Below, in pieces: positions 1 through 64,000 of a stretch of 64,000 bases of DNA. The translations under genes were made by a program, and so were the position numbers. This DNA comes from Desulfobacteraceae bacterium (GTDB lineage: Bacteria; Desulfobacterota; Desulfobacteria; Desulfobacterales; ETH-SRB1), in contig JAUVHU010000003.1 of NCBI GenBank assembly GCA_030593145.1, positions 9,962 to 73,961 of the forward strand. The letters are read 5' to 3'. The first letter of the stretch is position 1; each line of letters begins with the position of its first letter. The notes under the pieces are model-generated. The model was not told the origin of the DNA, ran no database searches, and saw only the letters and a program-made list of their open reading frames with translations.

Positions 1-35
1 ACGCCCCCTTTTGCCCAATTACGCCTTTGGTGTCG

Positions 36-69
36 CCTTTGGTGTCAAATCTTGAATAGTGAATAAAGC
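36..69. repeat. 34-bp direct repeat, left copy (partner at 4698-4731)
   Basis: cctttggtgtcaaatcttgaatagtgaataaagc vs cctttggggtcaaatcttgaatagtgaataaagc, 1 mismatch. Confidence 0.9.
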
Positions 70-490
70 AAAAGGCTCGGTGTCACATTTTGATCAACAC
101 ATTGGAAACAGACTGCCGGGACATCCTTCACATTTACAGTTTTAATAAATTTTTGCTCGAAAAAAATGGTTTTTAGCACACTGATGCCCATAGAAGTTCT
201 GCGACAGCTTGTCGCAATTTTTCATGCTCCATAATCACAATATTAAAGCATAGATAGCGGTTTTGTGTCAATTTGTTCTGTAATTTAGAAAAAACAAAAA
301 AAAGGAGGCGTGTCTTCATTGAAGAACTCCTTAGTTACGTCTTTCCGATGTCATTTATAAACTCGTAAAGTAAAAAATCAACAAATCTATTGTCTTTTGC
401 TATGTTCTTCATGACCGTCGGGGAACTATGAAAATGTTCGCACAGAAAGTAAAAATATAGTGTTCAGGGATACAGATTTTTTGCCGCTAA

Positions 491-537
491 ATACAATATA
501 TGCCATTTTTACTTGACAAACACACAATATATTGATT
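491..537 (+). promoter_or_regulatory. Tandem NrdR-box-like sites around a TTGACA -35 hexamer
   Basis: atacaatatatgccat (491-506) and acacaatatattgatt (522-537), starts 31 bp apart; TTGACA at 513-518. Confidence 0.4.
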
Positions 538-630
538 AATAGGCATAAAATGTTACTCTTACTTACCGCAGAGTATACTTAGCCGAAAACAAATGATTCC
601 CGCGAACGCGGCAACCCTTAACAAGGTTAA

Positions 631-1410
631 ATGAGTTATATGAATTCCGATACATCATTATCTTTTTTGTCAAAAGCTAACCTTTTTAATGCCTATCATG
701 TGCTGTTTGGCTACGACAAGGGCGTTTCGATTGAGTTGCTAAAAGAGCTTCAGCCACCTGTGCTTAAAGCAGTGTACTGGAAGAAGGCGCTGGAGACACA
801 TCCGGATCGTTCAAAAGTACTGGGAAAAGTTGAATCTGAAATGGATGAACAATTCAAGGAAGTGACCCTGGCCTACGAAAACCTGAATTCTATTTTAAAA
901 GATGATCGAATAGATACTTTGAATGATGAAACATGTATTCAAAGAAAAAGCCCGGAGAAAAACGTAAAGGTTAATAAAAAAAGGGGGGTTTCAGATCACT
1001 TTTACAAAGCTTGGCTTCCAAAACGCAAGTTGTTAATCGGTCAATTTCTCTATTACTCCGGCTATATTTCATGGAGAAACCTTATTGATGCAATAATCTG
1101 GCAGAAAAAGCAACGTCCGGCTATTGGCCAGATAGCGCTTAACTGGGGGATACTGACGGTATATGATATCAGGAGAATCCTGACAGAGCGAAATATAGAG
1201 CAAAGGCATAAAGAAAAATTCGGCGAATATGCCTGGAGCAAGGGGTATATAACCTCCTTTCAACATTTAGCTCTTTTAGGCAAACAACGCCTTCTACAAC
1301 GCCCCATAGGAGAGTACTTCATGGAACAGGGGATACTTTACGCCAGAAAGATAGATGAGATAGTAGCAAAACAAAAGGTTCATAACAGATGCGCTTGGGA
1401 AGACAAATAG
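631..1410 (+). CDS. DnaJ (J-domain) protein with four C-terminal MshEN-like repeats
   Basis: J-domain HPD motif (KALETHPDRS...FKEVTLAYENL); four repeats of (I/F)G(Q/E)xxxxxG(Y/I)(I/L)...Q/R. Confidence 0.8.
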   Translation: MSYMNSDTSLSFLSKANLFNAYHVLFGYDKGVSIELLKELQPPVLKAVYWKKALETHPDRSKVLGKVESEMDEQFKEVTLAYENLNSILKDDRIDTLNDETCIQRKSPEKNVKVNKKRGVSDHFYKAWLPKRKLLIGQFLYYSGYISWRNLIDAIIWQKKQRPAIGQIALNWGILTVYDIRRILTERNIEQRHKEKFGEYAWSKGYITSFQHLALLGKQRLLQRPIGEYFMEQGILYARKIDEIVAKQKVHNRCAWEDK

Positions 1411-1442
1411 TGTCACCCATTAAAGCGCACGTCTTGGAGAAG

Positions 1443-1488
1443 AATTAGGGCCAAATAGGAGACATCCCTAATTGGCCCTAAATTTTTC
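1443..1488. terminator. Hairpin between convergent genes, probable intrinsic terminator
   Basis: ttagggccaa...ttggccctaa followed by attttt. Confidence 0.6.
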
Positions 1489-1527
1489 ATACAATAGATC
1501 TGTGTGGTTTTAAAATAACTTTCCGTT

Positions 1528-1743
1528 CTATGGACAAGTCCCAGGCATCGGTGGAGCACTTGGTATTTTTCCATGGCAGGCGCAACAGTCTATTGTCTTA
1601 TTAATATATTTACCTGGTACTCCTTTAGTACCTGCTGGAACGGGCTTATTTTTATATTCTGCCCAACTTGAGTGAGCCTGCGCAAAACCGATCACCCCAA
1701 ACAGGAATACAACTGCACATACTAATACTATTAGCTTCTTCAT
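1528..1743 (-). CDS. Small secreted monoheme c-type cytochrome-like peptide
   Basis: Sec signal MKKLIVLVCAVVFLFGVIGFAQA, CCACH (CxxCH) motif, AAGGAGG RBS at 1754-1760. Confidence 0.7.
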   Translation of the reverse strand: MKKLIVLVCAVVFLFGVIGFAQAHSSWAEYKNKPVPAGTKGVPGKYINKTIDCCACHGKIPSAPPMPGTCP

Positions 1744-1913
1744 TTAACATATACCTCCTTTTAGTTTTGAAATACAGATAGTTAACTTTTGGTGTTATAA
1801 GCATTATATTGCTAAAAAGCAATAATGTTGTTATGTTGAAATAATTTTGTATTAACTTTTTGATTTGCCATCATATTTTTACCATTTGTTCTATAAAACC
1901 ATATTGGTGATAA

Positions 1914-4695
1914 GTGATTAATTTAACAATAAAAAAGAAAATATTATTACTATCAATAACATTTTTATGCCTTATTATTGGATGCTCTATAGCTGGGATA
2001 TGGGGTCTTTATCAGGTTCGTATAGCTAAAGATCAATCAGCAGCAGCCTATAATTTACATGATAAGTTCCAGGAAATAAGGATATTATTTGAACAATCCC
2101 TGATGGGACCTCATGATTATATAATTCACGGTAACGAACTTGAGAAAGAAATATTTTCAGAAGATTATAAAAATCTTATTTCTAAAATAAATGATCTTAA
2201 AAATCTTATTACAAGTAACAAGGCAAAGCATGATTATGAATTTGAAAAAATATTGGGTGTTATAGAAAAACAACTTCTAATAATAGAAAATGAGCTTTCT
2301 GATTATAGGTCGATAGTTTTAGATGATATATTCAGTCTTAAGATATATATAGAAGACAATTTGCCTGGATCCAGAATGGAAGAAATGGATCTTTTTGTTC
2401 GTGGATTAGGAGATGACCTGAAAGCAGAAGGAAATATTCTATCAAACCTTTCTGCTAAAGCTCAAAAAAGAATAGATGATGTACAATTTTATGTCTTTAT
2501 CCTTTTAATAATGCTTGGCGCAAATGCTTTGATAGTCGGGATGTTATTAAGTTTTTATATAATTCGAAATATCTCAAGTTCTATAAACAGTCTGATTCAA
2601 GTTACACGAAAGATAAAAGGCGGTGATCTTACAGTTCGGGCAAATATTAAGTCAAATGATGAAATCGCAGAATTTGCTGATTCCTTTAACGAAATGCTTA
2701 ATGAATTGGCCGACACACAAAATCGTATATCGAGCATTTTTCAAGGCTCTGGTGATAGCATGTGCGTTATAGATGATAATTTTAATATCCTTCAGCTTAA
2801 CAAACAGATGGAAGATATGGTGGGTTTGCCTGAAGCCGAAGTCGTCGGCAAAAAATGTTACGAAATTTTTCATGGAGAACTATGTCATACCGATAAATGC
2901 ACTCTCAAATGTATCTTAAACGGGGAAAAACGGGTCAAACTTGAAACCGACAAAGAAACCAGGGACGGGAAAAAGAAGCCTGTTGAGCTTATCGCAACAC
3001 CTTTTAAAAGAAGAGGTAAAACTATCGGGGTTATTGAGTCATTCCGTGATATTACAAAGCGAAAGAAAGCGGAAGACAAGCTTAAAAGAACCTATGACGA
3101 TTTAGAAATACGAGTTAAGGAACGCACCTCTATGCTTGCTGATGCCAACAAAGAACTGCAGGCAGAAATTATAGAACGCAAAACAGCAGAGGACGCCTTG
3201 CGCCGGGAAGAAGAAAGGTTTCGTGATCTCTACCAGGAAGCTCCTATTGCTTATTTGAGTTTGCAAAATAATGGAATAATAGATGACTGCAATAAGAAGA
3301 CGGAAGAGCTCTTTGGATATAAAAGAGAGGAATTAACCGGAACAAATTTAATTGATTTATTTTCAGATACGCAAAAGGAAAAGGCCAAGGAAATACTCAA
3401 CCGGTTTATAAGTGGTAATATAATCTATAATGAGAGAATACGCTTTGCAAATAAAGATGGCTCATTAATTTGGGGCAGCATGACGATAAATGCCGTAAGA
3501 GACCAGGAAGGCAATATGGTCTCAAGCCGATGTATGATTGCCGATATTACCGGACAAGTGAATATGGAAGGCCGACTCATGCGGGCACAAAGAATGGAGT
3601 CAATCGGCACACTGGCCGGAGGTATAGCTCATGATTTTAACAATCTCCTCATGGGTATCCAGGGCAACGCTTCTTTAATGCAAATAGATATGGATATATC
3701 GCATCCTTATTATAAAAGGTTAAAAAATATTGAAAAACAAGTTCAAAGCGGAGCACAATTAACCTCTCATCTTCTTGGTTTTGCAAGAAAAGGGAAATAT
3801 GAGATCAAATCAATTAATAGAAAATACCTTATATGCTTTTGGACGAACAAGGAAAGAAATTACAATCCACAATGAGCTGGCTGAAAATTTATTTACAATA
3901 GAGGCTGATCAAAGCCAAATTGAGCAGGTTCTTTTAAATCTTTATGCAAATGCGGCCGATGCTATGCATGGCGTGGGTGACCTTATAATAAAAACAATAA
4001 ATATAACTCATAATGATATTAAAAGCTCTTTTTTTGAACCTAAGCATGGAAATTACATAATGCTTATGGTTACAGATACAGGCACAGGTATGGACCAAAG
4101 TACAATTGAACACATATTTGATCCTTTCTTTACAACTAAAAGAATGGGTGCGAGCAAGGGAGCAGGCCTTGGTCTTGCATCTGCTTACGGCATCATAAAA
4201 AGTCATGACGGATATATAGATGTCGAATCCAAAAAGGGACACGGAACAACGTTTAGAATTTATATTCCTGCGTCAGAAAAAAAGATTGCAAAAGCCGTTG
4301 GCATTACAGAAAAGTTGTTAAAGGCAATTGAAACCGTTTTTTTGGTGGACGATGAAGAACTAATATTAGATGTGGGAAGTGATTTGTTGGAAGCAATGGG
4401 TTACAAGGTACTCACAGCCAGAGATGGAATAGATGCAATAAAAGTTTATAAGAAAAAATATAAAGAAATCGATATCGTCATTTTGGATATGGTTATGCCG
4501 AATATGGGCGGCGGCGAAGCATATGACCGGATGAAAGAGATCAATCCTGACATTAAGGTTCTTCTTGCAAGCGGATACAGCATTGATGGTGAAGCCACTG
4601 AAATATTAGAACGAGGTTGCAATGAGTTTATCCAGAAGCCATTTAATATAAAAGAACTCTCAAAGAAGATAAGAGAAATTTTAGGTGATGATTAG
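1914..4695 (+). pseudogene. Hybrid sensor histidine kinase (2TM-HAMP-PAS-PAS-HisKA-HATPase-REC) split by a frameshift near 3807-3818
   Basis: ORF 1914-3875 has the H-box (GGIAHDFNNLL). ORF 3775-4695 in the +1 frame has the N/G/F boxes (NAADAM, DTGTGM, FDPFFTTK, GLGL) and the receiver (VDDE, ILDMVMP, KPF). May be an assembly artefact. Confidence 0.8.
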
Positions 4696-4697
4696 AA

Positions 4698-4731
4698 CCT
4701 TTGGGGTCAAATCTTGAATAGTGAATAAAGC
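4698..4731. repeat. 34-bp direct repeat, right copy
   Basis: Matches 36-69 with 1 mismatch. Confidence 0.9.
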
Positions 4732-4797
4732 CCGTTTGTTTTCCACTTCAATGCCTTATCTTTTTTCAGGATGTCTTTCACTGCACAAATACAAAGA

Positions 4798-7700
4798 TCA
4801 TGCTTCAAGCATTTTTTTGTGCAAACGTCCTGCTCGCAGGTAGAAGGTCTCCAGCTTTGCGCTTATCAATTGCGGGAAAGGGGAACCGTCGCTTTCAATT
4901 GCAAGAAAAGGCAGGTCTTCAATATTTGCCAGGATTTTTTGGAGCCGCTTATTTTCCGGGTCTGTTGCCAGTTTTCCTTTACGATTCATAATAGTGTTTA
5001 AGATAGACTCTGACAGACGGTTTGGCATGCAGCCGAAGGGCCCTATGGCGATAGCGCCGCATGCATGAGAAGCTACATCGCTTATAGTGCCTCCCACCGT
5101 AAGAACTGCTTCACCTGTCAGGTCTGGCGATATATAGGGCTCGGCATTTTTTATTATTGCTTCAACGTCAATAAGCTCTGAGTGAACAAGTCCTGACCCG
5201 GATAAAATGGATTTGATACGCTTTTCGTAGCTGGTCATATATTTTTGCTTGATTGTCAATTCAAGCTTCTCCATTATTGATACCTTGTAGTCAACAAGCC
5301 CTTTGCGCATTAGATAGTCGGAATATAATACCCATTCCGCAACAGGTGAACAAACAGTGGCAAAACCGCTTTTTGCCAGACGTCTTGTCAAATACTGGCG
5401 TGATATTGAATCCCTGCGGACAAATATCTCACCTATAAGGCAGATTACAGGCACCTCTTTTGGCGGACGTTTCATGGAAATCCGGCTAAAACGTTCTGAA
5501 GTACGTACCAGCTGTTTTTCCAGTTTAGAAAAGTCCCCTCTTTCCATTTCTTCCAATATCAGATTCCATTCCTCATTAAATATCCTTATTCCATCTTCGA
5601 CATCTGTTGCGTTGGCTAATATCATCGACCGGATATCTTCCATAACGTCGGATGTTACAACAGAGCTCCATGCTTTTAACTGGAAATCTTTTCCCAAACC
5701 GGCGTAAGAATTCTCTGATGTCAGCGCAAACAAGGCTACATCCGAAAGTTCAAGCCTTTTTACAAGGTCTTCCATGAATACATAATACTGGCCGAACCGA
5801 CATGGACCTGAGGCGGTAGGCATAAAATAGATTAGAGCCTCATTTTCCTTTTTTACATTGTAAACATAGTTAAGCAATGTTCCTGTAGTTAGTATCAGCG
5901 GTAAACACTCTTTGCATGAAGTGTTTGCGCGTCCAAGTTTCAATATGGCCTCATCAGACGGTGGATGGGAAATTGCATTAAACCCGAAGCTGCGAAATAC
6001 CGCTGCCAGGGATTCGGAGGAAATCTTGCCCATAGACGGAAACAAAAGGGTCACACGCGGGTCGCTGGCAGGGAGTGTTTTGCCGGAAGACGTTACCAGG
6101 TTAACCTTTCCGTTTTCTATTTCTAAGCGAGCAGGAACAAAAGCGCGCTTCTTCTGGACGATCACCTTATCTGCCAGAAGTTGCCTGTAAGCCGCGACAA
6201 TATCAAGAAACGCCTCGACCCTGGTCTCAAGGCCGGCATCTGCCGTGTGACTGTCCAGCTCAAGAGTCAGCGACGGTTTTTGACCCATAAGAGTCCTAAA
6301 ATATCCGACCATGAAAGAATCCGGTCCACAGGAAAAGTTTGTAATATAAGTTCCAAACAGTTGAGGATGCCTCTTAACCACTCTTGCCGCCTTCAATATA
6401 ATCTGGCCCATTCCCCAGTACATATGGCGCTTTGTTTTCTCTTCGTCAAATGTAAGAAAATCAAACGGCATTACCAGAACGCCCCTTGATGCAAGCTTGC
6501 TCGGAATACCCATATGCGCTTCTTTAACAAATCCGTTATAAGGCCTGGCAAATATCACCACCGCTGTTCTGTCCGGATCTTTTTTCAGCTCTTCAATGGC
6601 TTTGTTCCCGATCTTTTTCATTTCAGCCATGCATTCCATCTGTTTTTTCAGCGCCTTTTGAAAAGCATTTTTAGCCTCTTTTTTTCCAACCCCCATTTTT
6701 ACAGCGGTTTCAATAAGAGGCTTTTCCGCGGTCTCCAGCCCTTCTGTCAAATCAAGCAGCGGGGTCAATACTTTTATCCCTCTATCTCTCAGTTCATCCA
6801 GTTTTTTCCTGAACGCGCTCCTTAGGAAAAAGGTTTCACCCTGAACAAAAGGACAAACCTGCGAGCTTGTGTAACCGTTTTGGACCGGAACAGCTTTGAA
6901 GTGCGGCAGGAATATAAATTCCGGAGGATTTTCCATATAAATAAGGGAATGGAAAAAACCGTGGGTCAGTTCAGCAGGATAACAAAAGGCCGCCTCTTTT
7001 TGATCTATTCCTTTTTTAGAAGGAAAATCAGGCACAACCGGCTCAAACCCTAATTCGGCAAAAAACGTGGAATAAAGAGGATAAAAAGTGTTAACCAGGA
7101 AACTCCTGTTTATTCCGATCCTTGCCCTGGGCTTTTTTTTGCTGCCCTCAGCCAGCTTGCCTCCATACTTATCAAAAATCAATTGCTGACGTATACGAAC
7201 AAGGTCCAGCTTCTCTACATCGTATTTCACTTTGTTCCGCAAATTGTAGTATCTGTTGCAGGCTCCGCCAAACGGATATTTCTTTCCTTCCAGCTTGATT
7301 ATAGCTATATTGCAGCGCCGGTCACATTTTTCCTTTCCGCCTTTGCATATAAACGATTTTCCGTATTGCACCTCACGGCTAAGCAGAGCATTCAGGTCAA
7401 AGATCTTTTTTTTCATCAAACCTGATTCGATTCTTTTCTTCACCTCGAGCGCAACACCAAAAGCGCCCATAAGCCCCGGTTCGGGGGGAACGACTATCGG
7501 CTTGCCCACAAGCGCTGCCATGGCAAAGGGAACCGCCTTGTTATAGCAGACACCGCCCTGCATAAACACCTTTTCACCCACCGGCTTATTTCCCTTGACC
7601 CTGTTTGAATAGTTCATGCAAATGGAATACACCAGACCTGCAAGAATATCTTCGTGTTTCACGCCTTCATGAATTGCGTTCTTTATATCGGAAGCAATAA

Positions 7701-9198
7701 ACGCAGCGCACTGATCATTGAAATTAGGTGGCTTCTTGCCTTTAAAAGCAATGTCGGCAATATCTTCCATTTTTACACCAAGTGTCTCATACGCCGACTC
7801 TTCCAGAAAAGAACCTGTGCCCGCGGAACAGGCTTCGTTCATCGCGTAATCGGATGGCACGGAATTTGTGATATAGGTATATTTTGCATCCTGTCCGCCT
7901 ATCTCAAATATTGTGTCCACCTTGGGATCAAAATATACTGCCGCAGTCGCATGAGCAATTATTTCGTTGATAACTCCCTGTGTAAGCGCGTGAAGACCGG
8001 CTATCTGGCGGCCTGAGCCGGTAACACCCAGCCCTGTTATACTTATCTCGTCAGGATTTACCTTTTCACTTATCTGGCCAAGAATCGAATCGTAACACTT
8101 GCGGGAAGCTCCAACAGGATCACCGTCAGTACGCAGGTAAATTGACGCAAGAATTGCATCGTCCTCGATCCGTAGAAGAACCGCCTTTGTTGTAGTTGAA
8201 CCAACGTCAAGTCCCAGTATGCATTCATCTCCCTGCCGGACATCTTCCATCGCGACAGACTTGAATTCAACCATGTCTTTAAAATCGATAAGGGGCATAA
8301 GTGTGTCAAATGCTTTGGTCTCCGTTCTTAATAATTTTGACATCCCAGGAAATTCGGCTGTCTCATTTTCCAGCGCCCAGAGAGCAGCGCCAAGAGCTTC
8401 GAAACACGGGGCCTCCTCAGGAACAATAAGGTCTGTAATGTCTTTACGCAGGTACTCAATCATCATCCGGTTGAGCGCGGTGCCCCCGACGATCATAATG
8501 TTTTTTCTCTGCACCTTTTTTAAAAGCTCAAGTATTTTCTCCGCCATCATCTTACAAAGCCCGGCAGTTACTTTTGATCTGGGGATGCCTTTGTTGGTTG
8601 CATGGGTGCAGTCAGATTTGCAAAAAACCGAACAACGCCCCGAAAGCTGATACGGCTCCTCTGTGGCAGCCCACTGGGCTGCTTCTTCCAGCGTTACTTT
8701 CATCCTGCGAAGTTGCTGAAGAAAAAATTCACCGGTTCCGGATGCGCACTTGTTGCCTGTCAAAACATTAGATATTTGACCCTGACCGTCCATGACATAT
8801 ACCATGAAGGTCTCCCCGCCAGCGGAAATAACAGCAGGGCATGTAATATCAGCGGGTTTGACAAAATTGTACGCGTATTCCACTGCTTCAGGTTCAGATA
8901 TGGATGACAAGTTTACAAAATCGCGAAATCTCCTGCCGGTCACGGCAATCCTGTCGTATGAATTCATATCCAGAGACTTGAGAGCTGAAAGCAGTGTCTG
9001 TTTTGGATTCCCTTCGTGGGTATGAAGCGAATATTCAACCATTTCAGGCTTTGCCTCACGCCTGCCCTGCTTGCTAATCTCCTGTATGACATTAACTATC
9101 GATACGGTGGATGCTCCAAGACATATACCAAGGGAGCTTATCTTGCCGGACATCTTTCCCTTTTCATCTAACTGCTTGTTTGTATTTTTTGTTTTCAT
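4798..9198 (-). CDS. Acyl-CoA dehydratase activase family protein (two BadF/BadG/BcrA/BcrD ATPase domains plus dehydratase-like C-terminal region)
   Basis: GNKCASGTGEF, GLDVGSTTTK, EIGGQDAK, MNEACSAGTGSF; C-terminal FSCGPD and GPFGCMP motifs. Confidence 0.9.
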   Translation of the reverse strand: MKTKNTNKQLDEKGKMSGKISSLGICLGASTVSIVNVIQEISKQGRREAKPEMVEYSLHTHEGNPKQTLLSALKSLDMNSYDRIAVTGRRFRDFVNLSSISEPEAVEYAYNFVKPADITCPAVISAGGETFMVYVMDGQGQISNVLTGNKCASGTGEFFLQQLRRMKVTLEEAAQWAATEEPYQLSGRCSVFCKSDCTHATNKGIPRSKVTAGLCKMMAEKILELLKKVQRKNIMIVGGTALNRMMIEYLRKDITDLIVPEEAPCFEALGAALWALENETAEFPGMSKLLRTETKAFDTLMPLIDFKDMVEFKSVAMEDVRQGDECILGLDVGSTTTKAVLLRIEDDAILASIYLRTDGDPVGASRKCYDSILGQISEKVNPDEISITGLGVTGSGRQIAGLHALTQGVINEIIAHATAAVYFDPKVDTIFEIGGQDAKYTYITNSVPSDYAMNEACSAGTGSFLEESAYETLGVKMEDIADIAFKGKKPPNFNDQCAAFIASDIKNAIHEGVKHEDILAGLVYSICMNYSNRVKGNKPVGEKVFMQGGVCYNKAVPFAMAALVGKPIVVPPEPGLMGAFGVALEVKKRIESGLMKKKIFDLNALLSREVQYGKSFICKGGKEKCDRRCNIAIIKLEGKKYPFGGACNRYYNLRNKVKYDVEKLDLVRIRQQLIFDKYGGKLAEGSKKKPRARIGINRSFLVNTFYPLYSTFFAELGFEPVVPDFPSKKGIDQKEAAFCYPAELTHGFFHSLIYMENPPEFIFLPHFKAVPVQNGYTSSQVCPFVQGETFFLRSAFRKKLDELRDRGIKVLTPLLDLTEGLETAEKPLIETAVKMGVGKKEAKNAFQKALKKQMECMAEMKKIGNKAIEELKKDPDRTAVVIFARPYNGFVKEAHMGIPSKLASRGVLVMPFDFLTFDEEKTKRHMYWGMGQIILKAARVVKRHPQLFGTYITNFSCGPDSFMVGYFRTLMGQKPSLTLELDSHTADAGLETRVEAFLDIVAAYRQLLADKVIVQKKRAFVPARLEIENGKVNLVTSSGKTLPASDPRVTLLFPSMGKISSESLAAVFRSFGFNAISHPPSDEAILKLGRANTSCKECLPLILTTGTLLNYVYNVKKENEALIYFMPTASGPCRFGQYYVFMEDLVKRLELSDVALFALTSENSYAGLGKDFQLKAWSSVVTSDVMEDIRSMILANATDVEDGIRIFNEEWNLILEEMERGDFSKLEKQLVRTSERFSRISMKRPPKEVPVICLIGEIFVRRDSISRQYLTRRLAKSGFATVCSPVAEWVLYSDYLMRKGLVDYKVSIMEKLELTIKQKYMTSYEKRIKSILSGSGLVHSELIDVEAIIKNAEPYISPDLTGEAVLTVGGTISDVASHACGAIAIGPFGCMPNRLSESILNTIMNRKGKLATDPENKRLQKILANIEDLPFLAIESDGSPFPQLISAKLETFYLRAGRLHKKMLEA

Positions 9199-9200
9199 AG

Positions 9201-9365
9201 TTAGTTGCTTGTTGCTAGTTACTTGTTGCTGGTTACTCGTTGCTGGTTTTCCAAACTGAAGAGCGAAGCGACATCATCATTCATCATTTGATGTTGGACG
9301 TTCGATGTTCGACGTTCATCTTTTTTCCCTTCTCACCTTCTAAGTTTCAAGCCGTGAACGGCTAC
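9201..9365. repeat. Heptamer-array mini-element cluster
   Basis: (YTNGTTD)x7 at 9201-9249; gagcgaagcgac cassette; tcgatgt/ggacgtt heptamers; terminal gtgaacggctac. Confidence 0.75.
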
Positions 9366-9371
9366 AATTTC

Positions 9372-10952
9372 TTACTTAATTTGCAAAACCTCTCCGGCTC
9401 TCGGAACAATCACCGGAAAGCCTTCATTTGCAAGATGGTCGGCAAATAAAAGAGACTGATCCTCCTCTCCATGAACAACCGCGATCTTTTTTATCCGCAG
9501 GTTTGATTCCCTGACAAAGCGAAGCATTTCATCCTTATCTGCATGAGCGCTGAAACCGCCCAGCCTGACAACATGCGCTTTCAGGGGATAGGTTTTGTTT
9601 AAAAACTTGAGCATAGGCGGATTGTCCTTCCTGCCGGATTTTGCATATTCCCTACCTTTTTCCAGGATGCGCCGACCAAGGGTATTCTGAGCCATATAAC
9701 CGACTATAAGAATAGTGTTTTTCGGGTTATGGATCTTATAACGAAGATGATGCAATATACGTCCTGCCTCACACATTCCTGACGCCGCGATTACAATGTG
9801 CTGTTTTTCCTCCCGCATAAGCTCCATTGATTCATCAACCGAGCTTACAAAATGGATCTCATTAAAGAAAAATGGGTTTTTACCCTGCTCAAGAAATATT
9901 CCATTTGTTTTTTTGTCATATACTTCAGGATGCTCACCATAAACCCTGGTTAACTTTATAGCAAGTGGGCTGTCAACATACACCGGAAGCCGCGGAATAT
10001 CACCCTCATCGTAAAGTTCATGAAGTACATACAAAAGTTCCTGTGTACGGCCAAACGCAAAGGACGGTATTAAAAGCGACCCGCCGCGGTTAACAGTGTC
10101 GATTATTACCTGTTTTAATTGTTGTTTTAAATCCTTTACCGGCCCATGAAAACGATTGCCGTAAGTGCTTTCCATAATCAGCAAATCTATTTCGCGATCT
10201 TCTTCAGGAAAAACAAGGGTCGGGTCCCTGAGAATAGGTGTGCCAAACCTGCCGATATCTCCGGTATAACAAATATTGTATTGGCGGCCATTTTCTTTTG
10301 CCTTGATTAAGGAAAAAGCCGACCCTAAAATATGACCGGCATCATAGAATGTACAAGTCATATCATGCCCAACAGTTGCAGGGTGGCAATAAGGATAACC
10401 ATTAAAACATTTGAGTGATTGCTCTGCATCAAAAACAGTATAAATCGGCCGAACTGCATCCAGGTTCAACTTGTTAATCAACTCGTTAATTTTATCAGTG
10501 TTAAGCTTATTATGATTTGTTTTTAAGATTTTTTTTATTTCTTTTCTTTTGTGATTTGATACATTTTTCATGCCTGTAGAACCATTCATGCCGGACAAAG
10601 ATGAACGCACAATCTTATAATTAAGATAATTTGCGTCCGATTCCTGGATATGAGCAGAATCCTGCAGGAGATATTCACACGCATCGGCTGTCGCGCGCGT
10701 GCATATAATCTGCCCGTTGAACCCGTTCTTCGTCAGCATGGGGATTCGACCGGAATGATCTATATGAGCATGAGAAAGTATAATGTTGGTGATAATCTGC
10801 GGGTCAAAAGGCAAAACCCTGTTCTTTTGCTCGGTTTCTTTTCGTCTGCCCTGAAACATTCCGCAATCCAGCAGTATCCTGTCATTTTCCGTGCTTAAAA
10901 GATGCATGGAGCCGGTGACTTCTCGCACAGCGCCATAAAAGGTTACATTCAC
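9372..10952 (-). CDS. Metallo-beta-lactamase beta-CASP family ribonuclease
   Basis: SHAHIDHSG, AGHILGS, MESTYG, FSAHAD, VHGE motifs. Confidence 0.9.
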   Translation of the reverse strand: MNVTFYGAVREVTGSMHLLSTENDRILLDCGMFQGRRKETEQKNRVLPFDPQIITNIILSHAHIDHSGRIPMLTKNGFNGQIICTRATADACEYLLQDSAHIQESDANYLNYKIVRSSLSGMNGSTGMKNVSNHKRKEIKKILKTNHNKLNTDKINELINKLNLDAVRPIYTVFDAEQSLKCFNGYPYCHPATVGHDMTCTFYDAGHILGSAFSLIKAKENGRQYNICYTGDIGRFGTPILRDPTLVFPEEDREIDLLIMESTYGNRFHGPVKDLKQQLKQVIIDTVNRGGSLLIPSFAFGRTQELLYVLHELYDEGDIPRLPVYVDSPLAIKLTRVYGEHPEVYDKKTNGIFLEQGKNPFFFNEIHFVSSVDESMELMREEKQHIVIAASGMCEAGRILHHLRYKIHNPKNTILIVGYMAQNTLGRRILEKGREYAKSGRKDNPPMLKFLNKTYPLKAHVVRLGGFSAHADKDEMLRFVRESNLRIKKIAVVHGEEDQSLLFADHLANEGFPVIVPRAGEVLQIK

Positions 10953-10980
10953 AGTAAATATTCCTTAATCCTTTAATCCC

Positions 10981-11547
10981 TTAGCCCACTGACCAATTAA
11001 TATCATACAACCCTTTGTTTACAGATGCAATATGACCATTGAAAAACAGATGTTCAACAGGCCAGGTTTTGTCCATATAGTCTATCATAAGATTGTTTTC
11101 ATCAATTACTTTCAAAATTTTGCATCTTGACATATCTTTAAGGCCTGTTCCAACAGCCTTTAACACAGCTTCCTTCGAAGTCCAGTAACGAAAGAAAAGT
11201 GTGTTTTTATCAGTATCTGTCAGCTCCCATTCCCTTTGGTTCGCTATTTTCTTAAAGAGTGCTTCCCGGCAATCGCGTATCTCTTCAATGTCGATTCCTA
11301 TCCTTGAACAAGCTGTAACTCCGCCAACATATTTTGGTTTATGAGAAACAGACCAGTAGTTTCCATCAACAGGCATGGGAACACCTTTTTCATCTTTTAA
11401 AGGGTTGCCAAGATAAATAAAACTCTTTTTTGCGGAAAGTTCAAGTGCATTCCTTGCATATTTGCTAAGATACAATACCCTGTCTCTACCGGTAAGGGTC
11501 ATATTTTCTTCAGAGACAGGGAGTATAACCGGATAAATAGTATTCAA
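10981..11547 (-). CDS. 4'-phosphopantetheinyl transferase (Sfp-like)
   Basis: WSVSH, IGIDIE, FFRYWTSKEAVLKAVG. Start moved to TTG 11547 (GGAG RBS); the longer ORF runs into repeat DNA. Confidence 0.85.
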   Translation of the reverse strand: MNTIYPVILPVSEENMTLTGRDRVLYLSKYARNALELSAKKSFIYLGNPLKDEKGVPMPVDGNYWSVSHKPKYVGGVTACSRIGIDIEEIRDCREALFKKIANQREWELTDTDKNTLFFRYWTSKEAVLKAVGTGLKDMSRCKILKVIDENNLMIDYMDKTWPVEHLFFNGHIASVNKGLYDINWSVG

Positions 11548-11602
11548 TTGACTCCGTTTTGAGTGCCTAAAATTAAGGACACAGCCGTAGGCTGTAAACG
11601 CT

Positions 11603-11827
11603 ATGAACATTGAACATCGAACGTCCAACATCGAATTTTGAATAAGGAATTCTGCCAATTTATAAACTGACGAAGCGGTTTTATCATTAGATATTCAAAG
11701 TTCGATATTCAAAAATTTTTCTGCCACGGAATATCTCAAAAAATACGTTCCCAGATTCTACTTGGAAACGGGTGGATATTTAAACCCATCTGCGTTCATC
11801 TGCGTGAATCTGCGGCCGAATAGTTAC
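11603..11827. repeat. Stack of mini-elements (heptamer array, REP-like hairpin, 9-mer array)
   Basis: aacattg aacatcg aacgtcc aacatcg; cgttcccag...ttggaaacg; atctgcgttcatctgcgtgaatctgcgg; terminal ccgaatagttac. Confidence 0.75.
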
Positions 11828-13990
11828 CTATTTTTTTGAATCATTCGGTTTTTTTAAAATAATCCTGCAGTCAGCTACTGTAGCGCCCTTTCCTTCCTCA
11901 TGAACCAAAAGTGGATTGATATCCATTTCGCTTATTTCCGGATGATTTATTGCCATATCTGACAGGCTGACCATCGACCTTTCAAGAATCTCGATATCCG
12001 CCTTTGGTTTTCCTCTGAACCCCTGTAAAAGTCTGTACCCCCTGATGCTGCTGATCATTCTGCGGGATTCGTTCCTGCCGATAGGAGCAAGACGAAATGC
12101 AACATCTTGAAAGACTTCAACAAATATTCCGCCAAGACCAAACATCAGTAAAGAACCGAACACCGGTTTGCGACTCATGCCCAGTATCACCTCTTCTCCA
12201 GGCATAGCCATTTTTTGAATTAGAACACCTTTGATCTCAGCATCAGGATCGTATTTTCTGGCCTTTTCAACAATTTTTTTAAAACCTTTTTTTACATCTT
12301 CACGGTTCCCAAGCTGCAACATAACCCCGCCGGCATCTGTTTTATGAAGAATCTGCGGAGAAACAATTTTCATGGCCACCGGAAATTTCACACTCTCCGC
12401 AATGTCTGCGGCCTCGTCTTCACTTTTTGCAAAAATAGTCGGCAACACATTAAAACCGTAACATTTCAGCAAATCAACACCATCAAGTTCACCCAGATGG
12501 GTTTTGCCGTCCGCAAGACAGTTTGCGATAATCCCGGAAGCCCTCTCAGTGTCGTGTTCCAACACATACTGCTCTAAATGCGGCCTGCTCAACCACTTGA
12601 AATATTTGTAAAGAGCGGCAAAGGCCTTTGCCGCATTTTCAGGAAACTTGTAAACAGGATAACCATGTTCCTGAAGAAAATGTACGCCCTGGGATACATC
12701 CATGATTCCCATAAAGCAGCATAAAATGGGCTTATGAGTGTGCCTGGCAATTTCTACAATAGCCTCTGCCGTGCCAAGAACATTAGTCATGGATTGAGGT
12801 GTAAGAATTACAATGGCTCCATCTACCCCATCATCATTTATTACAGCTTCCAGCGCATTCTTATAACGATCTTGTGCCGCATCTCCAACAATATCCACCG
12901 GATTACGAAGGTTTGCGGTAAAAGGAAGATGGCTTGCGAGTTTATCAATTGTTTCTTCCTGAAATTCAGCAAGTCTCAGGCCCGATGACATTGTAATATC
13001 TGTTGCCAAAATTCCAGGTCCGCCGGCATTTGTAACGATAGCAACCCTGTTTCCGCGCGGCACCTTCCTTGTTAGTTTTCCAAGAGCGCTTTCACTTTTG
13101 TAAGCAAAGGCGGTTGCAAAGTCAAAAAGCTCATCAATTGAATCTACTCGAATTATCCCTGCCTGCTGGAAAACAGCATTGTATATTGCCTCGGAGCCTG
13201 ACAGAGAGCCTGTATGGGATGCCGCTGCCTGAGCCCCCGCGCTTGTTCTTCCTGATTTTATCACAAGTATCGGCGTAGGCCTGTTCCCGGAAGTAATCTC
13301 TTTAACAATATCTACAAACTCACGTCCCCTCCGGAGTTCCTCAAGATAAACCATTATAACTCTTGTATCAATATCCTCATGCAGATAACGCAACAGATCG
13401 AGCTCATCCACATCCGCCTTGTTGCCGATGGAAATAAACTTTGAAAAGCCAAAATCCCTGTCAGCCGCAAAATCGAGAACCGCTGTACACAATGCCCCAC
13501 TCTGAGAAATAAAAGAAATATCACCGCTTGACGGCATACGGACAGCAAAACTGGCATTCAGACTTACCGAGGGCAGCGGGTTAATTACGCCAAGGCAGTT
13601 TGGGCCGACCAAACGCACTCCTGCCTCCTTGCAAATGGCTGCTATTCTGTTTTCCATCTCAAGCCCTTCGCCCCCAACTTCTCGAAAGCCCGCGGAAACA
13701 ATCACAATTCCCTTTACTTTTTTCTTAACAGCATCTTCAACCGCTTTCATGGCAAACTTGGGAGGAAGAATTATTATTGCGAGATCAACATCATCCGGCA
13801 CATCCATAATTGACGGATATGCTCTTACGCTCAAAATCGACTTTGCATGCGGATTTACCGGATATAAGATTCCTTTATAATTACCTTTTAAAATATTGGC
13901 AAAAATATCATGCCCGACCTTTCCGGGCTTTGTAGAAGCCCCGACAACAGCTATCGATTGCGGGGAAAAAATTGCATCAAGATCATGCAT
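11828..13990 (-). CDS. ADP-forming acetate/acyl-CoA ligase, fused alpha/beta
   Basis: VVGAS, GPNCLG, SQSGAL, SHTGSL (phospho-His), ATP-grasp HKTDAGGV and MDINPL. Confidence 0.9.
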   Translation of the reverse strand: MHDLDAIFSPQSIAVVGASTKPGKVGHDIFANILKGNYKGILYPVNPHAKSILSVRAYPSIMDVPDDVDLAIIILPPKFAMKAVEDAVKKKVKGIVIVSAGFREVGGEGLEMENRIAAICKEAGVRLVGPNCLGVINPLPSVSLNASFAVRMPSSGDISFISQSGALCTAVLDFAADRDFGFSKFISIGNKADVDELDLLRYLHEDIDTRVIMVYLEELRRGREFVDIVKEITSGNRPTPILVIKSGRTSAGAQAAASHTGSLSGSEAIYNAVFQQAGIIRVDSIDELFDFATAFAYKSESALGKLTRKVPRGNRVAIVTNAGGPGILATDITMSSGLRLAEFQEETIDKLASHLPFTANLRNPVDIVGDAAQDRYKNALEAVINDDGVDGAIVILTPQSMTNVLGTAEAIVEIARHTHKPILCCFMGIMDVSQGVHFLQEHGYPVYKFPENAAKAFAALYKYFKWLSRPHLEQYVLEHDTERASGIIANCLADGKTHLGELDGVDLLKCYGFNVLPTIFAKSEDEAADIAESVKFPVAMKIVSPQILHKTDAGGVMLQLGNREDVKKGFKKIVEKARKYDPDAEIKGVLIQKMAMPGEEVILGMSRKPVFGSLLMFGLGGIFVEVFQDVAFRLAPIGRNESRRMISSIRGYRLLQGFRGKPKADIEILERSMVSLSDMAINHPEISEMDINPLLVHEEGKGATVADCRIILKKPNDSKK

Positions 13991-14897
13991 GCTGGTTCTC
14001 CTGTTTAATCTTCAAAGCTTCGTTATATACCTTATTCTTAGAAATATTGTATTGCTTTGACATCTCTTTTGCAAGCTCAGAAAGCCTTGTGCCTTTTATT
14101 TGCAGCCGTTTTTTTATTTCATCTCTTATAGTCTTCATGGAAATGTCTTCCTTTTTTTTGCGACCGCCGACAAGAAGAGTGCATTCCCCTTTTACTTCAG
14201 GACGTTCCTTTAATCTGGAAAGGATATCAGACAAAGCGCCCCTGATATATTCCTCATGAAGTTTGGTCATTTCACGAGACAAAACTCCCTTTCTGTCTCC
14301 AACAACCATTATTATTTCCTCTAAAAATTTTAAGATACGCTTTGGAGATTCATAAAATATTATTGTTCTGCGTTCACCGGCAAGCTGCTTTAACTGTTCA
14401 AGACGTTTCGCCTTTTTTCTCGCTGGAAAACCCGCGAAAATAAAGGAATCTGTTGGCAACCCGGCAACGCTGAGGGCGGTAATGGCTGCAGACACACCTG
14501 GCACCGGAATAACCTGAATGCCGCTAGCTGCAGCCTCTTTTATCAAGTGATAGCCTGGATCGGAAAGGAGCGGTGTCCCTGCATTCGACACAAGCGCAAC
14601 AGACAGTCCTGAATTAAGTTTATCCAACAGTGCGGGTATTTTCTTTCTTTCGTTATGTTCATGACATGAAGTGAGACGACCCTTAATCTTATAAAAAGAC
14701 AGAAGCTTTCTTGTGTGCCTCGTATCTTCAGCCGCAATAATATCGATCTGCCTGAGAATATTAAGAGCCCTTAATGTTATATCCTCCATATTTCCTATGG
14801 GAGTAGCAACAACATAAAGATTACCCTTAAGGATTGTTGATTGTTGATTGTTGATTGTTGGTTGATAATTAATGAATTCCGGATTATGTATAGGCAT
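13983..14897 (-). CDS. rsmI: 16S rRNA C1402 2'-O-methyltransferase
   Basis: LYVVATPIGNMEDIT, AAEDTR, AGTPLLSDPG, YESPKR, REMTKLHEE; probable ATG at 14897. Confidence 0.95.
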   Translation of the reverse strand: MPIHNPEFINYQPTINNQQSTILKGNLYVVATPIGNMEDITLRALNILRQIDIIAAEDTRHTRKLLSFYKIKGRLTSCHEHNERKKIPALLDKLNSGLSVALVSNAGTPLLSDPGYHLIKEAAASGIQVIPVPGVSAAITALSVAGLPTDSFIFAGFPARKKAKRLEQLKQLAGERRTIIFYESPKRILKFLEEIIMVVGDRKGVLSREMTKLHEEYIRGALSDILSRLKERPEVKGECTLLVGGRKKKEDISMKTIRDEIKKRLQIKGTRLSELAKEMSKQYNISKNKVYNEALKIKQENQHA

Positions 14898-14948
14898 GTT
14901 CAAAGTCTTTTCAATCGACAATCATAAATCATTAATCATCAATCCTTA

Positions 14949-15320
14949 TTATGTATAGGCAAGTTCAAAGGCATTTTTAATTATTTCTATGCTCTGGTCG
15001 CCCTGTATTGGATGAATAGCCACCACATCAAATCTTGCCTTGACATCTCTTAGTTTTGTGGCTTTGAGATAATATAAAGCTACCATCGAAATCTTCCGCT
15101 GTTTTTTGGGGGTTACTGCCCATTTGGGATTTCCGAAACGATATGATCTCCTTGCTTTGACCTCTATAAAAACAATTGCGCCTTTTTCTTTTGCTATTAT
15201 ATCGATTTCGCCGAGTTTAGTGCGGTAATTTTGCTCAAGGATCCTGTACCCGTGTTTTTTAAGATGTTCAACAGCAACTGCTTCACATATTTCACCAAAT
15301 TGCTGATCCCTGCTTTTCAT
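14949..15320 (-). CDS. yraN: YraN family protein (UPF0102)
   Basis: NYRTKLGEIDII, FIEVKAR, RFDVV. Confidence 0.92.
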   Translation of the reverse strand: MKSRDQQFGEICEAVAVEHLKKHGYRILEQNYRTKLGEIDIIAKEKGAIVFIEVKARRSYRFGNPKWAVTPKKQRKISMVALYYLKATKLRDVKARFDVVAIHPIQGDQSIEIIKNAFELAYT

Positions 15321-15467
15321 TAGAATTGTCCCTTTTTCACAAGACTTTGATATTTTCGTAAAAAGTTACAAAAATTATTTTAAGGTTTATATCAATTAAT
15401 CAATCAAAAATCAATATACTTGACGCTGAAGCTTTTTTTTGTGGTACAAGAACAAAAAAAGCTGATG

Positions 15468-15611
15468 TGAGACCTTTGCAAAACGCCCCCTTTTGCCCAA
15501 TTTCAGCGTCAGGCTCAGATTTTAATCCTCGAAATATTCAATATATTCCTCCGGTTAAAATCTTCGCCTTCCTTGAACTTGAGCAAAATTGAGCATTTTT
15601 CAAAAGTCTCA
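15468..15611. mobile_element. MITE-like palindromic element, family A
   Basis: TIR tgagacctttgcaaaa / ttttcaaaagtctca; copies at 25081-25246 and 54027-54334; arms at 1-20, 24407-24437, 44935-45000. Confidence 0.8.
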
Positions 15612-15643
15612 ATGTTCAAATAACAAGTCGAATATAATGAACC

Positions 15644-16399
15644 ATGGTTACCATTGAATCAACAGGCATTACTGATATTGGTAAAAGACGGAAGAACAAT
15701 GAAGACTCTATGCTCCTTGATGACGAACAAAGGCTCTATGTTGTTGCCGACGGCATGGGCGGACATCAAGCCGGAGAAGTAGCCAGCAAGCTTGTAGTGG
15801 AAACAATCCGGCACTATATGAAGCAATTCAAGGATGGGGGTAAAACTGAAGAATTAGACGACTCCGACGAAACTCTCTCCAGGGAAGCCAATCGGTTATT
15901 AGCCGGCATCAACATGGCCAACAATGTTGTTTATAATGTCTCCCATATAAAAAACACTTACAGCGGGATGGGCTCCACTGTATCGGCTGTATATTTTACT
16001 AACAAAACTCTTATCTCCGCCAATGTTGGTGACAGCCCGATTTATCTTGTTCGCAACGGAAACATAGAGCTTCTATCCACAACTCACAACCAGTTTTCCG
16101 AGATGGTAGCTCTTGACCCCGCCATGGCGATGCAGATTAGCCCCGAGTTTAAACATATACTCACCAGAGCCATAGGAACAAAAAAAAGCGTAAAAGCTGA
16201 TATCTGCGAAATTCGGTATTTCAAAGAAGATATTCTGGTTATTAGTTCCGATGGATTGAGCAACAAAATCTCTCAGGAAGAAATACTTGACGTTATAAAT
16301 AAAGAGCGACCCGATAAAGCCTGCCGCTCCCTTGTGGATCTGGCCAACAAACGTGGTGGAGATGACAATATTACTGTTATTACTTTAAACCTAAATTGA
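15644..16399 (+). CDS. PP2C-family Ser/Thr protein phosphatase
   Basis: NEDS, VADGMGGH, NVGDS, SDGL, GGDDNIT. Confidence 0.93.
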   Translation: MVTIESTGITDIGKRRKNNEDSMLLDDEQRLYVVADGMGGHQAGEVASKLVVETIRHYMKQFKDGGKTEELDDSDETLSREANRLLAGINMANNVVYNVSHIKNTYSGMGSTVSAVYFTNKTLISANVGDSPIYLVRNGNIELLSTTHNQFSEMVALDPAMAMQISPEFKHILTRAIGTKKSVKADICEIRYFKEDILVISSDGLSNKISQEEILDVINKERPDKACRSLVDLANKRGGDDNITVITLNLN

Positions 16400-16418
16400 G
16401 CTATTTTTTACCAGACCG

Positions 16419-16982
16419 TCAATAGTAAATTCTATCTGTTAATACTTTCCCGTTTTTCGCAAACCTAATCTTTTCAAGTTCAAGCAAAGACCGTTTCATC
16501 TCCGGTCCGCTCATGAATCCACCAGAATGGCCGTCTGACCTGACAACCCGATGGCATGGAATAACTATTGGAAACGAATTATGCGATAACGCTGAACCAA
16601 CCGCCCTCGCGCCGCCGGCAATTCCCAGACTCTCTGCAATCCTTCCATAAGTGCTTATCCACCCGCGGGGAATATCAAAACATGCTGAGAGAACCTTTCT
16701 TTGAAACTCTGAGCACTCTTCAAGGGCAACAGCTTCCAGTTTAAAAATAATCGATTCACCCTCAAGAAATTTATTTATCTGTTCGCCAAGCACTTTAATA
16801 AAAGAACACGATCGAAAACTCACATCAGCGAAATTACTATGGACAAGTTTTTCCAGGGGCTTTCTTTTATCTGATAAAAAAATTCGATAAACTTTTGGCC
16901 CATCTATAGTTTCCTGCCAAACGACAGCAAATAAGCTAAAAGCCGATGGAATCAATATATAATACATTAAGCTACCATACAA
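16419..16982 (-). CDS. ogt: Methylated-DNA-protein-cysteine S-methyltransferase
   Basis: STYGRIA, ARAVGSA, IPCHRV. Confidence 0.9.
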   Translation of the reverse strand: MYGSLMYYILIPSAFSLFAVVWQETIDGPKVYRIFLSDKRKPLEKLVHSNFADVSFRSCSFIKVLGEQINKFLEGESIIFKLEAVALEECSEFQRKVLSACFDIPRGWISTYGRIAESLGIAGGARAVGSALSHNSFPIVIPCHRVVRSDGHSGGFMSGPEMKRSLLELEKIRFAKNGKVLTDRIYY

Positions 16983-17032
16983 AAAAACAGTTCTTCATTT
17001 TAAGTAAGAAAGCCACCGATCTACGCTGATCA

Positions 17033-17209
17033 TCACTGATATAATTCTGTAACCGTCTCCAGAACATCTTCCTTGGACAAAAAACCCAGTTTGACCGCTC
17101 TGCAGACGAGAAAATCGTCTTCCTGTACCCTGCTCAATTCGCGCTCATGCGCAAAACGGGCCAGCTCCTGCAACTTTTTACGAATTGATTTTGCATACTG
17201 AAGCATCAT
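17033..17209 (-). CDS. Small hypothetical protein (58 aa), possibly a gene remnant
   Basis: Hand-translated MMLQYAKSIRKKLQELARFAHERELSRVQEDDFLVCRAVKLGFLSKEDVLETVTELYQ; below the ORF-track cutoff. Confidence 0.4.
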   Translation of the reverse strand: MMLQYAKSIRKKLQELARFAHERELSRVQEDDFLVCRAVKLGFLSKEDVLETVTELYQ

Positions 17210-17284
17210 ATTTTACAATCATTTCAATAGGATCTGCATAAATAGATATCAACTAATGTACTGATCAAGATACCAAGTTCTTTT

Positions 17285-18223
17285 TCATTGTCTCCGCGAT
17301 CTGGGACGAACCGATTTGAAATATTCGACCTGCTTTTTCCAGTTGAAGCCGCAAGCTGTGTGACAATCGAATGGCCCGAACAGGATGTTGTAGTGATAGG
17401 ATTTACCGCATTTAGGGCAGCTCAGGTTAAAGGTCAGCACGCCTTCCTCTTCGGCCTCCCGATATCCTTCTATTCCGACAAACTGTATGCTGGCGTTCTG
17501 GTCACAGCCATCAGGGCAACGAAACATAATATAGTGGTCCGAAGCCATTGCGATATCTGGGAGCCTGTAATCAGCGCATCCGCTTAGGGTATAGGTCATA
17601 ATGTTTGTCCGTGGTTCTCCGGGTTCCTCTATTTCAACGGTCTTTCGCGTCTCTTTTTTATCGTCCTTATAATAGCGAATCCTTATCAGGCGATCGTATT
17701 TTTGGACCATTTTTGCTGTCCCCTTGCCACCACGGACAATCGTATTGCTGATTTGGGCATTGGCGTAAAATGTGTCCGCATCTCTCACCCAATCTAATTC
17801 CTGTTCCCGGAGATTGACGGCCCTTTCAACTTTTTCGGAAGGCCAGCCCAGCCGAGCGGCAATCATTTTGACATGGTGGATTTCAAGGGGATCGGCTTCT
17901 TCAATAATGATTTTGTTGAGTGACTCCCACAGAGCTTCGGCAAGATCCTCAAGAACTACGGTCTCTGCCTTTTTGTCGATTTCCTTGTGGTTAGATTGAT
18001 AAAAATCGTCCCGATCCACGTATTTTGTATCGACAAGCATCTCTTCAACGATTTCGTCGATTGCCTCTTGTCGTCTTTCCCTGTACTTATCTTCCTCTAT
18101 TTTCAAAGGATACAGTATGTTGGCTACTTCACTTGCCCTCTTTGTGGCGGTTTCCCTGTTGGAGAAGATTGCGCCACCCAATCCCCATGGCTGGTCTGAA
18201 ATATTCACAAAAACAGTTGTCAT
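17285..18223 (-). CDS. Hypothetical protein with Cys-rich C-terminal region
   Basis: 312-aa ORF with GGAGG RBS and promoter; CPDGC, CPKC, CHTAC motifs. Confidence 0.75.
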   Translation of the reverse strand: MTTVFVNISDQPWGLGGAIFSNRETATKRASEVANILYPLKIEEDKYRERRQEAIDEIVEEMLVDTKYVDRDDFYQSNHKEIDKKAETVVLEDLAEALWESLNKIIIEEADPLEIHHVKMIAARLGWPSEKVERAVNLREQELDWVRDADTFYANAQISNTIVRGGKGTAKMVQKYDRLIRIRYYKDDKKETRKTVEIEEPGEPRTNIMTYTLSGCADYRLPDIAMASDHYIMFRCPDGCDQNASIQFVGIEGYREAEEEGVLTFNLSCPKCGKSYHYNILFGPFDCHTACGFNWKKQVEYFKSVRPRSRRQ

Positions 18224-18250
18224 CCTTTCATCCTCCCGCGTTTGATATTA

Positions 18251-18321
18251 TTTGCCAAATATAGCAACTTTAATTGTATTGTCAACCAATAAAATAAAAT
18301 AAATTTACCATATATAGCAAA
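18251..18321 (-). promoter_or_regulatory. Sigma70 promoter with two palindromic operator-like boxes
   Basis: TTGACA (18285-18280), 16-bp spacer, TGnTATATT; boxes tttgccaaatatagcaac (18251-18268) and tttaccatatatagcaaa (18304-18321). Confidence 0.55.
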
Positions 18322-18482
18322 TTAATGAAAGTGTCGTGGTGATAAGAAGGGAATGGTCTTCAAAGGTCAAACGAGAAATCGTCAGGAGCAACATAATGAC
18401 ACCCATATGCCTCATCAGCATGGTAAGATGCCAACTAATTTACAAATGGACCGCAAGTCCACCCGCTCAGCAGCTTTTTTAC

Positions 18483-18528
18483 TTGACATCTCAATCTGAT
18501 TAGAATATGTATTTGTACAAGTACATAT
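18483..18528 (+). promoter_or_regulatory. Promoter with a 24-bp palindromic operator upstream of the HTH-MTase module
   Basis: TTGACA 18483-18488; atatgtatttgt|acaagtacatat 18505-18528 (11/12 pairs) over the -10 region. Confidence 0.6.
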
Positions 18529-18574
18529 CGTAGTTACTTTCTTTCCCATTCTCCATCACTTTAAAGGATTTATT

Positions 18575-18829
18575 ATGAACGCAGGAGACATCCTTCAACA
18601 AGCTGATGGTCTTACCCATGACAAGCTCACATACTTTGTCAGAGCTGGTTATCTCAATCCAAAAAAAATCAAAAAAGGTTCTCTAAATTATAACAAATTT
18701 TCAGGAAAAGATTTGTTTCTTGTCAAACGTGCTTGGGAATACATCAAAACATACGACATGAAAACAAAAGCCGCCTTTAAACGGGCTGAAAATGAGTTTA
18801 AAGACCCACAGATGGCTCTATGGAGATAA
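18575..18829 (+). CDS. Small MerR-like winged-HTH protein
   Basis: GLTHDKLTYFVRAGYLNP...YNKFSGKDL matches the MerR HTH pattern. Confidence 0.7.
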   Translation: MNAGDILQQADGLTHDKLTYFVRAGYLNPKKIKKGSLNYNKFSGKDLFLVKRAWEYIKTYDMKTKAAFKRAENEFKDPQMALWR

Positions 18830-18925
18830 TGTCTAATATGCAAACCAGCGGCCTGATGGTTTGTTCAACAGAAATAGAAAGATTACACCAGAGAGCAAAG
18901 CCAAATGCTCTAAATAGAGGCTGGC

Positions 18926-21913
18926 ATGAACAACCTTTCTAATAATGACTTCATGGACATCCTGATGAAGTTTGACATGATGCCAGAAACAGGTAAATCG
19001 TCTGGATTGGTTTTTGTTGGAAAAGAGAAGCGAGATAACAGTGAAGTGATAGCTCTGGAATATGCTAAAAAATACGGAGCCGATGCTGTATATTTCAGGC
19101 GGTTTGATGGTGGCCGCCCCCCGATCCCACAGATTTATATATATGATTTTACTGAAAATGAAAAGGATGATGATGAAATAGGTGTTTTATATAAAAGATT
19201 ATGGAATTTTGGCCAGGTCCCGCTTTTTTTTATTTTTTATAAAACTGAAGTTAAGATTTTCAACTGCCTGAAACATCCAAAACTTGATCCATCAACCGGA
19301 GATATATCATATTCAGTCTTTGAAACGATTAACTTAGCCTCAAATATAAAGAAAGAATTGGACAAAACAAAGGACTTTTCAGCAAAGCGATTTGATAATG
19401 GCACATTTTGGACCAACCCCAAATATAAAGACAGATTTAAGTTAAAAGATACAGTATATTTAAAATTATTAAATGAATTAAAGCGGACAAGAACAGATAT
19501 AATCAAAAGCAAAATTCTGAAAGATGAAATCGCTCAAAAGCTCTTTGTTATGTCGATCCTTGTTAAGTATCTTGAGGAACGGGAGGATGAAAACGGTGTT
19601 AAAGTTTTTCCATCAGGGTTCTTTAGCGATTTTTCAGATGGACATGATACTTTTTTGGGCGTTTTGAGGAAAAAGGGGGCGTGCCTTGATCTGTTCGACT
19701 ATTTAGGTAGTAAAGACTGTTTTAACGGCGAGATTTTCAAATGGAAAGATGAAAAAGAGAGAGAAACTTTAAAAAACGCAGACCTTAAACCTTTTGCAGA
19801 TTTTTTCGAAGGAAAACTGGATGGCCGCCAGTATACATTCTGGAGGCTCTATTCTTTTAATGACCTGCCCATAGAATTAATCAGCAATATTTATGAGGAA
19901 TTCCTGGAATCTAAAAAAGGCATCGTTTATACGCCCCCATATTTAGTCAATTTTCTTATTGATGAGCAGATGCCTCTTACCGACTTTCATAAGACTGATT
20001 TCAAGGCTATTGATCCGGCTTGCGGGTCAGGTGTTTTTCTGGTTGCCGCATTTCGGAGAATGATACACTGGTGGAGAATTCGAAATGATTGGAAAAAACC
20101 GGATGCTAACAATCTGAAAGAATTAAAAAAGATTCTCAAAAATAATATCTTTGGCGTTGATATGCATGAAGAAGCTGTGCGCCTGACATTTTTCAGTTTA
20201 AGCCTGGCCTTGCTGGACGAGCTGTCACCTAAAGTGATATGGGAAAATCTAAAATTTGACAACCTGCGGGAAAGCAACCTAATAAGCAAAGATTTTTTTA
20301 AATTAATAAAGGATAATTTTTTCCAATCTGATTTTGACCTTGTGATTGGGAACCCACCTTTTGAGTCTAAATTAACTACTGCTGATGCAAAACAGATTGA
20401 ACAACAAAAAATAAAGGAAAGACCAAAACTGCCTGATAACCAGATTGCTTTGCTGTTCCTTGAGCAGGCCATGAACCTGTGCAAAGAAGGGTCCCATCTC
20501 TGCTTAATCATGCCTTCCGGGCCGTTTCTTTACAACAACAATTCTGTGGAATATAGAAAATACTTTTTAAGCGCTTATCATGTGCCTCAAATAATAGATT
20601 TTACCTTTTTAAGCGCGGTTCTCTTTCAAAGTGCAAATGTTGCTGTAGCAGCCGTTTTTGCAAAAAAACAGAGTCCCACCAAAGAAGATCTGCTTCATGT
20701 AACAGTGAGAAGAACAAAGCCGGCCAAGGAAAAGCTGTATTTTGAATTGGACTACTATGATTTCCATAGGATATCCCACCAGGAGGCATTAGAAAACAGG
20801 CTTGTCTGGAAAGCAAACTTATTAGGGGGCGGAAGGTTAAAGCACCTTATGGCAAGATTTGCGCCCCTGAGAACCTTAGGCGATTATTTAAAGGAAGCTA
20901 AAAATAAACATGGCTGGGCAATTGCAGAAGGATTCATAGTTGGCAATAGAGAAAATATAGATGAGCTAATAAAACTTAAGGCAAGTGCAGGAATATTATC
21001 CCTGAAAGATAGAAAAAGACTAGAAAGGTTGGAAAATAAATATAAAAAAGCAGACTATCTTACAGATAAAAAGACCTTACCTCGGGATGCGCTCACCGAA
21101 GAAGGGATTGTTGAGGCTGAAATTCACCCTTTAAGAGAAGAATATTTTGAACGGAATAGGCAAAGAAATAAGCTAATTTTTAAAGGCCCACATTTGTTAA
21201 TTAAAGAAAAAGTTACGAAAAATTCAATCCCAATAGCATTTAGAAATAATGACCTATCTTTCCAACATGACATTATAGGTATTCACGCCCCTGAAGACCA
21301 AATAGACAAATTATTACAGATTGAAAAGCGAATCAAAAATAATAAAACTTGCCTTTTCTATGTTGCAGGATATAGCGGATGTTACATGATCGGGCGGGCT
21401 ACATCTATTTTAAAAGAAGATTTCGGAAGCCTGCCCTTTCCTGAAGATGAAACGGAGCTTGAACTTACTGAAATTGAACAGATTTTAGTGGATGATGTTT
21501 TGGATTATATGCTCGATTTCCGGAAAAAAGGTGAAACGTCTGTTGCTGAAAAACCTGTTAATGATCATCAGTTGCATCGATTCTCGGAAACATATTGCAG
21601 GGTTTTAAATTCAGTATATAAAGAGTTCAAACCATACAAGCCGCTAAAAACCGGCTCATTTATCTGTTTCCCGTTTTACTACAAGGATAAACCTCAAATT
21701 AAAACAGAAAATCCGGATGAACTTGAAGCAGCTTTATATGAGCTAATCCAAAACAATACCAGCACGAATTCAAGAATTGTTAGAATGTTGAGGGTTTATG
21801 AAAACAACACTATTTATCTGATAAAACCCAAACAGACACGCTACTGGCTACGATCTGTTGCTATTCGTGATGCAGACGATACTTTTACTGATCTGGTTGT
21901 TCAAGGATATTAA
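18926..21913 (+). CDS. N6-adenine DNA methyltransferase, gamma class, Type IIG/Eco57I-like architecture
   Basis: GIVYTP (motif X), DPACGSG (motif I), IGNPPF (motif IV), long C-terminal TRD-like region. Confidence 0.9.
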   Translation: MNNLSNNDFMDILMKFDMMPETGKSSGLVFVGKEKRDNSEVIALEYAKKYGADAVYFRRFDGGRPPIPQIYIYDFTENEKDDDEIGVLYKRLWNFGQVPLFFIFYKTEVKIFNCLKHPKLDPSTGDISYSVFETINLASNIKKELDKTKDFSAKRFDNGTFWTNPKYKDRFKLKDTVYLKLLNELKRTRTDIIKSKILKDEIAQKLFVMSILVKYLEEREDENGVKVFPSGFFSDFSDGHDTFLGVLRKKGACLDLFDYLGSKDCFNGEIFKWKDEKERETLKNADLKPFADFFEGKLDGRQYTFWRLYSFNDLPIELISNIYEEFLESKKGIVYTPPYLVNFLIDEQMPLTDFHKTDFKAIDPACGSGVFLVAAFRRMIHWWRIRNDWKKPDANNLKELKKILKNNIFGVDMHEEAVRLTFFSLSLALLDELSPKVIWENLKFDNLRESNLISKDFFKLIKDNFFQSDFDLVIGNPPFESKLTTADAKQIEQQKIKERPKLPDNQIALLFLEQAMNLCKEGSHLCLIMPSGPFLYNNNSVEYRKYFLSAYHVPQIIDFTFLSAVLFQSANVAVAAVFAKKQSPTKEDLLHVTVRRTKPAKEKLYFELDYYDFHRISHQEALENRLVWKANLLGGGRLKHLMARFAPLRTLGDYLKEAKNKHGWAIAEGFIVGNRENIDELIKLKASAGILSLKDRKRLERLENKYKKADYLTDKKTLPRDALTEEGIVEAEIHPLREEYFERNRQRNKLIFKGPHLLIKEKVTKNSIPIAFRNNDLSFQHDIIGIHAPEDQIDKLLQIEKRIKNNKTCLFYVAGYSGCYMIGRATSILKEDFGSLPFPEDETELELTEIEQILVDDVLDYMLDFRKKGETSVAEKPVNDHQLHRFSETYCRVLNSVYKEFKPYKPLKTGSFICFPFYYKDKPQIKTENPDELEAALYELIQNNTSTNSRIVRMLRVYENNTIYLIKPKQTRYWLRSVAIRDADDTFTDLVVQGY

Positions 21914-21916
21914 TTA

Positions 21917-22633
21917 ATGCTTGCCGATACTCATAAATCCATGGCATCAGGAAAAATAGAAGGACCGGAAATAGACGCCCATATAATTGCTGTCGTGGAT
22001 TTTGTTGAGCGGATTTTGATCACATTTTCAGATAAATATGCCGACTCGGATATAAAAAATGAAAAAGGATTAACCCAGAAACTCGTATTAATCTTAAATT
22101 CTCATGCATTACGTGAGTACTATTCATTCTGGTTTGACAAGGAATATATGGAAATCCCCGAACGCGGCGACAGTCCACAGGTTGATATCGGAACAATAAC
22201 CACCCTTGAAAAAGGCATTGTAATCGACGCAAAAACATATACGGATGAATCCTTTTTTTCTATGGAGGCAAAAAGATTAGGCAATTTAGGAAAAAAAAGG
22301 TCAAAAGAATATCTGATCGGCCGATATGAAAACGAGAAATATATCCATTGCGGTGGTGTTGAACGGTTTAAACAGGAGAAACACGGTAGAAATTTAGAGT
22401 ATGGGGCTATTATCGGTTATGTTCAGGAACATGACTTTACTTACTGGTACGACCGCATTAATTTATGGATTGATGGTTTGATCCAAAAGAACTTATATTC
22501 TCCAGTGCCCTGGCTATTAAAAGACAAGCTGAAAAAAGATTATATCAGATCAACCACCGCAAAGTTTATTTCAACAACCTCCCGAAAAAATGATTTTATT
22601 ACGCTGTTTCATCTGTGGACAAGATTAAATTAA
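21917..22633 (+). CDS. Putative PD-(D/E)xK nuclease
   Basis: PQVDIG...SMEAKRL motif; starts 3 nt after the MTase stop. Confidence 0.6.
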   Translation: MLADTHKSMASGKIEGPEIDAHIIAVVDFVERILITFSDKYADSDIKNEKGLTQKLVLILNSHALREYYSFWFDKEYMEIPERGDSPQVDIGTITTLEKGIVIDAKTYTDESFFSMEAKRLGNLGKKRSKEYLIGRYENEKYIHCGGVERFKQEKHGRNLEYGAIIGYVQEHDFTYWYDRINLWIDGLIQKNLYSPVPWLLKDKLKKDYIRSTTAKFISTTSRKNDFITLFHLWTRLN

Positions 22634-22862
22634 CGGGTAAAACGTGCCGGAAAAAATTCAGACCAATTTCTTCGACTTTTAATACAACATACCTCTGCTC
22701 CGATTTGTGTAATGGAGTCACCCATTAGATGCAACCTGGCAATGTTGCGCAAACTTGCAGGAGGGAATTCTGCTCAGGTAGCCGTTTCGGTAACATCACG
22801 ATAAAATTTGTTAAGAGGCAAATAACTTTGCCCAGCCATAAACATTGTCCATGTTTATTTGG

Positions 22863-23993
22863 TCAACGCTGGGAAAGATATCCGCCTTGAACACCTTCTG
22901 GAGAAAAAACTATCTGCCACACCTGATTTACCCTTGCACGGAAACAACCTGCGCAGGATAAGAGATAAAATTTCCACATTCTGTAAAAACGCTCATCATA
23001 TTTTTCTTTCAGAACATCCCAATTATTATGGAAATTTTCAAACCATTGCATCAGGGTTTTATCGTAGTAAACACCAAAACTATGCCAGTCTTCAAGAACA
23101 AACAATCCATTGAAAGCATCGCATAGCTGTTTTGCAGACGGCAGCATTGAGTTAGGAAAAATGTAACGATTAATCCATGGATCAGTGTTTGTATCTGAAG
23201 AATTCCTGCCTATTGTATGCAGCAGGAAGAGTCCATTCTTCTTAAGGCACTTTTTAACTACACGCATAAATTCAGCGTAATTTTTGTAACCAACATGTTC
23301 GATCATACCGATTGAAAGTATCCGGTCAAAGACTTCATTGAGGCTGCGATAGTCCTGGAAGCGAATTTCTATTGGCAGCCCCTGGCAGATCTCCTTCCCC
23401 AACCGTGCCTGCTCTTCTGAAACAGTAATACCTATTACTTCAACATTATAGTGTTCAACAGCAAATTTAGCGGTCCCACCCCAGCCGCAACCGATATCAA
23501 GGACCCGCATACCAGATTTTAAGCCCAGCTTACGACAAATCAGATCCAGCTTGGCTTCCTGAGCTTCGTCAAGATTTGAAGCATTTTTCCAGTAAGCGCA
23601 ACTATAAATCATGCGCTTGTCCAGCATGCAACGGTACAAATCATTACCCATATCATAGTGGTAACGTCCTATCTTGAAAGCACGGGATGGCTTTTGCAAG
23701 TTGACTATTTTAGCCTTCACGACTTCGAATAAATATGAGAGCGGTTTAATCTTTGTATCCAGCCCGGCCCTAAAAACCTTATCAAATAATTGGTCAAGAC
23801 TGTCACAATCCCACCAGCCGTCCATATAGGATTCGCCGACACCCATCGAACCCTCGGCTAAAAATCTTGCACACATCTTATCATCATGAACCTGGATATT
23901 CCAGGGACGGTCGCCATTAATTTTAACATCGGCAAGAAACAATAGCTCTTCAACTTTTTGGTGTAACTTATCCTGACTCATTGCCACCTCCAT
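22863..23993 (-). CDS. cfa: Cyclopropane fatty acyl phospholipid synthase
   Basis: GESYMDGWW, HYDMGNDLY, YSCAYW, LDIGCGWG, IGMIEHVG, YIFP. Confidence 0.95.
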   Translation of the reverse strand: MEVAMSQDKLHQKVEELLFLADVKINGDRPWNIQVHDDKMCARFLAEGSMGVGESYMDGWWDCDSLDQLFDKVFRAGLDTKIKPLSYLFEVVKAKIVNLQKPSRAFKIGRYHYDMGNDLYRCMLDKRMIYSCAYWKNASNLDEAQEAKLDLICRKLGLKSGMRVLDIGCGWGGTAKFAVEHYNVEVIGITVSEEQARLGKEICQGLPIEIRFQDYRSLNEVFDRILSIGMIEHVGYKNYAEFMRVVKKCLKKNGLFLLHTIGRNSSDTNTDPWINRYIFPNSMLPSAKQLCDAFNGLFVLEDWHSFGVYYDKTLMQWFENFHNNWDVLKEKYDERFYRMWKFYLLSCAGCFRARVNQVWQIVFSPEGVQGGYLSQR

Positions 23994-24141
23994 CTATACT
24001 CAACAGAGTCATAAATGGCGTTTTTGAATTAATCAGAATTGCAAAACAACGAAGTTGTACGAAGGATAGAGTTAAAGAATGGTTTCATCTTCGTGTTTTG
24101 TAATGAAAAAAACACAATAAAGAAACTCCAATTATGACTGT

Positions 24142-24375
24142 TCAAGGTGTAACTGGATCTACGATCTTAAAATCCCATACTTCATCCTTGTAAATATCTC
24201 GAAGTTTCATGGAAGCCTGTTCCGGCGTTTTTGTCCTCCATGTTAAAGGCAAATCATCGTCGGTCATACCTCCGACTATATATGTCCAGCCATCCTCTTT
24301 TTTTACAATGCTCAGCGAAACAATCCCGCTATGATTTTTTCCTTTTGCGCTAACTTTAACTTTATTAATAATCAT
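24142..24375 (-). CDS. Small hypothetical protein
   Basis: 77-aa ORF with AGGGG RBS, co-oriented with neighbours. Confidence 0.6.
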   Translation of the reverse strand: MIINKVKVSAKGKNHSGIVSLSIVKKEDGWTYIVGGMTDDDLPLTWRTKTPEQASMKLRDIYKDEVWDFKIVDPVTP

Positions 24376-24434
24376 ATATTTCCCCTAAAAAAAGATACAG
24401 TAAATCGAGCTAATTTCAAAACGTCCCCTTTTGC

Positions 24435-25070
24435 TCATATTGTAATGACCTTCCCGGCACCCCCTTCGATATATTTATCAGGATAAGAAGCCCTGATTTT
24501 CTGAATGAACTGGGTGCAGTGGGTCGGGCAAATCTTTTTTAGATCATCTATCAAATCGAACTCTTTAAATCCGTGCAACCCTCCAATGAGCGTGCTGACC
24601 TTTCCATGCTTTGAAGCTGCTTTAAGTATTTCCCCAACACCTGGATGGGAACATCCGGCAATCACAACAACATCCTTATTATGTTTTATGATAAGAGACT
24701 GTTCACCATTTTCCAGTTCGCCTGTGGAAAATATATTTTCATGAAGCATTAAAGGTTCTTTTACCTTTATTACATCTCTTGCTCCCTCCGGCTCAGAGCA
24801 TGAATAAGGTATATAAACCATCGCTTTGTTAATTTTAAGAAAAGCGGAAAGCCCATCAATGTGATCCCAGTGATCATGTGAAATAAAAACCTCATCAACA
24901 ATTAAAGGATCTATGTTGAGTTTATTCATGTTTTCAAGCAGAATGTCGCCCTTGGCGCCTGTATCAAAAAGAATTTTCCTGTCAAATACTTCTATCAGGC
25001 AGGAAAACCCCCAGTCAGCTACAAGTCTTTCATTAAATGCTTTGTTATCATATATAATGGTTATTTTCAT
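24435..25070 (-). CDS. MBL-fold metallo-hydrolase (COG1237-like)
   Basis: WGFSC, ILFDTG, SHDHWDHIDG, GCSHPG, GGLH, PTHCT; start set at MKITIIYDN. Confidence 0.88.
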   Translation of the reverse strand: MKITIIYDNKAFNERLVADWGFSCLIEVFDRKILFDTGAKGDILLENMNKLNIDPLIVDEVFISHDHWDHIDGLSAFLKINKAMVYIPYSCSEPEGARDVIKVKEPLMLHENIFSTGELENGEQSLIIKHNKDVVVIAGCSHPGVGEILKAASKHGKVSTLIGGLHGFKEFDLIDDLKKICPTHCTQFIQKIRASYPDKYIEGGAGKVITI

Positions 25071-25080
25071 CTTATCTTCA

Positions 25081-25246
25081 TGAGCCAATTCCAAAATGTC
25101 CCCTTTTGCCCAATCTCTGCGTCAGGCTCAAATTCCAATCCTCGAAATATTCAATATATTCCTCCGGTTACACGCAGTGAAGCGTCAGCGCTCATTTTTC
25201 GCCTTCCTTGCACTCGAACAAAATTGAACATTTTTCAAAGGTCTCA
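25081..25246. mobile_element. MITE family A copy with an extra hairpin insert
   Basis: Aligns to 15468-15611; extra cacgcagtgaagcgtcagcgctc. Confidence 0.8.
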
Positions 25247-25249
25247 TCC

Positions 25250-26791
25250 TCACAGCAATGATTTTCCGGTCATTCTTTCGGGCCTGTCTATGCCCAAAAT
25301 ATGAAGAATGGTCGGCGCAATATCTGCTAAAACACCTGTTTTTAAACTTACATGCTTTTGATCTTCGTCAACTAAAATAAAAGGAACCGGATTAAGTGAG
25401 TGGGCTGTATGAATATGCCCATGTTCATCTATCATCTCTTCAGCATTTCCATGATCCGCTGTAATTAAAACAACGCCGCCCATGGTCTGAATTTCCGCAA
25501 CAATTTTTTCCACACACCCGTCAACCACTTCGCATGCCCTGACCGCAGCATCAAGAACTCCTGTATGACCCACCATATCCAGGTTCGCGAAATTTAAAAC
25601 TATAAAGTCATAAACATTTGATTGAAGCCTTGAAATTACCTCCTCTGTTATTAGAAAAGCACTCATTTCCGGCTTCAGGTCATAAGTCGGAACCTCCCGT
25701 GGTGACTGGATAAGGCATCGATCTTCAAGGGGAAAAGGCTTTTCTTCCCCTCCGTTAAAAAAGTAAGTGACATGGGCGTATTTTTCCGTCTCTGCTATTC
25801 TAAGCTGTCTTAACCCCTTTTTGCTTATTGCCTCACCAAGAATGCCATCTATATGAACAGGAGGAAACGCCAGAGGCAGCGTAAAAACTTCATCATACAC
25901 AGTCATGCAGACAAATTCACACAGTTTTGGGAAAGTATTCCTTTCAAAAAAATCAAAAACAGGATCAGTAAAAGCATGCGTTATCTCTCTTGCGCGATCA
26001 GCGCGGAAATTAAAAAAAATAATCCCATCTCCATCTTCAACAACCGCTGTAGCTTTTTCATCCTTTCCTGTTATTACTGTTGGGAGAATAAATTCATCTG
26101 TTTCATTCCGCATATATGACTTTTTTACCGCTTCTACAGAATCCTTTTCCCGTATCCCTTCACCAAGCACATACAGACGAAAAGCCTTTTCTACACGCTC
26201 CCATCTGTTATCGCGATCCATTGCATAAAACCGCCCGCAAACAGTTGCAATAGCGCCCAGACCGATCTTGTCGATATATTCCTGTAAATCCTGCAGGTAT
26301 CCAGCGCCGCTGTCAGAAAGTGTGTCGCGGCCATCTGTTATCGCGTGTATATAAACCCGGCTTAATCCTTTATTTTTAGCTAGGTCAAGCAGGGCAAACA
26401 GATGATTTATATGGCTGTGCACACCGCCGTCCGACAAAAGCCCAATTAGATGGAGCGCTGAATTGTTGTCCTTTACCTTGGACATTACTGAATTCAGCGC
26501 ACTATTTTCAGCAAACGAACCATCACGAATAGCCGTATTTATTCTAAGCAAATCCTGATAGACTATCCTGCCGGCGCCTATGTTTAGATGTCCCACCTCG
26601 GAATTACCCATGAACCCTTTTGGAAGTCCTACAGCTTCACCGGAACACAAAAGTCTTGTGCTGGGATATTCTTTTTTGAGCCTGTCCAGGCATGGAGTCC
26701 TGGCAAGATAAACAGCATTTCCATCACCATCAGGACCGATTCCCCATCCATCCAGAATCATCAACATGCACGGTCTTTTATTCTTTGTCAT
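25250..26791 (-). CDS. gpmI: 2,3-bisphosphoglycerate-independent phosphoglycerate mutase
   Basis: ILDGWG, MGNSEVGH, AETEKYAHVT, DMVGHTG, TADHGN. Confidence 0.97.
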   Translation of the reverse strand: MTKNKRPCMLMILDGWGIGPDGDGNAVYLARTPCLDRLKKEYPSTRLLCSGEAVGLPKGFMGNSEVGHLNIGAGRIVYQDLLRINTAIRDGSFAENSALNSVMSKVKDNNSALHLIGLLSDGGVHSHINHLFALLDLAKNKGLSRVYIHAITDGRDTLSDSGAGYLQDLQEYIDKIGLGAIATVCGRFYAMDRDNRWERVEKAFRLYVLGEGIREKDSVEAVKKSYMRNETDEFILPTVITGKDEKATAVVEDGDGIIFFNFRADRAREITHAFTDPVFDFFERNTFPKLCEFVCMTVYDEVFTLPLAFPPVHIDGILGEAISKKGLRQLRIAETEKYAHVTYFFNGGEEKPFPLEDRCLIQSPREVPTYDLKPEMSAFLITEEVISRLQSNVYDFIVLNFANLDMVGHTGVLDAAVRACEVVDGCVEKIVAEIQTMGGVVLITADHGNAEEMIDEHGHIHTAHSLNPVPFILVDEDQKHVSLKTGVLADIAPTILHILGIDRPERMTGKSLL

Positions 26792-27043
26792 AGAACTTTG
26801 CTTCCAATCCTTTTATTAATCAGAACTTCACAAACTCATTTTACTACAGAGCAGACAGGCAATTAAATTTGAAAAGGGCTGACTGTTTGAACGCATTAGT
26901 AAGCCTTAAGAAAAAACAGCCGGTAATGAGATATTTCCGGTATGATTTATTAATTTCAACCAACAGAAGCAGTTTTGTCATGTTTTTGTATGCTGTTTTT
27001 TATTTAGGCTAACTTGTCGCGTGAGTTTCAGCCCTTTTCAAAT

Positions 27044-27430
27044 TTAATTGCCTGTCTGCGGAGAAGATGCATTCACCATGCTATTAGTTGTTATCCTTTT
27101 TGCATCAATCCAAAGCCCTTCAAGGTCATAAAAATCACGAACAGATTCATAAAACACATGTATAATAACATGACCATAATCTAACAAAACCCAGTGCCCT
27201 TCCTTTAGCCCCTCTACCATATAAGGTCTTATTCCATGCTCTTTTTTAAGATCAGTCTGAATGTATTCCGCAATTGCGGTAACCTGTCGATTTGAACTGC
27301 CGCTGCAAATGATAAAAAAATCTGCTATTGAGGATAATCCCCGAACATCAAGTATAACAGGATTGATTGCTTTTTTGCCCAAGACTGCTTGAACATATAA
27401 ATCAAGAGATGGATCAAGATCATCGGTCAT
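27044..27430 (-). CDS. rsfS: Ribosome silencing factor
   Basis: ADFFIICSG, WVLLDYGHVIIHVF, FYDLEGLW; follows nadD. Confidence 0.95.
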   Translation of the reverse strand: MTDDLDPSLDLYVQAVLGKKAINPVILDVRGLSSIADFFIICSGSSNRQVTAIAEYIQTDLKKEHGIRPYMVEGLKEGHWVLLDYGHVIIHVFYESVRDFYDLEGLWIDAKRITTNSMVNASSPQTGN

Positions 27431-28104
27431 AGATAAAGTCCTTTTGTTTTAATAAATTCTTCCACTTTTTCAGGAACTAAATATTTAATAGACATACCCT
27501 GGTTGATAAGTTCGCGTATTTTTGTTGATGAAATATTTATCGGATTAACATCAAAGAAAAAAACCGGTTTTTTTTTGTCATTCACATAACATAATTGTGA
27601 ATCGGAATATTTATAATTTAATGATATCTTGTTTTGAAGATAATTTTCAAGGGATTTTCGCATTATAGATATGTCGTTTTGCTCCGCGGCAGAGCGGGTA
27701 ATCACAACAAAGGAAGTAAGCATGAAAAGATCCATATAAGATTTCCAGGTATCTATTTCGAGGAAAGCGTCAAGCCCCAGGATAAAATAGATCCGGCTGT
27801 CTTCCGGCAATATGGATTTAAAATAAATAATAGTATCAATAGTATATGAAGGCCCTGAACGTTTCAGCTCAACATCGGAAATAATAACCGATTTCATAAA
27901 GTCCGGGGTGCTTGAAACAGCAAGACGTATCATCTCAATACGGTCTTTTGCATCAACAACACTGTGTTGCTCTTTGTGTGGAGGAATTGCGGAAGGAATA
28001 ATATAGCTTTTATCCAAAGCAAACCCTTTTTGCACCTCACAAATAGCCTTAAGGTGTCCATTGTGAATCGGATTAAAAGTGCCGCCAAACAGTCCTATAC
28101 GCAT
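27427..28104 (-). CDS. nadD: Nicotinate-nucleotide adenylyltransferase
   Basis: FGGTFNPIHNGH, PPHK, SYTIDT, ISSTKIR. Confidence 0.95.
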   Translation of the reverse strand: MRIGLFGGTFNPIHNGHLKAICEVQKGFALDKSYIIPSAIPPHKEQHSVVDAKDRIEMIRLAVSSTPDFMKSVIISDVELKRSGPSYTIDTIIYFKSILPEDSRIYFILGLDAFLEIDTWKSYMDLFMLTSFVVITRSAAEQNDISIMRKSLENYLQNKISLNYKYSDSQLCYVNDKKKPVFFFDVNPINISSTKIRELINQGMSIKYLVPEKVEEFIKTKGLYL

Positions 28105-28106
28105 TA

Positions 28107-29363
28107 CTACAGCCTTATCTGCCCATCTCCAAAAACCACAAATTTGGTAGTTGTAAGCTCCTCTAATCCCATTGGTCCAAAGGCATGAAGCTTAGAAGTG
28201 CTTATGCCAATTTCGGCTCCCAAGCCAAGCTGCCCTCCATCATTAAACCGGGTTGAAGCATTAACCAGCACAACCGAAGAATCGACTTCGCGTATAAAAC
28301 GCCTGGCCCTTTTATAGTCTGATGTAACAATGACTTCAGTATGGCTGGAACCGTACTTTGCCATGTGTGCGATGGCCTGATCCATATCCTCCACTACCTT
28401 TACAGCAATAACGAGATCCAGATATTCGGCCGGCCAGTCCTCTTCCGCCGCCTTTATTGCTTTTGGCAGGATACGGCATGTTTCAGGGCAACCCCTGATT
28501 TCAACTCCCGCTTTGACAAACCGTTTTTCCATGGTAGGCAAAAACTCCTGGGCCACTGCTTTGTGAACAAGCATTGTCTCCATGGCATTGCATACGCCTG
28601 GACGCTGAACCTTTGCATTAAAACAGATCTCTTCAGCCATAAACATATCTGCGCTATCATCAACATATACATGGCATACGCCTTTATAATGTTTTAATAC
28701 AGGTATCTTTGAATTTTCCACAACAAAACGGATTAAACCCTCGCCGCCCCGGGGAATAATAAGATCAATAAATTCCTCCTGCTCTAAAAGTGCGTTGACA
28801 GCCGCCCTGTCCCTAACCGGTATAACATTGACCACTGCCTCCGGAAGACCGCTTTCAACAAGAGCATGGCCTATAATTCCAGCTAATGCCTGATTAGAAT
28901 GGAGCGACTCAGAACCACCACGAAGTATAACCGCATTTCCTGCTTTCAGGCAAAGGCCGGCGGCATCTACGGTAACGTTTGGCCTTGATTCATAAATTAT
29001 GCCGATAACACCAAGAGGTATGCGCATACGCGCCACCTGCAAGCCGTTGGGCCTTATCCATGTTTTGCTCATAGAGCCGACAGGGTCGTCAAGCTGCGCC
29101 ACTTCCCTCAGACCATCAGCCATAGATTTTATAGTCGAATCAGATACAGTGAGCCGGTCAATCATTGCATTTGAAAGCCCCATCTCCTTTGCGCGTAAAA
29201 GATCCTTATTGTTTTCTTCTTTTATATATGAAGCTTCTTTTTCAATTTTACCGGCAAGCCCGATAAGAACTCCGTTTTTTATAACTGACGGGCATTTTGC
29301 TATCTCTATTGAAGCGGCTCGTGCGGCTTTTGCCATCTCCAGAATCGTTGATTCAACAGACAT
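28107..29363 (-). CDS. proA: Glutamate-5-semialdehyde dehydrogenase
   Basis: [34 protein letters not shown]. Confidence 0.97.
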
Positions 29364-29515
29364 TTTTCCCCCTTGAAATGTTTATTATGTTTTCTTCACC
29401 ACGAAGAACACGAAGAAATTATAAAACCATTAATTTTAAGCTTCGTGTACTTCATGGTTTAATTTTATAATCCTGGTATTAATTTAACCTTTTGAAACAA
29501 ATCGATCTCAAACAA

Positions 29516-29714
29516 GCTTCAGGTATAATTAAATTTTATACTGGAAACTGTCTGAATAGATTATGGATCGTTATGAAAGAACCATAATCTATTTGATTTA
29601 AAGATAAAACATTCCATTAAAACAAAAACCTTTATTATTAGCCCATACAGGTTCTTTCATTACGAGCCGTTATCTACGAGTTTTTTCAGTATAAAATTTA
29701 ATTATACCTGAAGC
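29516..29714. repeat. ~200-bp long inverted repeat
   Basis: gcttcaggtataattaaattttatactg / cagtataaaatttaattatacctgaagc, plus inner arm pair atgaaagaacc / ggttctttcat. Confidence 0.85.
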
Positions 29715-29750
29715 GGCGCTTGCCAAAAACCGAACTTTTCATTCAGGCAT

Positions 29751-29912
29751 TATACCTCGAAAGGCCACAAATTGCGGTTTTTCGCTGGCCATGAACACCA
29801 ATAGCTGCGTTGCTCAGGCTTGCTAATAGCTTGCTATTCCGCACCTTCGCGCCTTGCTCTTGATGCTCATTGCTCACCGAAAAAAACGCAATTTGCAACC
29901 TTCCGAGGTATA
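29751..29912. mobile_element. ERIC-like MITE, family F (TATACC...GGTATA termini)
   Basis: TIR tatacctcgaaagg / ccttccgaggtata; internal gcgttg...cgccttg core. Confidence 0.75.
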
Positions 29913-29939
29913 GTTAAGTTGTTTGAAAGTCGAATTCAT

Positions 29940-31076
29940 TCAATCATAATACGTAATAGCCAAGTTGTCTCTATGTATAACTTCATCATAAGACTTATAT
30001 CCAAGGCGCTTCTCAATCCTGCTTGACCTGAGCCCCATGATCTTACGTATATCGGCCGCACTGTAGTTAACAAGGCCGGTTCCCAATGTTTTATTATCAT
30101 CCGTTTTAAATTCTACAGGCGCTCCGATACTGAATTCACCTTTTACACCAATAATACCGCCTGGAAGAAGACTTTTGCCTTTTTTAAGTATTGCGGCAGC
30201 TGCGCCGCTATCAATTTTAATAACACCCCTGGGTTTTAAACTATAAGCGATCCAGCATTTACGTCCTGCAAGCTTTTTCTTTTTCGGAACAAAAAAGGTT
30301 CCATACTCTTTGCCGGAAAAAATCTTTTTCAAAATATCAGGTTTTGCGCCACCGGCAATTACCATGGGTATTCCTGCCGCAGTAACCTTTTTGGCGGCAT
30401 TTACCTTTGTAGTCATTCCCCCGGTTCCGAGGGCGCCTGGAATATCGCCCGCGAGTTTTTCAATGCTCTTTTTTATTATTGATACAACCGAAATCAGCTC
30501 TGCGTCCGGATTGCCGCGAGGATCTTTATTATAAAGCCCGTCAATATCGGTAAGATTGATTAGAATGTCAGCATCCATCAGCATTGTAATCATGGCGGCA
30601 AGATTGTCATTATCTCCAAATCTAATCTCTTCCACCGCTACCGTATCGTTTTCGTTAATAATCGGAACAATCTGCCACGCCAACAATGTACATAGAGTAT
30701 TTCGAGCATTTAAGTATCTTTTTCTGTTGCTGAGATCTTCGCTGGTCAGAAGAATCTGAGCCACCTTTTTCCCACATCCGGCAAATGCTTTTTCATACTC
30801 CATGATAAGTCCAGCCTGACCAACAGCAGCAATTGCCTGCCTTTTAGGAATTTCATCCGGCCTCCTGGAAAGACCGACTTTCTTTATCCCTGATGCCATC
30901 GCTCCTGATGAAACAAGGATAACCTCCATTCCCCCATCAATAAGAAAACAAATCTGCCTGCTGATCGACCTGATAATTTTTAGATTCAAGCCGTTATCTT
31001 CGGTGAGGACTCCGCTGCCAATTTTGACAACAATGCGCCTTGCGCAATCAAAACATGATTTTCTGTTTTTATTCAT
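29940..31076 (-). CDS. proB: Glutamate 5-kinase
   Basis: VVKIGS, VSSGA, PIINEND, FGDND, GTGGM, PUA domain. Confidence 0.97.
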   Translation of the reverse strand: MNKNRKSCFDCARRIVVKIGSGVLTEDNGLNLKIIRSISRQICFLIDGGMEVILVSSGAMASGIKKVGLSRRPDEIPKRQAIAAVGQAGLIMEYEKAFAGCGKKVAQILLTSEDLSNRKRYLNARNTLCTLLAWQIVPIINENDTVAVEEIRFGDNDNLAAMITMLMDADILINLTDIDGLYNKDPRGNPDAELISVVSIIKKSIEKLAGDIPGALGTGGMTTKVNAAKKVTAAGIPMVIAGGAKPDILKKIFSGKEYGTFFVPKKKKLAGRKCWIAYSLKPRGVIKIDSGAAAAILKKGKSLLPGGIIGVKGEFSIGAPVEFKTDDNKTLGTGLVNYSAADIRKIMGLRSSRIEKRLGYKSYDEVIHRDNLAITYYD

Positions 31077-32070
31077 AGGTTTTATCTAATATCTCAAGTA
31101 CCCGTAATACTAAATGGTTAACCCCTTTTCCAGTAATAGCAGAAATCAATTCGATCTTCTTTCCTTTTGCAGCAGACTGGAACACATCTGCCGCTTCTTG
31201 GGCGCCTGGAATATCAAGCTTATTTAGTACAACAATCTGAGTTTTTTTTGCAAGATTCTCGCTGTATCGTGCAAGTTCCATGTTTATAGTATTATAAACA
31301 TCAAGGGGGTGGTTGGTGTCAATAGATGATATATCAATAAGATGAATGAGGATTCGGGTTCGTTCTGTGTGTTTTAAAAATCTTATACCCAGACCGGCCC
31401 CTTTATGCGCTCCGGATATCAAGCCTGGTATATCAGCGACAACAAAGGGCTCTCCCTTGTCTGTTTGAACTACGCCGAGGTTGGGTGTAAGAGTTGTAAA
31501 GGGGTAACCGGCTATCTTAGGACGGGCTGAAGAAATTACGCTGATAAGAGTGGATTTCCCTGCGTTGGGAAGGCCGATAATACCTACATCCGCGAGAAGT
31601 TTAAGTTCTATTTTTAGATTCAGTGTTTCGCCAGGTTCACCCGGCTGGGCAAACCGTGGGGTACGGTTTTTTGACGATTTAAAGCGTGTATTTCCCTGGC
31701 CGCCTCTGCCGCCTTTTGCTATTATAAAAGTTTCACCAGGTTTAACAAAATCTTTTATCAGATTACCGGTTTCGGCATTAAAAACCAGGGTACCAATGGG
31801 AATTTCTATTCTAAGTTCTTCACCGTTCTTACCAGCTTTTTTTTTGCCCTGTCCGCCAGTGCCATTTTTAGCTTTCAGAATATTCTTGTATCGAAACTGA
31901 TACAGGGTACGTCTTCGTGATGCCGCAACAAAAACAACATCACCGCCTTTGCCCCCGTCTCCTCCATCCGGGCCTCCGCGGGGTATAAATTTTTCACGCC
32001 TGAAACTTACACATCCGCGACCTCCGTCCCCGGACTGAACAGTGATAATTGCTTCGTCAATGAATTTCAC
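31069..32070 (-). CDS. obgE: GTPase ObgE
   Basis: FRREKFIPRGGPDGGDGG, GLPNAGKST, DIPG, NKLD. Confidence 0.97.
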   Translation of the reverse strand: MKFIDEAIITVQSGDGGRGCVSFRREKFIPRGGPDGGDGGKGGDVVFVAASRRRTLYQFRYKNILKAKNGTGGQGKKKAGKNGEELRIEIPIGTLVFNAETGNLIKDFVKPGETFIIAKGGRGGQGNTRFKSSKNRTPRFAQPGEPGETLNLKIELKLLADVGIIGLPNAGKSTLISVISSARPKIAGYPFTTLTPNLGVVQTDKGEPFVVADIPGLISGAHKGAGLGIRFLKHTERTRILIHLIDISSIDTNHPLDVYNTINMELARYSENLAKKTQIVVLNKLDIPGAQEAADVFQSAAKGKKIELISAITGKGVNHLVLRVLEILDKTYE

Positions 32071-32321
32071 TATGCATAAACACTTACTTTCTTGCGCGAA
32101 CGGCCCATTCGTTCATAAGCAACAATTCCGTCAACAGTGGCAAACAATGTATAATCTCGACCCATTCCAACATTATCTCCTGGATGAATCTTTGTCCCAA
32201 GCTGGCGAACCAGTATATTTCCGGCTCTTACCTTTTCTCCGCCATATCGTTTAACACCACGCCTTTGCCCGTTGCTATCGCGACCATTTTTTGAGCTGCC
32301 GCCAGCTTTTTTATGTGCCAT
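32070..32321 (-). CDS. rpmA: 50S ribosomal protein L27
   Basis: [16 protein letters not shown]. Confidence 0.98.
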
Positions 32322-32365
32322 TATTCCACTTCCTTGTAATAAAATACATTTAAAAAATTATACCC

Positions 32366-32424
32366 GATAAACTCGTAAAAAATCATGAAGTTAACTATAG
32401 ATGGAACTTTTTACGACGCCATCA
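32366..32424. mobile_element. MITE family B, internally deleted copy overlapping the rplU stop
   Basis: gataaactcgtaaaaaatc...tagatggaactttttacgacgccatca; both ends match 54390-54550. Confidence 0.75.
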
Positions 32425-32733
32425 GATTTCAATACTGTCAATTTTAACTCCGGTAAACTGCTGGCGATGCCCCTGTTTCCGGCGGTATCCCTTCCGCTTT
32501 TTGTACTTGAAGACAATGATTTTTTTAGCTTTACCCTGCTCAACGATATGGCCTCGAACAACAATATTATCCAAAACAGGCGTGCCGATACTTACATTTT
32601 CACCATCTGAAAACATAAGAACCCTGTCAAAAGAAACAGAAGCTCCAAGCTCTCCTGAGATTTTTTCTACTCTTAAAATCTCCCCTTCCTGGATTTTATA
32701 TTGTTTTCCGCCAGAAGCAATTATTGCGTACAT
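32422..32733 (-). CDS. rplU: 50S ribosomal protein L21
   Basis: MYAIIASGGKQY, KYKKRKGYRRKQGHRQ. Confidence 0.98.
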   Translation of the reverse strand: MYAIIASGGKQYKIQEGEILRVEKISGELGASVSFDRVLMFSDGENVSIGTPVLDNIVVRGHIVEQGKAKKIIVFKYKKRKGYRRKQGHRQQFTGVKIDSIEI

Positions 32734-32960
32734 ATTATTTAACTCTCCGTTTTTTATACAAATTTGACCTTTTTGAAGGCCTCAAGACAATTATTAAATC
32801 TACTATTCTAAAAGAGATTTATGTTAATATATATTTGTTATTTGTCAAGCTAAATTTGTATATCCATTTTAATTTGACATAAAAGCACAAATCATATTTT
32901 ATTGTGATGGTAACATAATCACTCAACCACTCGACCAAACAAAGGAAAAAGGAGCTCTAA

Positions 32961-33770
32961 TTGAATACCTTTTCAAACCATCAGATAATATTTACAGATG
33001 ATAAAACCAGTATATCTTTACGCCACAAACTTGTTGGCGAAAAACCTCTGTCAATATACGTTCAAGAAAAACTGTATTCAATTACAATGCGCACCCCAGG
33101 TGATGAATTGCCACATGTAGCCGGTTTCTGTCTTGGTGAAGGAATCATTGAAAAACCTGATGATTTTACTTCACTGTCATTTTGTAATGGAAGCAATACC
33201 AATGGGGTAATCATTACCCTGACCGAATCAAGAATAAATAAAATATCTCATCTCCTTGACAAACAAAAAGATAACTATAAATCGGACGGCTGCCTTTCCC
33301 GCAGTGATATGGTAAACAATCTTTATCAAAGCATTCAGCCTCTTAAGGCTAAAGCCGGAATAGACATTAAAAAGGCGATTGATTGTCTTAAAAGACTTTC
33401 AGACCATCAACCATTACGCCATCATACACATGCATCTCATGCCGCAGCACTGTATAGTTCGAATTACAGCTTATTGTCTGTAGCTGAAGATGTTGGCCGG
33501 CATAATGCGCTTGATAAAACAATAGGGAAATTATTTCTTGATCACACTCTTAACAAAGCTTCCTTTTTAATACTTTCTTCCCGTATCAGTTATGAACTTG
33601 TCCAGAAAGCTGCAAGAGCTCATATTCCGGTCATTCTTGCAATATCACGCCCTACATCCCTGGCAGTTGAACTTGCATCGCAACTGAATATGACACTGGC
33701 ATGTCTTGCGAAAAATTCAGGATTATACATTTTCTGCGGCGCAGAACGAGTAAAAAATCGCTCAATTTAG
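32961..33770 (+). CDS. fdhD: FdhD-family sulfurtransferase (formate dehydrogenase accessory protein)
   Basis: TMRTPG, EDVGRHNALDK, SSRISYELVQK. Confidence 0.88.
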   Translation: MNTFSNHQIIFTDDKTSISLRHKLVGEKPLSIYVQEKLYSITMRTPGDELPHVAGFCLGEGIIEKPDDFTSLSFCNGSNTNGVIITLTESRINKISHLLDKQKDNYKSDGCLSRSDMVNNLYQSIQPLKAKAGIDIKKAIDCLKRLSDHQPLRHHTHASHAAALYSSNYSLLSVAEDVGRHNALDKTIGKLFLDHTLNKASFLILSSRISYELVQKAARAHIPVILAISRPTSLAVELASQLNMTLACLAKNSGLYIFCGAERVKNRSI

Positions 33771-33784
33771 GTTAAAATAAAAGA

Positions 33785-33923
33785 GTAACTATCAGCCACA
33801 GATCTACGCTGATTATCACTTAAATCAGTTTAACCTTGAACTTTGAACCTCTGAACCGTGAACAGTTACTTGTATCTAAACCTATCTGCGTTCATTTGTG
33901 TAAATCTGTGGCTGAATAGTTAC
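33785..33923. mobile_element. Mini-element with GTAACTA(T)TCAG...CTGAATAGTTAC termini, 9-mer arms and a nested heptamer array
   Basis: gtaactatcagccacagat / atctgtggctgaatagttac; inner aaccttg aactttg aacctctg aaccgtg aacagttac. Confidence 0.75.
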
Positions 33924-33930
33924 AAATAAA

Positions 33931-33963
33931 AAAGGGTTCAGACTGTCACAGCCTGAACCCTTT
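33931..33963 (-). terminator. Intrinsic terminator after dsrP
   Basis: aaagggttcag...ctgaacccttt hairpin with a U-tract on the minus strand. Confidence 0.75.
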
Positions 33964-33990
33964 AAATTTTTATAAACTGTTATATGTTGT

Positions 33991-35151
33991 TTACACGCCG
34001 GAAACTTCTTCCTTAACAGTAACGGCAATCTTGAAAAGTATAGTTAATACAAGAAATCCTGTTGCCCAGACTCCAAGAGTAATTATTATTTCAGGAAGCG
34101 TAGGCGCATATTCGACTACATGATGAAGCGGATTCGGCACAAACCCGCCTGAGATCATTCCCATGCCTTTATCAATCCATGTTCCAATAAACAGTATTAC
34201 GCATGTAAAAGCCAGAACCTTTTCGTTTTTACGGGTAACAGGATTAACAAGAAGAATAATTGATGTCACCATAAATAACATTGATGTCCACATCCATGGA
34301 ACCAATGCGTTATGTCCGTGAAGTCCGAAAAAGAGGTATTTAATGTGATCCATATGACTCGGTATCCTGCTGTAAAATACTACAAAAACTTCACAGAGGA
34401 AGAAGAATACATTAATTATTATCGCATATGTAACAATTTTTGCCAGGGATTGAATCTGTTCCCTGCCTGGATCAAAATTTGTCACCCTCCTGATGATAAG
34501 GCACAAAAGAATTAATAATGCCGGACCCGCAGCAAAGGCTGAAGCAAGAAATCTTGGAGCAAGAATAGCAGTTAACCAGAATCCCCTTCCTGGCAAACCA
34601 CAGTATAAAAATGCCGTTACAGTATGGATTGCAGGCGCCCATATAATCGAAAAGATTGCCAGTACCTTTATCCAGCCCGGATAACCTATATTATTTCGTT
34701 CCGCCTCAATCACATTCCAGCCCACAACGACATTCAGCAAAAGATACACGTTTAAAACTATCATATCCCAGAAAAGAACGGAACCGGGCGTTGGATACAA
34801 TATAACATTAAGAGCGCGCATCGGCTGCCCAAGATCCACGATAATAAATAACAGACACATTACTACAGCCGCTATAGCCAGAAACTCACCCAGAATGGTA
34901 ATTCTGCCGAAAGCTTTATAGTCATGAAGGTAATATGGAAGAACCACCATAACACCTCCTGCCGCAACACCAACAAGGAATGTAAATTGGGCAATATAAA
35001 AACCCCATGAAACATCCCTGCTCATACCTGTAATTCCAAGGCCAAAGTCGAGCTGCCACAGATAGACAATAAAAGCAATGCCGATAATTGTCAGCAAGGA
35101 CAAAATCCAACCCCAGTATGTCTTACCGCCTTTAATAGCTAATTCAAGCAT
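33991..35151 (-). CDS. dsrP: DsrP, NrfD/PsrC-family membrane subunit
   Basis: Multi-TM; TGMSRDVSWG, DLGQP, APRFLASAF; last gene of dsrMKJOP. Confidence 0.95.
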   Translation of the reverse strand: MLELAIKGGKTYWGWILSLLTIIGIAFIVYLWQLDFGLGITGMSRDVSWGFYIAQFTFLVGVAAGGVMVVLPYYLHDYKAFGRITILGEFLAIAAVVMCLLFIIVDLGQPMRALNVILYPTPGSVLFWDMIVLNVYLLLNVVVGWNVIEAERNNIGYPGWIKVLAIFSIIWAPAIHTVTAFLYCGLPGRGFWLTAILAPRFLASAFAAGPALLILLCLIIRRVTNFDPGREQIQSLAKIVTYAIIINVFFFLCEVFVVFYSRIPSHMDHIKYLFFGLHGHNALVPWMWTSMLFMVTSIILLVNPVTRKNEKVLAFTCVILFIGTWIDKGMGMISGGFVPNPLHHVVEYAPTLPEIIITLGVWATGFLVLTILFKIAVTVKEEVSGV

Positions 35152-35158
35152 AATAACC

Positions 35159-35935
35159 TCATACTATGTAGTAGATGGCCGGCCCAGCGCCAAGGTACGG
35201 TTTGCGACGAATTGTATAATTATTTTTCAATAAGTCTCTTACGTTAGAATCAGGATCGTGAAGATCCCCAACAACGATTGCTCCGTTTGATGCTTCCACG
35301 CAGGCAGGCATTTTTCCAACTGCCAGCCTTTCAGCACAGAAATTGCACTTTTCTACAACCCCTTTCATCCTTGTTGGAAATTCTTTGTTCTCCTCCTCGA
35401 CAAATGGACGTGGATCTCTAAAATTGAAACTTCTCGATCCATAGGGGCATGCAGCCATGCAGAACCTGCACCCTATGCAGCGATGAAAGTCCATTAGAAC
35501 AATTCCGTCCTCCCGCTTAAAAGTTGCCCTGGTCGGACATGCTCTTACACACGCGGGTTTTTCGCAATGATTGCAAAGCACCAGAAACGGCAAATGTTTT
35601 ACCCTGTCATCAAGAAACTCATGTTCCTGGTATGTAAAAACATGTTTAAAGTCGTCAATCCAAATCCAGTCGATCTTATGTCTTTTCTCTTTAAGTTTTG
35701 GGACATTGTGGATTTTGTGACAGGCTGCAACAATCGGTTCGAAATCCTCTTCCGACTCAAACTTTCTGGTGTCTATGACCATGGCCCATCTTTTTGCTGT
35801 CAGCGCCTCCTGATTTGGGAATATTTCAGGTCCGTGTTCATCAGACGAAGCAAATGCGTTTAGAACAGGTTTTGCTCCTAAACCAAGGGCTGAAATACCA
35901 GCTAATTTCAAGAAGCTTCTTCTGCTGTTTTTCAT
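35159..35935 (-). CDS. dsrO: DsrO periplasmic Fe-S protein
   Basis: Tat motif SRRSFLK; CNHCEKPAC, CIGCRFCMAACP, KCNFC; ATG 35935 overlaps the dsrJ stop (TGATG). Confidence 0.95.
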   Translation of the reverse strand: MKNSRRSFLKLAGISALGLGAKPVLNAFASSDEHGPEIFPNQEALTAKRWAMVIDTRKFESEEDFEPIVAACHKIHNVPKLKEKRHKIDWIWIDDFKHVFTYQEHEFLDDRVKHLPFLVLCNHCEKPACVRACPTRATFKREDGIVLMDFHRCIGCRFCMAACPYGSRSFNFRDPRPFVEEENKEFPTRMKGVVEKCNFCAERLAVGKMPACVEASNGAIVVGDLHDPDSNVRDLLKNNYTIRRKPYLGAGPAIYYIV

Positions 35936-36333
35936 CACTTCTTCTCCTTCGGTGGCTCTATGTGGCAATCCCAGCAATAAGGTCTTACCGATGCATAATC
36001 GTGGCATTTATCACAAAAATCAGCCTTGTTAGAATGGCATCCCATACATGAATCATCTCCAGTGGAAAGACTCATATTAAACTTCTTGCCTTTTTCATTT
36101 ATATAAACTCTGTCGGCTTCTCTAACAACAGAATCTCTCCAGATATCGAGTATCTGCATGTGCTCAACCTTCATATACTCTTTCGGCTCAACACATTCTT
36201 TTGCAGCCTTTGCCTTGTCTGTCAGTTTTGGCTCAGGCACAGGAGATGCTTTTCCCATGTTATACCAAAAAGGAAATGTAATAATCACAATAAAGATGAT
36301 TAAACCGGTGATTATCTTGTTTTTATCGTTCAT
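35935..36333 (-). CDS. dsrJ: DsrJ triheme cytochrome c
   Basis: CMGCH, CDKCH, CWDCH; N-terminal TM; WRDSVVR. Confidence 0.95.
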   Translation of the reverse strand: MNDKNKIITGLIIFIVIITFPFWYNMGKASPVPEPKLTDKAKAAKECVEPKEYMKVEHMQILDIWRDSVVREADRVYINEKGKKFNMSLSTGDDSCMGCHSNKADFCDKCHDYASVRPYCWDCHIEPPKEKK

Positions 36334-36368
36334 CAGTATTACCCTCCATTACTGAAAGCGGTACCGTA

Positions 36369-38030
36369 CTACCGGCCTGAAAAAGCAGGGCGAACATAAT
36401 ATTCATCAGGATCGCTCTCTTTATCCGGTATGTCTTCTCCACGCAGGTTAACGGTTTTTTCCTTTTCTCCGGGTATGATCAGGGCATTGGTCACCAGTTC
36501 GTGAATACCTGTAACATCCACTTCGGGAACCCAGTACCCCATTAGCGGAGGAAGCACAGCCCTGTCAATTGCACATATACAGGCAAGCATGTTTACACCG
36601 TGTTTTTCATTAACATATTTTACTGCATTCGCTCTCGGCAGGCCTCCGGCCAGCCGCAATTCCATATCTTCGCTTGCATTCAGTCCCGATCCGCTGCCAC
36701 AACAAAATGTCTGCTCCTTTATGCAGTTTCTTGGCATATCATAATAATTGTTGCATACATTTTTTATTACATACCTTGGTTCTTCGAAAAATCCCATTCC
36801 TCTCGCAGGATTGCAGGAATCGTGAAATGTAACCTTTAAATTGTCGTTACGGCTCGGATCAAGATCGAGCTTGCCGTGCTTGATAAGATCAGCAGTAAAC
36901 TCAACAATATGAACCATCTTAGTGGATTTGGCATTCTCGAACTTGGTGCCTGTTATAGGATTAACCGGTTCTTCGAGAAAATCAGCGGGGCCGTTCATTG
37001 TGCCCATGTACTGATTTATAACCCGCCACATATGACCGCATTCTCCTCCAAGAATCCATTTCACCCCCAGCCTTTTAGCTTCAGCATACATTTTTGAGTT
37101 AAGCCGTTTCATCACCTCGTTTGAAGTAAAGAGGCCAAAATTTCCGCCCTCTGATGCGTAAGTGCTCCATGTAACTTCAAGCCCATATTTTTCCTTTAAA
37201 TAGTGGAAAAGTATCATATAACCCATACAGGTATATGTGCCTGGATCGCCAAACACATCGCCGGACGGGGTGACAAACAAAATGTCGGCGCCTTTCTTGT
37301 TAAATGTGGGGTTTACCCTGACGCCTGTACACTCCTCAATATCGTCAACAAAAAATTCCAGCATACCCACAAATGCATGAGGCTGGATTCCCATATGATT
37401 TCCTGTCATGTAACAGTTGGAAACAGGGGTTGCTATCCAGTCAATATTAAGGCCAAGAAGATTAAGCAGCTCCCTGCCGATAATGGTAATTTCTGCGGTA
37501 TCAATACCATATGGGCAAAAGACCGAGCAACGCCGGCATTCACTACACTGAAAGAAATAGTACCACCACTCTTTCAAAACATCGAGAGTAAGTGGTCTTG
37601 CGCCTCCAAGCTTTCCGAATATCTTTCCGAATGTTGTAAAATCATTTTTATATACGGATCTTATAAGTTCAGCCCTGAGAACCGGCATGTTCTTTGGATC
37701 GCCTGTCCCAATAAAAAAATGGCATTTATCTGCACATGCACCGCACCGCACACAGATATCCATGAAAATTTTGAAGGTTCTAAACCGGTCCAGTCGATCC
37801 CTCATTCCCTCATAAATTATCTCTTTCCAGTTTTCAGGTAGTTTCCAGTCGTCATGTTTAGGATTCCATTCCCTCGAATAGGGAAGATCAAGTGTTTTAA
37901 CGCTTTGGGGTTTAGCGGCAAAACAAAACATCCCGTCTTTAATTACCGTGGGGGTATCCATCCATCCGGTTTTGGATGGATTCAAATCTATTTTTGAAAA
38001 ATCTTCATCTGATTTTAGACGTTCTGACAT
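36369..38030 (-). CDS. dsrK: DsrK, HdrD-like catalytic subunit
   Basis: CVRCGACADKC, CSECRRCSVFCP, GECGH, HDSCN, FCCGSG. Confidence 0.96.
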   Translation of the reverse strand: MSERLKSDEDFSKIDLNPSKTGWMDTPTVIKDGMFCFAAKPQSVKTLDLPYSREWNPKHDDWKLPENWKEIIYEGMRDRLDRFRTFKIFMDICVRCGACADKCHFFIGTGDPKNMPVLRAELIRSVYKNDFTTFGKIFGKLGGARPLTLDVLKEWWYYFFQCSECRRCSVFCPYGIDTAEITIIGRELLNLLGLNIDWIATPVSNCYMTGNHMGIQPHAFVGMLEFFVDDIEECTGVRVNPTFNKKGADILFVTPSGDVFGDPGTYTCMGYMILFHYLKEKYGLEVTWSTYASEGGNFGLFTSNEVMKRLNSKMYAEAKRLGVKWILGGECGHMWRVINQYMGTMNGPADFLEEPVNPITGTKFENAKSTKMVHIVEFTADLIKHGKLDLDPSRNDNLKVTFHDSCNPARGMGFFEEPRYVIKNVCNNYYDMPRNCIKEQTFCCGSGSGLNASEDMELRLAGGLPRANAVKYVNEKHGVNMLACICAIDRAVLPPLMGYWVPEVDVTGIHELVTNALIIPGEKEKTVNLRGEDIPDKESDPDEYYVRPAFSGR

Positions 38031-39031
38031 TAGCTCTCCTTTTCCACTGGAAGTCCAGCTTCTATCATTTTTTCCCTGAAATCATCTTCATACTCTTGGT
38101 ATGTATGAAGCTTGACAGATGGATTCCACGGGTTGATATGTCTTTCAGCACGGTTATTGTTCGGAAGATTTCTGGTGGGACTCAAAAATACGCCTCCCAT
38201 ATGCATAAGCTTGCTGAAAGGGAAATATACAAAAAGAACACTTACAAGAAACAGATGGACATAAAAAAGTCCTCCTAAGCCATCCGGAATAGTTGGATGA
38301 AGTGTTACCAGACCCATTGCAAACTCTTTAATACCCACAATATCCACCTTGGTGAAATAGCGCATGAAAATGCCGGTAATAGCTATGCTGATAATGAGAA
38401 AAAGCGGGAAAAAATCGGAAGCAAGGGAAATATATCTCACCTGTGGAATATAAATTCTTCTTAGAAACAAAAAGATTACAGCAGCAAGAAGAACTACACC
38501 GGACAGGAAAAGCCCAGGCAACCCAAGCTGGAAGAAACTATCGACTTTTTCCAGCAACTGTAAACATACAGGCACAGGCTCAAGAAAAAATCGTAGATGC
38601 CTTATCAGCACGGTAAGAAAAGAATAGTGAAATGCCAATGCGGCAAGCCATAACCACTTTTCCCATACATAGGTAATTTTAGCTCCTTCATTCAATCTGC
38701 AGCTGGTATTCCTGAATAATGAGCGGAAAAAAAGTATTTCAAAAATCATCCGCACAATTACGCCGCCGGCAGTAGACGGGTTGTCTATCTTATTTTCTTT
38801 GATCCAGGGAAGCGATTTTTGTTGTCCGCATGTAGAGGGAATGCGAAATGGAACCGGTGAACGCACCCAATCCATTACACGATATACAAACCCCGCTATA
38901 AAGATGAATACAGCTATATAAGGTATAATGACGCCAAAAAGAACCTGAAGACCTGCCCCCTCAACACCTACATAAGCAAGTAGAATAAGAACAACAACTG
39001 CCAGGAGGGAAAACATGTAATTTACATTCAT
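38030..39031 (-). CDS. dsrM: DsrM, NarI-like cytochrome b
   Basis: PVPFRIPSTCGQQKSL, FFRSLFRN, PFSKLMH. Confidence 0.96.
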   Translation of the reverse strand: MNVNYMFSLLAVVVLILLAYVGVEGAGLQVLFGVIIPYIAVFIFIAGFVYRVMDWVRSPVPFRIPSTCGQQKSLPWIKENKIDNPSTAGGVIVRMIFEILFFRSLFRNTSCRLNEGAKITYVWEKWLWLAALAFHYSFLTVLIRHLRFFLEPVPVCLQLLEKVDSFFQLGLPGLFLSGVVLLAAVIFLFLRRIYIPQVRYISLASDFFPLFLIISIAITGIFMRYFTKVDIVGIKEFAMGLVTLHPTIPDGLGGLFYVHLFLVSVLFVYFPFSKLMHMGGVFLSPTRNLPNNNRAERHINPWNPSVKLHTYQEYEDDFREKMIEAGLPVEKES

Positions 39032-39145
39032 TAACGTTACCTCGCTTTAAAGCTTTACTACAAGTCCAAAAATAATTACGAGATCTTTGCAAACAAGTAC
39101 CAAATTGGTCTTTAAAAATTTAACAATCCTGCCTGCTGTATTGAT

Positions 39146-39703
39146 TTATAAACCCTGTGTATCATCCATGGTCTCGGTTACCAAACCGGCCCTTTTAAAT
39201 GCACCGAATGCTCTGTTTAAACGATCATTCGCCTTTATTGTGTAAACTTGTTCTCTGCATTTCACAAAAATATCAAAGGCAATTAAACCAACCTCATCGA
39301 TCTTTAGTTCAAACACCAACAAATCGTTAGATATTTCAATATCTTTTAGTTCTTTTCTTAAATTTTCTCTAATTGCTTTTTTCAAGAAAAAGATAAATGA
39401 AGTGGCTTGCGATGGAGATAAAATAGACTGAACAGCCCTGATCCTGATTATTGGATCAATATAGGCTGCTATAGCCTCATGATCCATTCTGTTAAGAATC
39501 TCGTCAAAAAGAGGTTTTAAAGCCTGTGAAATGGTGGCCCCAACAGGATTAGCAAAAGGATCTTTCTGTTTCTTTAGAAATTGAGACGTATCTAAAGGAT
39601 AGGTTTCAACCACCAGGTCAAACCAACATTTGATAATTGCAGATTTTCTTTTTTCTAATAGATCTTTCAGATTCATGCTTAGGATTGTTCCAAAATTTCT
39701 CAA
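39146..39703 (-). CDS. dsrT: DsrT (RsbRD N-terminal-like domain)
   Basis: KDPFANPVG, IIRIRAVQ; directly upstream of dsrM. Confidence 0.85.
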   Translation of the reverse strand: MRNFGTILSMNLKDLLEKRKSAIIKCWFDLVVETYPLDTSQFLKKQKDPFANPVGATISQALKPLFDEILNRMDHEAIAAYIDPIIRIRAVQSILSPSQATSFIFFLKKAIRENLRKELKDIEISNDLLVFELKIDEVGLIAFDIFVKCREQVYTIKANDRLNRAFGAFKRAGLVTETMDDTQGL

Positions 39704-39765
39704 TGATAATATTAAACAAACCAGCTAATAATTTTAAAGATCACGCCACATGCTTTAAGTTTGGC

Positions 39766-39794
39766 CTTATAAACAACTTCTAAAATTTTGTCAA
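39766..39794 (-). promoter_or_regulatory. Sigma70 promoter for dsrT(MKJOP)
   Basis: TTGACA-N17-TATAAG on the minus strand. Confidence 0.6.
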
Positions 39795-39819
39795 GAATAA
39801 AAGATAAAAATTGCGGAAG

Positions 39820-40485
39820 CTATAAAAAGCTTTTTTTGATTTTTTCCCCATATTTCAGTAAGAATTTTTTATAAAGAATATCAACAGATTTAATCAATTG
39901 TTCAACTGAACCATTATTTTGCAATACAAAGTCGGCACGTCCGGCCTTCTCCTCATCAGGCATTTGAATATTTAACAGGTTCTGCGCATCACTATGAGAT
40001 ATATAATCGCGATCCATCAATCTTTTAATGCGTAATTCCCGTTTAGCAATTACAACTATGATCTCATCAAACAAGCTTTCCATATCAAATTCGAAAAGTA
40101 GAGGCACCTCTACCACGACAACAAAATTACCATCCTTTTCCGCTACCGTAATCTGCGATTTCATAAGCTTAATTATTTCAGGATGCGTAAACTGCTCCAA
40201 AGCTTTCCTGAGAGTGTCATCATGTATAATCATGCGGCGGATCATCCGACGATTTAACGTCGCGTCATCGTTTAAAACCTTCTTCCCAAAAAAATTAATT
40301 ATTTTTTTATATGCGGTTGAATCAGGAAAAACCGCTTCCCTTGCAAGAATATCGGAATTAATAACCCTTAAACCTAATGCTTGAAAGCGGTTGCAAACAA
40401 TTGTTTTACCGGAACCAGCGCTCCCGGTTACAGCTACTTTCTTGATTTTTGACAGTGCCTGTTTTTGCTTGTCTTTAAAATCCAT
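39820..40485 (-). CDS. coaE: Dephospho-CoA kinase
   Basis: VTGSAGSGKT, THPEI, EVPLLFE, RLMDRD. Confidence 0.93.
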   Translation of the reverse strand: MDFKDKQKQALSKIKKVAVTGSAGSGKTIVCNRFQALGLRVINSDILAREAVFPDSTAYKKIINFFGKKVLNDDATLNRRMIRRMIIHDDTLRKALEQFTHPEIIKLMKSQITVAEKDGNFVVVVEVPLLFEFDMESLFDEIIVVIAKRELRIKRLMDRDYISHSDAQNLLNIQMPDEEKAGRADFVLQNNGSVEQLIKSVDILYKKFLLKYGEKIKKSFL

Positions 40486-40522
40486 ATGAAAAAATCTATA
40501 TTTATGTTATGTTTAAAATAAG

Positions 40523-40727
40523 TGATTAGTCATTAGACTTTAGCTATTAGTCAAACTATATCAAGATGTTATTAAATAATAATCCGCCAGAGCCTGTTGG
40601 CGGAGGTGATTAATAAATAATTATACGAATGCATTTCATAGAAGCCAACGGCTAATTGCTAACAGCTAATCGCTTAACATAGGTTGTATTTAAGCCTATC
40701 TGCGTTCATCTGTGTAAATCCGTGGCA
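40523..40727. repeat. Inverted heptamer arrays with an internal hairpin and a 9-mer arm
   Basis: tgattag tcattag actttag ctattag ... gccaacg gctaatt gctaaca gctaatc; tccgcca...tggcgga; atctgcgttcatctgtgtaaatccgtgg. Confidence 0.65.
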
Positions 40728-40758
40728 AAATAATTGCAAAAAACACTAACGACTTGAA

Positions 40759-42126
40759 ATGATTCAAATAAATACAAATATTCTTCCTGAAACCAAAGGC
40801 GCATATCTTGTCGGCGGTTCGATCAGAGATCTTCTTCTCGGCCGTTCTCCGATTGATTATGACATTGCTGTTTTGGGAAATCCAGAAGAATTTGCCAAAA
40901 AAATTGCAGCAAAAATATCCGGCCATATTGTCCGGCTTGGGAAACCGGGGCAGGCAATAATCCGGATTGTCTCAGACAATAAAATTTTTGACATATCATC
41001 CGTAAATGGCGCAACTATTGAAGATGACCTTGGCAAAAGGGATTTTACAATCAATGCTATTGCTTGCTCACTATCTTCAAAAAAAATTATCGACTGCCTC
41101 GGGGGAATGGATGACATCGCCGCAAATAAAATTCGCATGGTTTCAAGAAAAGCCTTCAGAAAGGACCCAATCCGCCTGATAAGAGCCTACAGGATGGGCG
41201 CATCTCTAAATTTTGAAATCGAACCGCACACATCGTCCGCTATTAAAAATGACGCGAATCTTATACAGGATTCGGCTGGTGAAAGGATCAGGACTGAACT
41301 TTTCAAGATTTTCAACACTTCGAAATCACATCGTTACATTTCACAAATGGCCGATACCGGCCTTCTTTTCTCTGTCTTTCCTGAACTTAACGAATTAAAA
41401 GGATGCCCTCAAAACACATATCATTCATATGATGTCTTTGAACATACGATGAAAGCTTTTTATCATCTTGAAGCGCTGTTAAATGATTGCGGCAAAGCAA
41501 TGCCGGCGATCTCTGACCCAAACATTTTGAATGTCGGGCATCAGGCAGCCTGGTTGAAATGCGCGATACTTCTGCATGATATCGGCAAACCTCACGTAAA
41601 AACTGTTGACATCAAAGGCAGCATTCACTTCTACGGCCATGGTCAAAAAAGCGCTGACATGGCAAAAGCAATAACTACAAGATTAAAATTTTCAAACCGC
41701 GAAAGACTCTACATTGACCATATTATCCGCAATCATATAAGACCGCTTTTTCTCTTTACAGCTTATCAAAAAAAGACACTTACCAATAAAGGTATAATAC
41801 GTTTCTTTAATAAATGCGGAGACAATACACCTGCATTGCTGCTTCACACCATTGCAGATATTCAAGGAAAAGGGAACAAAGACAACGCAAGAGATGAAGA
41901 TTTCATAAGCTTTGCAAAAAAAATGATTCAGGATTATATATCTGCTTTTAAACCGGAAAAAAAATTGCCGCCCCTTTTAACAGGTTACGACCTTATGACT
42001 GAATTTGGTTTAACACCTTCACCATTATTTAAAAAAATTTTAGACAATGTAGAAGAAGCAAGGCTTTGCAAAACTATCAAAAGCAGACAGGATGCCTTGA
42101 TCCTTGCAAAAAAAATCATAAAATAG
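40759..42126 (+). CDS. tRNA nucleotidyltransferase/poly(A) polymerase family protein with HD domain
   Basis: VGGSIRD, DYD, RDFTINA, DPIRLIR, LLHDIGK. Confidence 0.9.
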   Translation: MIQINTNILPETKGAYLVGGSIRDLLLGRSPIDYDIAVLGNPEEFAKKIAAKISGHIVRLGKPGQAIIRIVSDNKIFDISSVNGATIEDDLGKRDFTINAIACSLSSKKIIDCLGGMDDIAANKIRMVSRKAFRKDPIRLIRAYRMGASLNFEIEPHTSSAIKNDANLIQDSAGERIRTELFKIFNTSKSHRYISQMADTGLLFSVFPELNELKGCPQNTYHSYDVFEHTMKAFYHLEALLNDCGKAMPAISDPNILNVGHQAAWLKCAILLHDIGKPHVKTVDIKGSIHFYGHGQKSADMAKAITTRLKFSNRERLYIDHIIRNHIRPLFLFTAYQKKTLTNKGIIRFFNKCGDNTPALLLHTIADIQGKGNKDNARDEDFISFAKKMIQDYISAFKPEKKLPPLLTGYDLMTEFGLTPSPLFKKILDNVEEARLCKTIKSRQDALILAKKIIK

Positions 42127-42273
42127 CAGCATTGTATGCGTTCGCTATGATCAGAAGTTTTATCAACCAGTTAACACCTGACAAATTCGAATCCTTGACA
42201 AAACACTGTCATTTATATAAGTAAAACGGCTAAATGATTTAATCGTATTTTGCCTTTCAAACACATATCATAC

Positions 42274-42405
42274 TTGACAAACTCGTAAAAAGTCGAGAAA
42301 TCACTTTTTGCAAAACGTGTTAAGGACTTGATAAAATAGACAATTGCTTCAACCTAACACTTAACGCCTAACACTTGATGAATTCGACTTTTTACGAATT
42401 CATCA
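42274..42405. mobile_element. MITE family B-type element upstream of adk
   Basis: TIR ttgacaaactcgtaaaaagtcga / tcgactttttacgaattcatca. Confidence 0.7.
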
Positions 42406-42428
42406 CATTTGAAAAAAGGAGAATTTTT

Positions 42429-43103
42429 ATGAATATTTTGTTTTTTGGGCCAAATGGCAGCGGCAAAGGAACCCAGGGTGCGATATTAAAGGACAAATAT
42501 AATACTGCCCATATTGAATCAGGCGCTATTTTTCGTGAAAACATCAAAGGCGGAACAGAACTTGGCACAAAAGCCAAGGAATATATCGACAAAGGCGATC
42601 TTGTGCCGGATGAAATCACCATACCCATGATACTTGACCGCCTGCAAAAGGATGACTGTAAAAACGGATGGCTTCTTGACGGATTCCCAAGAAATAAAAT
42701 TCAGTCTATAAAGCTGGATGAATCTCTTAAAAAAGCGAATATGAAACTCGATATTGTCATAGAAATTATTCTTGACCGTGAAATCGCCAAAAACAGGATC
42801 ATGGGCCGCAGGCTTTGCGCAAACGACAACAATCATCCAAACAACATTTATATTGACGCGATAAAACCGGACGGAGACAAATGCAGAGTATGCGGAGGTG
42901 AATTAAGCTCAAGAGCCGACGATCAGGATGAAGACGCCATTAATAAACGACATGGCATTTACTATGACAGCGAAACCGGTACTCTTGCGGCAGCTTACTA
43001 TTTCAAAGACATTGCCGCTAAAGATACATCTATTAAATATATATTATTAGACGGCAAACCAGGCGTAAAGGATGTTACTGCGGAGCTTGTTTCAAAACTT
43101 TAA
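42429..43103 (+). CDS. adk: Adenylate kinase with metal-binding LID
   Basis: GPNGSGKGTQ, GDLVPD, LDGFPR; C-X5-H-X15-C-X2-C LID; ATG 42429 with AAGGAG RBS. Confidence 0.96.
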   Translation: MNILFFGPNGSGKGTQGAILKDKYNTAHIESGAIFRENIKGGTELGTKAKEYIDKGDLVPDEITIPMILDRLQKDDCKNGWLLDGFPRNKIQSIKLDESLKKANMKLDIVIEIILDREIAKNRIMGRRLCANDNNHPNNIYIDAIKPDGDKCRVCGGELSSRADDQDEDAINKRHGIYYDSETGTLAAAYYFKDIAAKDTSIKYILLDGKPGVKDVTAELVSKL

Positions 43104-43261
43104 AAATTGACCATGATTTCTAATAGCATGGTCTCTCAAAATATCTCATTTTTTATCTTGCAAAAGCTTTATGAATATATTAGAAGTTCTTTTTTTTGTA
43201 TTACAGTAAATAAATAACCATCGGATAAACACTTCCGGTGGAACAAAAGGAGGCGAGCAAT

Positions 43262-43459
43262 TTGAAGGAAATTCAGGTCAAGGTTTTTGACAATGACCTC
43301 GAAAAGGCTATGCGCATTTTGAAAAAAAAGATTCAAAATGACGGGTTGTTTAAACGTTTAAAGTTGAAAAAGAGCTACGAAAAGCCAAGTGAACACAAAC
43401 GTCGAAAACAGCGTGAAGCCTTAAGAAGGCGTAGAATTACCGCTTCCAGATATAGATAA
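43262..43459 (+). CDS. rpsU: 30S ribosomal protein S21
   Basis: LEKAMRILKKK, YEKPS; TTG start after AAGGAGG. Confidence 0.93.
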   Translation: MKEIQVKVFDNDLEKAMRILKKKIQNDGLFKRLKLKKSYEKPSEHKRRKQREALRRRRITASRYR

Positions 43460-43480
43460 GACCGAAAATTTTAAAAAACT

Positions 43481-43516
43481 AACCCGGCACGGATAATATC
43501 TGTGCCGGGTTTTTTA
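43481..43516 (+). terminator. Intrinsic terminator after rpsU
   Basis: aacccggcacgga...tctgtgccgggtt followed by a T-tract. Confidence 0.8.
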
Positions 43517-43518
43517 TT

Positions 43519-44793
43519 ATGGCGCAAAGAGATTCTTATAATAAATGTATTAAGACCATGTACAGCCTGGGAAGGTTCGGTATTAAGCTTGGTTTGTCTA
43601 CAATCAAAAGCATTTTACACAACCTTGAAAATCCACAGGATACTTATAAGTGCATACATGTCGCGGGAACAAACGGAAAGGGATCAATAGCGTCATCCCT
43701 TGCTTCGATTCTGCACATATCCGGATACAAAGTCGGGCTTTATACATCCCCGCATCTCATAAGGTTTAATGAAAGGATCTGCATAAATAACAAACCTGTT
43801 TCCGATGCAAATGTTGTAGCATCTTATGAGGCCGTAAATAAGGCAAGCTGCGGCGCTCGCAAACCAACCTTTTTCGAACTGACAACGGCCATGGCTCTTT
43901 ATGAATTCAACAGGCAAAAAGTTGACTGGGCTGTTATCGAAACAGGTATGGGAGGAAGGCTTGACGCAACAAATATAATAAATCCGGCTATTTCCATAAT
44001 ATCCAATATATCCCTTGAACATCAAAAGTATCTTGGTAATACCATAAGTCGCATTGCAGGAGAAAAAGGAGGGATTATAAAAAAATGTATCCCTGTAATC
44101 ACTGGTGTTAAGCAAAAAAATGGGATCTCAACATTAAAAAATATAGCAAACAAACAATCTGCTCCCTTTTATCGTCTTGGAGATACCTTCAGGATTAGAA
44201 GAGGTAAAAACGGAACTTTTACATATTTTGGAATCGACAACATTTGGCGTAATATGCGTTCAGGACTGCTTGGCGCCCACCAGATTGATAATGCAGCTCT
44301 CGTTCTTGCAGCATGTGAAATACTCAACAAAAATAAAGCAGAACTTTCCATACAAAGCATAAAAGACGGTCTTGCGCAAAACAATTGGCCTGGAAGACTC
44401 GAAATAGCCTCTTCCTCCCCCTTTATACTTCTCGATGGAGCACACAATTTAATTGCCACCCGCTGTCTGGCAAAATTTCTGTCCGAAAATCTAACTAAAC
44501 GGAAAATAACACTCGTCACAGGCATATTGGACGACAAACCCTATGCCGCAATGCTTGCCTGTCTTCTTCCTCTTTGCAATAAAGCAATATTAACCCGGCC
44601 GAAAACCAACCGGGCGATAGAACCTGAAAAGCTTTATTCAATTGCAAAAAAAATAATCCCGGACGTCTGCATAATACAGGATGTTGGCAAAGCCATAAAA
44701 CATGCAATTAAAATCGCATCATCCGATGACGCAATCTGCATCGCGGGTTCTCTATACCTCGTAGGTGAAGCAAAAGAGATGCTTGACTTATAA
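43519..44793 (+). CDS. folC: Folylpolyglutamate synthase/dihydrofolate synthase
   Basis: AGTNGKGS, YTSPHL, ETGMGGRLDATN, WPGRL, LDGAHN, GSLYLVG. Confidence 0.96.
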   Translation: MAQRDSYNKCIKTMYSLGRFGIKLGLSTIKSILHNLENPQDTYKCIHVAGTNGKGSIASSLASILHISGYKVGLYTSPHLIRFNERICINNKPVSDANVVASYEAVNKASCGARKPTFFELTTAMALYEFNRQKVDWAVIETGMGGRLDATNIINPAISIISNISLEHQKYLGNTISRIAGEKGGIIKKCIPVITGVKQKNGISTLKNIANKQSAPFYRLGDTFRIRRGKNGTFTYFGIDNIWRNMRSGLLGAHQIDNAALVLAACEILNKNKAELSIQSIKDGLAQNNWPGRLEIASSSPFILLDGAHNLIATRCLAKFLSENLTKRKITLVTGILDDKPYAAMLACLLPLCNKAILTRPKTNRAIEPEKLYSIAKKIIPDVCIIQDVGKAIKHAIKIASSDDAICIAGSLYLVGEAKEMLDL

Positions 44794-44821
44794 GCGCCAA
44801 CAAATTAATTACACACATAAT

Positions 44822-44897
44822 GCGCCCGTAGCTCAGGGGATAGAGCGTCAGCCTCCGGAGCTGAAAGCCGCTGGTTCAAATCCAGCCGGGCGTACCA
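44822..44897 (+). tRNA. tRNA-Arg (CCG)
   Basis: Acceptor GCGCCCG/CGGGCGT, anticodon arm TCAGC-CTCCGGA-GCTGA, GGTTCAAATCC T-arm, encoded CCA. Confidence 0.95.
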
Positions 44898-44934
44898 AAA
44901 CATTACCCTACACCGCATAGCTTTTGGCTCATAC

Positions 44935-45092
44935 GAAACTTTTGCAAAACGCCCCCTTTTGCCTTTACCAGAGTGCTTTAGCGGATCAGACTCAGATTTC
45001 AATCCTCAACATATAGGGTAGCCTGCGGTTTTCGCAAACCCTTATGCATCAAGATCTCAGCACATTTGTTTCCCAAAAACCGCTCAACTTAG
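44935..45092. mobile_element. Chimeric MITE (family A left half plus family C half)
   Basis: Left part matches 15469-15530; right part matches the reverse complement of 62523-62618; joined at aatcctcaacata. Confidence 0.75.
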
Positions 45093-45250
45093 AAGGCAAG
45101 TATAAATAAGTTGTACAGATTGCGCCGTAATTTTGTTTGTTTTCAAGGCGCGTTAAAGCGCGCATAACGAGTTATGTAAGCCTTGACGGAACACAGAAAA
45201 CAAGCAAAAGGACAAGCAAGATGTATAAGTTATTTTTACTTGACGACTTA
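45088..45250. mobile_element. MITE family D, copy 1
   Basis: Near-identical to 57871-58034; TIR caagtataaataagttgtaca / tgtataagttatttttacttg; CTTA at both ends. Confidence 0.88.
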
Positions 45251-45318
45251 CGTATAAATTTGCGCAAATGGATCGACGGTCTTGATTTTTATATAATATA
45301 TGATTATAGTTAGCGATC

Positions 45319-47061
45319 ATGAAAGAAAATAATGAAAAAATACCAAGTCCTAAAGAACTTGAAAAGGAAATCGGCGAATTTCTGACCAAAAAATTCGGAG
45401 ATAATGTCAAAGTCGTATCTCCAATAGTTATTCCACAAACCGTTGTTTCAGAAAAAGAAGCGCCCCCTTCCCCAAAAAAAGAAAAAAAACTAAGTTTTGA
45501 TTTAAAGCCTGAAGATCTTATCTCCTATCTTGATCAATACATCGTAAAACAGGCTAATGCAAAAGCAATTCTATCCACAAAAATATGCACCCACTTCAAC
45601 CGGATTAAACATGCTGAAGCCTCTCCTGATAAAATCGATGAAATAGTCGGCAGTATCAAGAACAATGTCCTCATGATCGGCCCAACCGGAGTCGGCAAGA
45701 CATATATGATTAAATTGATAGCCAAAAAAATCGGGGTTCCATTCGTTAAGGGCGATGCCACTAAATTCAGCGAAACAGGATATGTCGGAGGAGATGTAGA
45801 GGACCTGGTACGGGACCTGGTCAGGGAGGCTGATGACGATATTGAACTTGCTCAATACGGTATTATATACATTGATGAGCTTGATAAAATTGCATCAAGC
45901 CGCAATCTGATAGGCGCAGATGTATCAAGAACCGGTGTCCAGCGCACTCTACTTAAACCGATGGAAGAAACCGATGTAGATCTGAAAATCCCTCACGACC
46001 CTATTTCAATGCTCCAGGAAATTGAACGATTTCGTAAAACCGGCAAACGGGACAAACAAACCGTAAACACAAAAAACATACTCTTTATTATGAGCGGGGC
46101 ATTTACCGGCCTGGAACAAATTATTAACAAACGAATTTCTAAACAGGAAATAGGTTTTGGCGCGCATATTATAAGTTCCCAGGAACGGATCAACATTCTT
46201 CAACAAGTATTTCCTGAAGATCTGATAACATTCGGATTTGAATCGGAATTTGTGGGCAGACTGCCTGTAAAGGCTGTTTTTGAAATTCTTACTGAAGATG
46301 ACCTTTACGAAATTCTGAAAAATCCCAACAATCCGATCATTCTTGGGAAAAAACTCGATTTCGCGGCATATGGCATAGACATCAAGTTTGATCGTAAAGC
46401 GCTTCGAATTTTAGCAAAACGCGCCTTTAAGGAAACAACAGGCGCAAGAGGTCTGGTCAGCGCATTTGAAACAGCGCTGCTTATATTTGAGAAAAAACTG
46501 CCGTCAACCAACATCAAAAAATTCTCTGTAACGGTTTCTGTTGTCGAAAATCCGGAAAAAACGCTTGAAACTATTTTGTCTTCATCAAACGAAAATGAAT
46601 TAGATGAAATCTTTGACAAGCTATTTTGTGACGAAAAAGAATTTATTGAAAAATATATTGAATTAAACAAGAAAAATTTAAGTGAAAAATATAATCTAAC
46701 CCTGACGCCGGCACGCACAGCCATTGTTGCCGCTTTTTACTGCAAACATATAATGGATATTGGAAAAGTCTTACAAAAAATCAAATCCTATTATGATGAA
46801 ATTAAAAAGATTGAACTATATTTTTTTAAAAATAACGATATCAATATTGTTATGGAAGAAGATGCCGTTGACTTTATTATTGAACAGGTTGTCAATTCAG
46901 GCATTAAACTCGAAGACTTTTATAAACAATTGATAGTCGATTTTGAACTCGGGCTTAAACTCATCCGTGAAAAAACCGGTAAAAACTATTTTAAAATTAC
47001 CAAACAAGCACTGATGGGGCCTGAGTCTTTTATAAGTGATCTTATTAAAGATGAACTTTAA
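45319..47061 (+). CDS. ClpX-like AAA+ ATPase lacking the N-terminal zinc finger, with C-terminal extension
   Basis: GPTGVGKT, ETGYVGGDVE, IYIDELDK, IGF loop, EFVGRLP, TGARGL. Confidence 0.88.
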   Translation: MKENNEKIPSPKELEKEIGEFLTKKFGDNVKVVSPIVIPQTVVSEKEAPPSPKKEKKLSFDLKPEDLISYLDQYIVKQANAKAILSTKICTHFNRIKHAEASPDKIDEIVGSIKNNVLMIGPTGVGKTYMIKLIAKKIGVPFVKGDATKFSETGYVGGDVEDLVRDLVREADDDIELAQYGIIYIDELDKIASSRNLIGADVSRTGVQRTLLKPMEETDVDLKIPHDPISMLQEIERFRKTGKRDKQTVNTKNILFIMSGAFTGLEQIINKRISKQEIGFGAHIISSQERINILQQVFPEDLITFGFESEFVGRLPVKAVFEILTEDDLYEILKNPNNPIILGKKLDFAAYGIDIKFDRKALRILAKRAFKETTGARGLVSAFETALLIFEKKLPSTNIKKFSVTVSVVENPEKTLETILSSSNENELDEIFDKLFCDEKEFIEKYIELNKKNLSEKYNLTLTPARTAIVAAFYCKHIMDIGKVLQKIKSYYDEIKKIELYFFKNNDINIVMEEDAVDFIIEQVVNSGIKLEDFYKQLIVDFELGLKLIREKTGKNYFKITKQALMGPESFISDLIKDEL

Positions 47062-47067
47062 AACTGC

Positions 47068-47200
47068 ATGGCGTCGTAAAAAGTCCCATCTACCGCGTTG
47101 CAGTGATTTTTCAGACTCTCAACATACTATATGTATGCCTTCGATCCTGAAAAATCACTACGCCTTGTATATGAAACTTTTTACTTAGCCATCTATAGTT
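47068..47200. mobile_element. MITE family B
   Basis: TIR atggcgtcgtaaaaagt / actttttacttagccat; inverse copy within 54390-54550. Confidence 0.82.
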
Positions 47201-47347
47201 AGATTCGTAAAAAGAGCAACAAGCACTAAAACACGAAATAATTACATGTTTTTCGTGTTTTTGTGATAAATATTTTAATTCTGGCCCGTCCGCCTCATGC
47301 CGCTTGGCAGAAGGACGAGCTTGACCAGGAAAGGTAAAGGATTCACA

Positions 47348-48526
47348 ATGATCGGTATATCAAAACTATATTGCGGAACAGTAGAGCCCTCCGATGCGCT
47401 TCGCTATGGGCGCGATTCATCAAAACTGCCTTCACACCTGCTTCAGTTTTCCAGCGACAAACGGCCGGTAGTTGTATGGAACATCACAAGAAAATGTAAT
47501 CTAAAATGCGTCCATTGCTATGCGCAGGCAAAAGACAAAACCTTTGAAAATGAACTTTCCACAAAAGAGGGTAAAAAACTGTTGGATGATCTTGCGCAAT
47601 TCGGCGTCCCTGTAATCCTGTTTTCCGGAGGAGAACCTACGATTCGGAAGGATCTTCCCGAACTTGCGGCTTATGCTGTCGAAAAAGGGATGCGAGCAGT
47701 TATCTCTACAAACGGCACGCTGATATCACAAAAAATGGCGCAGACGCTTAAAGAAATCGGGCTGTCATATGTAGGCATAAGCCTCGATGGAATGGAAGAA
47801 ATCAATGATCGTTTCAGAGGTGTTAAAGGAGCATATAAATCGGCTTTAGATGGAATTAAAAACTGTAAAGAAGCGGGCATAAAGGTCGGGCTCCGTTTTA
47901 CAATAAACAAATTGAATGCCGCTGAAGTTCCGGCCATATTTGAGCTTCTTGAAGATATGGATATTCCAAGAGCATGCTTTTATCACCTTGTTTATGCGGG
48001 ACGCGGTTCAAAACTGGTAAATGAGGATTTATCGCATGAGGAAACAAGGCATTATGTCGATATGATAATGGATCTTACAAAGAAGCTCCATGATAAAGGA
48101 AAACCAAAAGAAATATTGACTGTTGATAATCATGCTGACGGCCCATACGTTTATTTAAGGCTTTTAAAAGAAGATCCAGCGCGTGCCAAAGACGTTCTTG
48201 AACTTCTACAAATGAACGAGGGAAACAGTTCGGGCATAGGTATCGGGTGTATAAGCTGGGATGGCGAGGTTTATGCTGATCAGTTCTGGCGTCATCACAG
48301 TTTCGGCAATATAAAGGATCGACCATTTTCCGAAATCTGGACCGATACATCAGAACCGCTGATGAAAAAACTAAAAGATAAGAAAAAATATGCTAAGGGC
48401 AGATGCTTAAAATGCCGCTGGCTTAATATTTGTGCCGGAAACTTCAGGGTTAGGTCTGAAGCCGTAACCGGCGATCTCTGGGCGCCTGATCCTGCATGTT
48501 ATCTTACAGATGAAGAGATAGCGTAA
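47348..48526 (+). CDS. ahbC: 12,18-didecarboxysiroheme deacetylase (radical SAM/SPASM)
   Basis: MIGISKLYCG, CNLKCVHCY, TVDNHADG, SPASM cysteines; next to hemB and ahbD. Confidence 0.92.
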   Translation: MIGISKLYCGTVEPSDALRYGRDSSKLPSHLLQFSSDKRPVVVWNITRKCNLKCVHCYAQAKDKTFENELSTKEGKKLLDDLAQFGVPVILFSGGEPTIRKDLPELAAYAVEKGMRAVISTNGTLISQKMAQTLKEIGLSYVGISLDGMEEINDRFRGVKGAYKSALDGIKNCKEAGIKVGLRFTINKLNAAEVPAIFELLEDMDIPRACFYHLVYAGRGSKLVNEDLSHEETRHYVDMIMDLTKKLHDKGKPKEILTVDNHADGPYVYLRLLKEDPARAKDVLELLQMNEGNSSGIGIGCISWDGEVYADQFWRHHSFGNIKDRPFSEIWTDTSEPLMKKLKDKKKYAKGRCLKCRWLNICAGNFRVRSEAVTGDLWAPDPACYLTDEEIA

Positions 48527-48533
48527 ACAAAAG

Positions 48534-48749
48534 AAGCCCGGCCCAAAGGACCAGACTTTGGTTTGCCACTGAAAGAAGCTGTTTTGCTTAAAGCTGTACA
48601 AGTTAAAAGTGCCTAAAGTTGTGGAGTCGCTTCGCTCCGCCGATTTTATATAATTGACAGAATCCCTTAACTTTAGTTCACTTCAAACTCTTACAGCGTT
48701 TCTTCAGGCAGAGCCGAAAAACTCTGACCTGGCCCTGAGAACCAGGTTT
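48534..48749. mobile_element. Palindromic mini-element with a nested gtcgcttcgctc cassette
   Basis: Imperfect TIR aagcccggcccaaaggaccag / ctggccctgagaaccaggttt; inner cassette resembles 56270-56310. Confidence 0.6.
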
Positions 48750-48776
48750 TTCAAGGTAAAATAAAAGGAACAAGTT

Positions 48777-49754
48777 ATGTTATTTCCAGACTATAGACCA
48801 AGGCGTCTGCGTCAAAATGAGGCTTTTCGCCGCATGATACGTGAAACGGAAATTTCCGTAAATGATCTGATTCTGCCGCTTTTTGCGATTAACGGCAAAG
48901 GGATTAAAAAACCAATACCATCCATGCCGGGGCAGTATCAGTTATCAATAGACAATTTGGTTAAAACAGCCAAAAAGGCTTTTGATCTTGGCATCCCGGC
49001 TATTATGCTTTTCGGAATACCGAACAAAAAAGATCCCCTTGCGACAAGCGCTTACGCAAAAAATGGTATTGCACAAAAAGCAACAAGCGCTCTGAAAAAT
49101 AAAATTCCTGATCTTGTCGTAATAACCGACGTCTGCTTGTGCCACTATACGGACCACGGCCACTGCGGCATTGTAAAAAATAATATAATAGACAATGATG
49201 CGTCGCTCGATCTTATAGCCCTCACAGCACTTTCTCACGCAAAAGCAGGCGCTGACATGGTAGCTCCTTCTGACATGATGGACGGCCGCGTTGCTGAAAT
49301 TCGCAATATACTCGATGAAAACAGTTTTACAAATATTCCTATCATGGCATATTCAGCAAAGTATTGTTCTGCTTATTATGGGCCGTTCCGCCAGGCAGCC
49401 AGCTCAGCTCCAAAATTCGGTGACCGCAGAACATATCAGATGGACCCCGCAAACGCTGTCGAAGCAATCAGGGAAGTTACAATGGATATTGAAGAAGGAG
49501 CGGATATTATAATGATAAAACCCGCCCTGCCCTATCTCGATATTATCTGCCGCATCCGCGACGAAATTGATCTTCCTGTCGCCGCATATAATGTCAGCGG
49601 CGAATACGCGATGATTAAGGCTGCCGACAAAATGGGATGGCTTGACGGCAAAAGAGTCATGATGGAAACCCTTACCGCAATCAAGCGGGCAGGCGCAGAC
49701 ATGATTTTGACCTATTTTGCCATTGAAGCCGCAAAAGAGCTGATTAAAAAATGA
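48777..49754 (+). CDS. hemB: Porphobilinogen synthase
   Basis: DVCLCHYTDHGHCG, APSDMMDGR, YGPFR, YQMDP, YNVSGEY. Confidence 0.98.
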   Translation: MLFPDYRPRRLRQNEAFRRMIRETEISVNDLILPLFAINGKGIKKPIPSMPGQYQLSIDNLVKTAKKAFDLGIPAIMLFGIPNKKDPLATSAYAKNGIAQKATSALKNKIPDLVVITDVCLCHYTDHGHCGIVKNNIIDNDASLDLIALTALSHAKAGADMVAPSDMMDGRVAEIRNILDENSFTNIPIMAYSAKYCSAYYGPFRQAASSAPKFGDRRTYQMDPANAVEAIREVTMDIEEGADIIMIKPALPYLDIICRIRDEIDLPVAAYNVSGEYAMIKAADKMGWLDGKRVMMETLTAIKRAGADMILTYFAIEAAKELIKK

Positions 49755-49977
49755 ACATCGAACATCGAACGTCCAACATCGAATGGGAAAAGATGAACTT
49801 CTGAAAAGAAACAGAAATAGTCATTCAAGATTCTGTATTGGTTTTTTATTCAATTTTAAAATAATTTGAAGAGCGGAGCGACATCATTATTCGACGTTCG
49901 ACGTTCAATGTTCGATGTTGGACGTTCATCTTTAAAAACAACCCCTTATGGCATAAATACAACCTGTAAACAGTTAC
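49752..49977. repeat. Heptamer-array mini-element starting in the hemB stop codon
   Basis: aacatcg aacatcg aacgtcc aacatcg ... tcgacgt tcgacgt tcaatgt tcgatgt tggacgt; terminal gtaaacagttac. Confidence 0.8.
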
Positions 49978-49990
49978 GAAATAACTTATC

Positions 49991-51115
49991 ATGACAAAAA
50001 AATTAAATCATACATCGGCCCCGAAGCCTCATCCACATGGTGAAAACAAAGAAGCATCCCTGCGCCTTGTCGCCTGGGAAACTACGCGCAACTGCAATCT
50101 TTCCTGCAAGCACTGCCGCGCTTCCGCAACAAAAGGCCCATATAGCGGGGAACTCGACACACAGGCTTCCATACTGCTTCTGGATCAGATAGCAAAACTT
50201 GGGAAACCGATAGTTATTCTTACCGGCGGTGAACCTCTTTTACGTCCCGATATATTTGAACTTGCAAGTTACGGCACGGATAAAGGGCTCAGAATGGTTA
50301 TGGCTCCAAACGGAACACTGATCACAAAAGCTTATGCCAGACAGATGGCGGATTCAGGAATCAAAAGAATAAGCATCAGCATTGACGGCGCAACAAAGGA
50401 AAGTCATGACAGTTTCAGGGGAGTTGACGGAGCTTTTGAAGGAGCGCTTCGCGGTATCAACATGGCAAAGGAGGCTGGAATAGAATTTCAAATTAATACC
50501 ACCATTACAAAAACAAACCTTGACCAGATCCCCTTGATACAGGAACTCGCCATAGAACTTGGCGCAGTTGCCCACCATATTTTTCTTTTAGTCCCAACCG
50601 GCCGCGGCAAATATATTGTTGATCAGGAAATAACGTCAGAAGAATATGAACGCACTTTAAACTGGTTCTATGACCAGAGGGAAAAAACACCTTTACAATT
50701 AAAAGCCACATGCGCTCCACATTACTACCGCATACTCAGACAAAGGGCTAAAAAAGAAGGAAAGCAGGTTACGTTCAAAACACATGGTCTGGATGCTGTT
50801 ACACGGGGATGCCTTGGAGGCACAGGATTCTGTTTTATTTCACATACAGGTATTGTGCAGCCCTGCGGGTTTCTCCAGTTAAATTGCGGTGATATTACAA
50901 AGACACCTTTTTTCGATATCTGGAATAATTCTGAAACCTTTCTATCCTTACGGGATTTTAACAAATTAAAAGGAAAATGCGGAAAGTGTGAATTCAAAAA
51001 AGTATGTGGAGGCTGCAGGGCAAGAGCTTATGAAGCAACCGGAGACTACCTCGCCGAAGAACCTCTTTGCAGTTATCAACCCGGCTCTAAGTCATCCGCC
51101 AAGAAACCTGCTTAA
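49991..51115 (+). CDS. ahbD: Heme b synthase (radical SAM/SPASM)
   Basis: LRLVAWETTRNCNLSCKHCRA, KATCAPHYYR, RGCLGG, CGGCRARA. Confidence 0.92.
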   Translation: MTKKLNHTSAPKPHPHGENKEASLRLVAWETTRNCNLSCKHCRASATKGPYSGELDTQASILLLDQIAKLGKPIVILTGGEPLLRPDIFELASYGTDKGLRMVMAPNGTLITKAYARQMADSGIKRISISIDGATKESHDSFRGVDGAFEGALRGINMAKEAGIEFQINTTITKTNLDQIPLIQELAIELGAVAHHIFLLVPTGRGKYIVDQEITSEEYERTLNWFYDQREKTPLQLKATCAPHYYRILRQRAKKEGKQVTFKTHGLDAVTRGCLGGTGFCFISHTGIVQPCGFLQLNCGDITKTPFFDIWNNSETFLSLRDFNKLKGKCGKCEFKKVCGGCRARAYEATGDYLAEEPLCSYQPGSKSSAKKPA

Positions 51116-51119
51116 AAAA

Positions 51120-51152
51120 AGAAACCGCTGCAAAACTTTTGCAACGGTCTCT
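51120..51152. terminator. Hairpin between convergent ahbD and sppA
   Basis: agaaaccgctgcaaaa/ttttgcaacggtctct with an upstream A-tract. Confidence 0.55.
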
Positions 51153-51178
51153 GCTCATCTACTCAACTGTAATATTTT

Positions 51179-52081
51179 TCACGGCATGTAAAGATAACCG
51201 GCATATAAAGATTGATTGACCAACTGGCTTATAAACTCTTTAACTGATGAACCTGTAAGGTATTTCAGGATGGAAAATTTCTTCTCAGGGGGATACACAG
51301 TAGAAATCTTTCCTTTTATTCCACCCAAACGCCCCGCCCATTCTACAGCATCTTCAAGATTTCCAAGACGATCAACAAGCCCAAAATCTTTGGCCTCTTC
51401 CCCTGTAAATATTCGTCCATCAGCAAGCGTTTCCACTTTAGCCTGATCCATCCCTCTTCCTTCGGCAATATCCATAATAAATTGCCTGTGAATCCGGTTT
51501 GAAAAACCCTGGAGAATCTTTTTTTCTTCTTCTGCCATCTCTCGCACAGGAGAGCCTATATCCTTATATTTGCCACTTTTTATGACAACGGGAACCAGAC
51601 CGATTTTATGAAGAAGTTCCTGGAAATTTGCATATGCCATGATAACCCCGATACTGCCTGTTATAGTACCGGGATTCGCCACAATGCCGTCTGCCCCGGC
51701 AGCAACATAATAACCACCCGAAGCGGCAACAGCGCCCATAGAAGCAATAACTTTTTTTGATTTTACTGTCTTTCTTATTTCCCTGAAAATTTCCTGCGAA
51801 GGGCCTACAGCTCCTCCTGGAGAATCGATCCGTACCACTATGGCTTTAATAGAACTATTCTCACGGAAGAGTTTCAGGTTATGAATTATATCCCTGGAAC
51901 CGGTAATAGCGCCGGTCAATTCTATTATTCCGACCTTTTCTCCGCCCGATTTTATCATATCATCAAAACCGGCGCCTCTTGTGCCAAAGACAAATATCAA
52001 CGATATTCCTATTACAGCCGTAACCATAATAAATGAAAAAACAAGCATAAAAAAAAGATATGGATGACGCCTGGAGAACAT
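51179..52081 (-). CDS. sppA: Signal peptide peptidase SppA (36K type)
   Basis: IDSPGG, AASGGYY, TGSIGV, DGRIFTG. Confidence 0.95.
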   Translation of the reverse strand: MFSRRHPYLFFMLVFSFIMVTAVIGISLIFVFGTRGAGFDDMIKSGGEKVGIIELTGAITGSRDIIHNLKLFRENSSIKAIVVRIDSPGGAVGPSQEIFREIRKTVKSKKVIASMGAVAASGGYYVAAGADGIVANPGTITGSIGVIMAYANFQELLHKIGLVPVVIKSGKYKDIGSPVREMAEEEKKILQGFSNRIHRQFIMDIAEGRGMDQAKVETLADGRIFTGEEAKDFGLVDRLGNLEDAVEWAGRLGGIKGKISTVYPPEKKFSILKYLTGSSVKEFISQLVNQSLYAGYLYMP

Positions 52082-52092
52082 ACAGGTTAACC

Positions 52093-53925
52093 CTATTCCT
52101 TGCTGGCGCTATCCCGCAAGTTCTCACGCAGAATTTCACCAAACGTTGAGGGCAGCGGATTTGTATTGTTTGCATAGTCGCTAAGAAGGCCTTTATCATC
52201 ATCAATTTCAAGCCTCTTTATTGAAAGTCCGATCCTTCTTTCATCGCTGTTTATGTTCATAACCTTTGCGGTAATAACATCATTAACATTAAACTTTCCC
52301 ACAGGTGTTTTTATTTTTTCCTTACTGATTTCAGATACATGAACAAGCCCCTCTATCCCTTCTTCCAGCTCTATAAAAACGCCGAAATCAGTAATATTTG
52401 TAATCGTTCCCGAGATTTCTTTGCCAACCTCATATCGCTCGCTTACAGTGGTCCATGGATCTGTCTGTAATTGTTTAATGCCAAGAGAAAATCTTTCATT
52501 GTTCTTTTCAATATCAAGAACTATGGCCTGTATAACATCCCCTTTCTTATATAACTCAGATGGATGTTTTATACGCTTTGTCCAGGAAATATCTGAAATA
52601 TGCACAAGGCCGTCAATGCCTTCATCTATACCGACAAAAAGACCAAAATCGGTAATATTCTTAATTTTCCCTTCTATGGTTGTACCAACAGGATATTTTT
52701 CACTGATTACATCCCACGGATTTGGAACAACCTGTTTCATGCCAAGGGAAATACGTCTATTTTCGGGCTTGATGTCAAGCACAACCGCCTCAACCATATC
52801 TCCTATGGAAACAACTTTGGAAGGATGGCGTATCTTCCGGGTCCAAGACATCTCAGAAACATGAATCAGACCCTCAATACCATCTTCCAGTTCTATAAAT
52901 GCGCCATAATCTGTCAGACTAACGACCTTGCCTGTTATATGGGAACCCAGCGGATATTTTTCTGTAGCAATCGCCCAGGGGTCCTGAGTAAGCTGTTTCA
53001 TGCCGAGTGAAACCCGTTCCCTCTCAACATCAAAATTAAGAATCTTTACCGTTATATTGTCGCCAACAGAAAAAAGTTCCGAAGGATGTTTAACACGTCC
53101 CCATGAAATATCTGTAATATGGAGCAAACCGTCCACACCGCCAAGATCGACAAATACACCATACTCGGTAATATTTTTTACTATTCCTTCAACGACCTTA
53201 TCCTCGTGGATATTTTCAAGAGTCGCAGATCGTTTAGATTCGCGTTCTTCCTCAAGAATTGCCCTTCTCGACAAAACAATATTGCTGCGTTTTCTATTAT
53301 ATTTTAAAATTTTAAAAGAAAACGTCTTGCCTACAAGCTCGTCCAGATTGCGTATAGGACGCAAATCAGCCTGTGAACCAGGCAAAAAGGCCTGGACTCC
53401 GATATCCACAGAAAAACCACCTTTTACACGAGATAATATCTCCCCTTCAATAATTTCCTCGTTATCAAAAGTCTTTTTGATTGCTTCCCATACCTTAATC
53501 TTTGCCGCTTTTTCCTTTGAAAGAACGACACGCTCTTCTTCTTCATCCCAGTATTCGACCATTACCTCAACACTATCGCCGAGAACGGCGTTTAAATTGC
53601 CTTTCTCATCCCTGAATTCGTGAACTCGTATCTGTCCTTCTGATTTGTATCCTACATCAACCAGCACGTACTCTTTATCAACCGCAATGATCTTGCCGGT
53701 GACAACCTCCCCTTCCGCAAAGCGCTTGAAGCTTTCCTCATAGATATCCATGATATCTTCCATGCTGCCCTCATCGTCCTGAACATCTTCTGACAAAGAT
53801 GTATCGGATTTCAACTCATCGCTTTGCTGCACAACTTTTTCATCCGGCTGCTCTGAATTGATCGAGCCGGATAAATCACTCTCATCATTTTTTTTGATTG
53901 AATCGTCTGTTACAAAATTTTCCAT
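52093..53925 (-). CDS. rpsA: 30S ribosomal protein S1
   Basis: Six S1 domains (e.g. YGVFVDLGGVDGLLHITDISW); probable ATG at 53925. Confidence 0.97.
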   Translation of the reverse strand: MENFVTDDSIKKNDESDLSGSINSEQPDEKVVQQSDELKSDTSLSEDVQDDEGSMEDIMDIYEESFKRFAEGEVVTGKIIAVDKEYVLVDVGYKSEGQIRVHEFRDEKGNLNAVLGDSVEVMVEYWDEEEERVVLSKEKAAKIKVWEAIKKTFDNEEIIEGEILSRVKGGFSVDIGVQAFLPGSQADLRPIRNLDELVGKTFSFKILKYNRKRSNIVLSRRAILEEERESKRSATLENIHEDKVVEGIVKNITEYGVFVDLGGVDGLLHITDISWGRVKHPSELFSVGDNITVKILNFDVERERVSLGMKQLTQDPWAIATEKYPLGSHITGKVVSLTDYGAFIELEDGIEGLIHVSEMSWTRKIRHPSKVVSIGDMVEAVVLDIKPENRRISLGMKQVVPNPWDVISEKYPVGTTIEGKIKNITDFGLFVGIDEGIDGLVHISDISWTKRIKHPSELYKKGDVIQAIVLDIEKNNERFSLGIKQLQTDPWTTVSERYEVGKEISGTITNITDFGVFIELEEGIEGLVHVSEISKEKIKTPVGKFNVNDVITAKVMNINSDERRIGLSIKRLEIDDDKGLLSDYANNTNPLPSTFGEILRENLRDSASKE

Positions 53926-54026
53926 TAACAAAATACCCCCTAAGCCAATTTTAATACCGCAATCAATAGAAGATTGCATAAACTATTTTTATTATCAAAC
54001 AACTTATTAGAAAACAACTATTATTT

Positions 54027-54334
54027 TGAGGTGGTTTCAAAATGTTCAATTTTCTTCAAGATCAAGGGCAATTCCGCAGGATAGCGGAATTGGACAACTG
54101 CCAAGTTGCCCGAAGGGTAAGGGGCATGGATGCCCCGAGTCAACGCTCAAACATAGCGCTGACGCTTCACTTCGTGCAACCATAGGAATACATTGAGTAT
54201 TTCGAGAATAGCGCTAAAGGTTAGCGCTGACGGTTGCGCCTTACGGCTTGAAAAAATGCACTTCGTGTCACTCCGTGCAAAATTTGAGCCTGACGCAGAC
54301 ATTGGGCAAAAGGAAACGTTTTGAAATTGGCTCA
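54027..54334. mobile_element. MITE family A (reverse orientation) expanded to 308 bp by nested hairpins
   Basis: Ends match family A; inserts caattccgc..gcggaattg, gcccgaagggt, ggggcatggatgcccc, tagcgctaa..ttagcgct, cacttcgtg. Confidence 0.78.
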
Positions 54335-54389
54335 ACCAACTTGCTGTTGACATGTCTTTATTATTATAATTAAATTAATTAGTTTAATC

Positions 54390-54550
54390 GATGATTTCGT
54401 AAAAAGTCACGAATTTAACTATAGATGGGTAAGTAATCCCGCCAAGGCGGGACATATACAAAGCATAGTGATTTTTCAGGATCGAAAGCATACATATAAA
54501 TCTGAAAAATCATTGCAACGCAGTAGATGGAACTTTTTACGACGCCATCA
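54390..54550. mobile_element. MITE family B with an inserted hairpin
   Basis: gatgatttcgtaaaaagt / actttttacgacgccatca; insert tcccgccaaggcggga. Confidence 0.8.
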
Positions 54551-54568
54551 TTATTGGGAGAGTTCACA

Positions 54569-54997
54569 ATGTATTCAAAAATACTTATTCTCCGGTTTCC
54601 AAAAACCGAAGTTCACAAACCGTTAGTTTGCCACCTTGTTAAAGATTATAGCCTTACCTTTAACATACTTAATGCTACAATACTGCCCAGAAAAGAAGGA
54701 ATTATGGCGCTTGAGTTGTCAGGCGCCAGAAAAAATTTCAGGGAAGGGGTAAAATATCTCAAAAGCCAGGGGGTGCATGTTCAAAGCGCTGCCCAGGAAA
54801 TAAAACGTAACAACAATAAATGCATACATTGCGGAGCCTGCACTGCAGTTTGTCCAACAGGCGCACTTTCAATTAAACGGCCTGAAATGTATGTTGAGTT
54901 TGATCAAAAAAAATGCAGTGTATGCGAACTTTGCGTACCTGCCTGTCCACCAAGAGCGATGGAGGTTAGCCCGACAAACAAAACCTTTTTTGAATGA
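54569..54997 (+). CDS. NIL-domain 2[4Fe-4S] ferredoxin
   Basis: N-terminal NIL-like FNILNATI; CIHCGACTAVCP and CSVCELCVPACP; ATG 54569 with GGAG RBS. Confidence 0.88.
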   Translation: MYSKILILRFPKTEVHKPLVCHLVKDYSLTFNILNATILPRKEGIMALELSGARKNFREGVKYLKSQGVHVQSAAQEIKRNNNKCIHCGACTAVCPTGALSIKRPEMYVEFDQKKCSVCELCVPACPPRAMEVSPTNKTFFE

Positions 54998-56100
54998 AGA
55001 AATTAACCGCTATTGCCATAAGTGGTGGCATAGATTCACTTGTAGCCGCATATTTGTTAAAGAAACAGGGGCACAATCTTGTCGGAATTCACTTTATTAC
55101 CGGATATGAAACAGACAAATCCCTTCAAAATATAACAATCGCCTTTCCTGACTCAAACAGAAAACAACTATCAACCGCAAACGAAAAACCTCCGCACAAA
55201 ATTATATCTATTGCACACAAACTTGGCATAAACATCAAAATTATTGACTGCTCTCTTGAATTTAAGAATAAAGTTGTCGATTATTTTACACAGTCATATC
55301 AGATTGGCCTGACTCCAAATCCATGTCTTGTATGTAATCCGTTAATTAAATTCGGATCGGTTCTTGCCTTTGCCCGCAAACTTGGAGCGTCCTGCCTTGC
55401 CACAGGACATTATGTAAGAATATCAAAGAACGACAAGGGTAGATTCCACCTTTTAAAAGGTATAGACACTAAAAAGGACCAGTCTTATTTCCTCGCATTC
55501 CTGTCTCAGAAACAGCTTGCCCGCGCGTGTTTCCCCCTCGGCAGCATGAAAAAAACAGATGTTGAAAAACTGGCGGCAGAAAAAGGGTTTAATAGAATTA
55601 TAGACAGGGAAAGCCAGGATATATGCTTTATTAAAGATAAAACCTACGGCGAGTTTCTTGCGCTGCAATATAATTTTAAACCAGAACCGGGTTTAATAGA
55701 AGATGTTAACGGCAATATATTAGGAGAGCACAAAGGGCTGCATCTCTTTACCATAGGTCAAAGACGCGGAATAAATTGCCCAAGTTCCGAGCCATATTAT
55801 GTTGTAAGAATAAACCAAAAGCAAAACCGCCTTGTGGTTGGCTGTAAAAATGATTTGATCTCATCAAAATGCAGCGTTATTAATATAAACTGGATTGCTG
55901 ACACCCCGGCATCTCCCATCACAGTTCACACGCGTGTAAGATATCGTCACAAAGCCGCTTTATCCACTCTTATTCCGGGCGACGACAATACCGCGGTTGT
56001 AAAATTCGAAACTCCTCAAGAAGCAATAACTCCCGGCCAGGGGGCTGTATTTTATCAAGGAGACGAAATCCTTGGTGGCGGCTGGATTGCAGAGGAATAG
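54994..56100 (+). CDS. mnmA: tRNA-specific 2-thiouridylase
   Basis: SGGIDS, TPNPCLVCN, ATGHY, KDQSYFL, SQDICF, TIGQRRG, TPGQ. Confidence 0.96.
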   Translation: MKKLTAIAISGGIDSLVAAYLLKKQGHNLVGIHFITGYETDKSLQNITIAFPDSNRKQLSTANEKPPHKIISIAHKLGINIKIIDCSLEFKNKVVDYFTQSYQIGLTPNPCLVCNPLIKFGSVLAFARKLGASCLATGHYVRISKNDKGRFHLLKGIDTKKDQSYFLAFLSQKQLARACFPLGSMKKTDVEKLAAEKGFNRIIDRESQDICFIKDKTYGEFLALQYNFKPEPGLIEDVNGNILGEHKGLHLFTIGQRRGINCPSSEPYYVVRINQKQNRLVVGCKNDLISSKCSVININWIADTPASPITVHTRVRYRHKAALSTLIPGDDNTAVVKFETPQEAITPGQGAVFYQGDEILGGGWIAEE

Positions 56101-56111
56101 ACAAAAGAACT

Positions 56112-56430
56112 ATCACGAAAGCACGAAAAATTGAAACCACGAAAACAGTTGGCAATTTAATAGTATAGGAATTTCCATTTTATGCTTAATGAATTCGGCA
56201 TGATAGGATATGAGTGATTTTTTTGAACGTCGAACATCGAACGTCCAACGTCGAACATCGAATGATGAAATCGCTTCGCTCTGCCTGTTTATAAATTGGC
56301 AGAATACCTTATTCAAAATTCGATGTTCGACGTTCGATGTTGGACGTTCATCTTTTAAGCCCGCCCGAAGGGTACTAATTTAATTTCCGGGCATTATTTC
56401 GTGTTTTCGTACTTTCGTGTTTTCGTGATT
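56112..56430. mobile_element. Nested mini-elements: (CACGAAA)n/(TTTCGTG)n outer arms around a heptamer-array element
   Basis: atcacgaaagcacgaaaa...tttcgtgttttcgtgat; inner aacgtcg aacatcg aacgtcc ... tcgatgt tggacgt at 56224-56352. Confidence 0.78.
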
Positions 56431-56465
56431 AATTTATTTTGCTTTAAAACTTTTAGTGATAATTT

Positions 56466-57794
56466 ATGTCTTTTTTCAACATCATAACTTTGGGCTGCAA
56501 GGTAAATCAATATGAATCAGATGCCATTGCTCAATCCTTGCGGGAAGCCGGATGGGTTTCCGCGCTCAAAGGAGAAAAAACCGATCTGTTTATTATCAAC
56601 ACCTGCACTGTAACCCAAAAAGCTTCTATGCAATCAAGACAAGCTGTGCGGCAGGCAATACGATCTAATCCAAAAGCATGTATAATTGTAACCGGCTGTT
56701 ATGCCCAGATCGAACCTGATGAAATAAAAAAGATTAAAGGTGTGCATTATATTATAGGTCATGCTGACAAGCATAAGATTCCTGAAATAATTATTTCCAG
56801 GAAAGAAAAAGATTCCCCTATTCCCGAATTCCATCCGTTGACTATCCGGCATGATGTTACCTGTGAACAAAAGTTCCAGCCAACACTTGTAACAGCCACT
56901 TCCAGAAACAGGACGAGGCCGGTTCTAAAAATTCAGGATGGATGCGATAATTTCTGCACATATTGCATTGTCCCTTATGCGCGAGGACGAAGCCGGAGCA
57001 TGCCGCTGAAAATTGTATTAGAAAATATCAGCCGGCTTTCTAAATCAGGCTGCCATGAAGTTGTCCTGTCAGGCATACACCTCGGCCGTTACGGAATGGA
57101 TCTTTTGCCTGAAACCAGCCTTGCAAAACTGTTAAAATGCATTCATGAGACAAGAACTATTGAGCGTGTACGCCTGAGTTCAATAGAGCCCAATGAAATT
57201 TCAGACGATATTATAAAAACAATGGCTGAGTCAGACATATTTTGTCATCATTTTCATATCCCTTTGCAAAGCGGAGATGATCTTATCTTAAAAAGAATGC
57301 ACAGGCCTTATTCACGATCTTTTTTCAGAGACATGGTGATTAGAATTCATGAAATGATACCGAATGCCGCAATCGGCGTTGATGTTCTGACAGGCTTTCC
57401 CGGCGAAACCGAAAAAGCCTTTGAAAATACATATTCATTAATAAAAAAACTACCCGTAACCTATCTGCATGTTTTCCCTTTTTCTCAGCGCAAAGGAACA
57501 CCCGCAAACAGTTATCCCGACCAAATCTCTCCGGATACTATCAAAACAAGATGTCAAAAAATGCGAGAGCTTGGAAATAACAAAAAAATGGAGTTTTACA
57601 AAAAATTAATCGGGGAAAAAGCGGAAATCTTAATAGAAGGCGTACAATCAAAATCTACAAGCTATTTGAAAGGAATAACTTCAAACTATGTTCCTGTTTT
57701 TGTGCGTGGTGAAAATACTCTGAAAAATTGTATTGTTCAGGTCAAAATTAATAAATTATACGGTAAAAATGCTGTTTTGGGCCGGATCTTATAA
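56466..57794 (+). CDS. mtaB: tRNA t6A37 methylthiotransferase
   Basis: TLGCKVNQYES, NTCTVT, QDGCDNFCTYC, LHVFPFS. Confidence 0.93.
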   Translation: MSFFNIITLGCKVNQYESDAIAQSLREAGWVSALKGEKTDLFIINTCTVTQKASMQSRQAVRQAIRSNPKACIIVTGCYAQIEPDEIKKIKGVHYIIGHADKHKIPEIIISRKEKDSPIPEFHPLTIRHDVTCEQKFQPTLVTATSRNRTRPVLKIQDGCDNFCTYCIVPYARGRSRSMPLKIVLENISRLSKSGCHEVVLSGIHLGRYGMDLLPETSLAKLLKCIHETRTIERVRLSSIEPNEISDDIIKTMAESDIFCHHFHIPLQSGDDLILKRMHRPYSRSFFRDMVIRIHEMIPNAAIGVDVLTGFPGETEKAFENTYSLIKKLPVTYLHVFPFSQRKGTPANSYPDQISPDTIKTRCQKMRELGNNKKMEFYKKLIGEKAEILIEGVQSKSTSYLKGITSNYVPVFVRGENTLKNCIVQVKINKLYGKNAVLGRIL

Positions 57795-57870
57795 TTGATG
57801 AATTCGTAAAAAAACTATATTATGCCGCTTCGCAACACTGCAAACGAAAATAACTTTTGCGTTTTTTTCC

Positions 57871-58034
57871 CTTAGGAGGCAAGTATAAATAAGTTGTACA
57901 GATTGCGCCGTAATTTTGTTTGTTTTCAAGGCGCGTTAAGGCGCGCATAACGAGTTATGTGAGCCTTGACGGAACACAGAAAACAAGCAAAAGGACAAGC
58001 AGGATGTATAAGTTATTTTTACTTGACGACTTAG
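57871..58034. mobile_element. MITE family D, copy 2
   Basis: Near-identical to 45088-45250; CTTAG at both ends. Confidence 0.88.
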
Positions 58035-58119
58035 GTTTATGAAATAAGCTGAAGGCATTAAACTTCGGCCTGTTTGAAGAACATGCCCTGCATCTCAAAT
58101 CATAATTGTAACTATTCAG

Positions 58120-59052
58120 GTGGATAAAATGACTCAGGAAACTTACGATGTTGTTATTTTAGGAACCGGGCCTGGAGGACTTCAGGCCGCGATTCATGCT
58201 GCCCGCGCTAAAGCCTCTGTACTGGTTTTGGGTAGGGAGCATAAATCCAGTCTTTACAGGGCACATGTAGAAAATTACTGCTGTCTAAGTAAAATTTCTG
58301 GAGAGGAGCTTCTTGAACAAGGCGTCCAGCAAGCCATGAATTCCGGAGCACATTTTATCCAGGAAGATATTATCAAGACTACACAGAAGGATGACTGGTT
58401 CATAATTTCAACTGAAAGCGGGCGTTTAATAAAACATAGAGCCCTTATTATGGCTATGGGTATAACCCGCAACCGTCTTGGAGTTCCAGGAGAGAAAAAG
58501 TTTCTGGGAAAAGGCGTCAGTTATTGTGTGGATTGTGATGCCAATTTTTATAAGAATGCAAAAGTAGCTATTGTTGGCAATGAATCGGCAGCTGTTTCAG
58601 GCGCGTTAACCCTTCTTTTTTATGCTGATCAAGTTCATCTTGTTTCAGATCAGCTTAAGGTTTCCGAACGACTCGATTATCAAATCAGGGAATCAGAAGT
58701 TATTATCCACTCGGGGCGCAGGGTTAAAGAAATCGTTGGGAAAGAAATTGTTGAAGGAATAATATTGGACGACGACCAGAGGCTGAACATAGATGGCGTA
58801 TTCATAGAGACCGGGGCAAAAGGGGCCGTTGAACTAGCTGCTACCCTCGGTGTTGAGCTGGATGCCGACAAATTCAAATACATTGTTGCTGATAAGCAGC
58901 AGCAGACAAACATACAGGGAATTTATGCTGCCGGAGATATCTGCGGCCCGCCTTTTCAGATGGCTAAAGCTGTCGGGGAAGGCTGCGTTGCAGGGCTTTC
59001 TGCGGCCAGGTATGCAAAGAAATTTGATAGCCGTTCACGGCTTGAAATTTGA
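58120..59052 (+). CDS. Thioredoxin reductase-like flavoprotein
   Basis: GTGPGG FAD motif, GVSYCVDCD, IYAAGD; NADPH motifs degenerate; alternative ATG at 58129. Confidence 0.85.
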   Translation: MDKMTQETYDVVILGTGPGGLQAAIHAARAKASVLVLGREHKSSLYRAHVENYCCLSKISGEELLEQGVQQAMNSGAHFIQEDIIKTTQKDDWFIISTESGRLIKHRALIMAMGITRNRLGVPGEKKFLGKGVSYCVDCDANFYKNAKVAIVGNESAAVSGALTLLFYADQVHLVSDQLKVSERLDYQIRESEVIIHSGRRVKEIVGKEIVEGIILDDDQRLNIDGVFIETGAKGAVELAATLGVELDADKFKYIVADKQQQTNIQGIYAAGDICGPPFQMAKAVGEGCVAGLSAARYAKKFDSRSRLEI

Positions 59053-59099
59053 GCAGTTACAAAAATTTTTACCAACAAACTAATAGGGAGGTAATTATT

Positions 59100-59753
59100 A
59101 TGTCAGACAACCCAAGAGGCGCGATTTTACAACGCGATAAAGAAACATACGCAATAGTTCCAAGAACTCCGGTCGGGCTTGTTACTCCTGAAGATTTGGA
59201 AAATATCGCTAATGTCGCAAGAAAATACGAAATACCAATAATTAAAATTACTTCCGGTCAGCGTTTTGCCCTGGTGGGAATAAAGAAAGATGATGTTGAT
59301 AATGTCTGGAAAGACCTGAATATGGATGTGGGTAAAGCCAGCGAGCTTTGCCTGCATTATGTTCAAGCGTGTCCGGGAACAGCTGTGTGCAAATTTGGAG
59401 CCCAAGACTCTTTGGGGCTCGGCATGGAAATTGAAAAACTTTTTTCAGGAATCGATCTTCCCGCCAAAGTCAAAATTGGAGTATCAGGCTGTCACTTCAC
59501 ATGCGGAGAGAGCTTTGTCCGTGACATCGGTATTCTTGGTTTGAAAAAAGGCTGGACATTAATAGTGGGAGGAAATTCCGGACATCGCGCACGTATCGGA
59601 GACATTCTATCTGAAAACCTGTCAAAAGACGAAACAATTGATCTGACTAAAAAGGTATTAGAATATTATAAAAACAACGCTAAAAAACGGGAACGGATGG
59701 CCAGATTTGTCAATAGAATCGGATTTGAAGCTATTAAAGAAGCTATACTTTAA
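59100..59753 (+). CDS. sir: Low-molecular-weight assimilatory-type sulfite reductase (siroheme-[4Fe-4S])
   Basis: GAILQRDK, KITSGQR, ACPGTAVC, SGCHFTCGE; resembles the Desulfovibrio monomeric enzyme as I recall it; ATG 59100 with GGAGG RBS. Confidence 0.85.
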   Translation: MSDNPRGAILQRDKETYAIVPRTPVGLVTPEDLENIANVARKYEIPIIKITSGQRFALVGIKKDDVDNVWKDLNMDVGKASELCLHYVQACPGTAVCKFGAQDSLGLGMEIEKLFSGIDLPAKVKIGVSGCHFTCGESFVRDIGILGLKKGWTLIVGGNSGHRARIGDILSENLSKDETIDLTKKVLEYYKNNAKKRERMARFVNRIGFEAIKEAIL

Positions 59754-60399
59754 CTAGACTGCTCACAGTGTGTTCAACAAGGCTGTTGTCCACGAAAATC
59801 TTAATTTTTGAATTGTCGTCACCAAGTCTTAAAAAAAAGGATTCTGTTCTTTTTGTAGATATCGGTTTGGCCGCCCATGCAGCAAGGCCGCGAAGAATTG
59901 AATCAGAAGATTCCATATATGGGCAAAGCAAATCAGCATTCTTTTTTACAAGATGAGGCCTGGAATGAGCAAGTCTTCCAATGCCCCATAAAACACCCCT
60001 TTGCAGAGCTTCATGCTCAATATAGTTTCCCTCAGGATTTATGTAAGACAGCAGTATATGGGCATACTCTTGCGCAAGCCTGTTATTACGGGCCATGATT
60101 TCGCCCATTGCTTCAGGTGATCCCCAGCCTATTCCGCCGGATTCATCATTGAGATTCCACATTAAACGGCGCATTATCACGCGCGCAGATTCCATATCAT
60201 GTTCGGCAAGATTTGAAACAACTGCGCCCATAGCGGTAACAGCCCGCCATTTTATAATTTCATCACTGCTATAAAAAAAGGAAAAAAGAGGGTTTACCAC
60301 CTGCCTGGCCGGTAGTTGACAGATCTCCTTAAGCCCCTTTTCAAAATTTTTACATCTTAGAAGTTTAAGTACTTTCTTTTTAAGCTGTCGCCACCCCAT
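59743..60399 (-). CDS. HEAT-repeat protein, DVU0298-like family
   Basis: RVIMRRLMWNLNDESGGIGWGSPE. Confidence 0.8.
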   Translation of the reverse strand: MGWRQLKKKVLKLLRCKNFEKGLKEICQLPARQVVNPLFSFFYSSDEIIKWRAVTAMGAVVSNLAEHDMESARVIMRRLMWNLNDESGGIGWGSPEAMGEIMARNNRLAQEYAHILLSYINPEGNYIEHEALQRGVLWGIGRLAHSRPHLVKKNADLLCPYMESSDSILRGLAAWAAKPISTKRTESFFLRLGDDNSKIKIFVDNSLVEHTVSSLVKV

Positions 60400-60402
60400 T
60401 AT

Positions 60403-60588
60403 TTATTCCCAGAATATACAATCCTCAGGACAGTATTTTATGGCCTCTTCAACACAAGATTCAGGATAATCTGAAAGCTCGGCAACTTTTATATAACCTG
60501 CATCATTCAAACTGAAAACCAGAGGACAGACTTCGACACATCCTTCGCATAGACTACATTGACCAATATCAACAACAGGTATTTTCAT
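60403..60588 (-). CDS. Monocluster ferredoxin
   Basis: CSLCEGCVEVCP...CPEDCI. Confidence 0.9.
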   Translation of the reverse strand: MKIPVVDIGQCSLCEGCVEVCPLVFSLNDAGYIKVAELSDYPESCVEEAIKYCPEDCIFWE

Positions 60589-60624
60589 AACAAGCTCTCA
60601 GACAAACCACCAACCAGGGAGATT

Positions 60625-60999
60625 TTATCCCTTCCACAGTCCATGGATATTGCAGTATGCCCGGACTAAAATCTCGTCGGCTTCCACGCTAAAGAATGCT
60701 TCGGGCGCCTGCCCAGGATTAAGGAACTGCCTGTATGCTTTGCCGTCGGCAATAATTTCGATCCATTCGATAAAATGTTTTTCTTCCATTGGATGCGCTA
60801 CATCACCAACCTTGACTTTTACGCCCCAGGGGATTTTGTCAGATACAGGGACATGTTTCTCTTTTGTCGCGTCAACGGTATTTTCTTTAATAAGACTCAT
60901 CGGTTTGCCACAGCATACAAGCTCACCTTTTCCACCGTGGAGTACTTCGACGATGTTTCCGCAGACCTCACATTTATAAATTTCAAGTTTTTCTGCCAT
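60625..60999 (-). CDS. dfx: Desulfoferrodoxin (class I superoxide reductase)
   Basis: CEVCGN...[27 protein letters not shown]. Confidence 0.95.
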
Positions 61000-61022
61000 G
61001 ATGACCTCCATTCGGGAAAATC

Positions 61023-61595
61023 CTAATAATTTTCTCCCAGCAGCTCAAAATAATCTCTAGGATGGTCGCAGGCCGGACAAACATTCGGTGCCTCTGTACC
61101 TTCGTGAAGATAGCCGCAGTTGCGGCAACGCCATACAACCTTTTCATCTCTTTTAAAGACCCTGCCGGCTTCAATATTCGCTGCAAGATCATTATATCTT
61201 TTTTCATGCTGTTTTTCTGCAACAGCAATTGCCTCAAATATTTTAGCAATGTCATCAAAGCCTTCTTCGCGGGCTGTTTTTGCAAAATCAGGATACATTG
61301 TAGTGTGCTCATAATTTTCGCCACTCGCGGATGCTTTAAGGTTTTCAAGGGTAGTGGCGATTACACCGGCAGGAAATGCCCCTGTGATCTCAACCTCTCC
61401 ACCTTCAAGAAGTTTAAAAAGTCTTTTGGCATGTTCCTTCTCCTGATTTGCAGTCTCTTCAAAAATCGCAGATATCTGGACGTAACCCTCCTTTTTTGCC
61501 TTGCTTGCAAAATATGTATAGCGATTGCGAGCCTGCGATTCTCCCGCAAAAGCTGTAAGAATATTTATTTCTGTTCTGGTTCCTTTCAGCTTCAT
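61023..61595 (-). CDS. rbr: Rubrerythrin
   Basis: [30 protein letters not shown]...CPAC. Confidence 0.97.
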
Positions 61596-61635
61596 AAATA
61601 TATCCCTCCCTTTTTATAGTTTACTTTTTTAACTT

Positions 61636-61796
61636 GGAGCCTGTCCGAGAATTGTGTTCGTAACGAAAAAGTGTGAAAGCGAGACCAAATTTTCGCAAAT
61701 TTGAGGAGAATAGCAGGTCTATTTGACGAAAATTTGCGGGAATTTAGGCCGTTTCTCATGCTTTTGCAGTAGGACCAGAATTCTCGGACAGGCTCC
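61636..61796. mobile_element. MITE family E with perfect 18-bp TIR
   Basis: ggagcctgtccgagaatt / aattctcggacaggctcc. Confidence 0.85.
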
Positions 61797-61814
61797 TGGT
61801 ATTTTACCAAGATC

Positions 61815-62504
61815 TCAACCAGCTAGCCTTTCCTTTACAATCTCAATATAGATCGAATCAGTATAATCGGAAATAATCTTCTTAAAAGCCGTTAGGCTTT
61901 TTTCGTTCTCACCCATTACCGCATAAATTCGACCCAAATTGAAAAAAGCCTCATCTTTCATAATGGAATCAGATCCTGAAGCAATCATTTCAAAATACTT
62001 TACAGCTGAATTGTAATCTTTATTCCCTTCATGAGAATAACCAAGGCTGCTCAGAATAATATTTTTATATGAGCAATTATTCTTAAAGTCATGAAGCGCT
62101 TTATTATATAAGGCAATAGCTCTGTCAAACTCACCTGAATTATAACAGATATTAGCATAAACAATTTTTGCGAGTTTTCCGGCATCCTTTTTTGAATATT
62201 TATCCAGAATTGTCTGAAAATCCTTTTCTACTGCAAGATAAGCTTTGTCCTGCCCGTCATTTTTCATAATAATTGTATATTTTTGCATTCCCTGTTCCAG
62301 CATGTCAAAAGCCCTGGTTTCAGCCTTATTTGAAAAATAACTAAAGCCTGAAACAGCAATTATAAGTACAATTAATGCGCTCAGCCCGTATGATAGCTGG
62401 GTTTTATGTTTAATAAACAGCGCAAGCAGCCTGGATGTGAGTGTTAAAAACTCATCAGGTTTATTAAGAAGTTCTTTTCGCGTAATCTTTTTTTTCTTTG
62501 CCAT
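61815..62504 (-). CDS. Membrane-anchored TPR protein (YfgM-like)
   Basis: RKELLNKPDEF N-terminus, single TM, TPR helices. Confidence 0.8.
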   Translation of the reverse strand: MAKKKKITRKELLNKPDEFLTLTSRLLALFIKHKTQLSYGLSALIVLIIAVSGFSYFSNKAETRAFDMLEQGMQKYTIIMKNDGQDKAYLAVEKDFQTILDKYSKKDAGKLAKIVYANICYNSGEFDRAIALYNKALHDFKNNCSYKNIILSSLGYSHEGNKDYNSAVKYFEMIASGSDSIMKDEAFFNLGRIYAVMGENEKSLTAFKKIISDYTDSIYIEIVKERLAG

Positions 62505-62521
62505 TATTTTGTTCCTTATTG

Positions 62522-62680
62522 CCTAAGTTAAGCGATTTTTTGCGAAGATATGTGCTGAGATCTTGATGCATAAGGATTTGCAAAAACCGCAGGCATACCC
62601 GTGGATATGTCGAGGATTTTTGCGAAGCCTTTATGCGCAAGAGATCGGCGCAGATCGAGTAAAAAACCGCTCAATTTAGG
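62522..62680. mobile_element. MITE family C
   Basis: TIR cctaagttaagcg / cgctcaatttagg; half copy at 45001-45092. Confidence 0.8.
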
Positions 62681-62686
62681 TATTAA

Positions 62687-63151
62687 TTACCAGATTAGAG
62701 AATTGTGAATCCATCCTCTGTCTCCATCAGCATGCTGGATGTAAATCCAGTTGCCTTTAGATTTTATTACCTTAAACGATATTCCATCTTCAACCGTGAA
62801 TAATATATCATACTTTGTGCCTGGGCCGGATCGAATATTGCATTTAATCTCATTTGTAATAACAGATGAAATTTTACCGACCAGAGATTTATGAATCCAT
62901 CCTTTATCACCTTCAAAGTCGCGGAAATGATACCATGGACCGGATTTTTCCAAAACAACAATAGGATGGTATTTCCCCACCTTCCATATGATATCGTACT
63001 TTGTTCCCGGCCCGGAACGGATGTTTGCCAAAGAAGCCTTTATTGTAAGACGCTCTGCCAGAGCATCAGTGCTGCAAATAATGAGTAGAATTGCAATAAC
63101 AGGACATAGTATATTTGAATGTTTTTCAGATAAGCTCCTAATTAAGTCCAA
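62687..63151 (-). CDS. Secreted tandem SH3-domain protein
   Basis: Two NIRSGPGTKY...GWIH repeats after a signal peptide. Confidence 0.88.
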   Translation of the reverse strand: MDLIRSLSEKHSNILCPVIAILLIICSTDALAERLTIKASLANIRSGPGTKYDIIWKVGKYHPIVVLEKSGPWYHFRDFEGDKGWIHKSLVGKISSVITNEIKCNIRSGPGTKYDILFTVEDGISFKVIKSKGNWIYIQHADGDRGWIHNSLIW

Positions 63152-64000
63152 TCAGCCTTCCTCCCTGATAAACGGAAAAAGCTACAACCCATGCAAGGGA
63201 TGTGGTGTAAGCAATACTGAAAAACATCCACTTAAGGGAACCTGTCTCCCGTTTGATTGCTGCTATTGTTGCAAAACATGGCAGATATAAAAGAACAAAG
63301 AGCATCATTGAAAGCGCTGAAAGTGGAGTCATGCCGGATGATATAATGGCTTTTTGAAATGCGTCAGACTCCTCTTCTTCAACAGCATAAAGAATTCCCA
63401 TTGTACTGACAACTATTTCCTTGGCAACAAAACCGGTAAGAAGGGCAACTCCGCCACGCCAGTCTATACCAAGAGGAGCGAATAGCGGGGCAAGTTTTTT
63501 CCCGATATGGCCCATAAATGATTTTTCCATTTTTTCTGCGTCTTGAGCCAGTTTAATTTTCCTTATAGCAGTATCACGCTCTTCCTCAATAGATTGCATG
63601 CAGGATCTATCATCAACTTTGGCATCAACTTTGATTTTTGTTTCATACAATACATTAACTCCGACAATTTCCGCGGCATAATCAACAGAATACTGTATGT
63701 TTCTGGGAAATGCTGAAAGAAACCATATAACAACAGAACCGATGAGTATAACACCACCCATTTTTTTTAAGAACATCTTGCCGCGGTCCCACATATGAAT
63801 CAACACGCTTTTTAACATAGGGGCTCTGTATGGGGGCAATTCCATTACAAATGGAGCATCAGCCCCTCTTAAAAGAGTGGAACGAAACAAACGGCCGGAG
63901 ACAACTGCAGCGATAACACCGAAGAGATAGATAGCAAAAATTACGGTTCCGGCTTTAGCGCTAAAAAATGTACCTGTAAGAATTATATAAACAGGCAGTT
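63138..64000 (-). CDS. feoB: Ferrous iron transporter B, C-terminal part (runs off the window)
   Basis: PFVMELPPYR, GFVAKEIVVST, LLYLPCFATI. Confidence 0.93.
   Translation of the reverse strand, partial: LPVYIILTGTFFSAKAGTVIFAIYLFGVIAAVVSGRLFRSTLLRGADAPFVMELPPYRAPMLKSVLIHMWDRGKMFLKKMGGVILIGSVVIWFLSAFPRNIQYSVDYAAEIVGVNVLYETKIKVDAKVDDRSCMQSIEEERDTAIRKIKLAQDAEKMEKSFMGHIGKKLAPLFAPLGIDWRGGVALLTGFVAKEIVVSTMGILYAVEEEESDAFQKAIISSGMTPLSALSMMLFVLLYLPCFATIAAIKRETGSLKWMFFSIAYTTSLAWVVAFSVYQGGRLIGLN

Follow-up and report, generated by a model that had tools for sequence, protein, structure and literature searches.

The window, i.e., the whole stretch of 64,000 nucleotides analysed here, comes from the genome of a seep sulfate reducer in which a DsrK gene is present. 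Foldback elements of six families (A–F) and their remnants lie in it as listed below, where R1 denotes a covariance model that draws on 37 modules taken from six other genomes (the window genome was not used), and R2 one that draws on ERIC. The E-values of both models are roughly calibrated.

15464-15468 and 15611-15615: flanks of family A copy 1, a 5-bp duplication
15469..15610, minus strand: family A copy 1, a GAGAC...GTCTC foldback of 142 nt (R1 97.1 bits on the minus strand, 21.4 on the plus strand)
15528 and 25141, minus strand: family A core strings
25082..25245, minus strand: family A copy 2, in which a mini-insert of 22 nt is nested to the left of the core (R1 32.2 bits)
29751..29912, minus strand: family F, the most ERIC-like copy, with TATACC...GGTATA ends (R1 34.4, R2 23.7 bits)
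29820, minus strand: family F core string
32375..32424, plus strand: outer frame of family B without interior, with a single TAGATGG (filled copies have TAGATGG on both sides), as judged by comparison with the family B alignment
45001-45087: truncated, inverted C-like half element, abutted by family D copy 1
45092..45248, plus strand: family D copy 1, both flanks TA (R1 29.8 bits)
45159 and 57942, plus strand: family D core strings
47068..47208, minus strand: family B copy inside a CGTAAAAAGTC...GACTTTTTACG outer frame (R1 61.4, R2 18.6 bits)
47118, minus strand: family B core string
54028..54335, plus strand: family A copy enlarged by several small inserts nested within it, assigned from fold and sequence (R1 partial match at 54174-54214, 21.1 bits)
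54390..54556, plus strand: family B copy whose apical hairpin lacks its 3' half, and which bears a small GC hairpin as an insert
57875..58031, plus strand: family D copy 2, both flanks TA (R1 33.2, R2 16.2 bits)
61636..61798, plus strand: family E copy (R1 19.6 bits, E ~0.006, the weakest match among the six families)
61705, plus strand: family E core string
62522..62686, plus strand: family C copy (R1 40.6 bits)
62590, plus strand: family C core string

The original prediction, that six MITE (miniature inverted-repeat transposable element) families share one ERIC-like core, is confirmed; all six core strings quoted in it are found at the claimed positions and strands, and the elements are foldbacks of the claimed size (measured 121–178 nt). 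The interpretation attached to it is partly supported. Families A–E are multi-copy in the 2.48-Mb assembly, where nhmmer searches with family profiles gave 91 loci (53 long) for A, 40 (33 long) for B, 58 (27 long) for C, 23 (21 long) for D, and 16 (7 long) for E. Family F is represented in this genome by one full copy and fragments. Two further core-bearing families are located elsewhere in the genome, G with 4–5 copies and H with at least nine, and eight core-bearing families (A–H) are thus co-resident. Many contigs of the assembly terminate within these repeats. A strict core pattern has 65 matches in the genome compared with one for the reversed pattern used as control, and each of the 65 belongs to a locus of family A, B or C and is oriented as in that family. 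With a looser regular expression, 138 matches were obtained, including 31 singletons that are mostly chance matches in coding DNA.

The unit common to all families extends beyond the 22-nt tip, and constitutes an inner hairpin module of 80–100 nt. From left to right, the module has a CAAGGCG-type anchor and a compensated stem that varies in sequence. An internal loop rich in G and A leads on to the apical stem, where one G.T pair is invariant, and a free loop and the CAACGC-type right anchor follow. Each family has its own variant of the core. The seeds for R1 were chosen by core pattern, which makes core invariance a matter of construction and leaves the stems and anchors as independent evidence. 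R1, derived from foreign genomes, matches all six window families with 19.6–97.1 bits, on the strand named in the original prediction, while the best unrelated match in the window scores 13.6 bits; family E is the weakest and a borderline match. In the whole genome, R1 has at least 108 matches (150 of 730 candidates scored). Compensatory changes are seen in 24 of the 32 base pairs of the module, and 93.5% of the alignment cells are paired, as opposed to 73.9% after shuffling. For covariation, the module scores 0.512 and the shuffles 0.158, none of the 500 shuffles reaches the value of the module, and partners that are only slid give 0.047–0.118. The likeness across families is real homology, and the predicted conserved structured module is upheld by the covariation as well as by the cross-family matches.

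The fold belongs to one particular strand. For families A, B, C, D, E and G, the top strand is the more stable of the two in all but one of 145 copies (144), with counts of 53/53 in A, 33/33 in B, 26/27 in C, 21/21 in D, 7/7 in E and 4/4 in G, and the same holds for all 12 ERIC copies of Escherichia coli K-12 and all 42 copies in a Terriglobia chromosome. In the stems, G.T outnumbers A.C by 119 to 20. Together with the compensatory changes, these data show that selection keeps the module through the fold of this strand, and support selection as a single strand of fixed polarity. No Rfam family covers an element, whether judged by gathering score or by E≤1, and this applies to the window as well as to five foreign loci; the only match at gathering score is a tRNA. 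Annotation pipelines consequently miss these repeats. A weak AsrC match at foreign locus L009 adjoins an element and does not lie on it.

Terminal inverted repeats (TIRs) are conserved in the family alignments of A, C, D, E, G and H, and the ends of family B are nested in a frame element. The target-site duplications measure 5 bp in A, 3 bp in C, 2 bp in D, 3 bp in G, and 6 bp in H. In family A, the duplication is exact in 13 of 22 cases and within one mismatch in 18 of 22 (mispaired control 0.00 and 0.03); in C it is present in 11 of 16 (control 0.13), and in H, within one mismatch, in four of five (control 0.15). TA flanks occur in 5/6 D copies and TTA/TAA flanks in 3/4 G copies, and the TA of D and the TTA of G may represent a target preference instead of a duplication. 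When the ends of families A–F are compared by BLAST, no match between families is obtained at E≤0.001. The claim that the core is housed between different kinds of ends is supported by duplication lengths that differ by family. The wording of unrelated termini has to be corrected in one point: D and G share an end pattern, and G ends recur in a Terriglobia genome.

Elements A1, A2, C and F are absent from the orthologous sites of congener G001. The A2 site is cleanly empty there, with the two flanking genes abutting, and the A1 site is also empty; F is missing from its orthologous site while a 98% identical copy is found elsewhere in G001, and C is missing from a site where the flanks are not cleanly alignable. 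G001, in turn, carries an A copy missing from this genome. A search by end pairs did not yield a parent insertion sequence (IS) with the same ends in this genome or in genome G026. In simple searches of these incomplete assemblies, no end pairs 0.4–5 kb apart in this genome enclose a transposase, only a CooC-like ATPase gene being found between two C copies, and none of 47 end matches in G026 are paired 0.5–3 kb apart. For families A, D and H, the two ends are too dissimilar for such an end-pair search. IS-family names for the ends, such as IS630-like (TA) and IS5-like (3 bp), were considered and are not claimed.

All 25 genomes searched within the host's own family carry the core, which is multi-copy across Desulfobacterota. 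In a sample of the phylum, 102 of 401 genomes have a core match, about 32 of them with at least six, whereas the reversed-pattern control gives 0–2 matches in 461 other genomes. Further carriers include named Desulfobacterales, Desulfosarcina variabilis (20 core copies), and Olavius symbionts. The proposed search of other phyla retrieved the core from the Terriglobia chromosome, with 42 copies. A literature search found no description of the element in sulfate reducers, which is no proof of absence.

The likeness to ERIC was evaluated with models in both directions, and is sustained. In the K-12 chromosome, R1 has a single match at E≤1, and that match is an ERIC copy. Of the 12 K-12 ERIC copies, four score above noise with R1 (38.3, 27.4, 19.8, and 16.9 bits; noise 11.3) and eight do not. 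The top four window matches for R2 are F, B, D2 and A1, all of them weak (23.7–15.6 bits, with noise from 14.1). Sequence identity of the families to ERIC is below BLAST detection. The ERIC features named in the original prediction agree with real K-12 copies, which have an AAGGCGG-type left anchor and TATAC termini, and in some copies a CCAACGC right anchor. Judged from models that match both ways, the module is evidently homologous to the center of enterobacterial ERIC, and common descent of the two is very probable.

ERIC/IRU (RU-1) and the families described here are imperfect palindromes of about 130 nt located between genes, with matching inner architecture and anchor motifs and the same polarity of the better-folding strand. 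The TATACC...GGTATA ends of family F resemble those of K-12 ERIC copies, and the TA flanks of family D are like those reported for ERIC (PMC2759123, PMC3184786). In other respects the systems differ. According to the reviews drawn on here, ERIC/IRU is confined to Enterobacteriaceae and Vibrionaceae; the hosts here are Desulfobacterota and at least one Terriglobia chromosome, compared with Enterobacteriaceae/Vibrio for ERIC. Eight families are co-resident here, and in most of them the ends and the duplications (5, 3, and 6 bp) are not those of ERIC, as seen for A, C, G and H. We know of no transposase for ERIC, nor for the present families.

With TIRs and a duplication length specific to each family, and insertions that differ between two species of one genus, families A–H are non-autonomous foldback transposons (MITEs) with different ends, among which one ERIC-type core has probably been re-housed repeatedly. 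Such elements would be moved by transposases supplied in trans. Because duplication length is set by the transposase, at least four different enzymes would be involved, a deduction made solely from the duplication lengths. A likely route for re-housing the core several times between different transposon ends would be that one MITE nests in another and the inner ends are then lost, and the nested and truncated elements at 54028-54335 and 45001-45092 may represent intermediates of this kind. In common with bacterial MITEs such as Correia/NEMIS, RUP, Nezha and Chunjie, the present families have TIRs and target duplications, can form hairpins, are numerous, contain no gene, and are polymorphic for insertion when close relatives are compared. 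In a usual MITE family the ends are common with one IS and the interior is family-specific, whereas here the interior is shared and best conserved, and the ends differ. Chunjie of Geobacter (178–235 bp, 21-bp TIR, 9-bp repeats; PMC3184786), fits none of the present families.

A different entry mode, in which a very small mobile insert, consisting of the core alone or of the entire inner module, targets palindrome tips or bare TIR pairs and so arrives inside unrelated MITEs, is suggested by the family B locus. It would resemble the small dispersed repeats reported in Nostoc MITEs. At the B site (47068..47208), the outer frame is also present in G001 but encloses another interior, environmental contigs join 47066 to 47319 without B, and the single TAGATGG of the empty frame contrasts with two around the 100-nt interior of filled copies. 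In addition, C copies in two subfamilies are missing exactly the 40-nt core segment, further small inserts are nested in A copies to the left or right of the core, and a bare TIR–TIR palindrome exists in G026. However, none of the 65 strict cores is found outside family elements, and the family-specific core variants look like co-divergence; the earlier suggestion that the core moves independently of the ends is not supported. Short direct repeats border the C forms that have no core, and one of these repeats belongs to the conserved core flank, so that deletion explains the forms; at least two independent deletions are needed for them in any case. The supposed inserts are also unequal, 100 nt in B and 40 nt in C. 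An insert of this type is therefore distinctly unlikely.

Divergence of one old MITE family, with a single enzyme, drifting ends, a retained center and no exchange of ends, would account for the end pattern common to D and G, for the G-type ends that accompany the core across phyla, and for the many families in relatives that begin TAG...CTA. It is nevertheless quite improbable, since a single enzyme would not be expected to leave duplications of 5, 3, 2 and 6 bp within the same genome, and since A–F lack cross-family matches at precisely the ends, which in transposons are usually the most constrained part.

As in REP/REPIN, the present elements are high-copy intergenic hairpins with a strand-specific fold in a genome with Y1-type genes, which would conform with movement as single strands by a hairpin-recognising Y1 (RAYT-type) transposase. 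Such a mechanism would also agree with the failure to find a parent IS, with the Y1_Tnp-like genes that this genome shares with 59 of 61 relatives, and with the position of the foldable strand on the C-rich strand, as defined by GC skew in this genome, 77 times against 37. Nonetheless, it is highly improbable. HUH-type transposition does not produce target-site duplications or TIRs, both of which are clear here, unlike in REP/REPIN; Y1 genes do not track the element and occur also in relatives without it, and the two Y1-like genes of this genome are not flanked by elements, whereas a REP/REPIN system has a linked, single-copy RAYT gene with repeats on its flanks. Nor was a conserved GTAG/CGTC tag noted at the module ends. 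The orientation bias is inseparable from gene direction, and is not reproduced in the Terriglobia chromosome (15 versus 14, where skew is weak); the 12 K-12 ERIC copies split 5 to 7, as reckoned from coordinates. The Y1/RAYT association as such is uninformative, the gene family being near-universal in the relatives, carriers or not.

An origin as relics of palindrome-bounded cassettes with a gene for a four-helix-bundle "23S rRNA IVS protein" is brought to mind by 11 PF05635 matches in the genome and by word-armed hairpins in the window (9239-9332, 11596-11710, 49746-49976, and 56160-56359), but is extremely improbable: none of eight PF05635 loci examined has an A–G match within 600 nt, and their arms are arrays of 7–8-nt words with no ERIC-like core. 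Chance or convergence of AT-rich foldback tips has a negligible probability, even if the bare tip motif is low in information and the loose expression yields its singletons, given the 65 pattern matches against one in the control (0–2 in other genomes), model matches that span 80–100 nt and include the non-complementary anchors, and a covariation score above that of every shuffle.

The chances are nearly even that the fold acts as RNA when transcription passes through an element, where it would determine processing or stability, a function reported for ERIC in Yersinia. With respect to flanking genes there is no sense bias (28 sense versus 40 antisense), and orientation thus lends a sense-RNA role no support. 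A scan for promoters and terminators found nothing element-specific, and T-run terminators are absent from the elements. Among the assembled contigs of a public RNA library, short high-depth contigs cover the repeats and none covers flanking genes, a picture that multi-copy repeat DNA could also give. An action as single-stranded DNA in transposition or replication is a more tentative possibility, and a role other than these two is unlikely.

Two other systems offer partial parallels to a shared interior. Small dispersed repeats (SDR) nested in Nostoc MITEs were reportedly described by Elhai et al. in 2008, as a short conserved hairpin in several MITE families of one genome, and small nested inserts are found here as well. 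Compared with that description, the present unit differs in its length of 80–100 nt, its covarying stems and its lack of solo copies. The CORE-SINEs and V-SINEs of vertebrates are non-autonomous elements that combine one strongly conserved central domain with differing heads and tails and different partners. Being eukaryotic retrotransposons, in contrast to the bacterial DNA foldbacks here, they are an analogy and not relatives. It is conceivable, if rather doubtful, that the ERIC-type core is a functional single-stranded module of pan-bacterial range, as a structured RNA or ssDNA signal read by a conserved factor of the host or the element, and that it hitch-hikes by re-housing itself among unrelated transposon ends. 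MITEs of many transposase classes and phyla would then be vehicles for one core, as a bacterial counterpart of the CORE-SINE puzzle, and the 35-year-old "function unknown" of ERIC would be one instance.

ERIC repeats have been used for bacterial typing since 1991, and to our knowledge no origin, mover or function has been established for them. Sulfate reducers and at least one Acidobacteriota chromosome contain this core in hundreds of copies. Compensatory change maintains it on one strand, and it rides ends with different insertion chemistries. In practical terms, the repeats break short-read assemblies. ERIC then no longer stands as an oddity of enterobacteria, and the question becomes that of a module which is widely shared and under selection inside otherwise unrelated selfish elements, for which E. 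coli ERIC and the cultured D. variabilis offer test systems.

The window is housekeeping DNA from a sulfate reducer that has not been cultured; NCBIfam and Pfam assignments include DsrK, ribosomal protein S1 and a ClpX-like ATPase. It lies in an assembly of 2.48 Mb in 111 contigs. Repeats with at least four other copies make up about 4% of this genome (101 kb in 775 stretches), and many contig ends fall inside them. The six core strings quoted in the original prediction, one for each of the MITE families A–F, are all present in the window at the positions and on the strands reported, and each forms the tip of an intergenic foldback of 121–178 nt. A strict core pattern gives 65 matches in the genome versus 1 for a backwards control, while a looser regular expression adds 31 singletons that are mostly chance matches in coding DNA. 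Every one of the 65 strict matches belongs to an element of family A, B or C and is oriented as in that family, and there are no solo cores, so that the proposed independent movement of the core is not borne out.

The original observation is right, and it is understated. Among the aligned copies, the shared part exceeds the hairpin tip and follows a single common plan: a CAAGGCG-type left anchor, a stem of family-specific sequence with the pairing kept, an internal loop rich in G and A, an apical stem containing a G.T pair, a free loop, and a CAACGC-type right anchor without complementarity to the left anchor. In relatives, the core lies in contexts of the same plan, with different stems and hypervariable loops. 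The fold was evaluated in a MAFFT alignment of 37 modules taken exclusively from six other genomes. Of the 32 pairs that RNAalifold predicts for it, 24 show compensatory double changes, and 93.5% of cells are paired, versus 73.9% in shuffles. Covariation scores 0.512, compared with 0.158 in shuffled alignments; the real value is reached by 0 of 500 shuffles and falls to 0.047–0.118 when the partners are slid by 1–3 columns. Because the alignment seeds were picked by the core pattern, independent evidence comes from the stems and anchors only.

A covariance model, R1, was built from this foreign alignment and the window was scanned with it without filters. It was predicted that such a model would find matches across the families, and R1 recovers all six on the strand originally reported, with E as the weakest; the best unrelated match in the window scores 13.6 bits. 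Across the genome, 150 of 730 candidates were scored with R1, and at least 108 matches have E ≤ 0.01. Two further core-bearing families, G and H, were found. Rfam has no model for the element.

Core-bearing families: loci in the source genome (BLAST and family profiles for A–F), R1 scores of window copies on the reported strand, and target duplications with mispaired controls.
Family A: 91 loci, 53 long; 97.1 bits (copy A1; 21.4 bits on its reverse strand) and 32.2 bits (copy A2); 5-bp duplication of any sequence, 13/22 exact and 18/22 within one mismatch (controls 0.00 and 0.03).
Family B: 40 loci, 33 long; 61.4 bits.
Family C: 58 loci, 27 long; 40.6 bits; A/T-rich 3-bp duplication, 11/16 (control 0.13).
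Family D: 23 loci, 21 long; 29.8 bits (copy D1) and 33.2 bits (copy D2); TA duplication, 5/6.
Family E: 16 loci, 7 long; 19.6 bits.
Family F: a single full copy, plus fragments; 34.4 bits.
Family G: 4–5 copies; TTA/TAA duplication, 3/4.
Family H: at least 9 copies (G000:C20:76453-76554 and eight other loci), one of them just past the window end; 143 nt with GTGTCC...GGACAC ends; 6-bp duplication, 4/5 within one mismatch (control 0.15).

The duplications were derived by comparison of flanks, family by family. The length of a target duplication is fixed by the transposase, and since the lengths are family-specific, several enzymes must act; the families are transposons of more than one kind. No autonomous parent element was found in the source genome or in the relative G026. 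The end type of family H also occurs in G036, a genome from another family of the order.

In the congener G001, where shared genes are 74–94% identical to those of the source genome, the orthologous sites are without A1, A2, C and F, and an A copy that is missing from the source genome is present about 100 nt away. The B, C and F copies (window 62522-62686, 47068-47208 and 29751-29912) are 96–99% identical between the two genomes. That the elements are more alike than the genes points to a recent expansion, to exchange, or to strong constraint on the whole element. At the B site, the same outer frame encloses different interiors in the two congeners, and environmental contigs include the B locus minus B. 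The frame hairpin, CGTAAAAAGTC...GACTTTTTACG, is seen in three states, i.e., empty, with an interior of TAACAC words, or with the B module, at the following sites:
Window 32375-32424, frame hairpin.
Window 42282-42412, frame hairpin.
Window 47068-47208, frame hairpin.
G001:C40:758381-758447, frame hairpin in the congener.

Other accounts of origin and movement fare less well. A Y1 transposase as mover is not supported: Y1 genes do not follow the distribution of the element. An origin from four-helix-bundle cassettes applies to the word-armed hairpins described below and not to these families. Core-less C copies could be taken as evidence of core insertion; short direct repeats flank the gap in them, and deletions fit better.

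Several additional repeats and genes were noted. Hairpins with arms made of arrays of 7–8-nt words, for example of the TGAACAT/CGAACGT type, are a repeat class distinct from the ERIC-like families, and arrays of this kind also flank PF05635 (four-helix-bundle) genes at other places in the genome (G000 loci L013–L019). Long palindromic repeats of 223–253 nt, with 11–23 other copies, lack an ERIC-like core. The window positions are:
9239-9332, 11596-11710, 49746-49976 and 56160-56359, word-armed hairpins.
26811-27063 and 48530-48765, palindromic repeats.
29495-29717, palindromic repeat adjoining F, with another copy elsewhere in G001.
54028-54335, family A copy that several small nested inserts have enlarged to 308 nt.
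For one nested 22-nt insert the genome has 24 occurrences (≤3 mismatches); A loci contain 17 of these, on either side of the core. Another insert, of 13–18 nt, has 12 occurrences, 11 of them in family A. A CooC/MinD-like ATPase gene (G000:C31:26316-27301) lies between inverted forms of family C, one a 58-nt mini form and one full, and could represent a chance pair or a composite. Two Y1_Tnp-like matches (G000:C96:7734-8069 and G000:C43:23685-24014) have ORFs of about 323–335 aa, and long forms of this kind recur in most relatives.

Of 145 long copies from six families, 144 fold better on the reported strand than on the complement, and the same-strand advantage is found in 12/12 ERIC copies and 42/42 copies from Terriglobia. 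Stem pairs in the foreign alignment comprise 119 G.T versus 20 A.C; equal numbers are expected if constraint acts on the duplex only, which argues that it is in single-stranded nucleic acid, either RNA or DNA, that the fold is important. Relative to flanking co-directional genes, 28 copies are sense and 40 antisense. The foldable strand coincides with the C-rich strand, based on local GC skew, in 77 cases versus 37, but gene direction matches skew in 100 of 114, making the two effects inseparable. No such bias was seen in the Terriglobia chromosome, which has weak skew. We infer that the bias, if real, reflects selection against the stronger hairpin in mRNA or in the template for lagging-strand synthesis. 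In a library recorded as RNA, short high-depth contigs cover repeats (window 44962-45223 and 47058-47188) with the flanking single-copy genes uncovered, a pattern equally compatible with carry-over of multi-copy DNA, and contigs alone cannot tell the two apart.

Within the same family, all 25 genomes have the core pattern (6–259 matches per genome, controls 0–1), and it is patchy in other families of the order (up to 135 matches). A phylum sample of 401 genomes includes 102 with at least one match; in about 32 of them the count is six or higher, with a maximum of 288 (controls 0–2). When one genome per species was scanned, at least 119 loci were returned, mostly from Desulfobacterales and allies among the matches listed, with Olavius symbionts and the cultured Desulfosarcina variabilis, which has 20 copies, as carriers; other matches come under the labels Terriglobia, Gemmatimonadota, Phycisphaeraceae and Pseudomonadota. 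The record for Terriglobia consists of one 6.4-Mb chromosome in which 42 copies are dispersed, so the presence of the core there is no binning error. These copies have G-type ends and A-type core flanks, and are missing the CAAGGCG/CAACGC anchors; this combination of parts differs from all those found in the source genome.

In the passages cited, ERIC is described as enterobacterial, with a Vibrio variant; according to reviews it has TA flanks and no known transposase, and in Yersinia an RNase E-linked effect on mRNA is described (PMC3184786, PMC10969869, PMC2759123). Literature searches did not find a description of this core-bearing element in sulfate reducers. The ERIC-like character proposed for the core is upheld by R1, which contains no enterobacterial sequence: in the 4.64-Mb Escherichia coli K-12 chromosome its sole match at E ≤ 1 is an ERIC copy. 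Of 12 K-12 copies located with the ERIC2 primer string, whose wording matches the text of 161 papers (≤3 mismatches allowed in the genome), four score 38.3, 27.4, 19.8 and 16.9 bits, with 11.3 bits as the top non-ERIC score in the same 36 kb; the other eight, mostly a variant without the CCAACGC anchor, are at noise level. Reciprocally, R2, a model of the 12 ERIC copies, places F (23.7 bits), B (18.6), D2 (16.2) and A1 (15.6) as the top four in the window, which is weak support since noise begins at 14.1 bits, though in the right direction. The left arms of ERIC and the window families are similar by eye, and family F has ends of the TATAC type, as in ERIC. Families A–H are MITEs of the ERIC type, in hosts outside the range described for it, with a common, strand-specifically folded core between ends of different insertion chemistry.

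Follow-up and report, generated by a model that had tools for sequence, protein, structure and literature searches.

The locus at positions 18,575 to 22,633 of a 64,000-nt stretch of Desulfobacteraceae DNA (the window) encodes a large adenine methyltransferase (MTase) and, directly after it, a small predicted nuclease. This raises the question of whether the two proteins form one restriction-modification (R-M) system, in which the large protein recognizes and methylates DNA and the small protein cuts it, or whether each acts on its own.

Organization of the locus

The ORF calls agree with the three-gene layout of the original prediction, including the 3-nt spacer between the 995-aa and 238-aa ORFs. 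The genes at and around the module are as follows:

16419-16982, ogt-like gene (PF01035, Pfam)
17285-18223, minus strand, 312-aa ORF of no known family, between ogt and the module
18575-18829, plus strand, 84-aa ORF (ORF call)
18926-21913, plus strand, 995-aa ORF (ORF call)
21917-22633, plus strand, 238-aa ORF (ORF call)
22863-23993, cfa (CMAS, Pfam)

The module is AT-rich, as had been claimed, with a GC content of 0.34-0.39 compared to 0.40-0.47 in the flanks. It had also been placed between ogt and cfa. Both genes were found, with the addition that the 312-aa ORF separates ogt from the module. The further neighbors are housekeeping genes (TP_methylase, UPF0102, PP2C, a metallo-beta-lactamase-fold protein and iPGM). 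The module was said to have no HsdR, HsdS or BREX genes, and none was seen in the ORF list for 14-27 kb of the window. There was no helicase gene in the same interval, and no BREX/MADS partner genes (PglZ, BrxC, mad genes) were found within the window.

The large protein resembles a Type IIG enzyme in its layout

The 995-aa protein has the layout of a Type IIG enzyme, with an N-terminal domain (N-domain) of probable nuclease fold, a helical connector, an MTase and a probable target-recognition domain (TRD). Its parts, all on the plus strand, are:

18926..19420, aa 1-165, restriction-endonuclease-like fold, probably catalytically degenerate (AF2, VIA)
19448..19885, aa 175-320, helical connector as in HsdM, PglX and MmeI (VIA)
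19877..20785, aa 318-620, gamma-class N6-adenine MTase domain (Pfam, PADLOC)
20012-20032, MTase motif I, D363-P-A-C-G-S-G369, at least 95% conserved in 56 relatives
20351-20362, MTase NPPF, N476-P-P-F479, at least 95% conserved in 56 relatives
20786..21913, aa 621-995, probable target-recognition region plus conserved C-terminal tail (ESM Atlas leads, conservation)
21776-21910, aa 951-995, C-terminal tail, strongly conserved

Pfam placed the MTase at aa 318-603 (Eco57I, 6.6e-24; N6_Mtase, 6e-19; MmeI_Mtase, 29.8 bits against a cutoff of 27), and the best PADLOC model was REase_MTase_IIG (PDLC03603, 1.9e-42, aa 87-634). Since motif I precedes NPPF, the motifs are in gamma-class order, and the protein had been correctly described as a gamma-class m6A MTase. 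Two other identities were tried and rejected: the NCBIfam PglX models scored 41-53 bits against cutoffs of 400-900, and MAD2 scored 60.3 bits against a cutoff of 720. Pfam also includes the models MmeI_N, MmeI_hel, MmeI_TRD and MmeI_C. The large protein matches none of these.

The connector was matched by VIA to 3khk (Z 7.6), PglX (8c45, Z 6.8), 2ar0 (Z 6.6) and MmeI (5hr4, Z 5.5; model 178-313 vs. chain 162-290). For aa 621-995, no Pfam family was found at E ≤ 1, and the ESM Atlas clusters M_Eco57I_C, TaqI_C, Methylase_S and BpuSI_TRD serve as leads only. This C-terminal region is a probable TRD. Mean pairwise identity was 0.40 over aa 701-950, against 0.67 over aa 951-995, a value that no other region of the large protein reaches.

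The N-terminal domain has probably lost its catalytic residues

The AF2 model of the N-domain had a pLDDT of 81.6. Sequence-level searches with this domain gave no match, and the best Foldseek match was BpuSI (E 0.038). VIA matched it to a putative REase domain (9y1l, Z 7.0), two HsdR N-domains (3h1t, Z 6.1; 2w00, Z 5.7), DrdV (Z 5.9) and BpuSI (3s1s, Z 5.5; model 2-162 vs. chain 19-170). All VIA matches for the N-domain, the connector and the small protein are below Z 8, which the tool grades as middling.

When 56 relatives were compared, L28, R58, Q69 and P99 alone reached at least 95% conservation in the alpha/beta core, the part that precedes residue 118, and there was no conserved acidic/lysine triad. 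The catalytic motif of BpuSI runs from D60 to E76-x-K78 and is written PD-x15-ExK (PMC3185434). The expected position in our N-domain reads D53-x15-Q69-x-Y71, a correspondence drawn from spacing and alignment ranges rather than from a residue-level superposition. The D53-to-Q69 spacing of 16 equals the D60-to-E76 spacing of BpuSI, and the offset of about 7 from BpuSI is consistent with where the VIA alignment ends (162 vs. 170). In the AF2 model, D53 lies just ahead of strand 54-58, and Q69-I-Y71 lies within the next strand, 67-74. Q69 was found in 56/56 relatives and R58 in 55/56, while Y71 was Y in 48/56 and D53 was D in 32/56.

The N-terminal region had been reported to contain no D...(D/E)xK motif. 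Read literally, this is incorrect, because the window's large protein contains E45, D74 and E108-V-K110; read as the lack of a conserved triad among the 56 relatives, it stands. D74 is D in 41/56 of them, position 108 is E in 27, D in 18, Q in 9 and S in 2, and position 110 is K in 32, R in 12, and I, L and N in 4 each. The AF2 model puts the E108-x-K110 strand after helix 82-95 and strand 100-104, outside the canonical hairpin strand that follows the D-bearing strand. Judged from the model and the conservation pattern, the N-domain is folded and has probably lost the canonical catalytic residues.

The small protein is a predicted PD-(D/E)xK nuclease

The 238-aa protein is predicted to adopt the PD-(D/E)xK nuclease fold (AF2 model with pLDDT 86 and pTM 0.84). 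Its features are:

21917..22633, plus strand, small subunit, 238 aa, predicted PD-(D/E)xK endonuclease (AF2 fold, conserved residues)
22184-22186, plus strand, D90, conserved
22265-22273, plus strand, E117-A-K119, conserved

The D...EAK and GGVERFK..HG segments of the original prediction are present, with positions at least 95% conserved in 56 relatives. E49, D90, E117 and K119 all reach this level. VIA aligned 131-142 residues with BglII (Z 7.2, 131 aligned), OkrAI (Z 7.0), BamHI (Z 6.9) and BstYI (Z 6.7), and these Type IIP scores exceed those of unrelated nuclease classes by less than 1. The VIA matches listed were mostly PD-(D/E)xK or related nucleases, and they also included the effector nucleases NucC, Card1, Can2 and CdiA-CT. 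Model confidence is low for residues 1-17 (pLDDT below 50), although this stretch includes G12, which is at least 95% conserved. The protein belongs to no Pfam, PADLOC, NCBIfam or PHROG family and had no sequence-level match among PDB chains. At 50% identity, it falls into at least 570 clusters.

The two genes are paired across loci

A metagenome scan was seeded with the N-terminal 320 aa of the large protein, and 80 loci were kept. Twelve of these are on contigs that stop less than 400 nt beyond the large gene. The small gene is directly 3' of the large gene, on the same strand, in 65 of the 68 loci with downstream DNA; in the other three (L018, L031 and L080), the large gene itself is truncated or broken. 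The order of the two genes never varies, and in 64 of the 65 pairs they overlap or abut. The same order was seen in two genome loci, in two distant genomes of the same phylum, where the overlaps are 4 nt, and on plasmids, where there were 20 hits and all three of the loci examined have it. No fusion of the large and small proteins was found in the searches. The module of methylase and small nuclease is widespread yet unannotated.

A few loci show decay of one gene. The large gene of L001 has lost 37 nt and 70 nt within the MTase domain, and that of L013 is interrupted by a nonsense codon at aa 179. The nuclease is full-length in both, with all conserved residues. The opposite was seen in one distinct locus (L032/L033), where the nuclease stops short at 189 aa beside an intact large gene.

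Defense neighborhoods and plasmid copies

Neighborhoods were scanned by PADLOC in 20 long loci (of 27 selected), covering 117 of the 143 neighbor ORFs. Strong matches lay within about 6 kb in 10 of the 20 loci:

L022, Type I MTase
L033, PDC-S23
L038, dGTPase
L043, Type IIG and REase_II
L050, Type III R-M and Nsn
L063, type I-C Cas
L073, PDC-S01
L074, PDC-M05A
L081, PDC-S01 and Type IV REase
L082, Type III R-M

An eleventh locus, L023, had a reverse transcriptase only. RecD-like matches occurred in just 2 of the 20 loci, and no translocase or helicase was conserved beside the pair in this set. No conserved signaling enzyme or sensor was seen beside the pair in the neighborhoods examined. Distant copies are carried by alphaproteobacterial plasmids, where they adjoin SIR2, AbiH and toxin-antitoxin genes. 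The family is patchy: of 400 other genomes of the phylum, three have a match, which in one case is a weak 36-aa fragment, and the two genomes of the same family have none.

Comparison with known systems

The large protein follows BpuSI, MmeI and DrdV (Type IIG/IIL) in its order of domains, with a probable nuclease fold, a connector, a gamma MTase with NPPF and a probable C-terminal recognition region. It differs in that the D...ExK site reads D...QxY here, with no conserved triad, and a separate nuclease gene lies downstream. The small protein shares with BamHI, BglII, BstYI and OkrAI, its best VIA matches, the PD-(D/E)xK core and a similar size. It is only 8-12% identical to these enzymes, and their MTases are small and stand-alone.

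The split principle itself has already been published. Blow et al. (2016; PMC4752239) describe MmeI-like MTase/TRD proteins without a nuclease motif, whose endonuclease is on a separate peptide. The partners in these systems (AchA6III, OspHL35III and MexAMORF1192P) are a PLD-nuclease/translocase fusion, a translocase and a GIY-YIG nuclease, or translocases and an HNH nuclease. These systems and ours have in common an MmeI-type MTase/TRD without a working PD-ExK and an adjacent endonuclease gene, and one recognition module presumably guides both activities. In contrast to them, the partner here is a lone 238-aa PD-(D/E)xK protein, no translocase is conserved next to the pair in the neighborhoods examined, and the large protein retains what is predicted to be a folded pseudo-nuclease domain. 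The label of an uncharacterized defense system was too broad: the module is best seen as a variant of R-M and not as a new kind of system, and split Type IIG-like systems are in print. What appears to be new here is a Type IIG-like split pair with a small PD-(D/E)xK partner.

A proposed Type IIG-like system with its endonuclease in trans

The module is best explained as a Type IIG-like R-M system whose endonuclease acts in trans, and we assign this reading a probability of about 0.5. The 995-aa protein would be derived from a single-chain Type IIG enzyme. Because it appears to keep the connector, an intact gamma-class m6A MTase and the C-terminal recognition region, the large subunit would find the target and methylate host DNA. 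The N-terminal nuclease-fold domain would persist as a folded unit with its canonical catalytic residues gone. The cutting would fall to the 238-aa PD-(D/E)xK protein, whose gene comes next and is probably translated in coupling with the large gene. To be targeted or activated, this nuclease would need the large subunit. As candidate docking surfaces, the large subunit offers its pseudo-nuclease domain and its conserved C-terminal tail, and the nuclease its disordered but conserved N-terminal tail. A split of this kind had been proposed originally. The pairing in 65 of 68 loci, the N-domain without a conserved triad and the triad kept in the small protein argue for it. That the nuclease depends on the large subunit, physically or functionally, is a point that we infer.

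The most probable alternative is an ordinary Type II system, which we consider less likely but a serious rival. The 238-aa protein would then be a BamHI/BglII-like homodimeric Type IIP REase with its own recognition, and the 995-aa protein would be a companion MTase of Type IIG descent. The nearest folds of the small protein (Z 6.7-7.2) are orthodox homodimeric Type IIP enzymes, but their lead over unrelated nuclease classes is the small one given above. A length of 238 aa is typical for Type IIP enzymes and enough for independent DNA recognition, and the lack of any fused form in our searches also fits. Several clades have a small, controller-like DNA-binding gene upstream, and regulators of this kind are characteristic of Type II systems whose REase acts independently. 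Gamma-class MTases go with many Type II REases, according to Pingoud et al. (2014; PMC4081073). Against this explanation, the pseudo-nuclease domain and connector are kept in at least 56 diverged relatives, with Q69 invariant and R58 in 55/56, and a plain MTase has no obvious need for them. The invariant gene order with overlap or abutment also argues against it. An independent REase should kill a cell whose MTase is disrupted, so the intact nucleases of L001 and L013 argue weakly in the same direction, as two loci from metagenome assemblies. The divergence of the small protein equals that of the TRD (0.40 each), and such rates do not separate the models.

Two further explanations appear unlikely. 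One is a two-site heterodimer like BspD6I, BtsI and BsrDI, in which the N-domain is active in this clade through E45, D74 and E108-x-K110 and nicks one strand, leaving the other to be cut by the small subunit. E45, D74 and E108-V-K110 are indeed present in the window protein and in its close relatives. A large DNA-recognizing subunit with a small catalytic subunit, inactive alone, is established for the heterodimeric Type IIS/IIT enzymes BspD6I/BstNBI, BtsI and BsrDI (PMC4081073; PMC2909958). However, position 110 is not K in 24/56 relatives and position 108 is Q or S in 11/56, and all of these retain the small partner; the modeled E108-x-K110 strand is also in the wrong place for a canonical site. 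The large subunits of the known heterodimers differ in being nickases without an MTase domain, with the MTases in separate genes, and we found no sequence or family relation to them. Even less probable is a function outside R-M, with the nuclease as an abortive-infection or addiction effector restrained by the MTase protein, or with the pair in an epigenetic or repair role. The matches of the small protein to NucC, Card1, Can2 and CdiA-CT would fit, as would the mobility of the pair and the housekeeping surroundings of the window copy. But no signaling enzyme or sensor accompanies the pair, an MTase and TRD beside a nuclease is the defining R-M layout, and R-M is equally consistent with the defense-island context.

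Within the reading of an endonuclease in trans, we tentatively suggest that the dead N-domain is kept as a docking and dimerization partner for the small nuclease. With it, the domain might form an asymmetric, FokI-dimer-like cleavage head that has one live and one dead site, or it might dock a dimer of the small subunit. One recognition domain would then program both methylation and cleavage, and the nuclease would be exchangeable and separately regulated. If true, the pair would represent an R-M architecture of its own, widespread and so far unnamed.

The upstream gene and its candidate promoter

Two candidate control elements lie 5' of the 84-aa gene:

18478..18506, plus strand, promoter-like site (TTTACT-17-TAGAAT, 9/12 consensus matches)
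18505..18528, no strand, 24-nt palindrome I2, candidate operator overlapping the -10 region (inverted repeat)

The promoter consensus scan gave fewer sites than in shuffled sequence and is weak taken alone, but the promoter stretch, including a TTGACA just 3' of the first hexamer, is almost invariant across 12 related loci. The palindrome has 12-nt arms that are 92% complementary, with no spacer. It is retained in 12/12 related loci examined with 0-5 substitutions, and in several of the 12 its core, GTACTTGTACAAGTAC, is a perfect palindrome.

The 84-aa gene had been called an HTH gene and a component of the module. No tool result stands behind the HTH label: the protein has no Pfam, NCBIfam or PHROG family, Pfam is empty even at E ≤ 1, and PADLOC gave only a weak match (0.0065). 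The gene is also not a conserved component, as it is confined to the clade in which the large protein is at least 71% identical. Copies that are 80-98% identical lie just 5' of the large gene in 15 loci with differing outer flanks. The 84-aa protein is probably a DNA-binding regulator and, in this clade, would control expression from behind the conserved promoter and palindrome. Its position 5' of the operon, with a palindrome at the promoter-like site, would fit a controller (C) protein of R-M systems; it matches no HTH family and occurs in one clade only. It shows no homology to the ORFs that lie upstream in L002, L007, L008 and the plasmid loci. Other clades have unrelated small regulators or none upstream, among them an XRE-type HTH in L039/L053 and RHH-like proteins on plasmids.

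Pairing, distribution and surroundings of the module

The genes studied here form a conserved mobile R-M module that carries no annotation in the libraries searched. It has two genes generally and three in this clade, by which we mean the loci with a large protein of 71% or higher identity to the window copy. Its features in the window are as follows:

18478-18528, upstream of the 84-aa gene: a promoter-like site directly followed by a 24-nt palindrome
18575-18829, same strand as the other two genes: ORF of the 84-aa protein
18926-21913, same strand as the other two genes: ORF of the 995-aa MTase (the large protein)
21917-22633, same strand as the other two genes: ORF of the 238-aa PD-(D/E)xK protein (the small protein)

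A metagenome scan was seeded with the N-terminal 320 aa of the large protein, which made it blind to the small gene, and 80 loci were kept. The small gene lies directly downstream on the same strand in 65 of them. In another 12, the contig stops less than 400 nt past the large gene, and in the remaining three (L018, L031 and L080) the large gene itself is truncated or broken. In 44 of the 65 pairs, the large gene ends after the small frame has opened; the frame opens 4-7 nt past the last sense codon of the large gene in 20 pairs and at 126 nt in one. Two distant genomes of the same phylum have 4-nt overlaps of both genes. The order is the same in the related loci L001 and L002 and in all three alphaproteobacterial plasmid loci examined; 20 plasmid records match at 24-32% identity. 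The distribution is patchy: of 400 further genomes in the phylum, three had a match (one a weak fragment), and neither of two same-family genomes did. On one 8-kb metagenome contig (L027, 1-8077) the module occurs twice in tandem: the last part of one large gene comes first, with its nuclease, and another 84-aa gene and another large gene follow. None of the 20 sequencing runs listed was of RNA; all were DNA, from sediment or cold-seep metagenomes.

The original prediction described the module as AT-rich and free of HsdR helicase, HsdS and BREX/DISARM genes. Both descriptions held: its GC content is 0.34-0.39 against 0.40-0.47 in the flanks, and no helicase, HsdS, BREX or DISARM gene was found nearby. 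The module was also placed between ogt and cfa. Both genes do flank it, but an unrelated 312-aa ORF intervenes on the side of the ogt-like gene. Pfam, PADLOC and PHROGs returned no family for this ORF (17285-18223, minus strand), and its NCBIfam matches were all below threshold. Since it is absent from every related locus, we place it outside the module. It has paired Cys motifs near its C-terminus. The wider neighbors in the window are housekeeping genes, encoding a TP_methylase-family methylase, UPF0102, PP2C, a metallo-beta-lactamase-fold protein and iPGM. As an island-boundary comparison, two same-family genomes, both with short contigs, did not keep synteny with the window.

The large protein keeps a probably degenerate nuclease domain

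With Pfam, matches to the large protein (Eco57I, N6_Mtase and MmeI_Mtase) were confined to aa 318-603. In a PADLOC search, which had been proposed as a check, the best model for the large protein was a Type IIG REase-MTase (PDLC03603, 1.9e-42, aa 87-634), and the small protein matched no family. NCBIfam gave only MAD2 and PglX, both far below threshold. Membership in BREX, MADS or Type I systems was rejected on low scores and missing partner genes. Motif I (aa 363-369) precedes NPPF (aa 476-479), and each is at least 95% conserved among 56 aligned relatives.

An AlphaFold model of aa 1-320 (pLDDT 81.6) has two parts. The N-domain (aa 1-165) matches restriction-endonuclease-like domains, namely 9y1l (Z 7.0), HsdR N-domains (Z 6.1 and 5.7), DrdV (Z 5.9) and BpuSI (Z 5.5, model 2-162 on chain 19-170), and the helical connector (aa 175-320) matches, at Z 5.5-7.6, the helical domain at the N-terminus of HsdM, PglX and MmeI. 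None of these Z values reaches 8, and they carry weight only jointly with the domain order, which is consistent and, as modeled, is the Type IIG layout. Foldseek returned nothing at E<=0.001 for this model or that of the small protein against the PDB and a viral library. A Pfam scan of 26 N-domains gave scattered chance matches only, an N-domain profile had no match to solved structures at E<=10, and a full-length profile recovered MTase domains only. No Pfam family was matched by aa 621-995 or by five C-terminal regions scanned in the same way; a language-model search with aa 621-995 returned clusters of the target-recognition (TRD) type, which we use as leads only.

The N-terminal region had been said to contain no D...(D/E)xK motif. 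A literal D74...E108-V-K110 does exist, yet it is poorly conserved. Among the 56 non-identical, full-length relatives, position 74 is D in 41, position 108 is E in 27, D in 18, Q in nine and S in two, and position 110 is K in 32, R in 12, and I, L or N in four each. The sole positions before residue 118 that are at least 95% conserved are L28, R58, Q69 and P99. In the model, D53 immediately precedes strand 54-58, and Q69-I-Y71 lies within the next strand, 67-74. The PD-(D/E)xK fold normally places its D and (D/E)xK at these two places. In BpuSI, mutagenesis confirmed E21, D60, E76 and K78 as the catalytic residues (PMC3185434), and the D60-E76 spacing equals the 16 residues between D53 and Q69. 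The offset of about 7 between the two proteins agrees with the end of the structural alignment range. Because of the strand placement, the equal spacing and this offset, we infer that the canonical site reads D-x15-QxY and would be catalytically dead, a correspondence drawn from spacing and alignment range. The invariance of Q69 presumably has some non-catalytic reason. Since no catalytic motif is conserved in its N-domain, the large protein is not a strict Type IIG enzyme; because of low scores and missing partner genes, the module is not BREX or MADS either.

The small protein is predicted to be a nuclease

For the small protein, searches of Pfam, PADLOC, NCBIfam and PHROGs gave no family, and phages gave no match. 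Against PDB sequences, a single query gave only chance-level matches and a profile one such match. A word-indexed search found 173 matches, named "hypothetical protein" wherever a source gives a name. In a full scan at E<=0.001, clustering at 50% identity gave 732 clusters for the family, 570 of them at E<=1e-10. Homologues are uniform in size, as the best 150 of the 732 are all 94-281 aa long. No fused form was seen among these 150, and a search for longer forms also found none, which is weak evidence.

The structural model (pLDDT 86, pTM 0.84) was compared using an exhaustive aligner, and PD-(D/E)xK nucleases dominate the matches listed. BglII (Z 7.2, 131 aligned), OkrAI, BamHI and BstYI are at the top, followed later by CinB, McrC, Bse634I, NucC, Card1, Can2 and the DrdV nuclease domain. 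Positions conserved in at least 95% of the 56 relatives are E49, D90, E117, K119, E131, Y132, G146, E149, R150, K152 and H156. By predicted fold and active-site conservation, the small protein is a putative nuclease.

Proposed dependence of the nuclease on the large protein

We put the probability that the nuclease acts as a trans subunit of the large protein at about 0.5. The alternative in which the nuclease acts apart from the MTase, as in an independent Type II pair, seems less likely to us and carries the next weight. Such a pair would suit the fold of the small protein, whose nearest matches are orthodox Type IIP dimers, and the controller-type genes found upstream. Against it are two loci with a disrupted MTase gene. 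The MTase domain of L001 (5096-8000) is interrupted by deletions of 37 and 70 nt, L013 (296-3283) has an in-frame stop near aa 179, and in both the nuclease is full-length with every conserved residue kept. Such a nuclease would be hard to tolerate if it cut alone, which favors dependence. A third large gene (L049, 299-1375) has an in-frame stop near aa 156; this stop and that of L013 are both near the boundary of the N-domain and connector. The reverse decay occurs in one distinct locus (L032/L033, 9937-10503), where the large gene is intact and the nuclease ORF ends at 189 aa (profile positions 2-184) with the contig continuing. We regard this locus as neutral or limiting for dependence.

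Also counted for a trans subunit were the retention of the pseudo-nuclease and connector domains, the tight coupling of the two genes, and the conserved, disordered N-terminal tail of the nuclease together with the C-tail of the large protein, its most conserved region. Divergence does not separate the dependent and independent models since rates are alike region by region (mean 0.40 for both the small protein and the TRD; Spearman 0.49-0.67 across all regions). A heterodimer with two active sites is improbable, and other roles of the pair are less probable still.

In Blow et al. 2016, "Type IIG-like" denotes an MmeI-type MTase/TRD without a PD-ExK motif and with the endonuclease as a separate protein, the examples being a PLD-translocase, a translocase plus GIY-YIG, and translocases plus HNH (PMC4752239). 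Three features set the present family apart from the systems described there: the endonuclease is a small PD-(D/E)xK protein that stands alone, translocases are not conserved in the neighborhoods examined, and the large protein keeps a folded, degenerate nuclease domain. The literature searched gave no description of this exact pair, which REBASE may already list.

Should the single recognition domain of the large protein direct the nuclease in trans, a minimal two-protein form would join the single-TRD R-M systems, and the large protein would be a natural case in which a pseudo-nuclease domain is retained for something other than catalysis. In an independent Type II pair, the REase would still belong to a new family and its MTase would be unusual. 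Elsewhere the large partner is annotated merely as "N-6 DNA methylase" or "HsdM family". Since this annotation is vague and the small protein is unnamed in family libraries, defense-finding pipelines will take the loci for orphan MTases or for Type IIG enzymes that act alone. R-M systems will thus be miscounted, among them the copies carried by Agrobacterium Ti plasmids and by rhizobial plasmids.

Upstream region and defense context

The original label of HTH for the 84-aa gene found no backing, as no DNA-binding family matched its product; the sequence looks MerR-like. Copies that are 80-98% identical to the gene precede the large gene in 15 loci. These loci all belong to this clade and none has the outer flanks of the window, so the three genes move as a unit. 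Each of the 12 related loci examined retains the palindrome, with 0-5 changes, and all of 18478-18528 is almost unchanged in other genomic contexts. This conservation suggests a candidate autoregulated operator.

In other clades, the same place holds unrelated small genes (XRE-type HTH or RHH-like) or nothing. R-M systems show variable, non-orthologous controllers. The upstream controller gene is not a defining part of the module. Two loci, L039 (1837-2049) and L053 (1766-1975), have a 69-70-aa ORF upstream of the large gene that looks by eye like an XRE-type HTH; it is placed as a classical R-M controller protein would be.

Twenty-seven long loci were selected, and the neighbors of 20 were scanned with PADLOC (117 of 143 ORFs). 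Strong matches were found within about 6 kb in 10 of the 20: a Type I MTase, Type III R-M (twice), Type IIG plus REase_II, Nsn, type I-C Cas, dGTPase, a Type IV REase and the candidate systems PDC-S01, PDC-S23 and PDC-M05A. One further locus had a reverse transcriptase only. Plasmid copies adjoin SIR2, AbiH or toxin-antitoxin genes, with transposases near. The window copy, among housekeeping genes, is the exception. The plasmid loci L089 (pTi_CFBP2407), L090 and L091 hold distant pairs, 24-32% identical to the small protein, on alphaproteobacterial plasmids, among them a Ti plasmid of Agrobacterium, and each pair is preceded by a 61-64-aa RHH-like protein.
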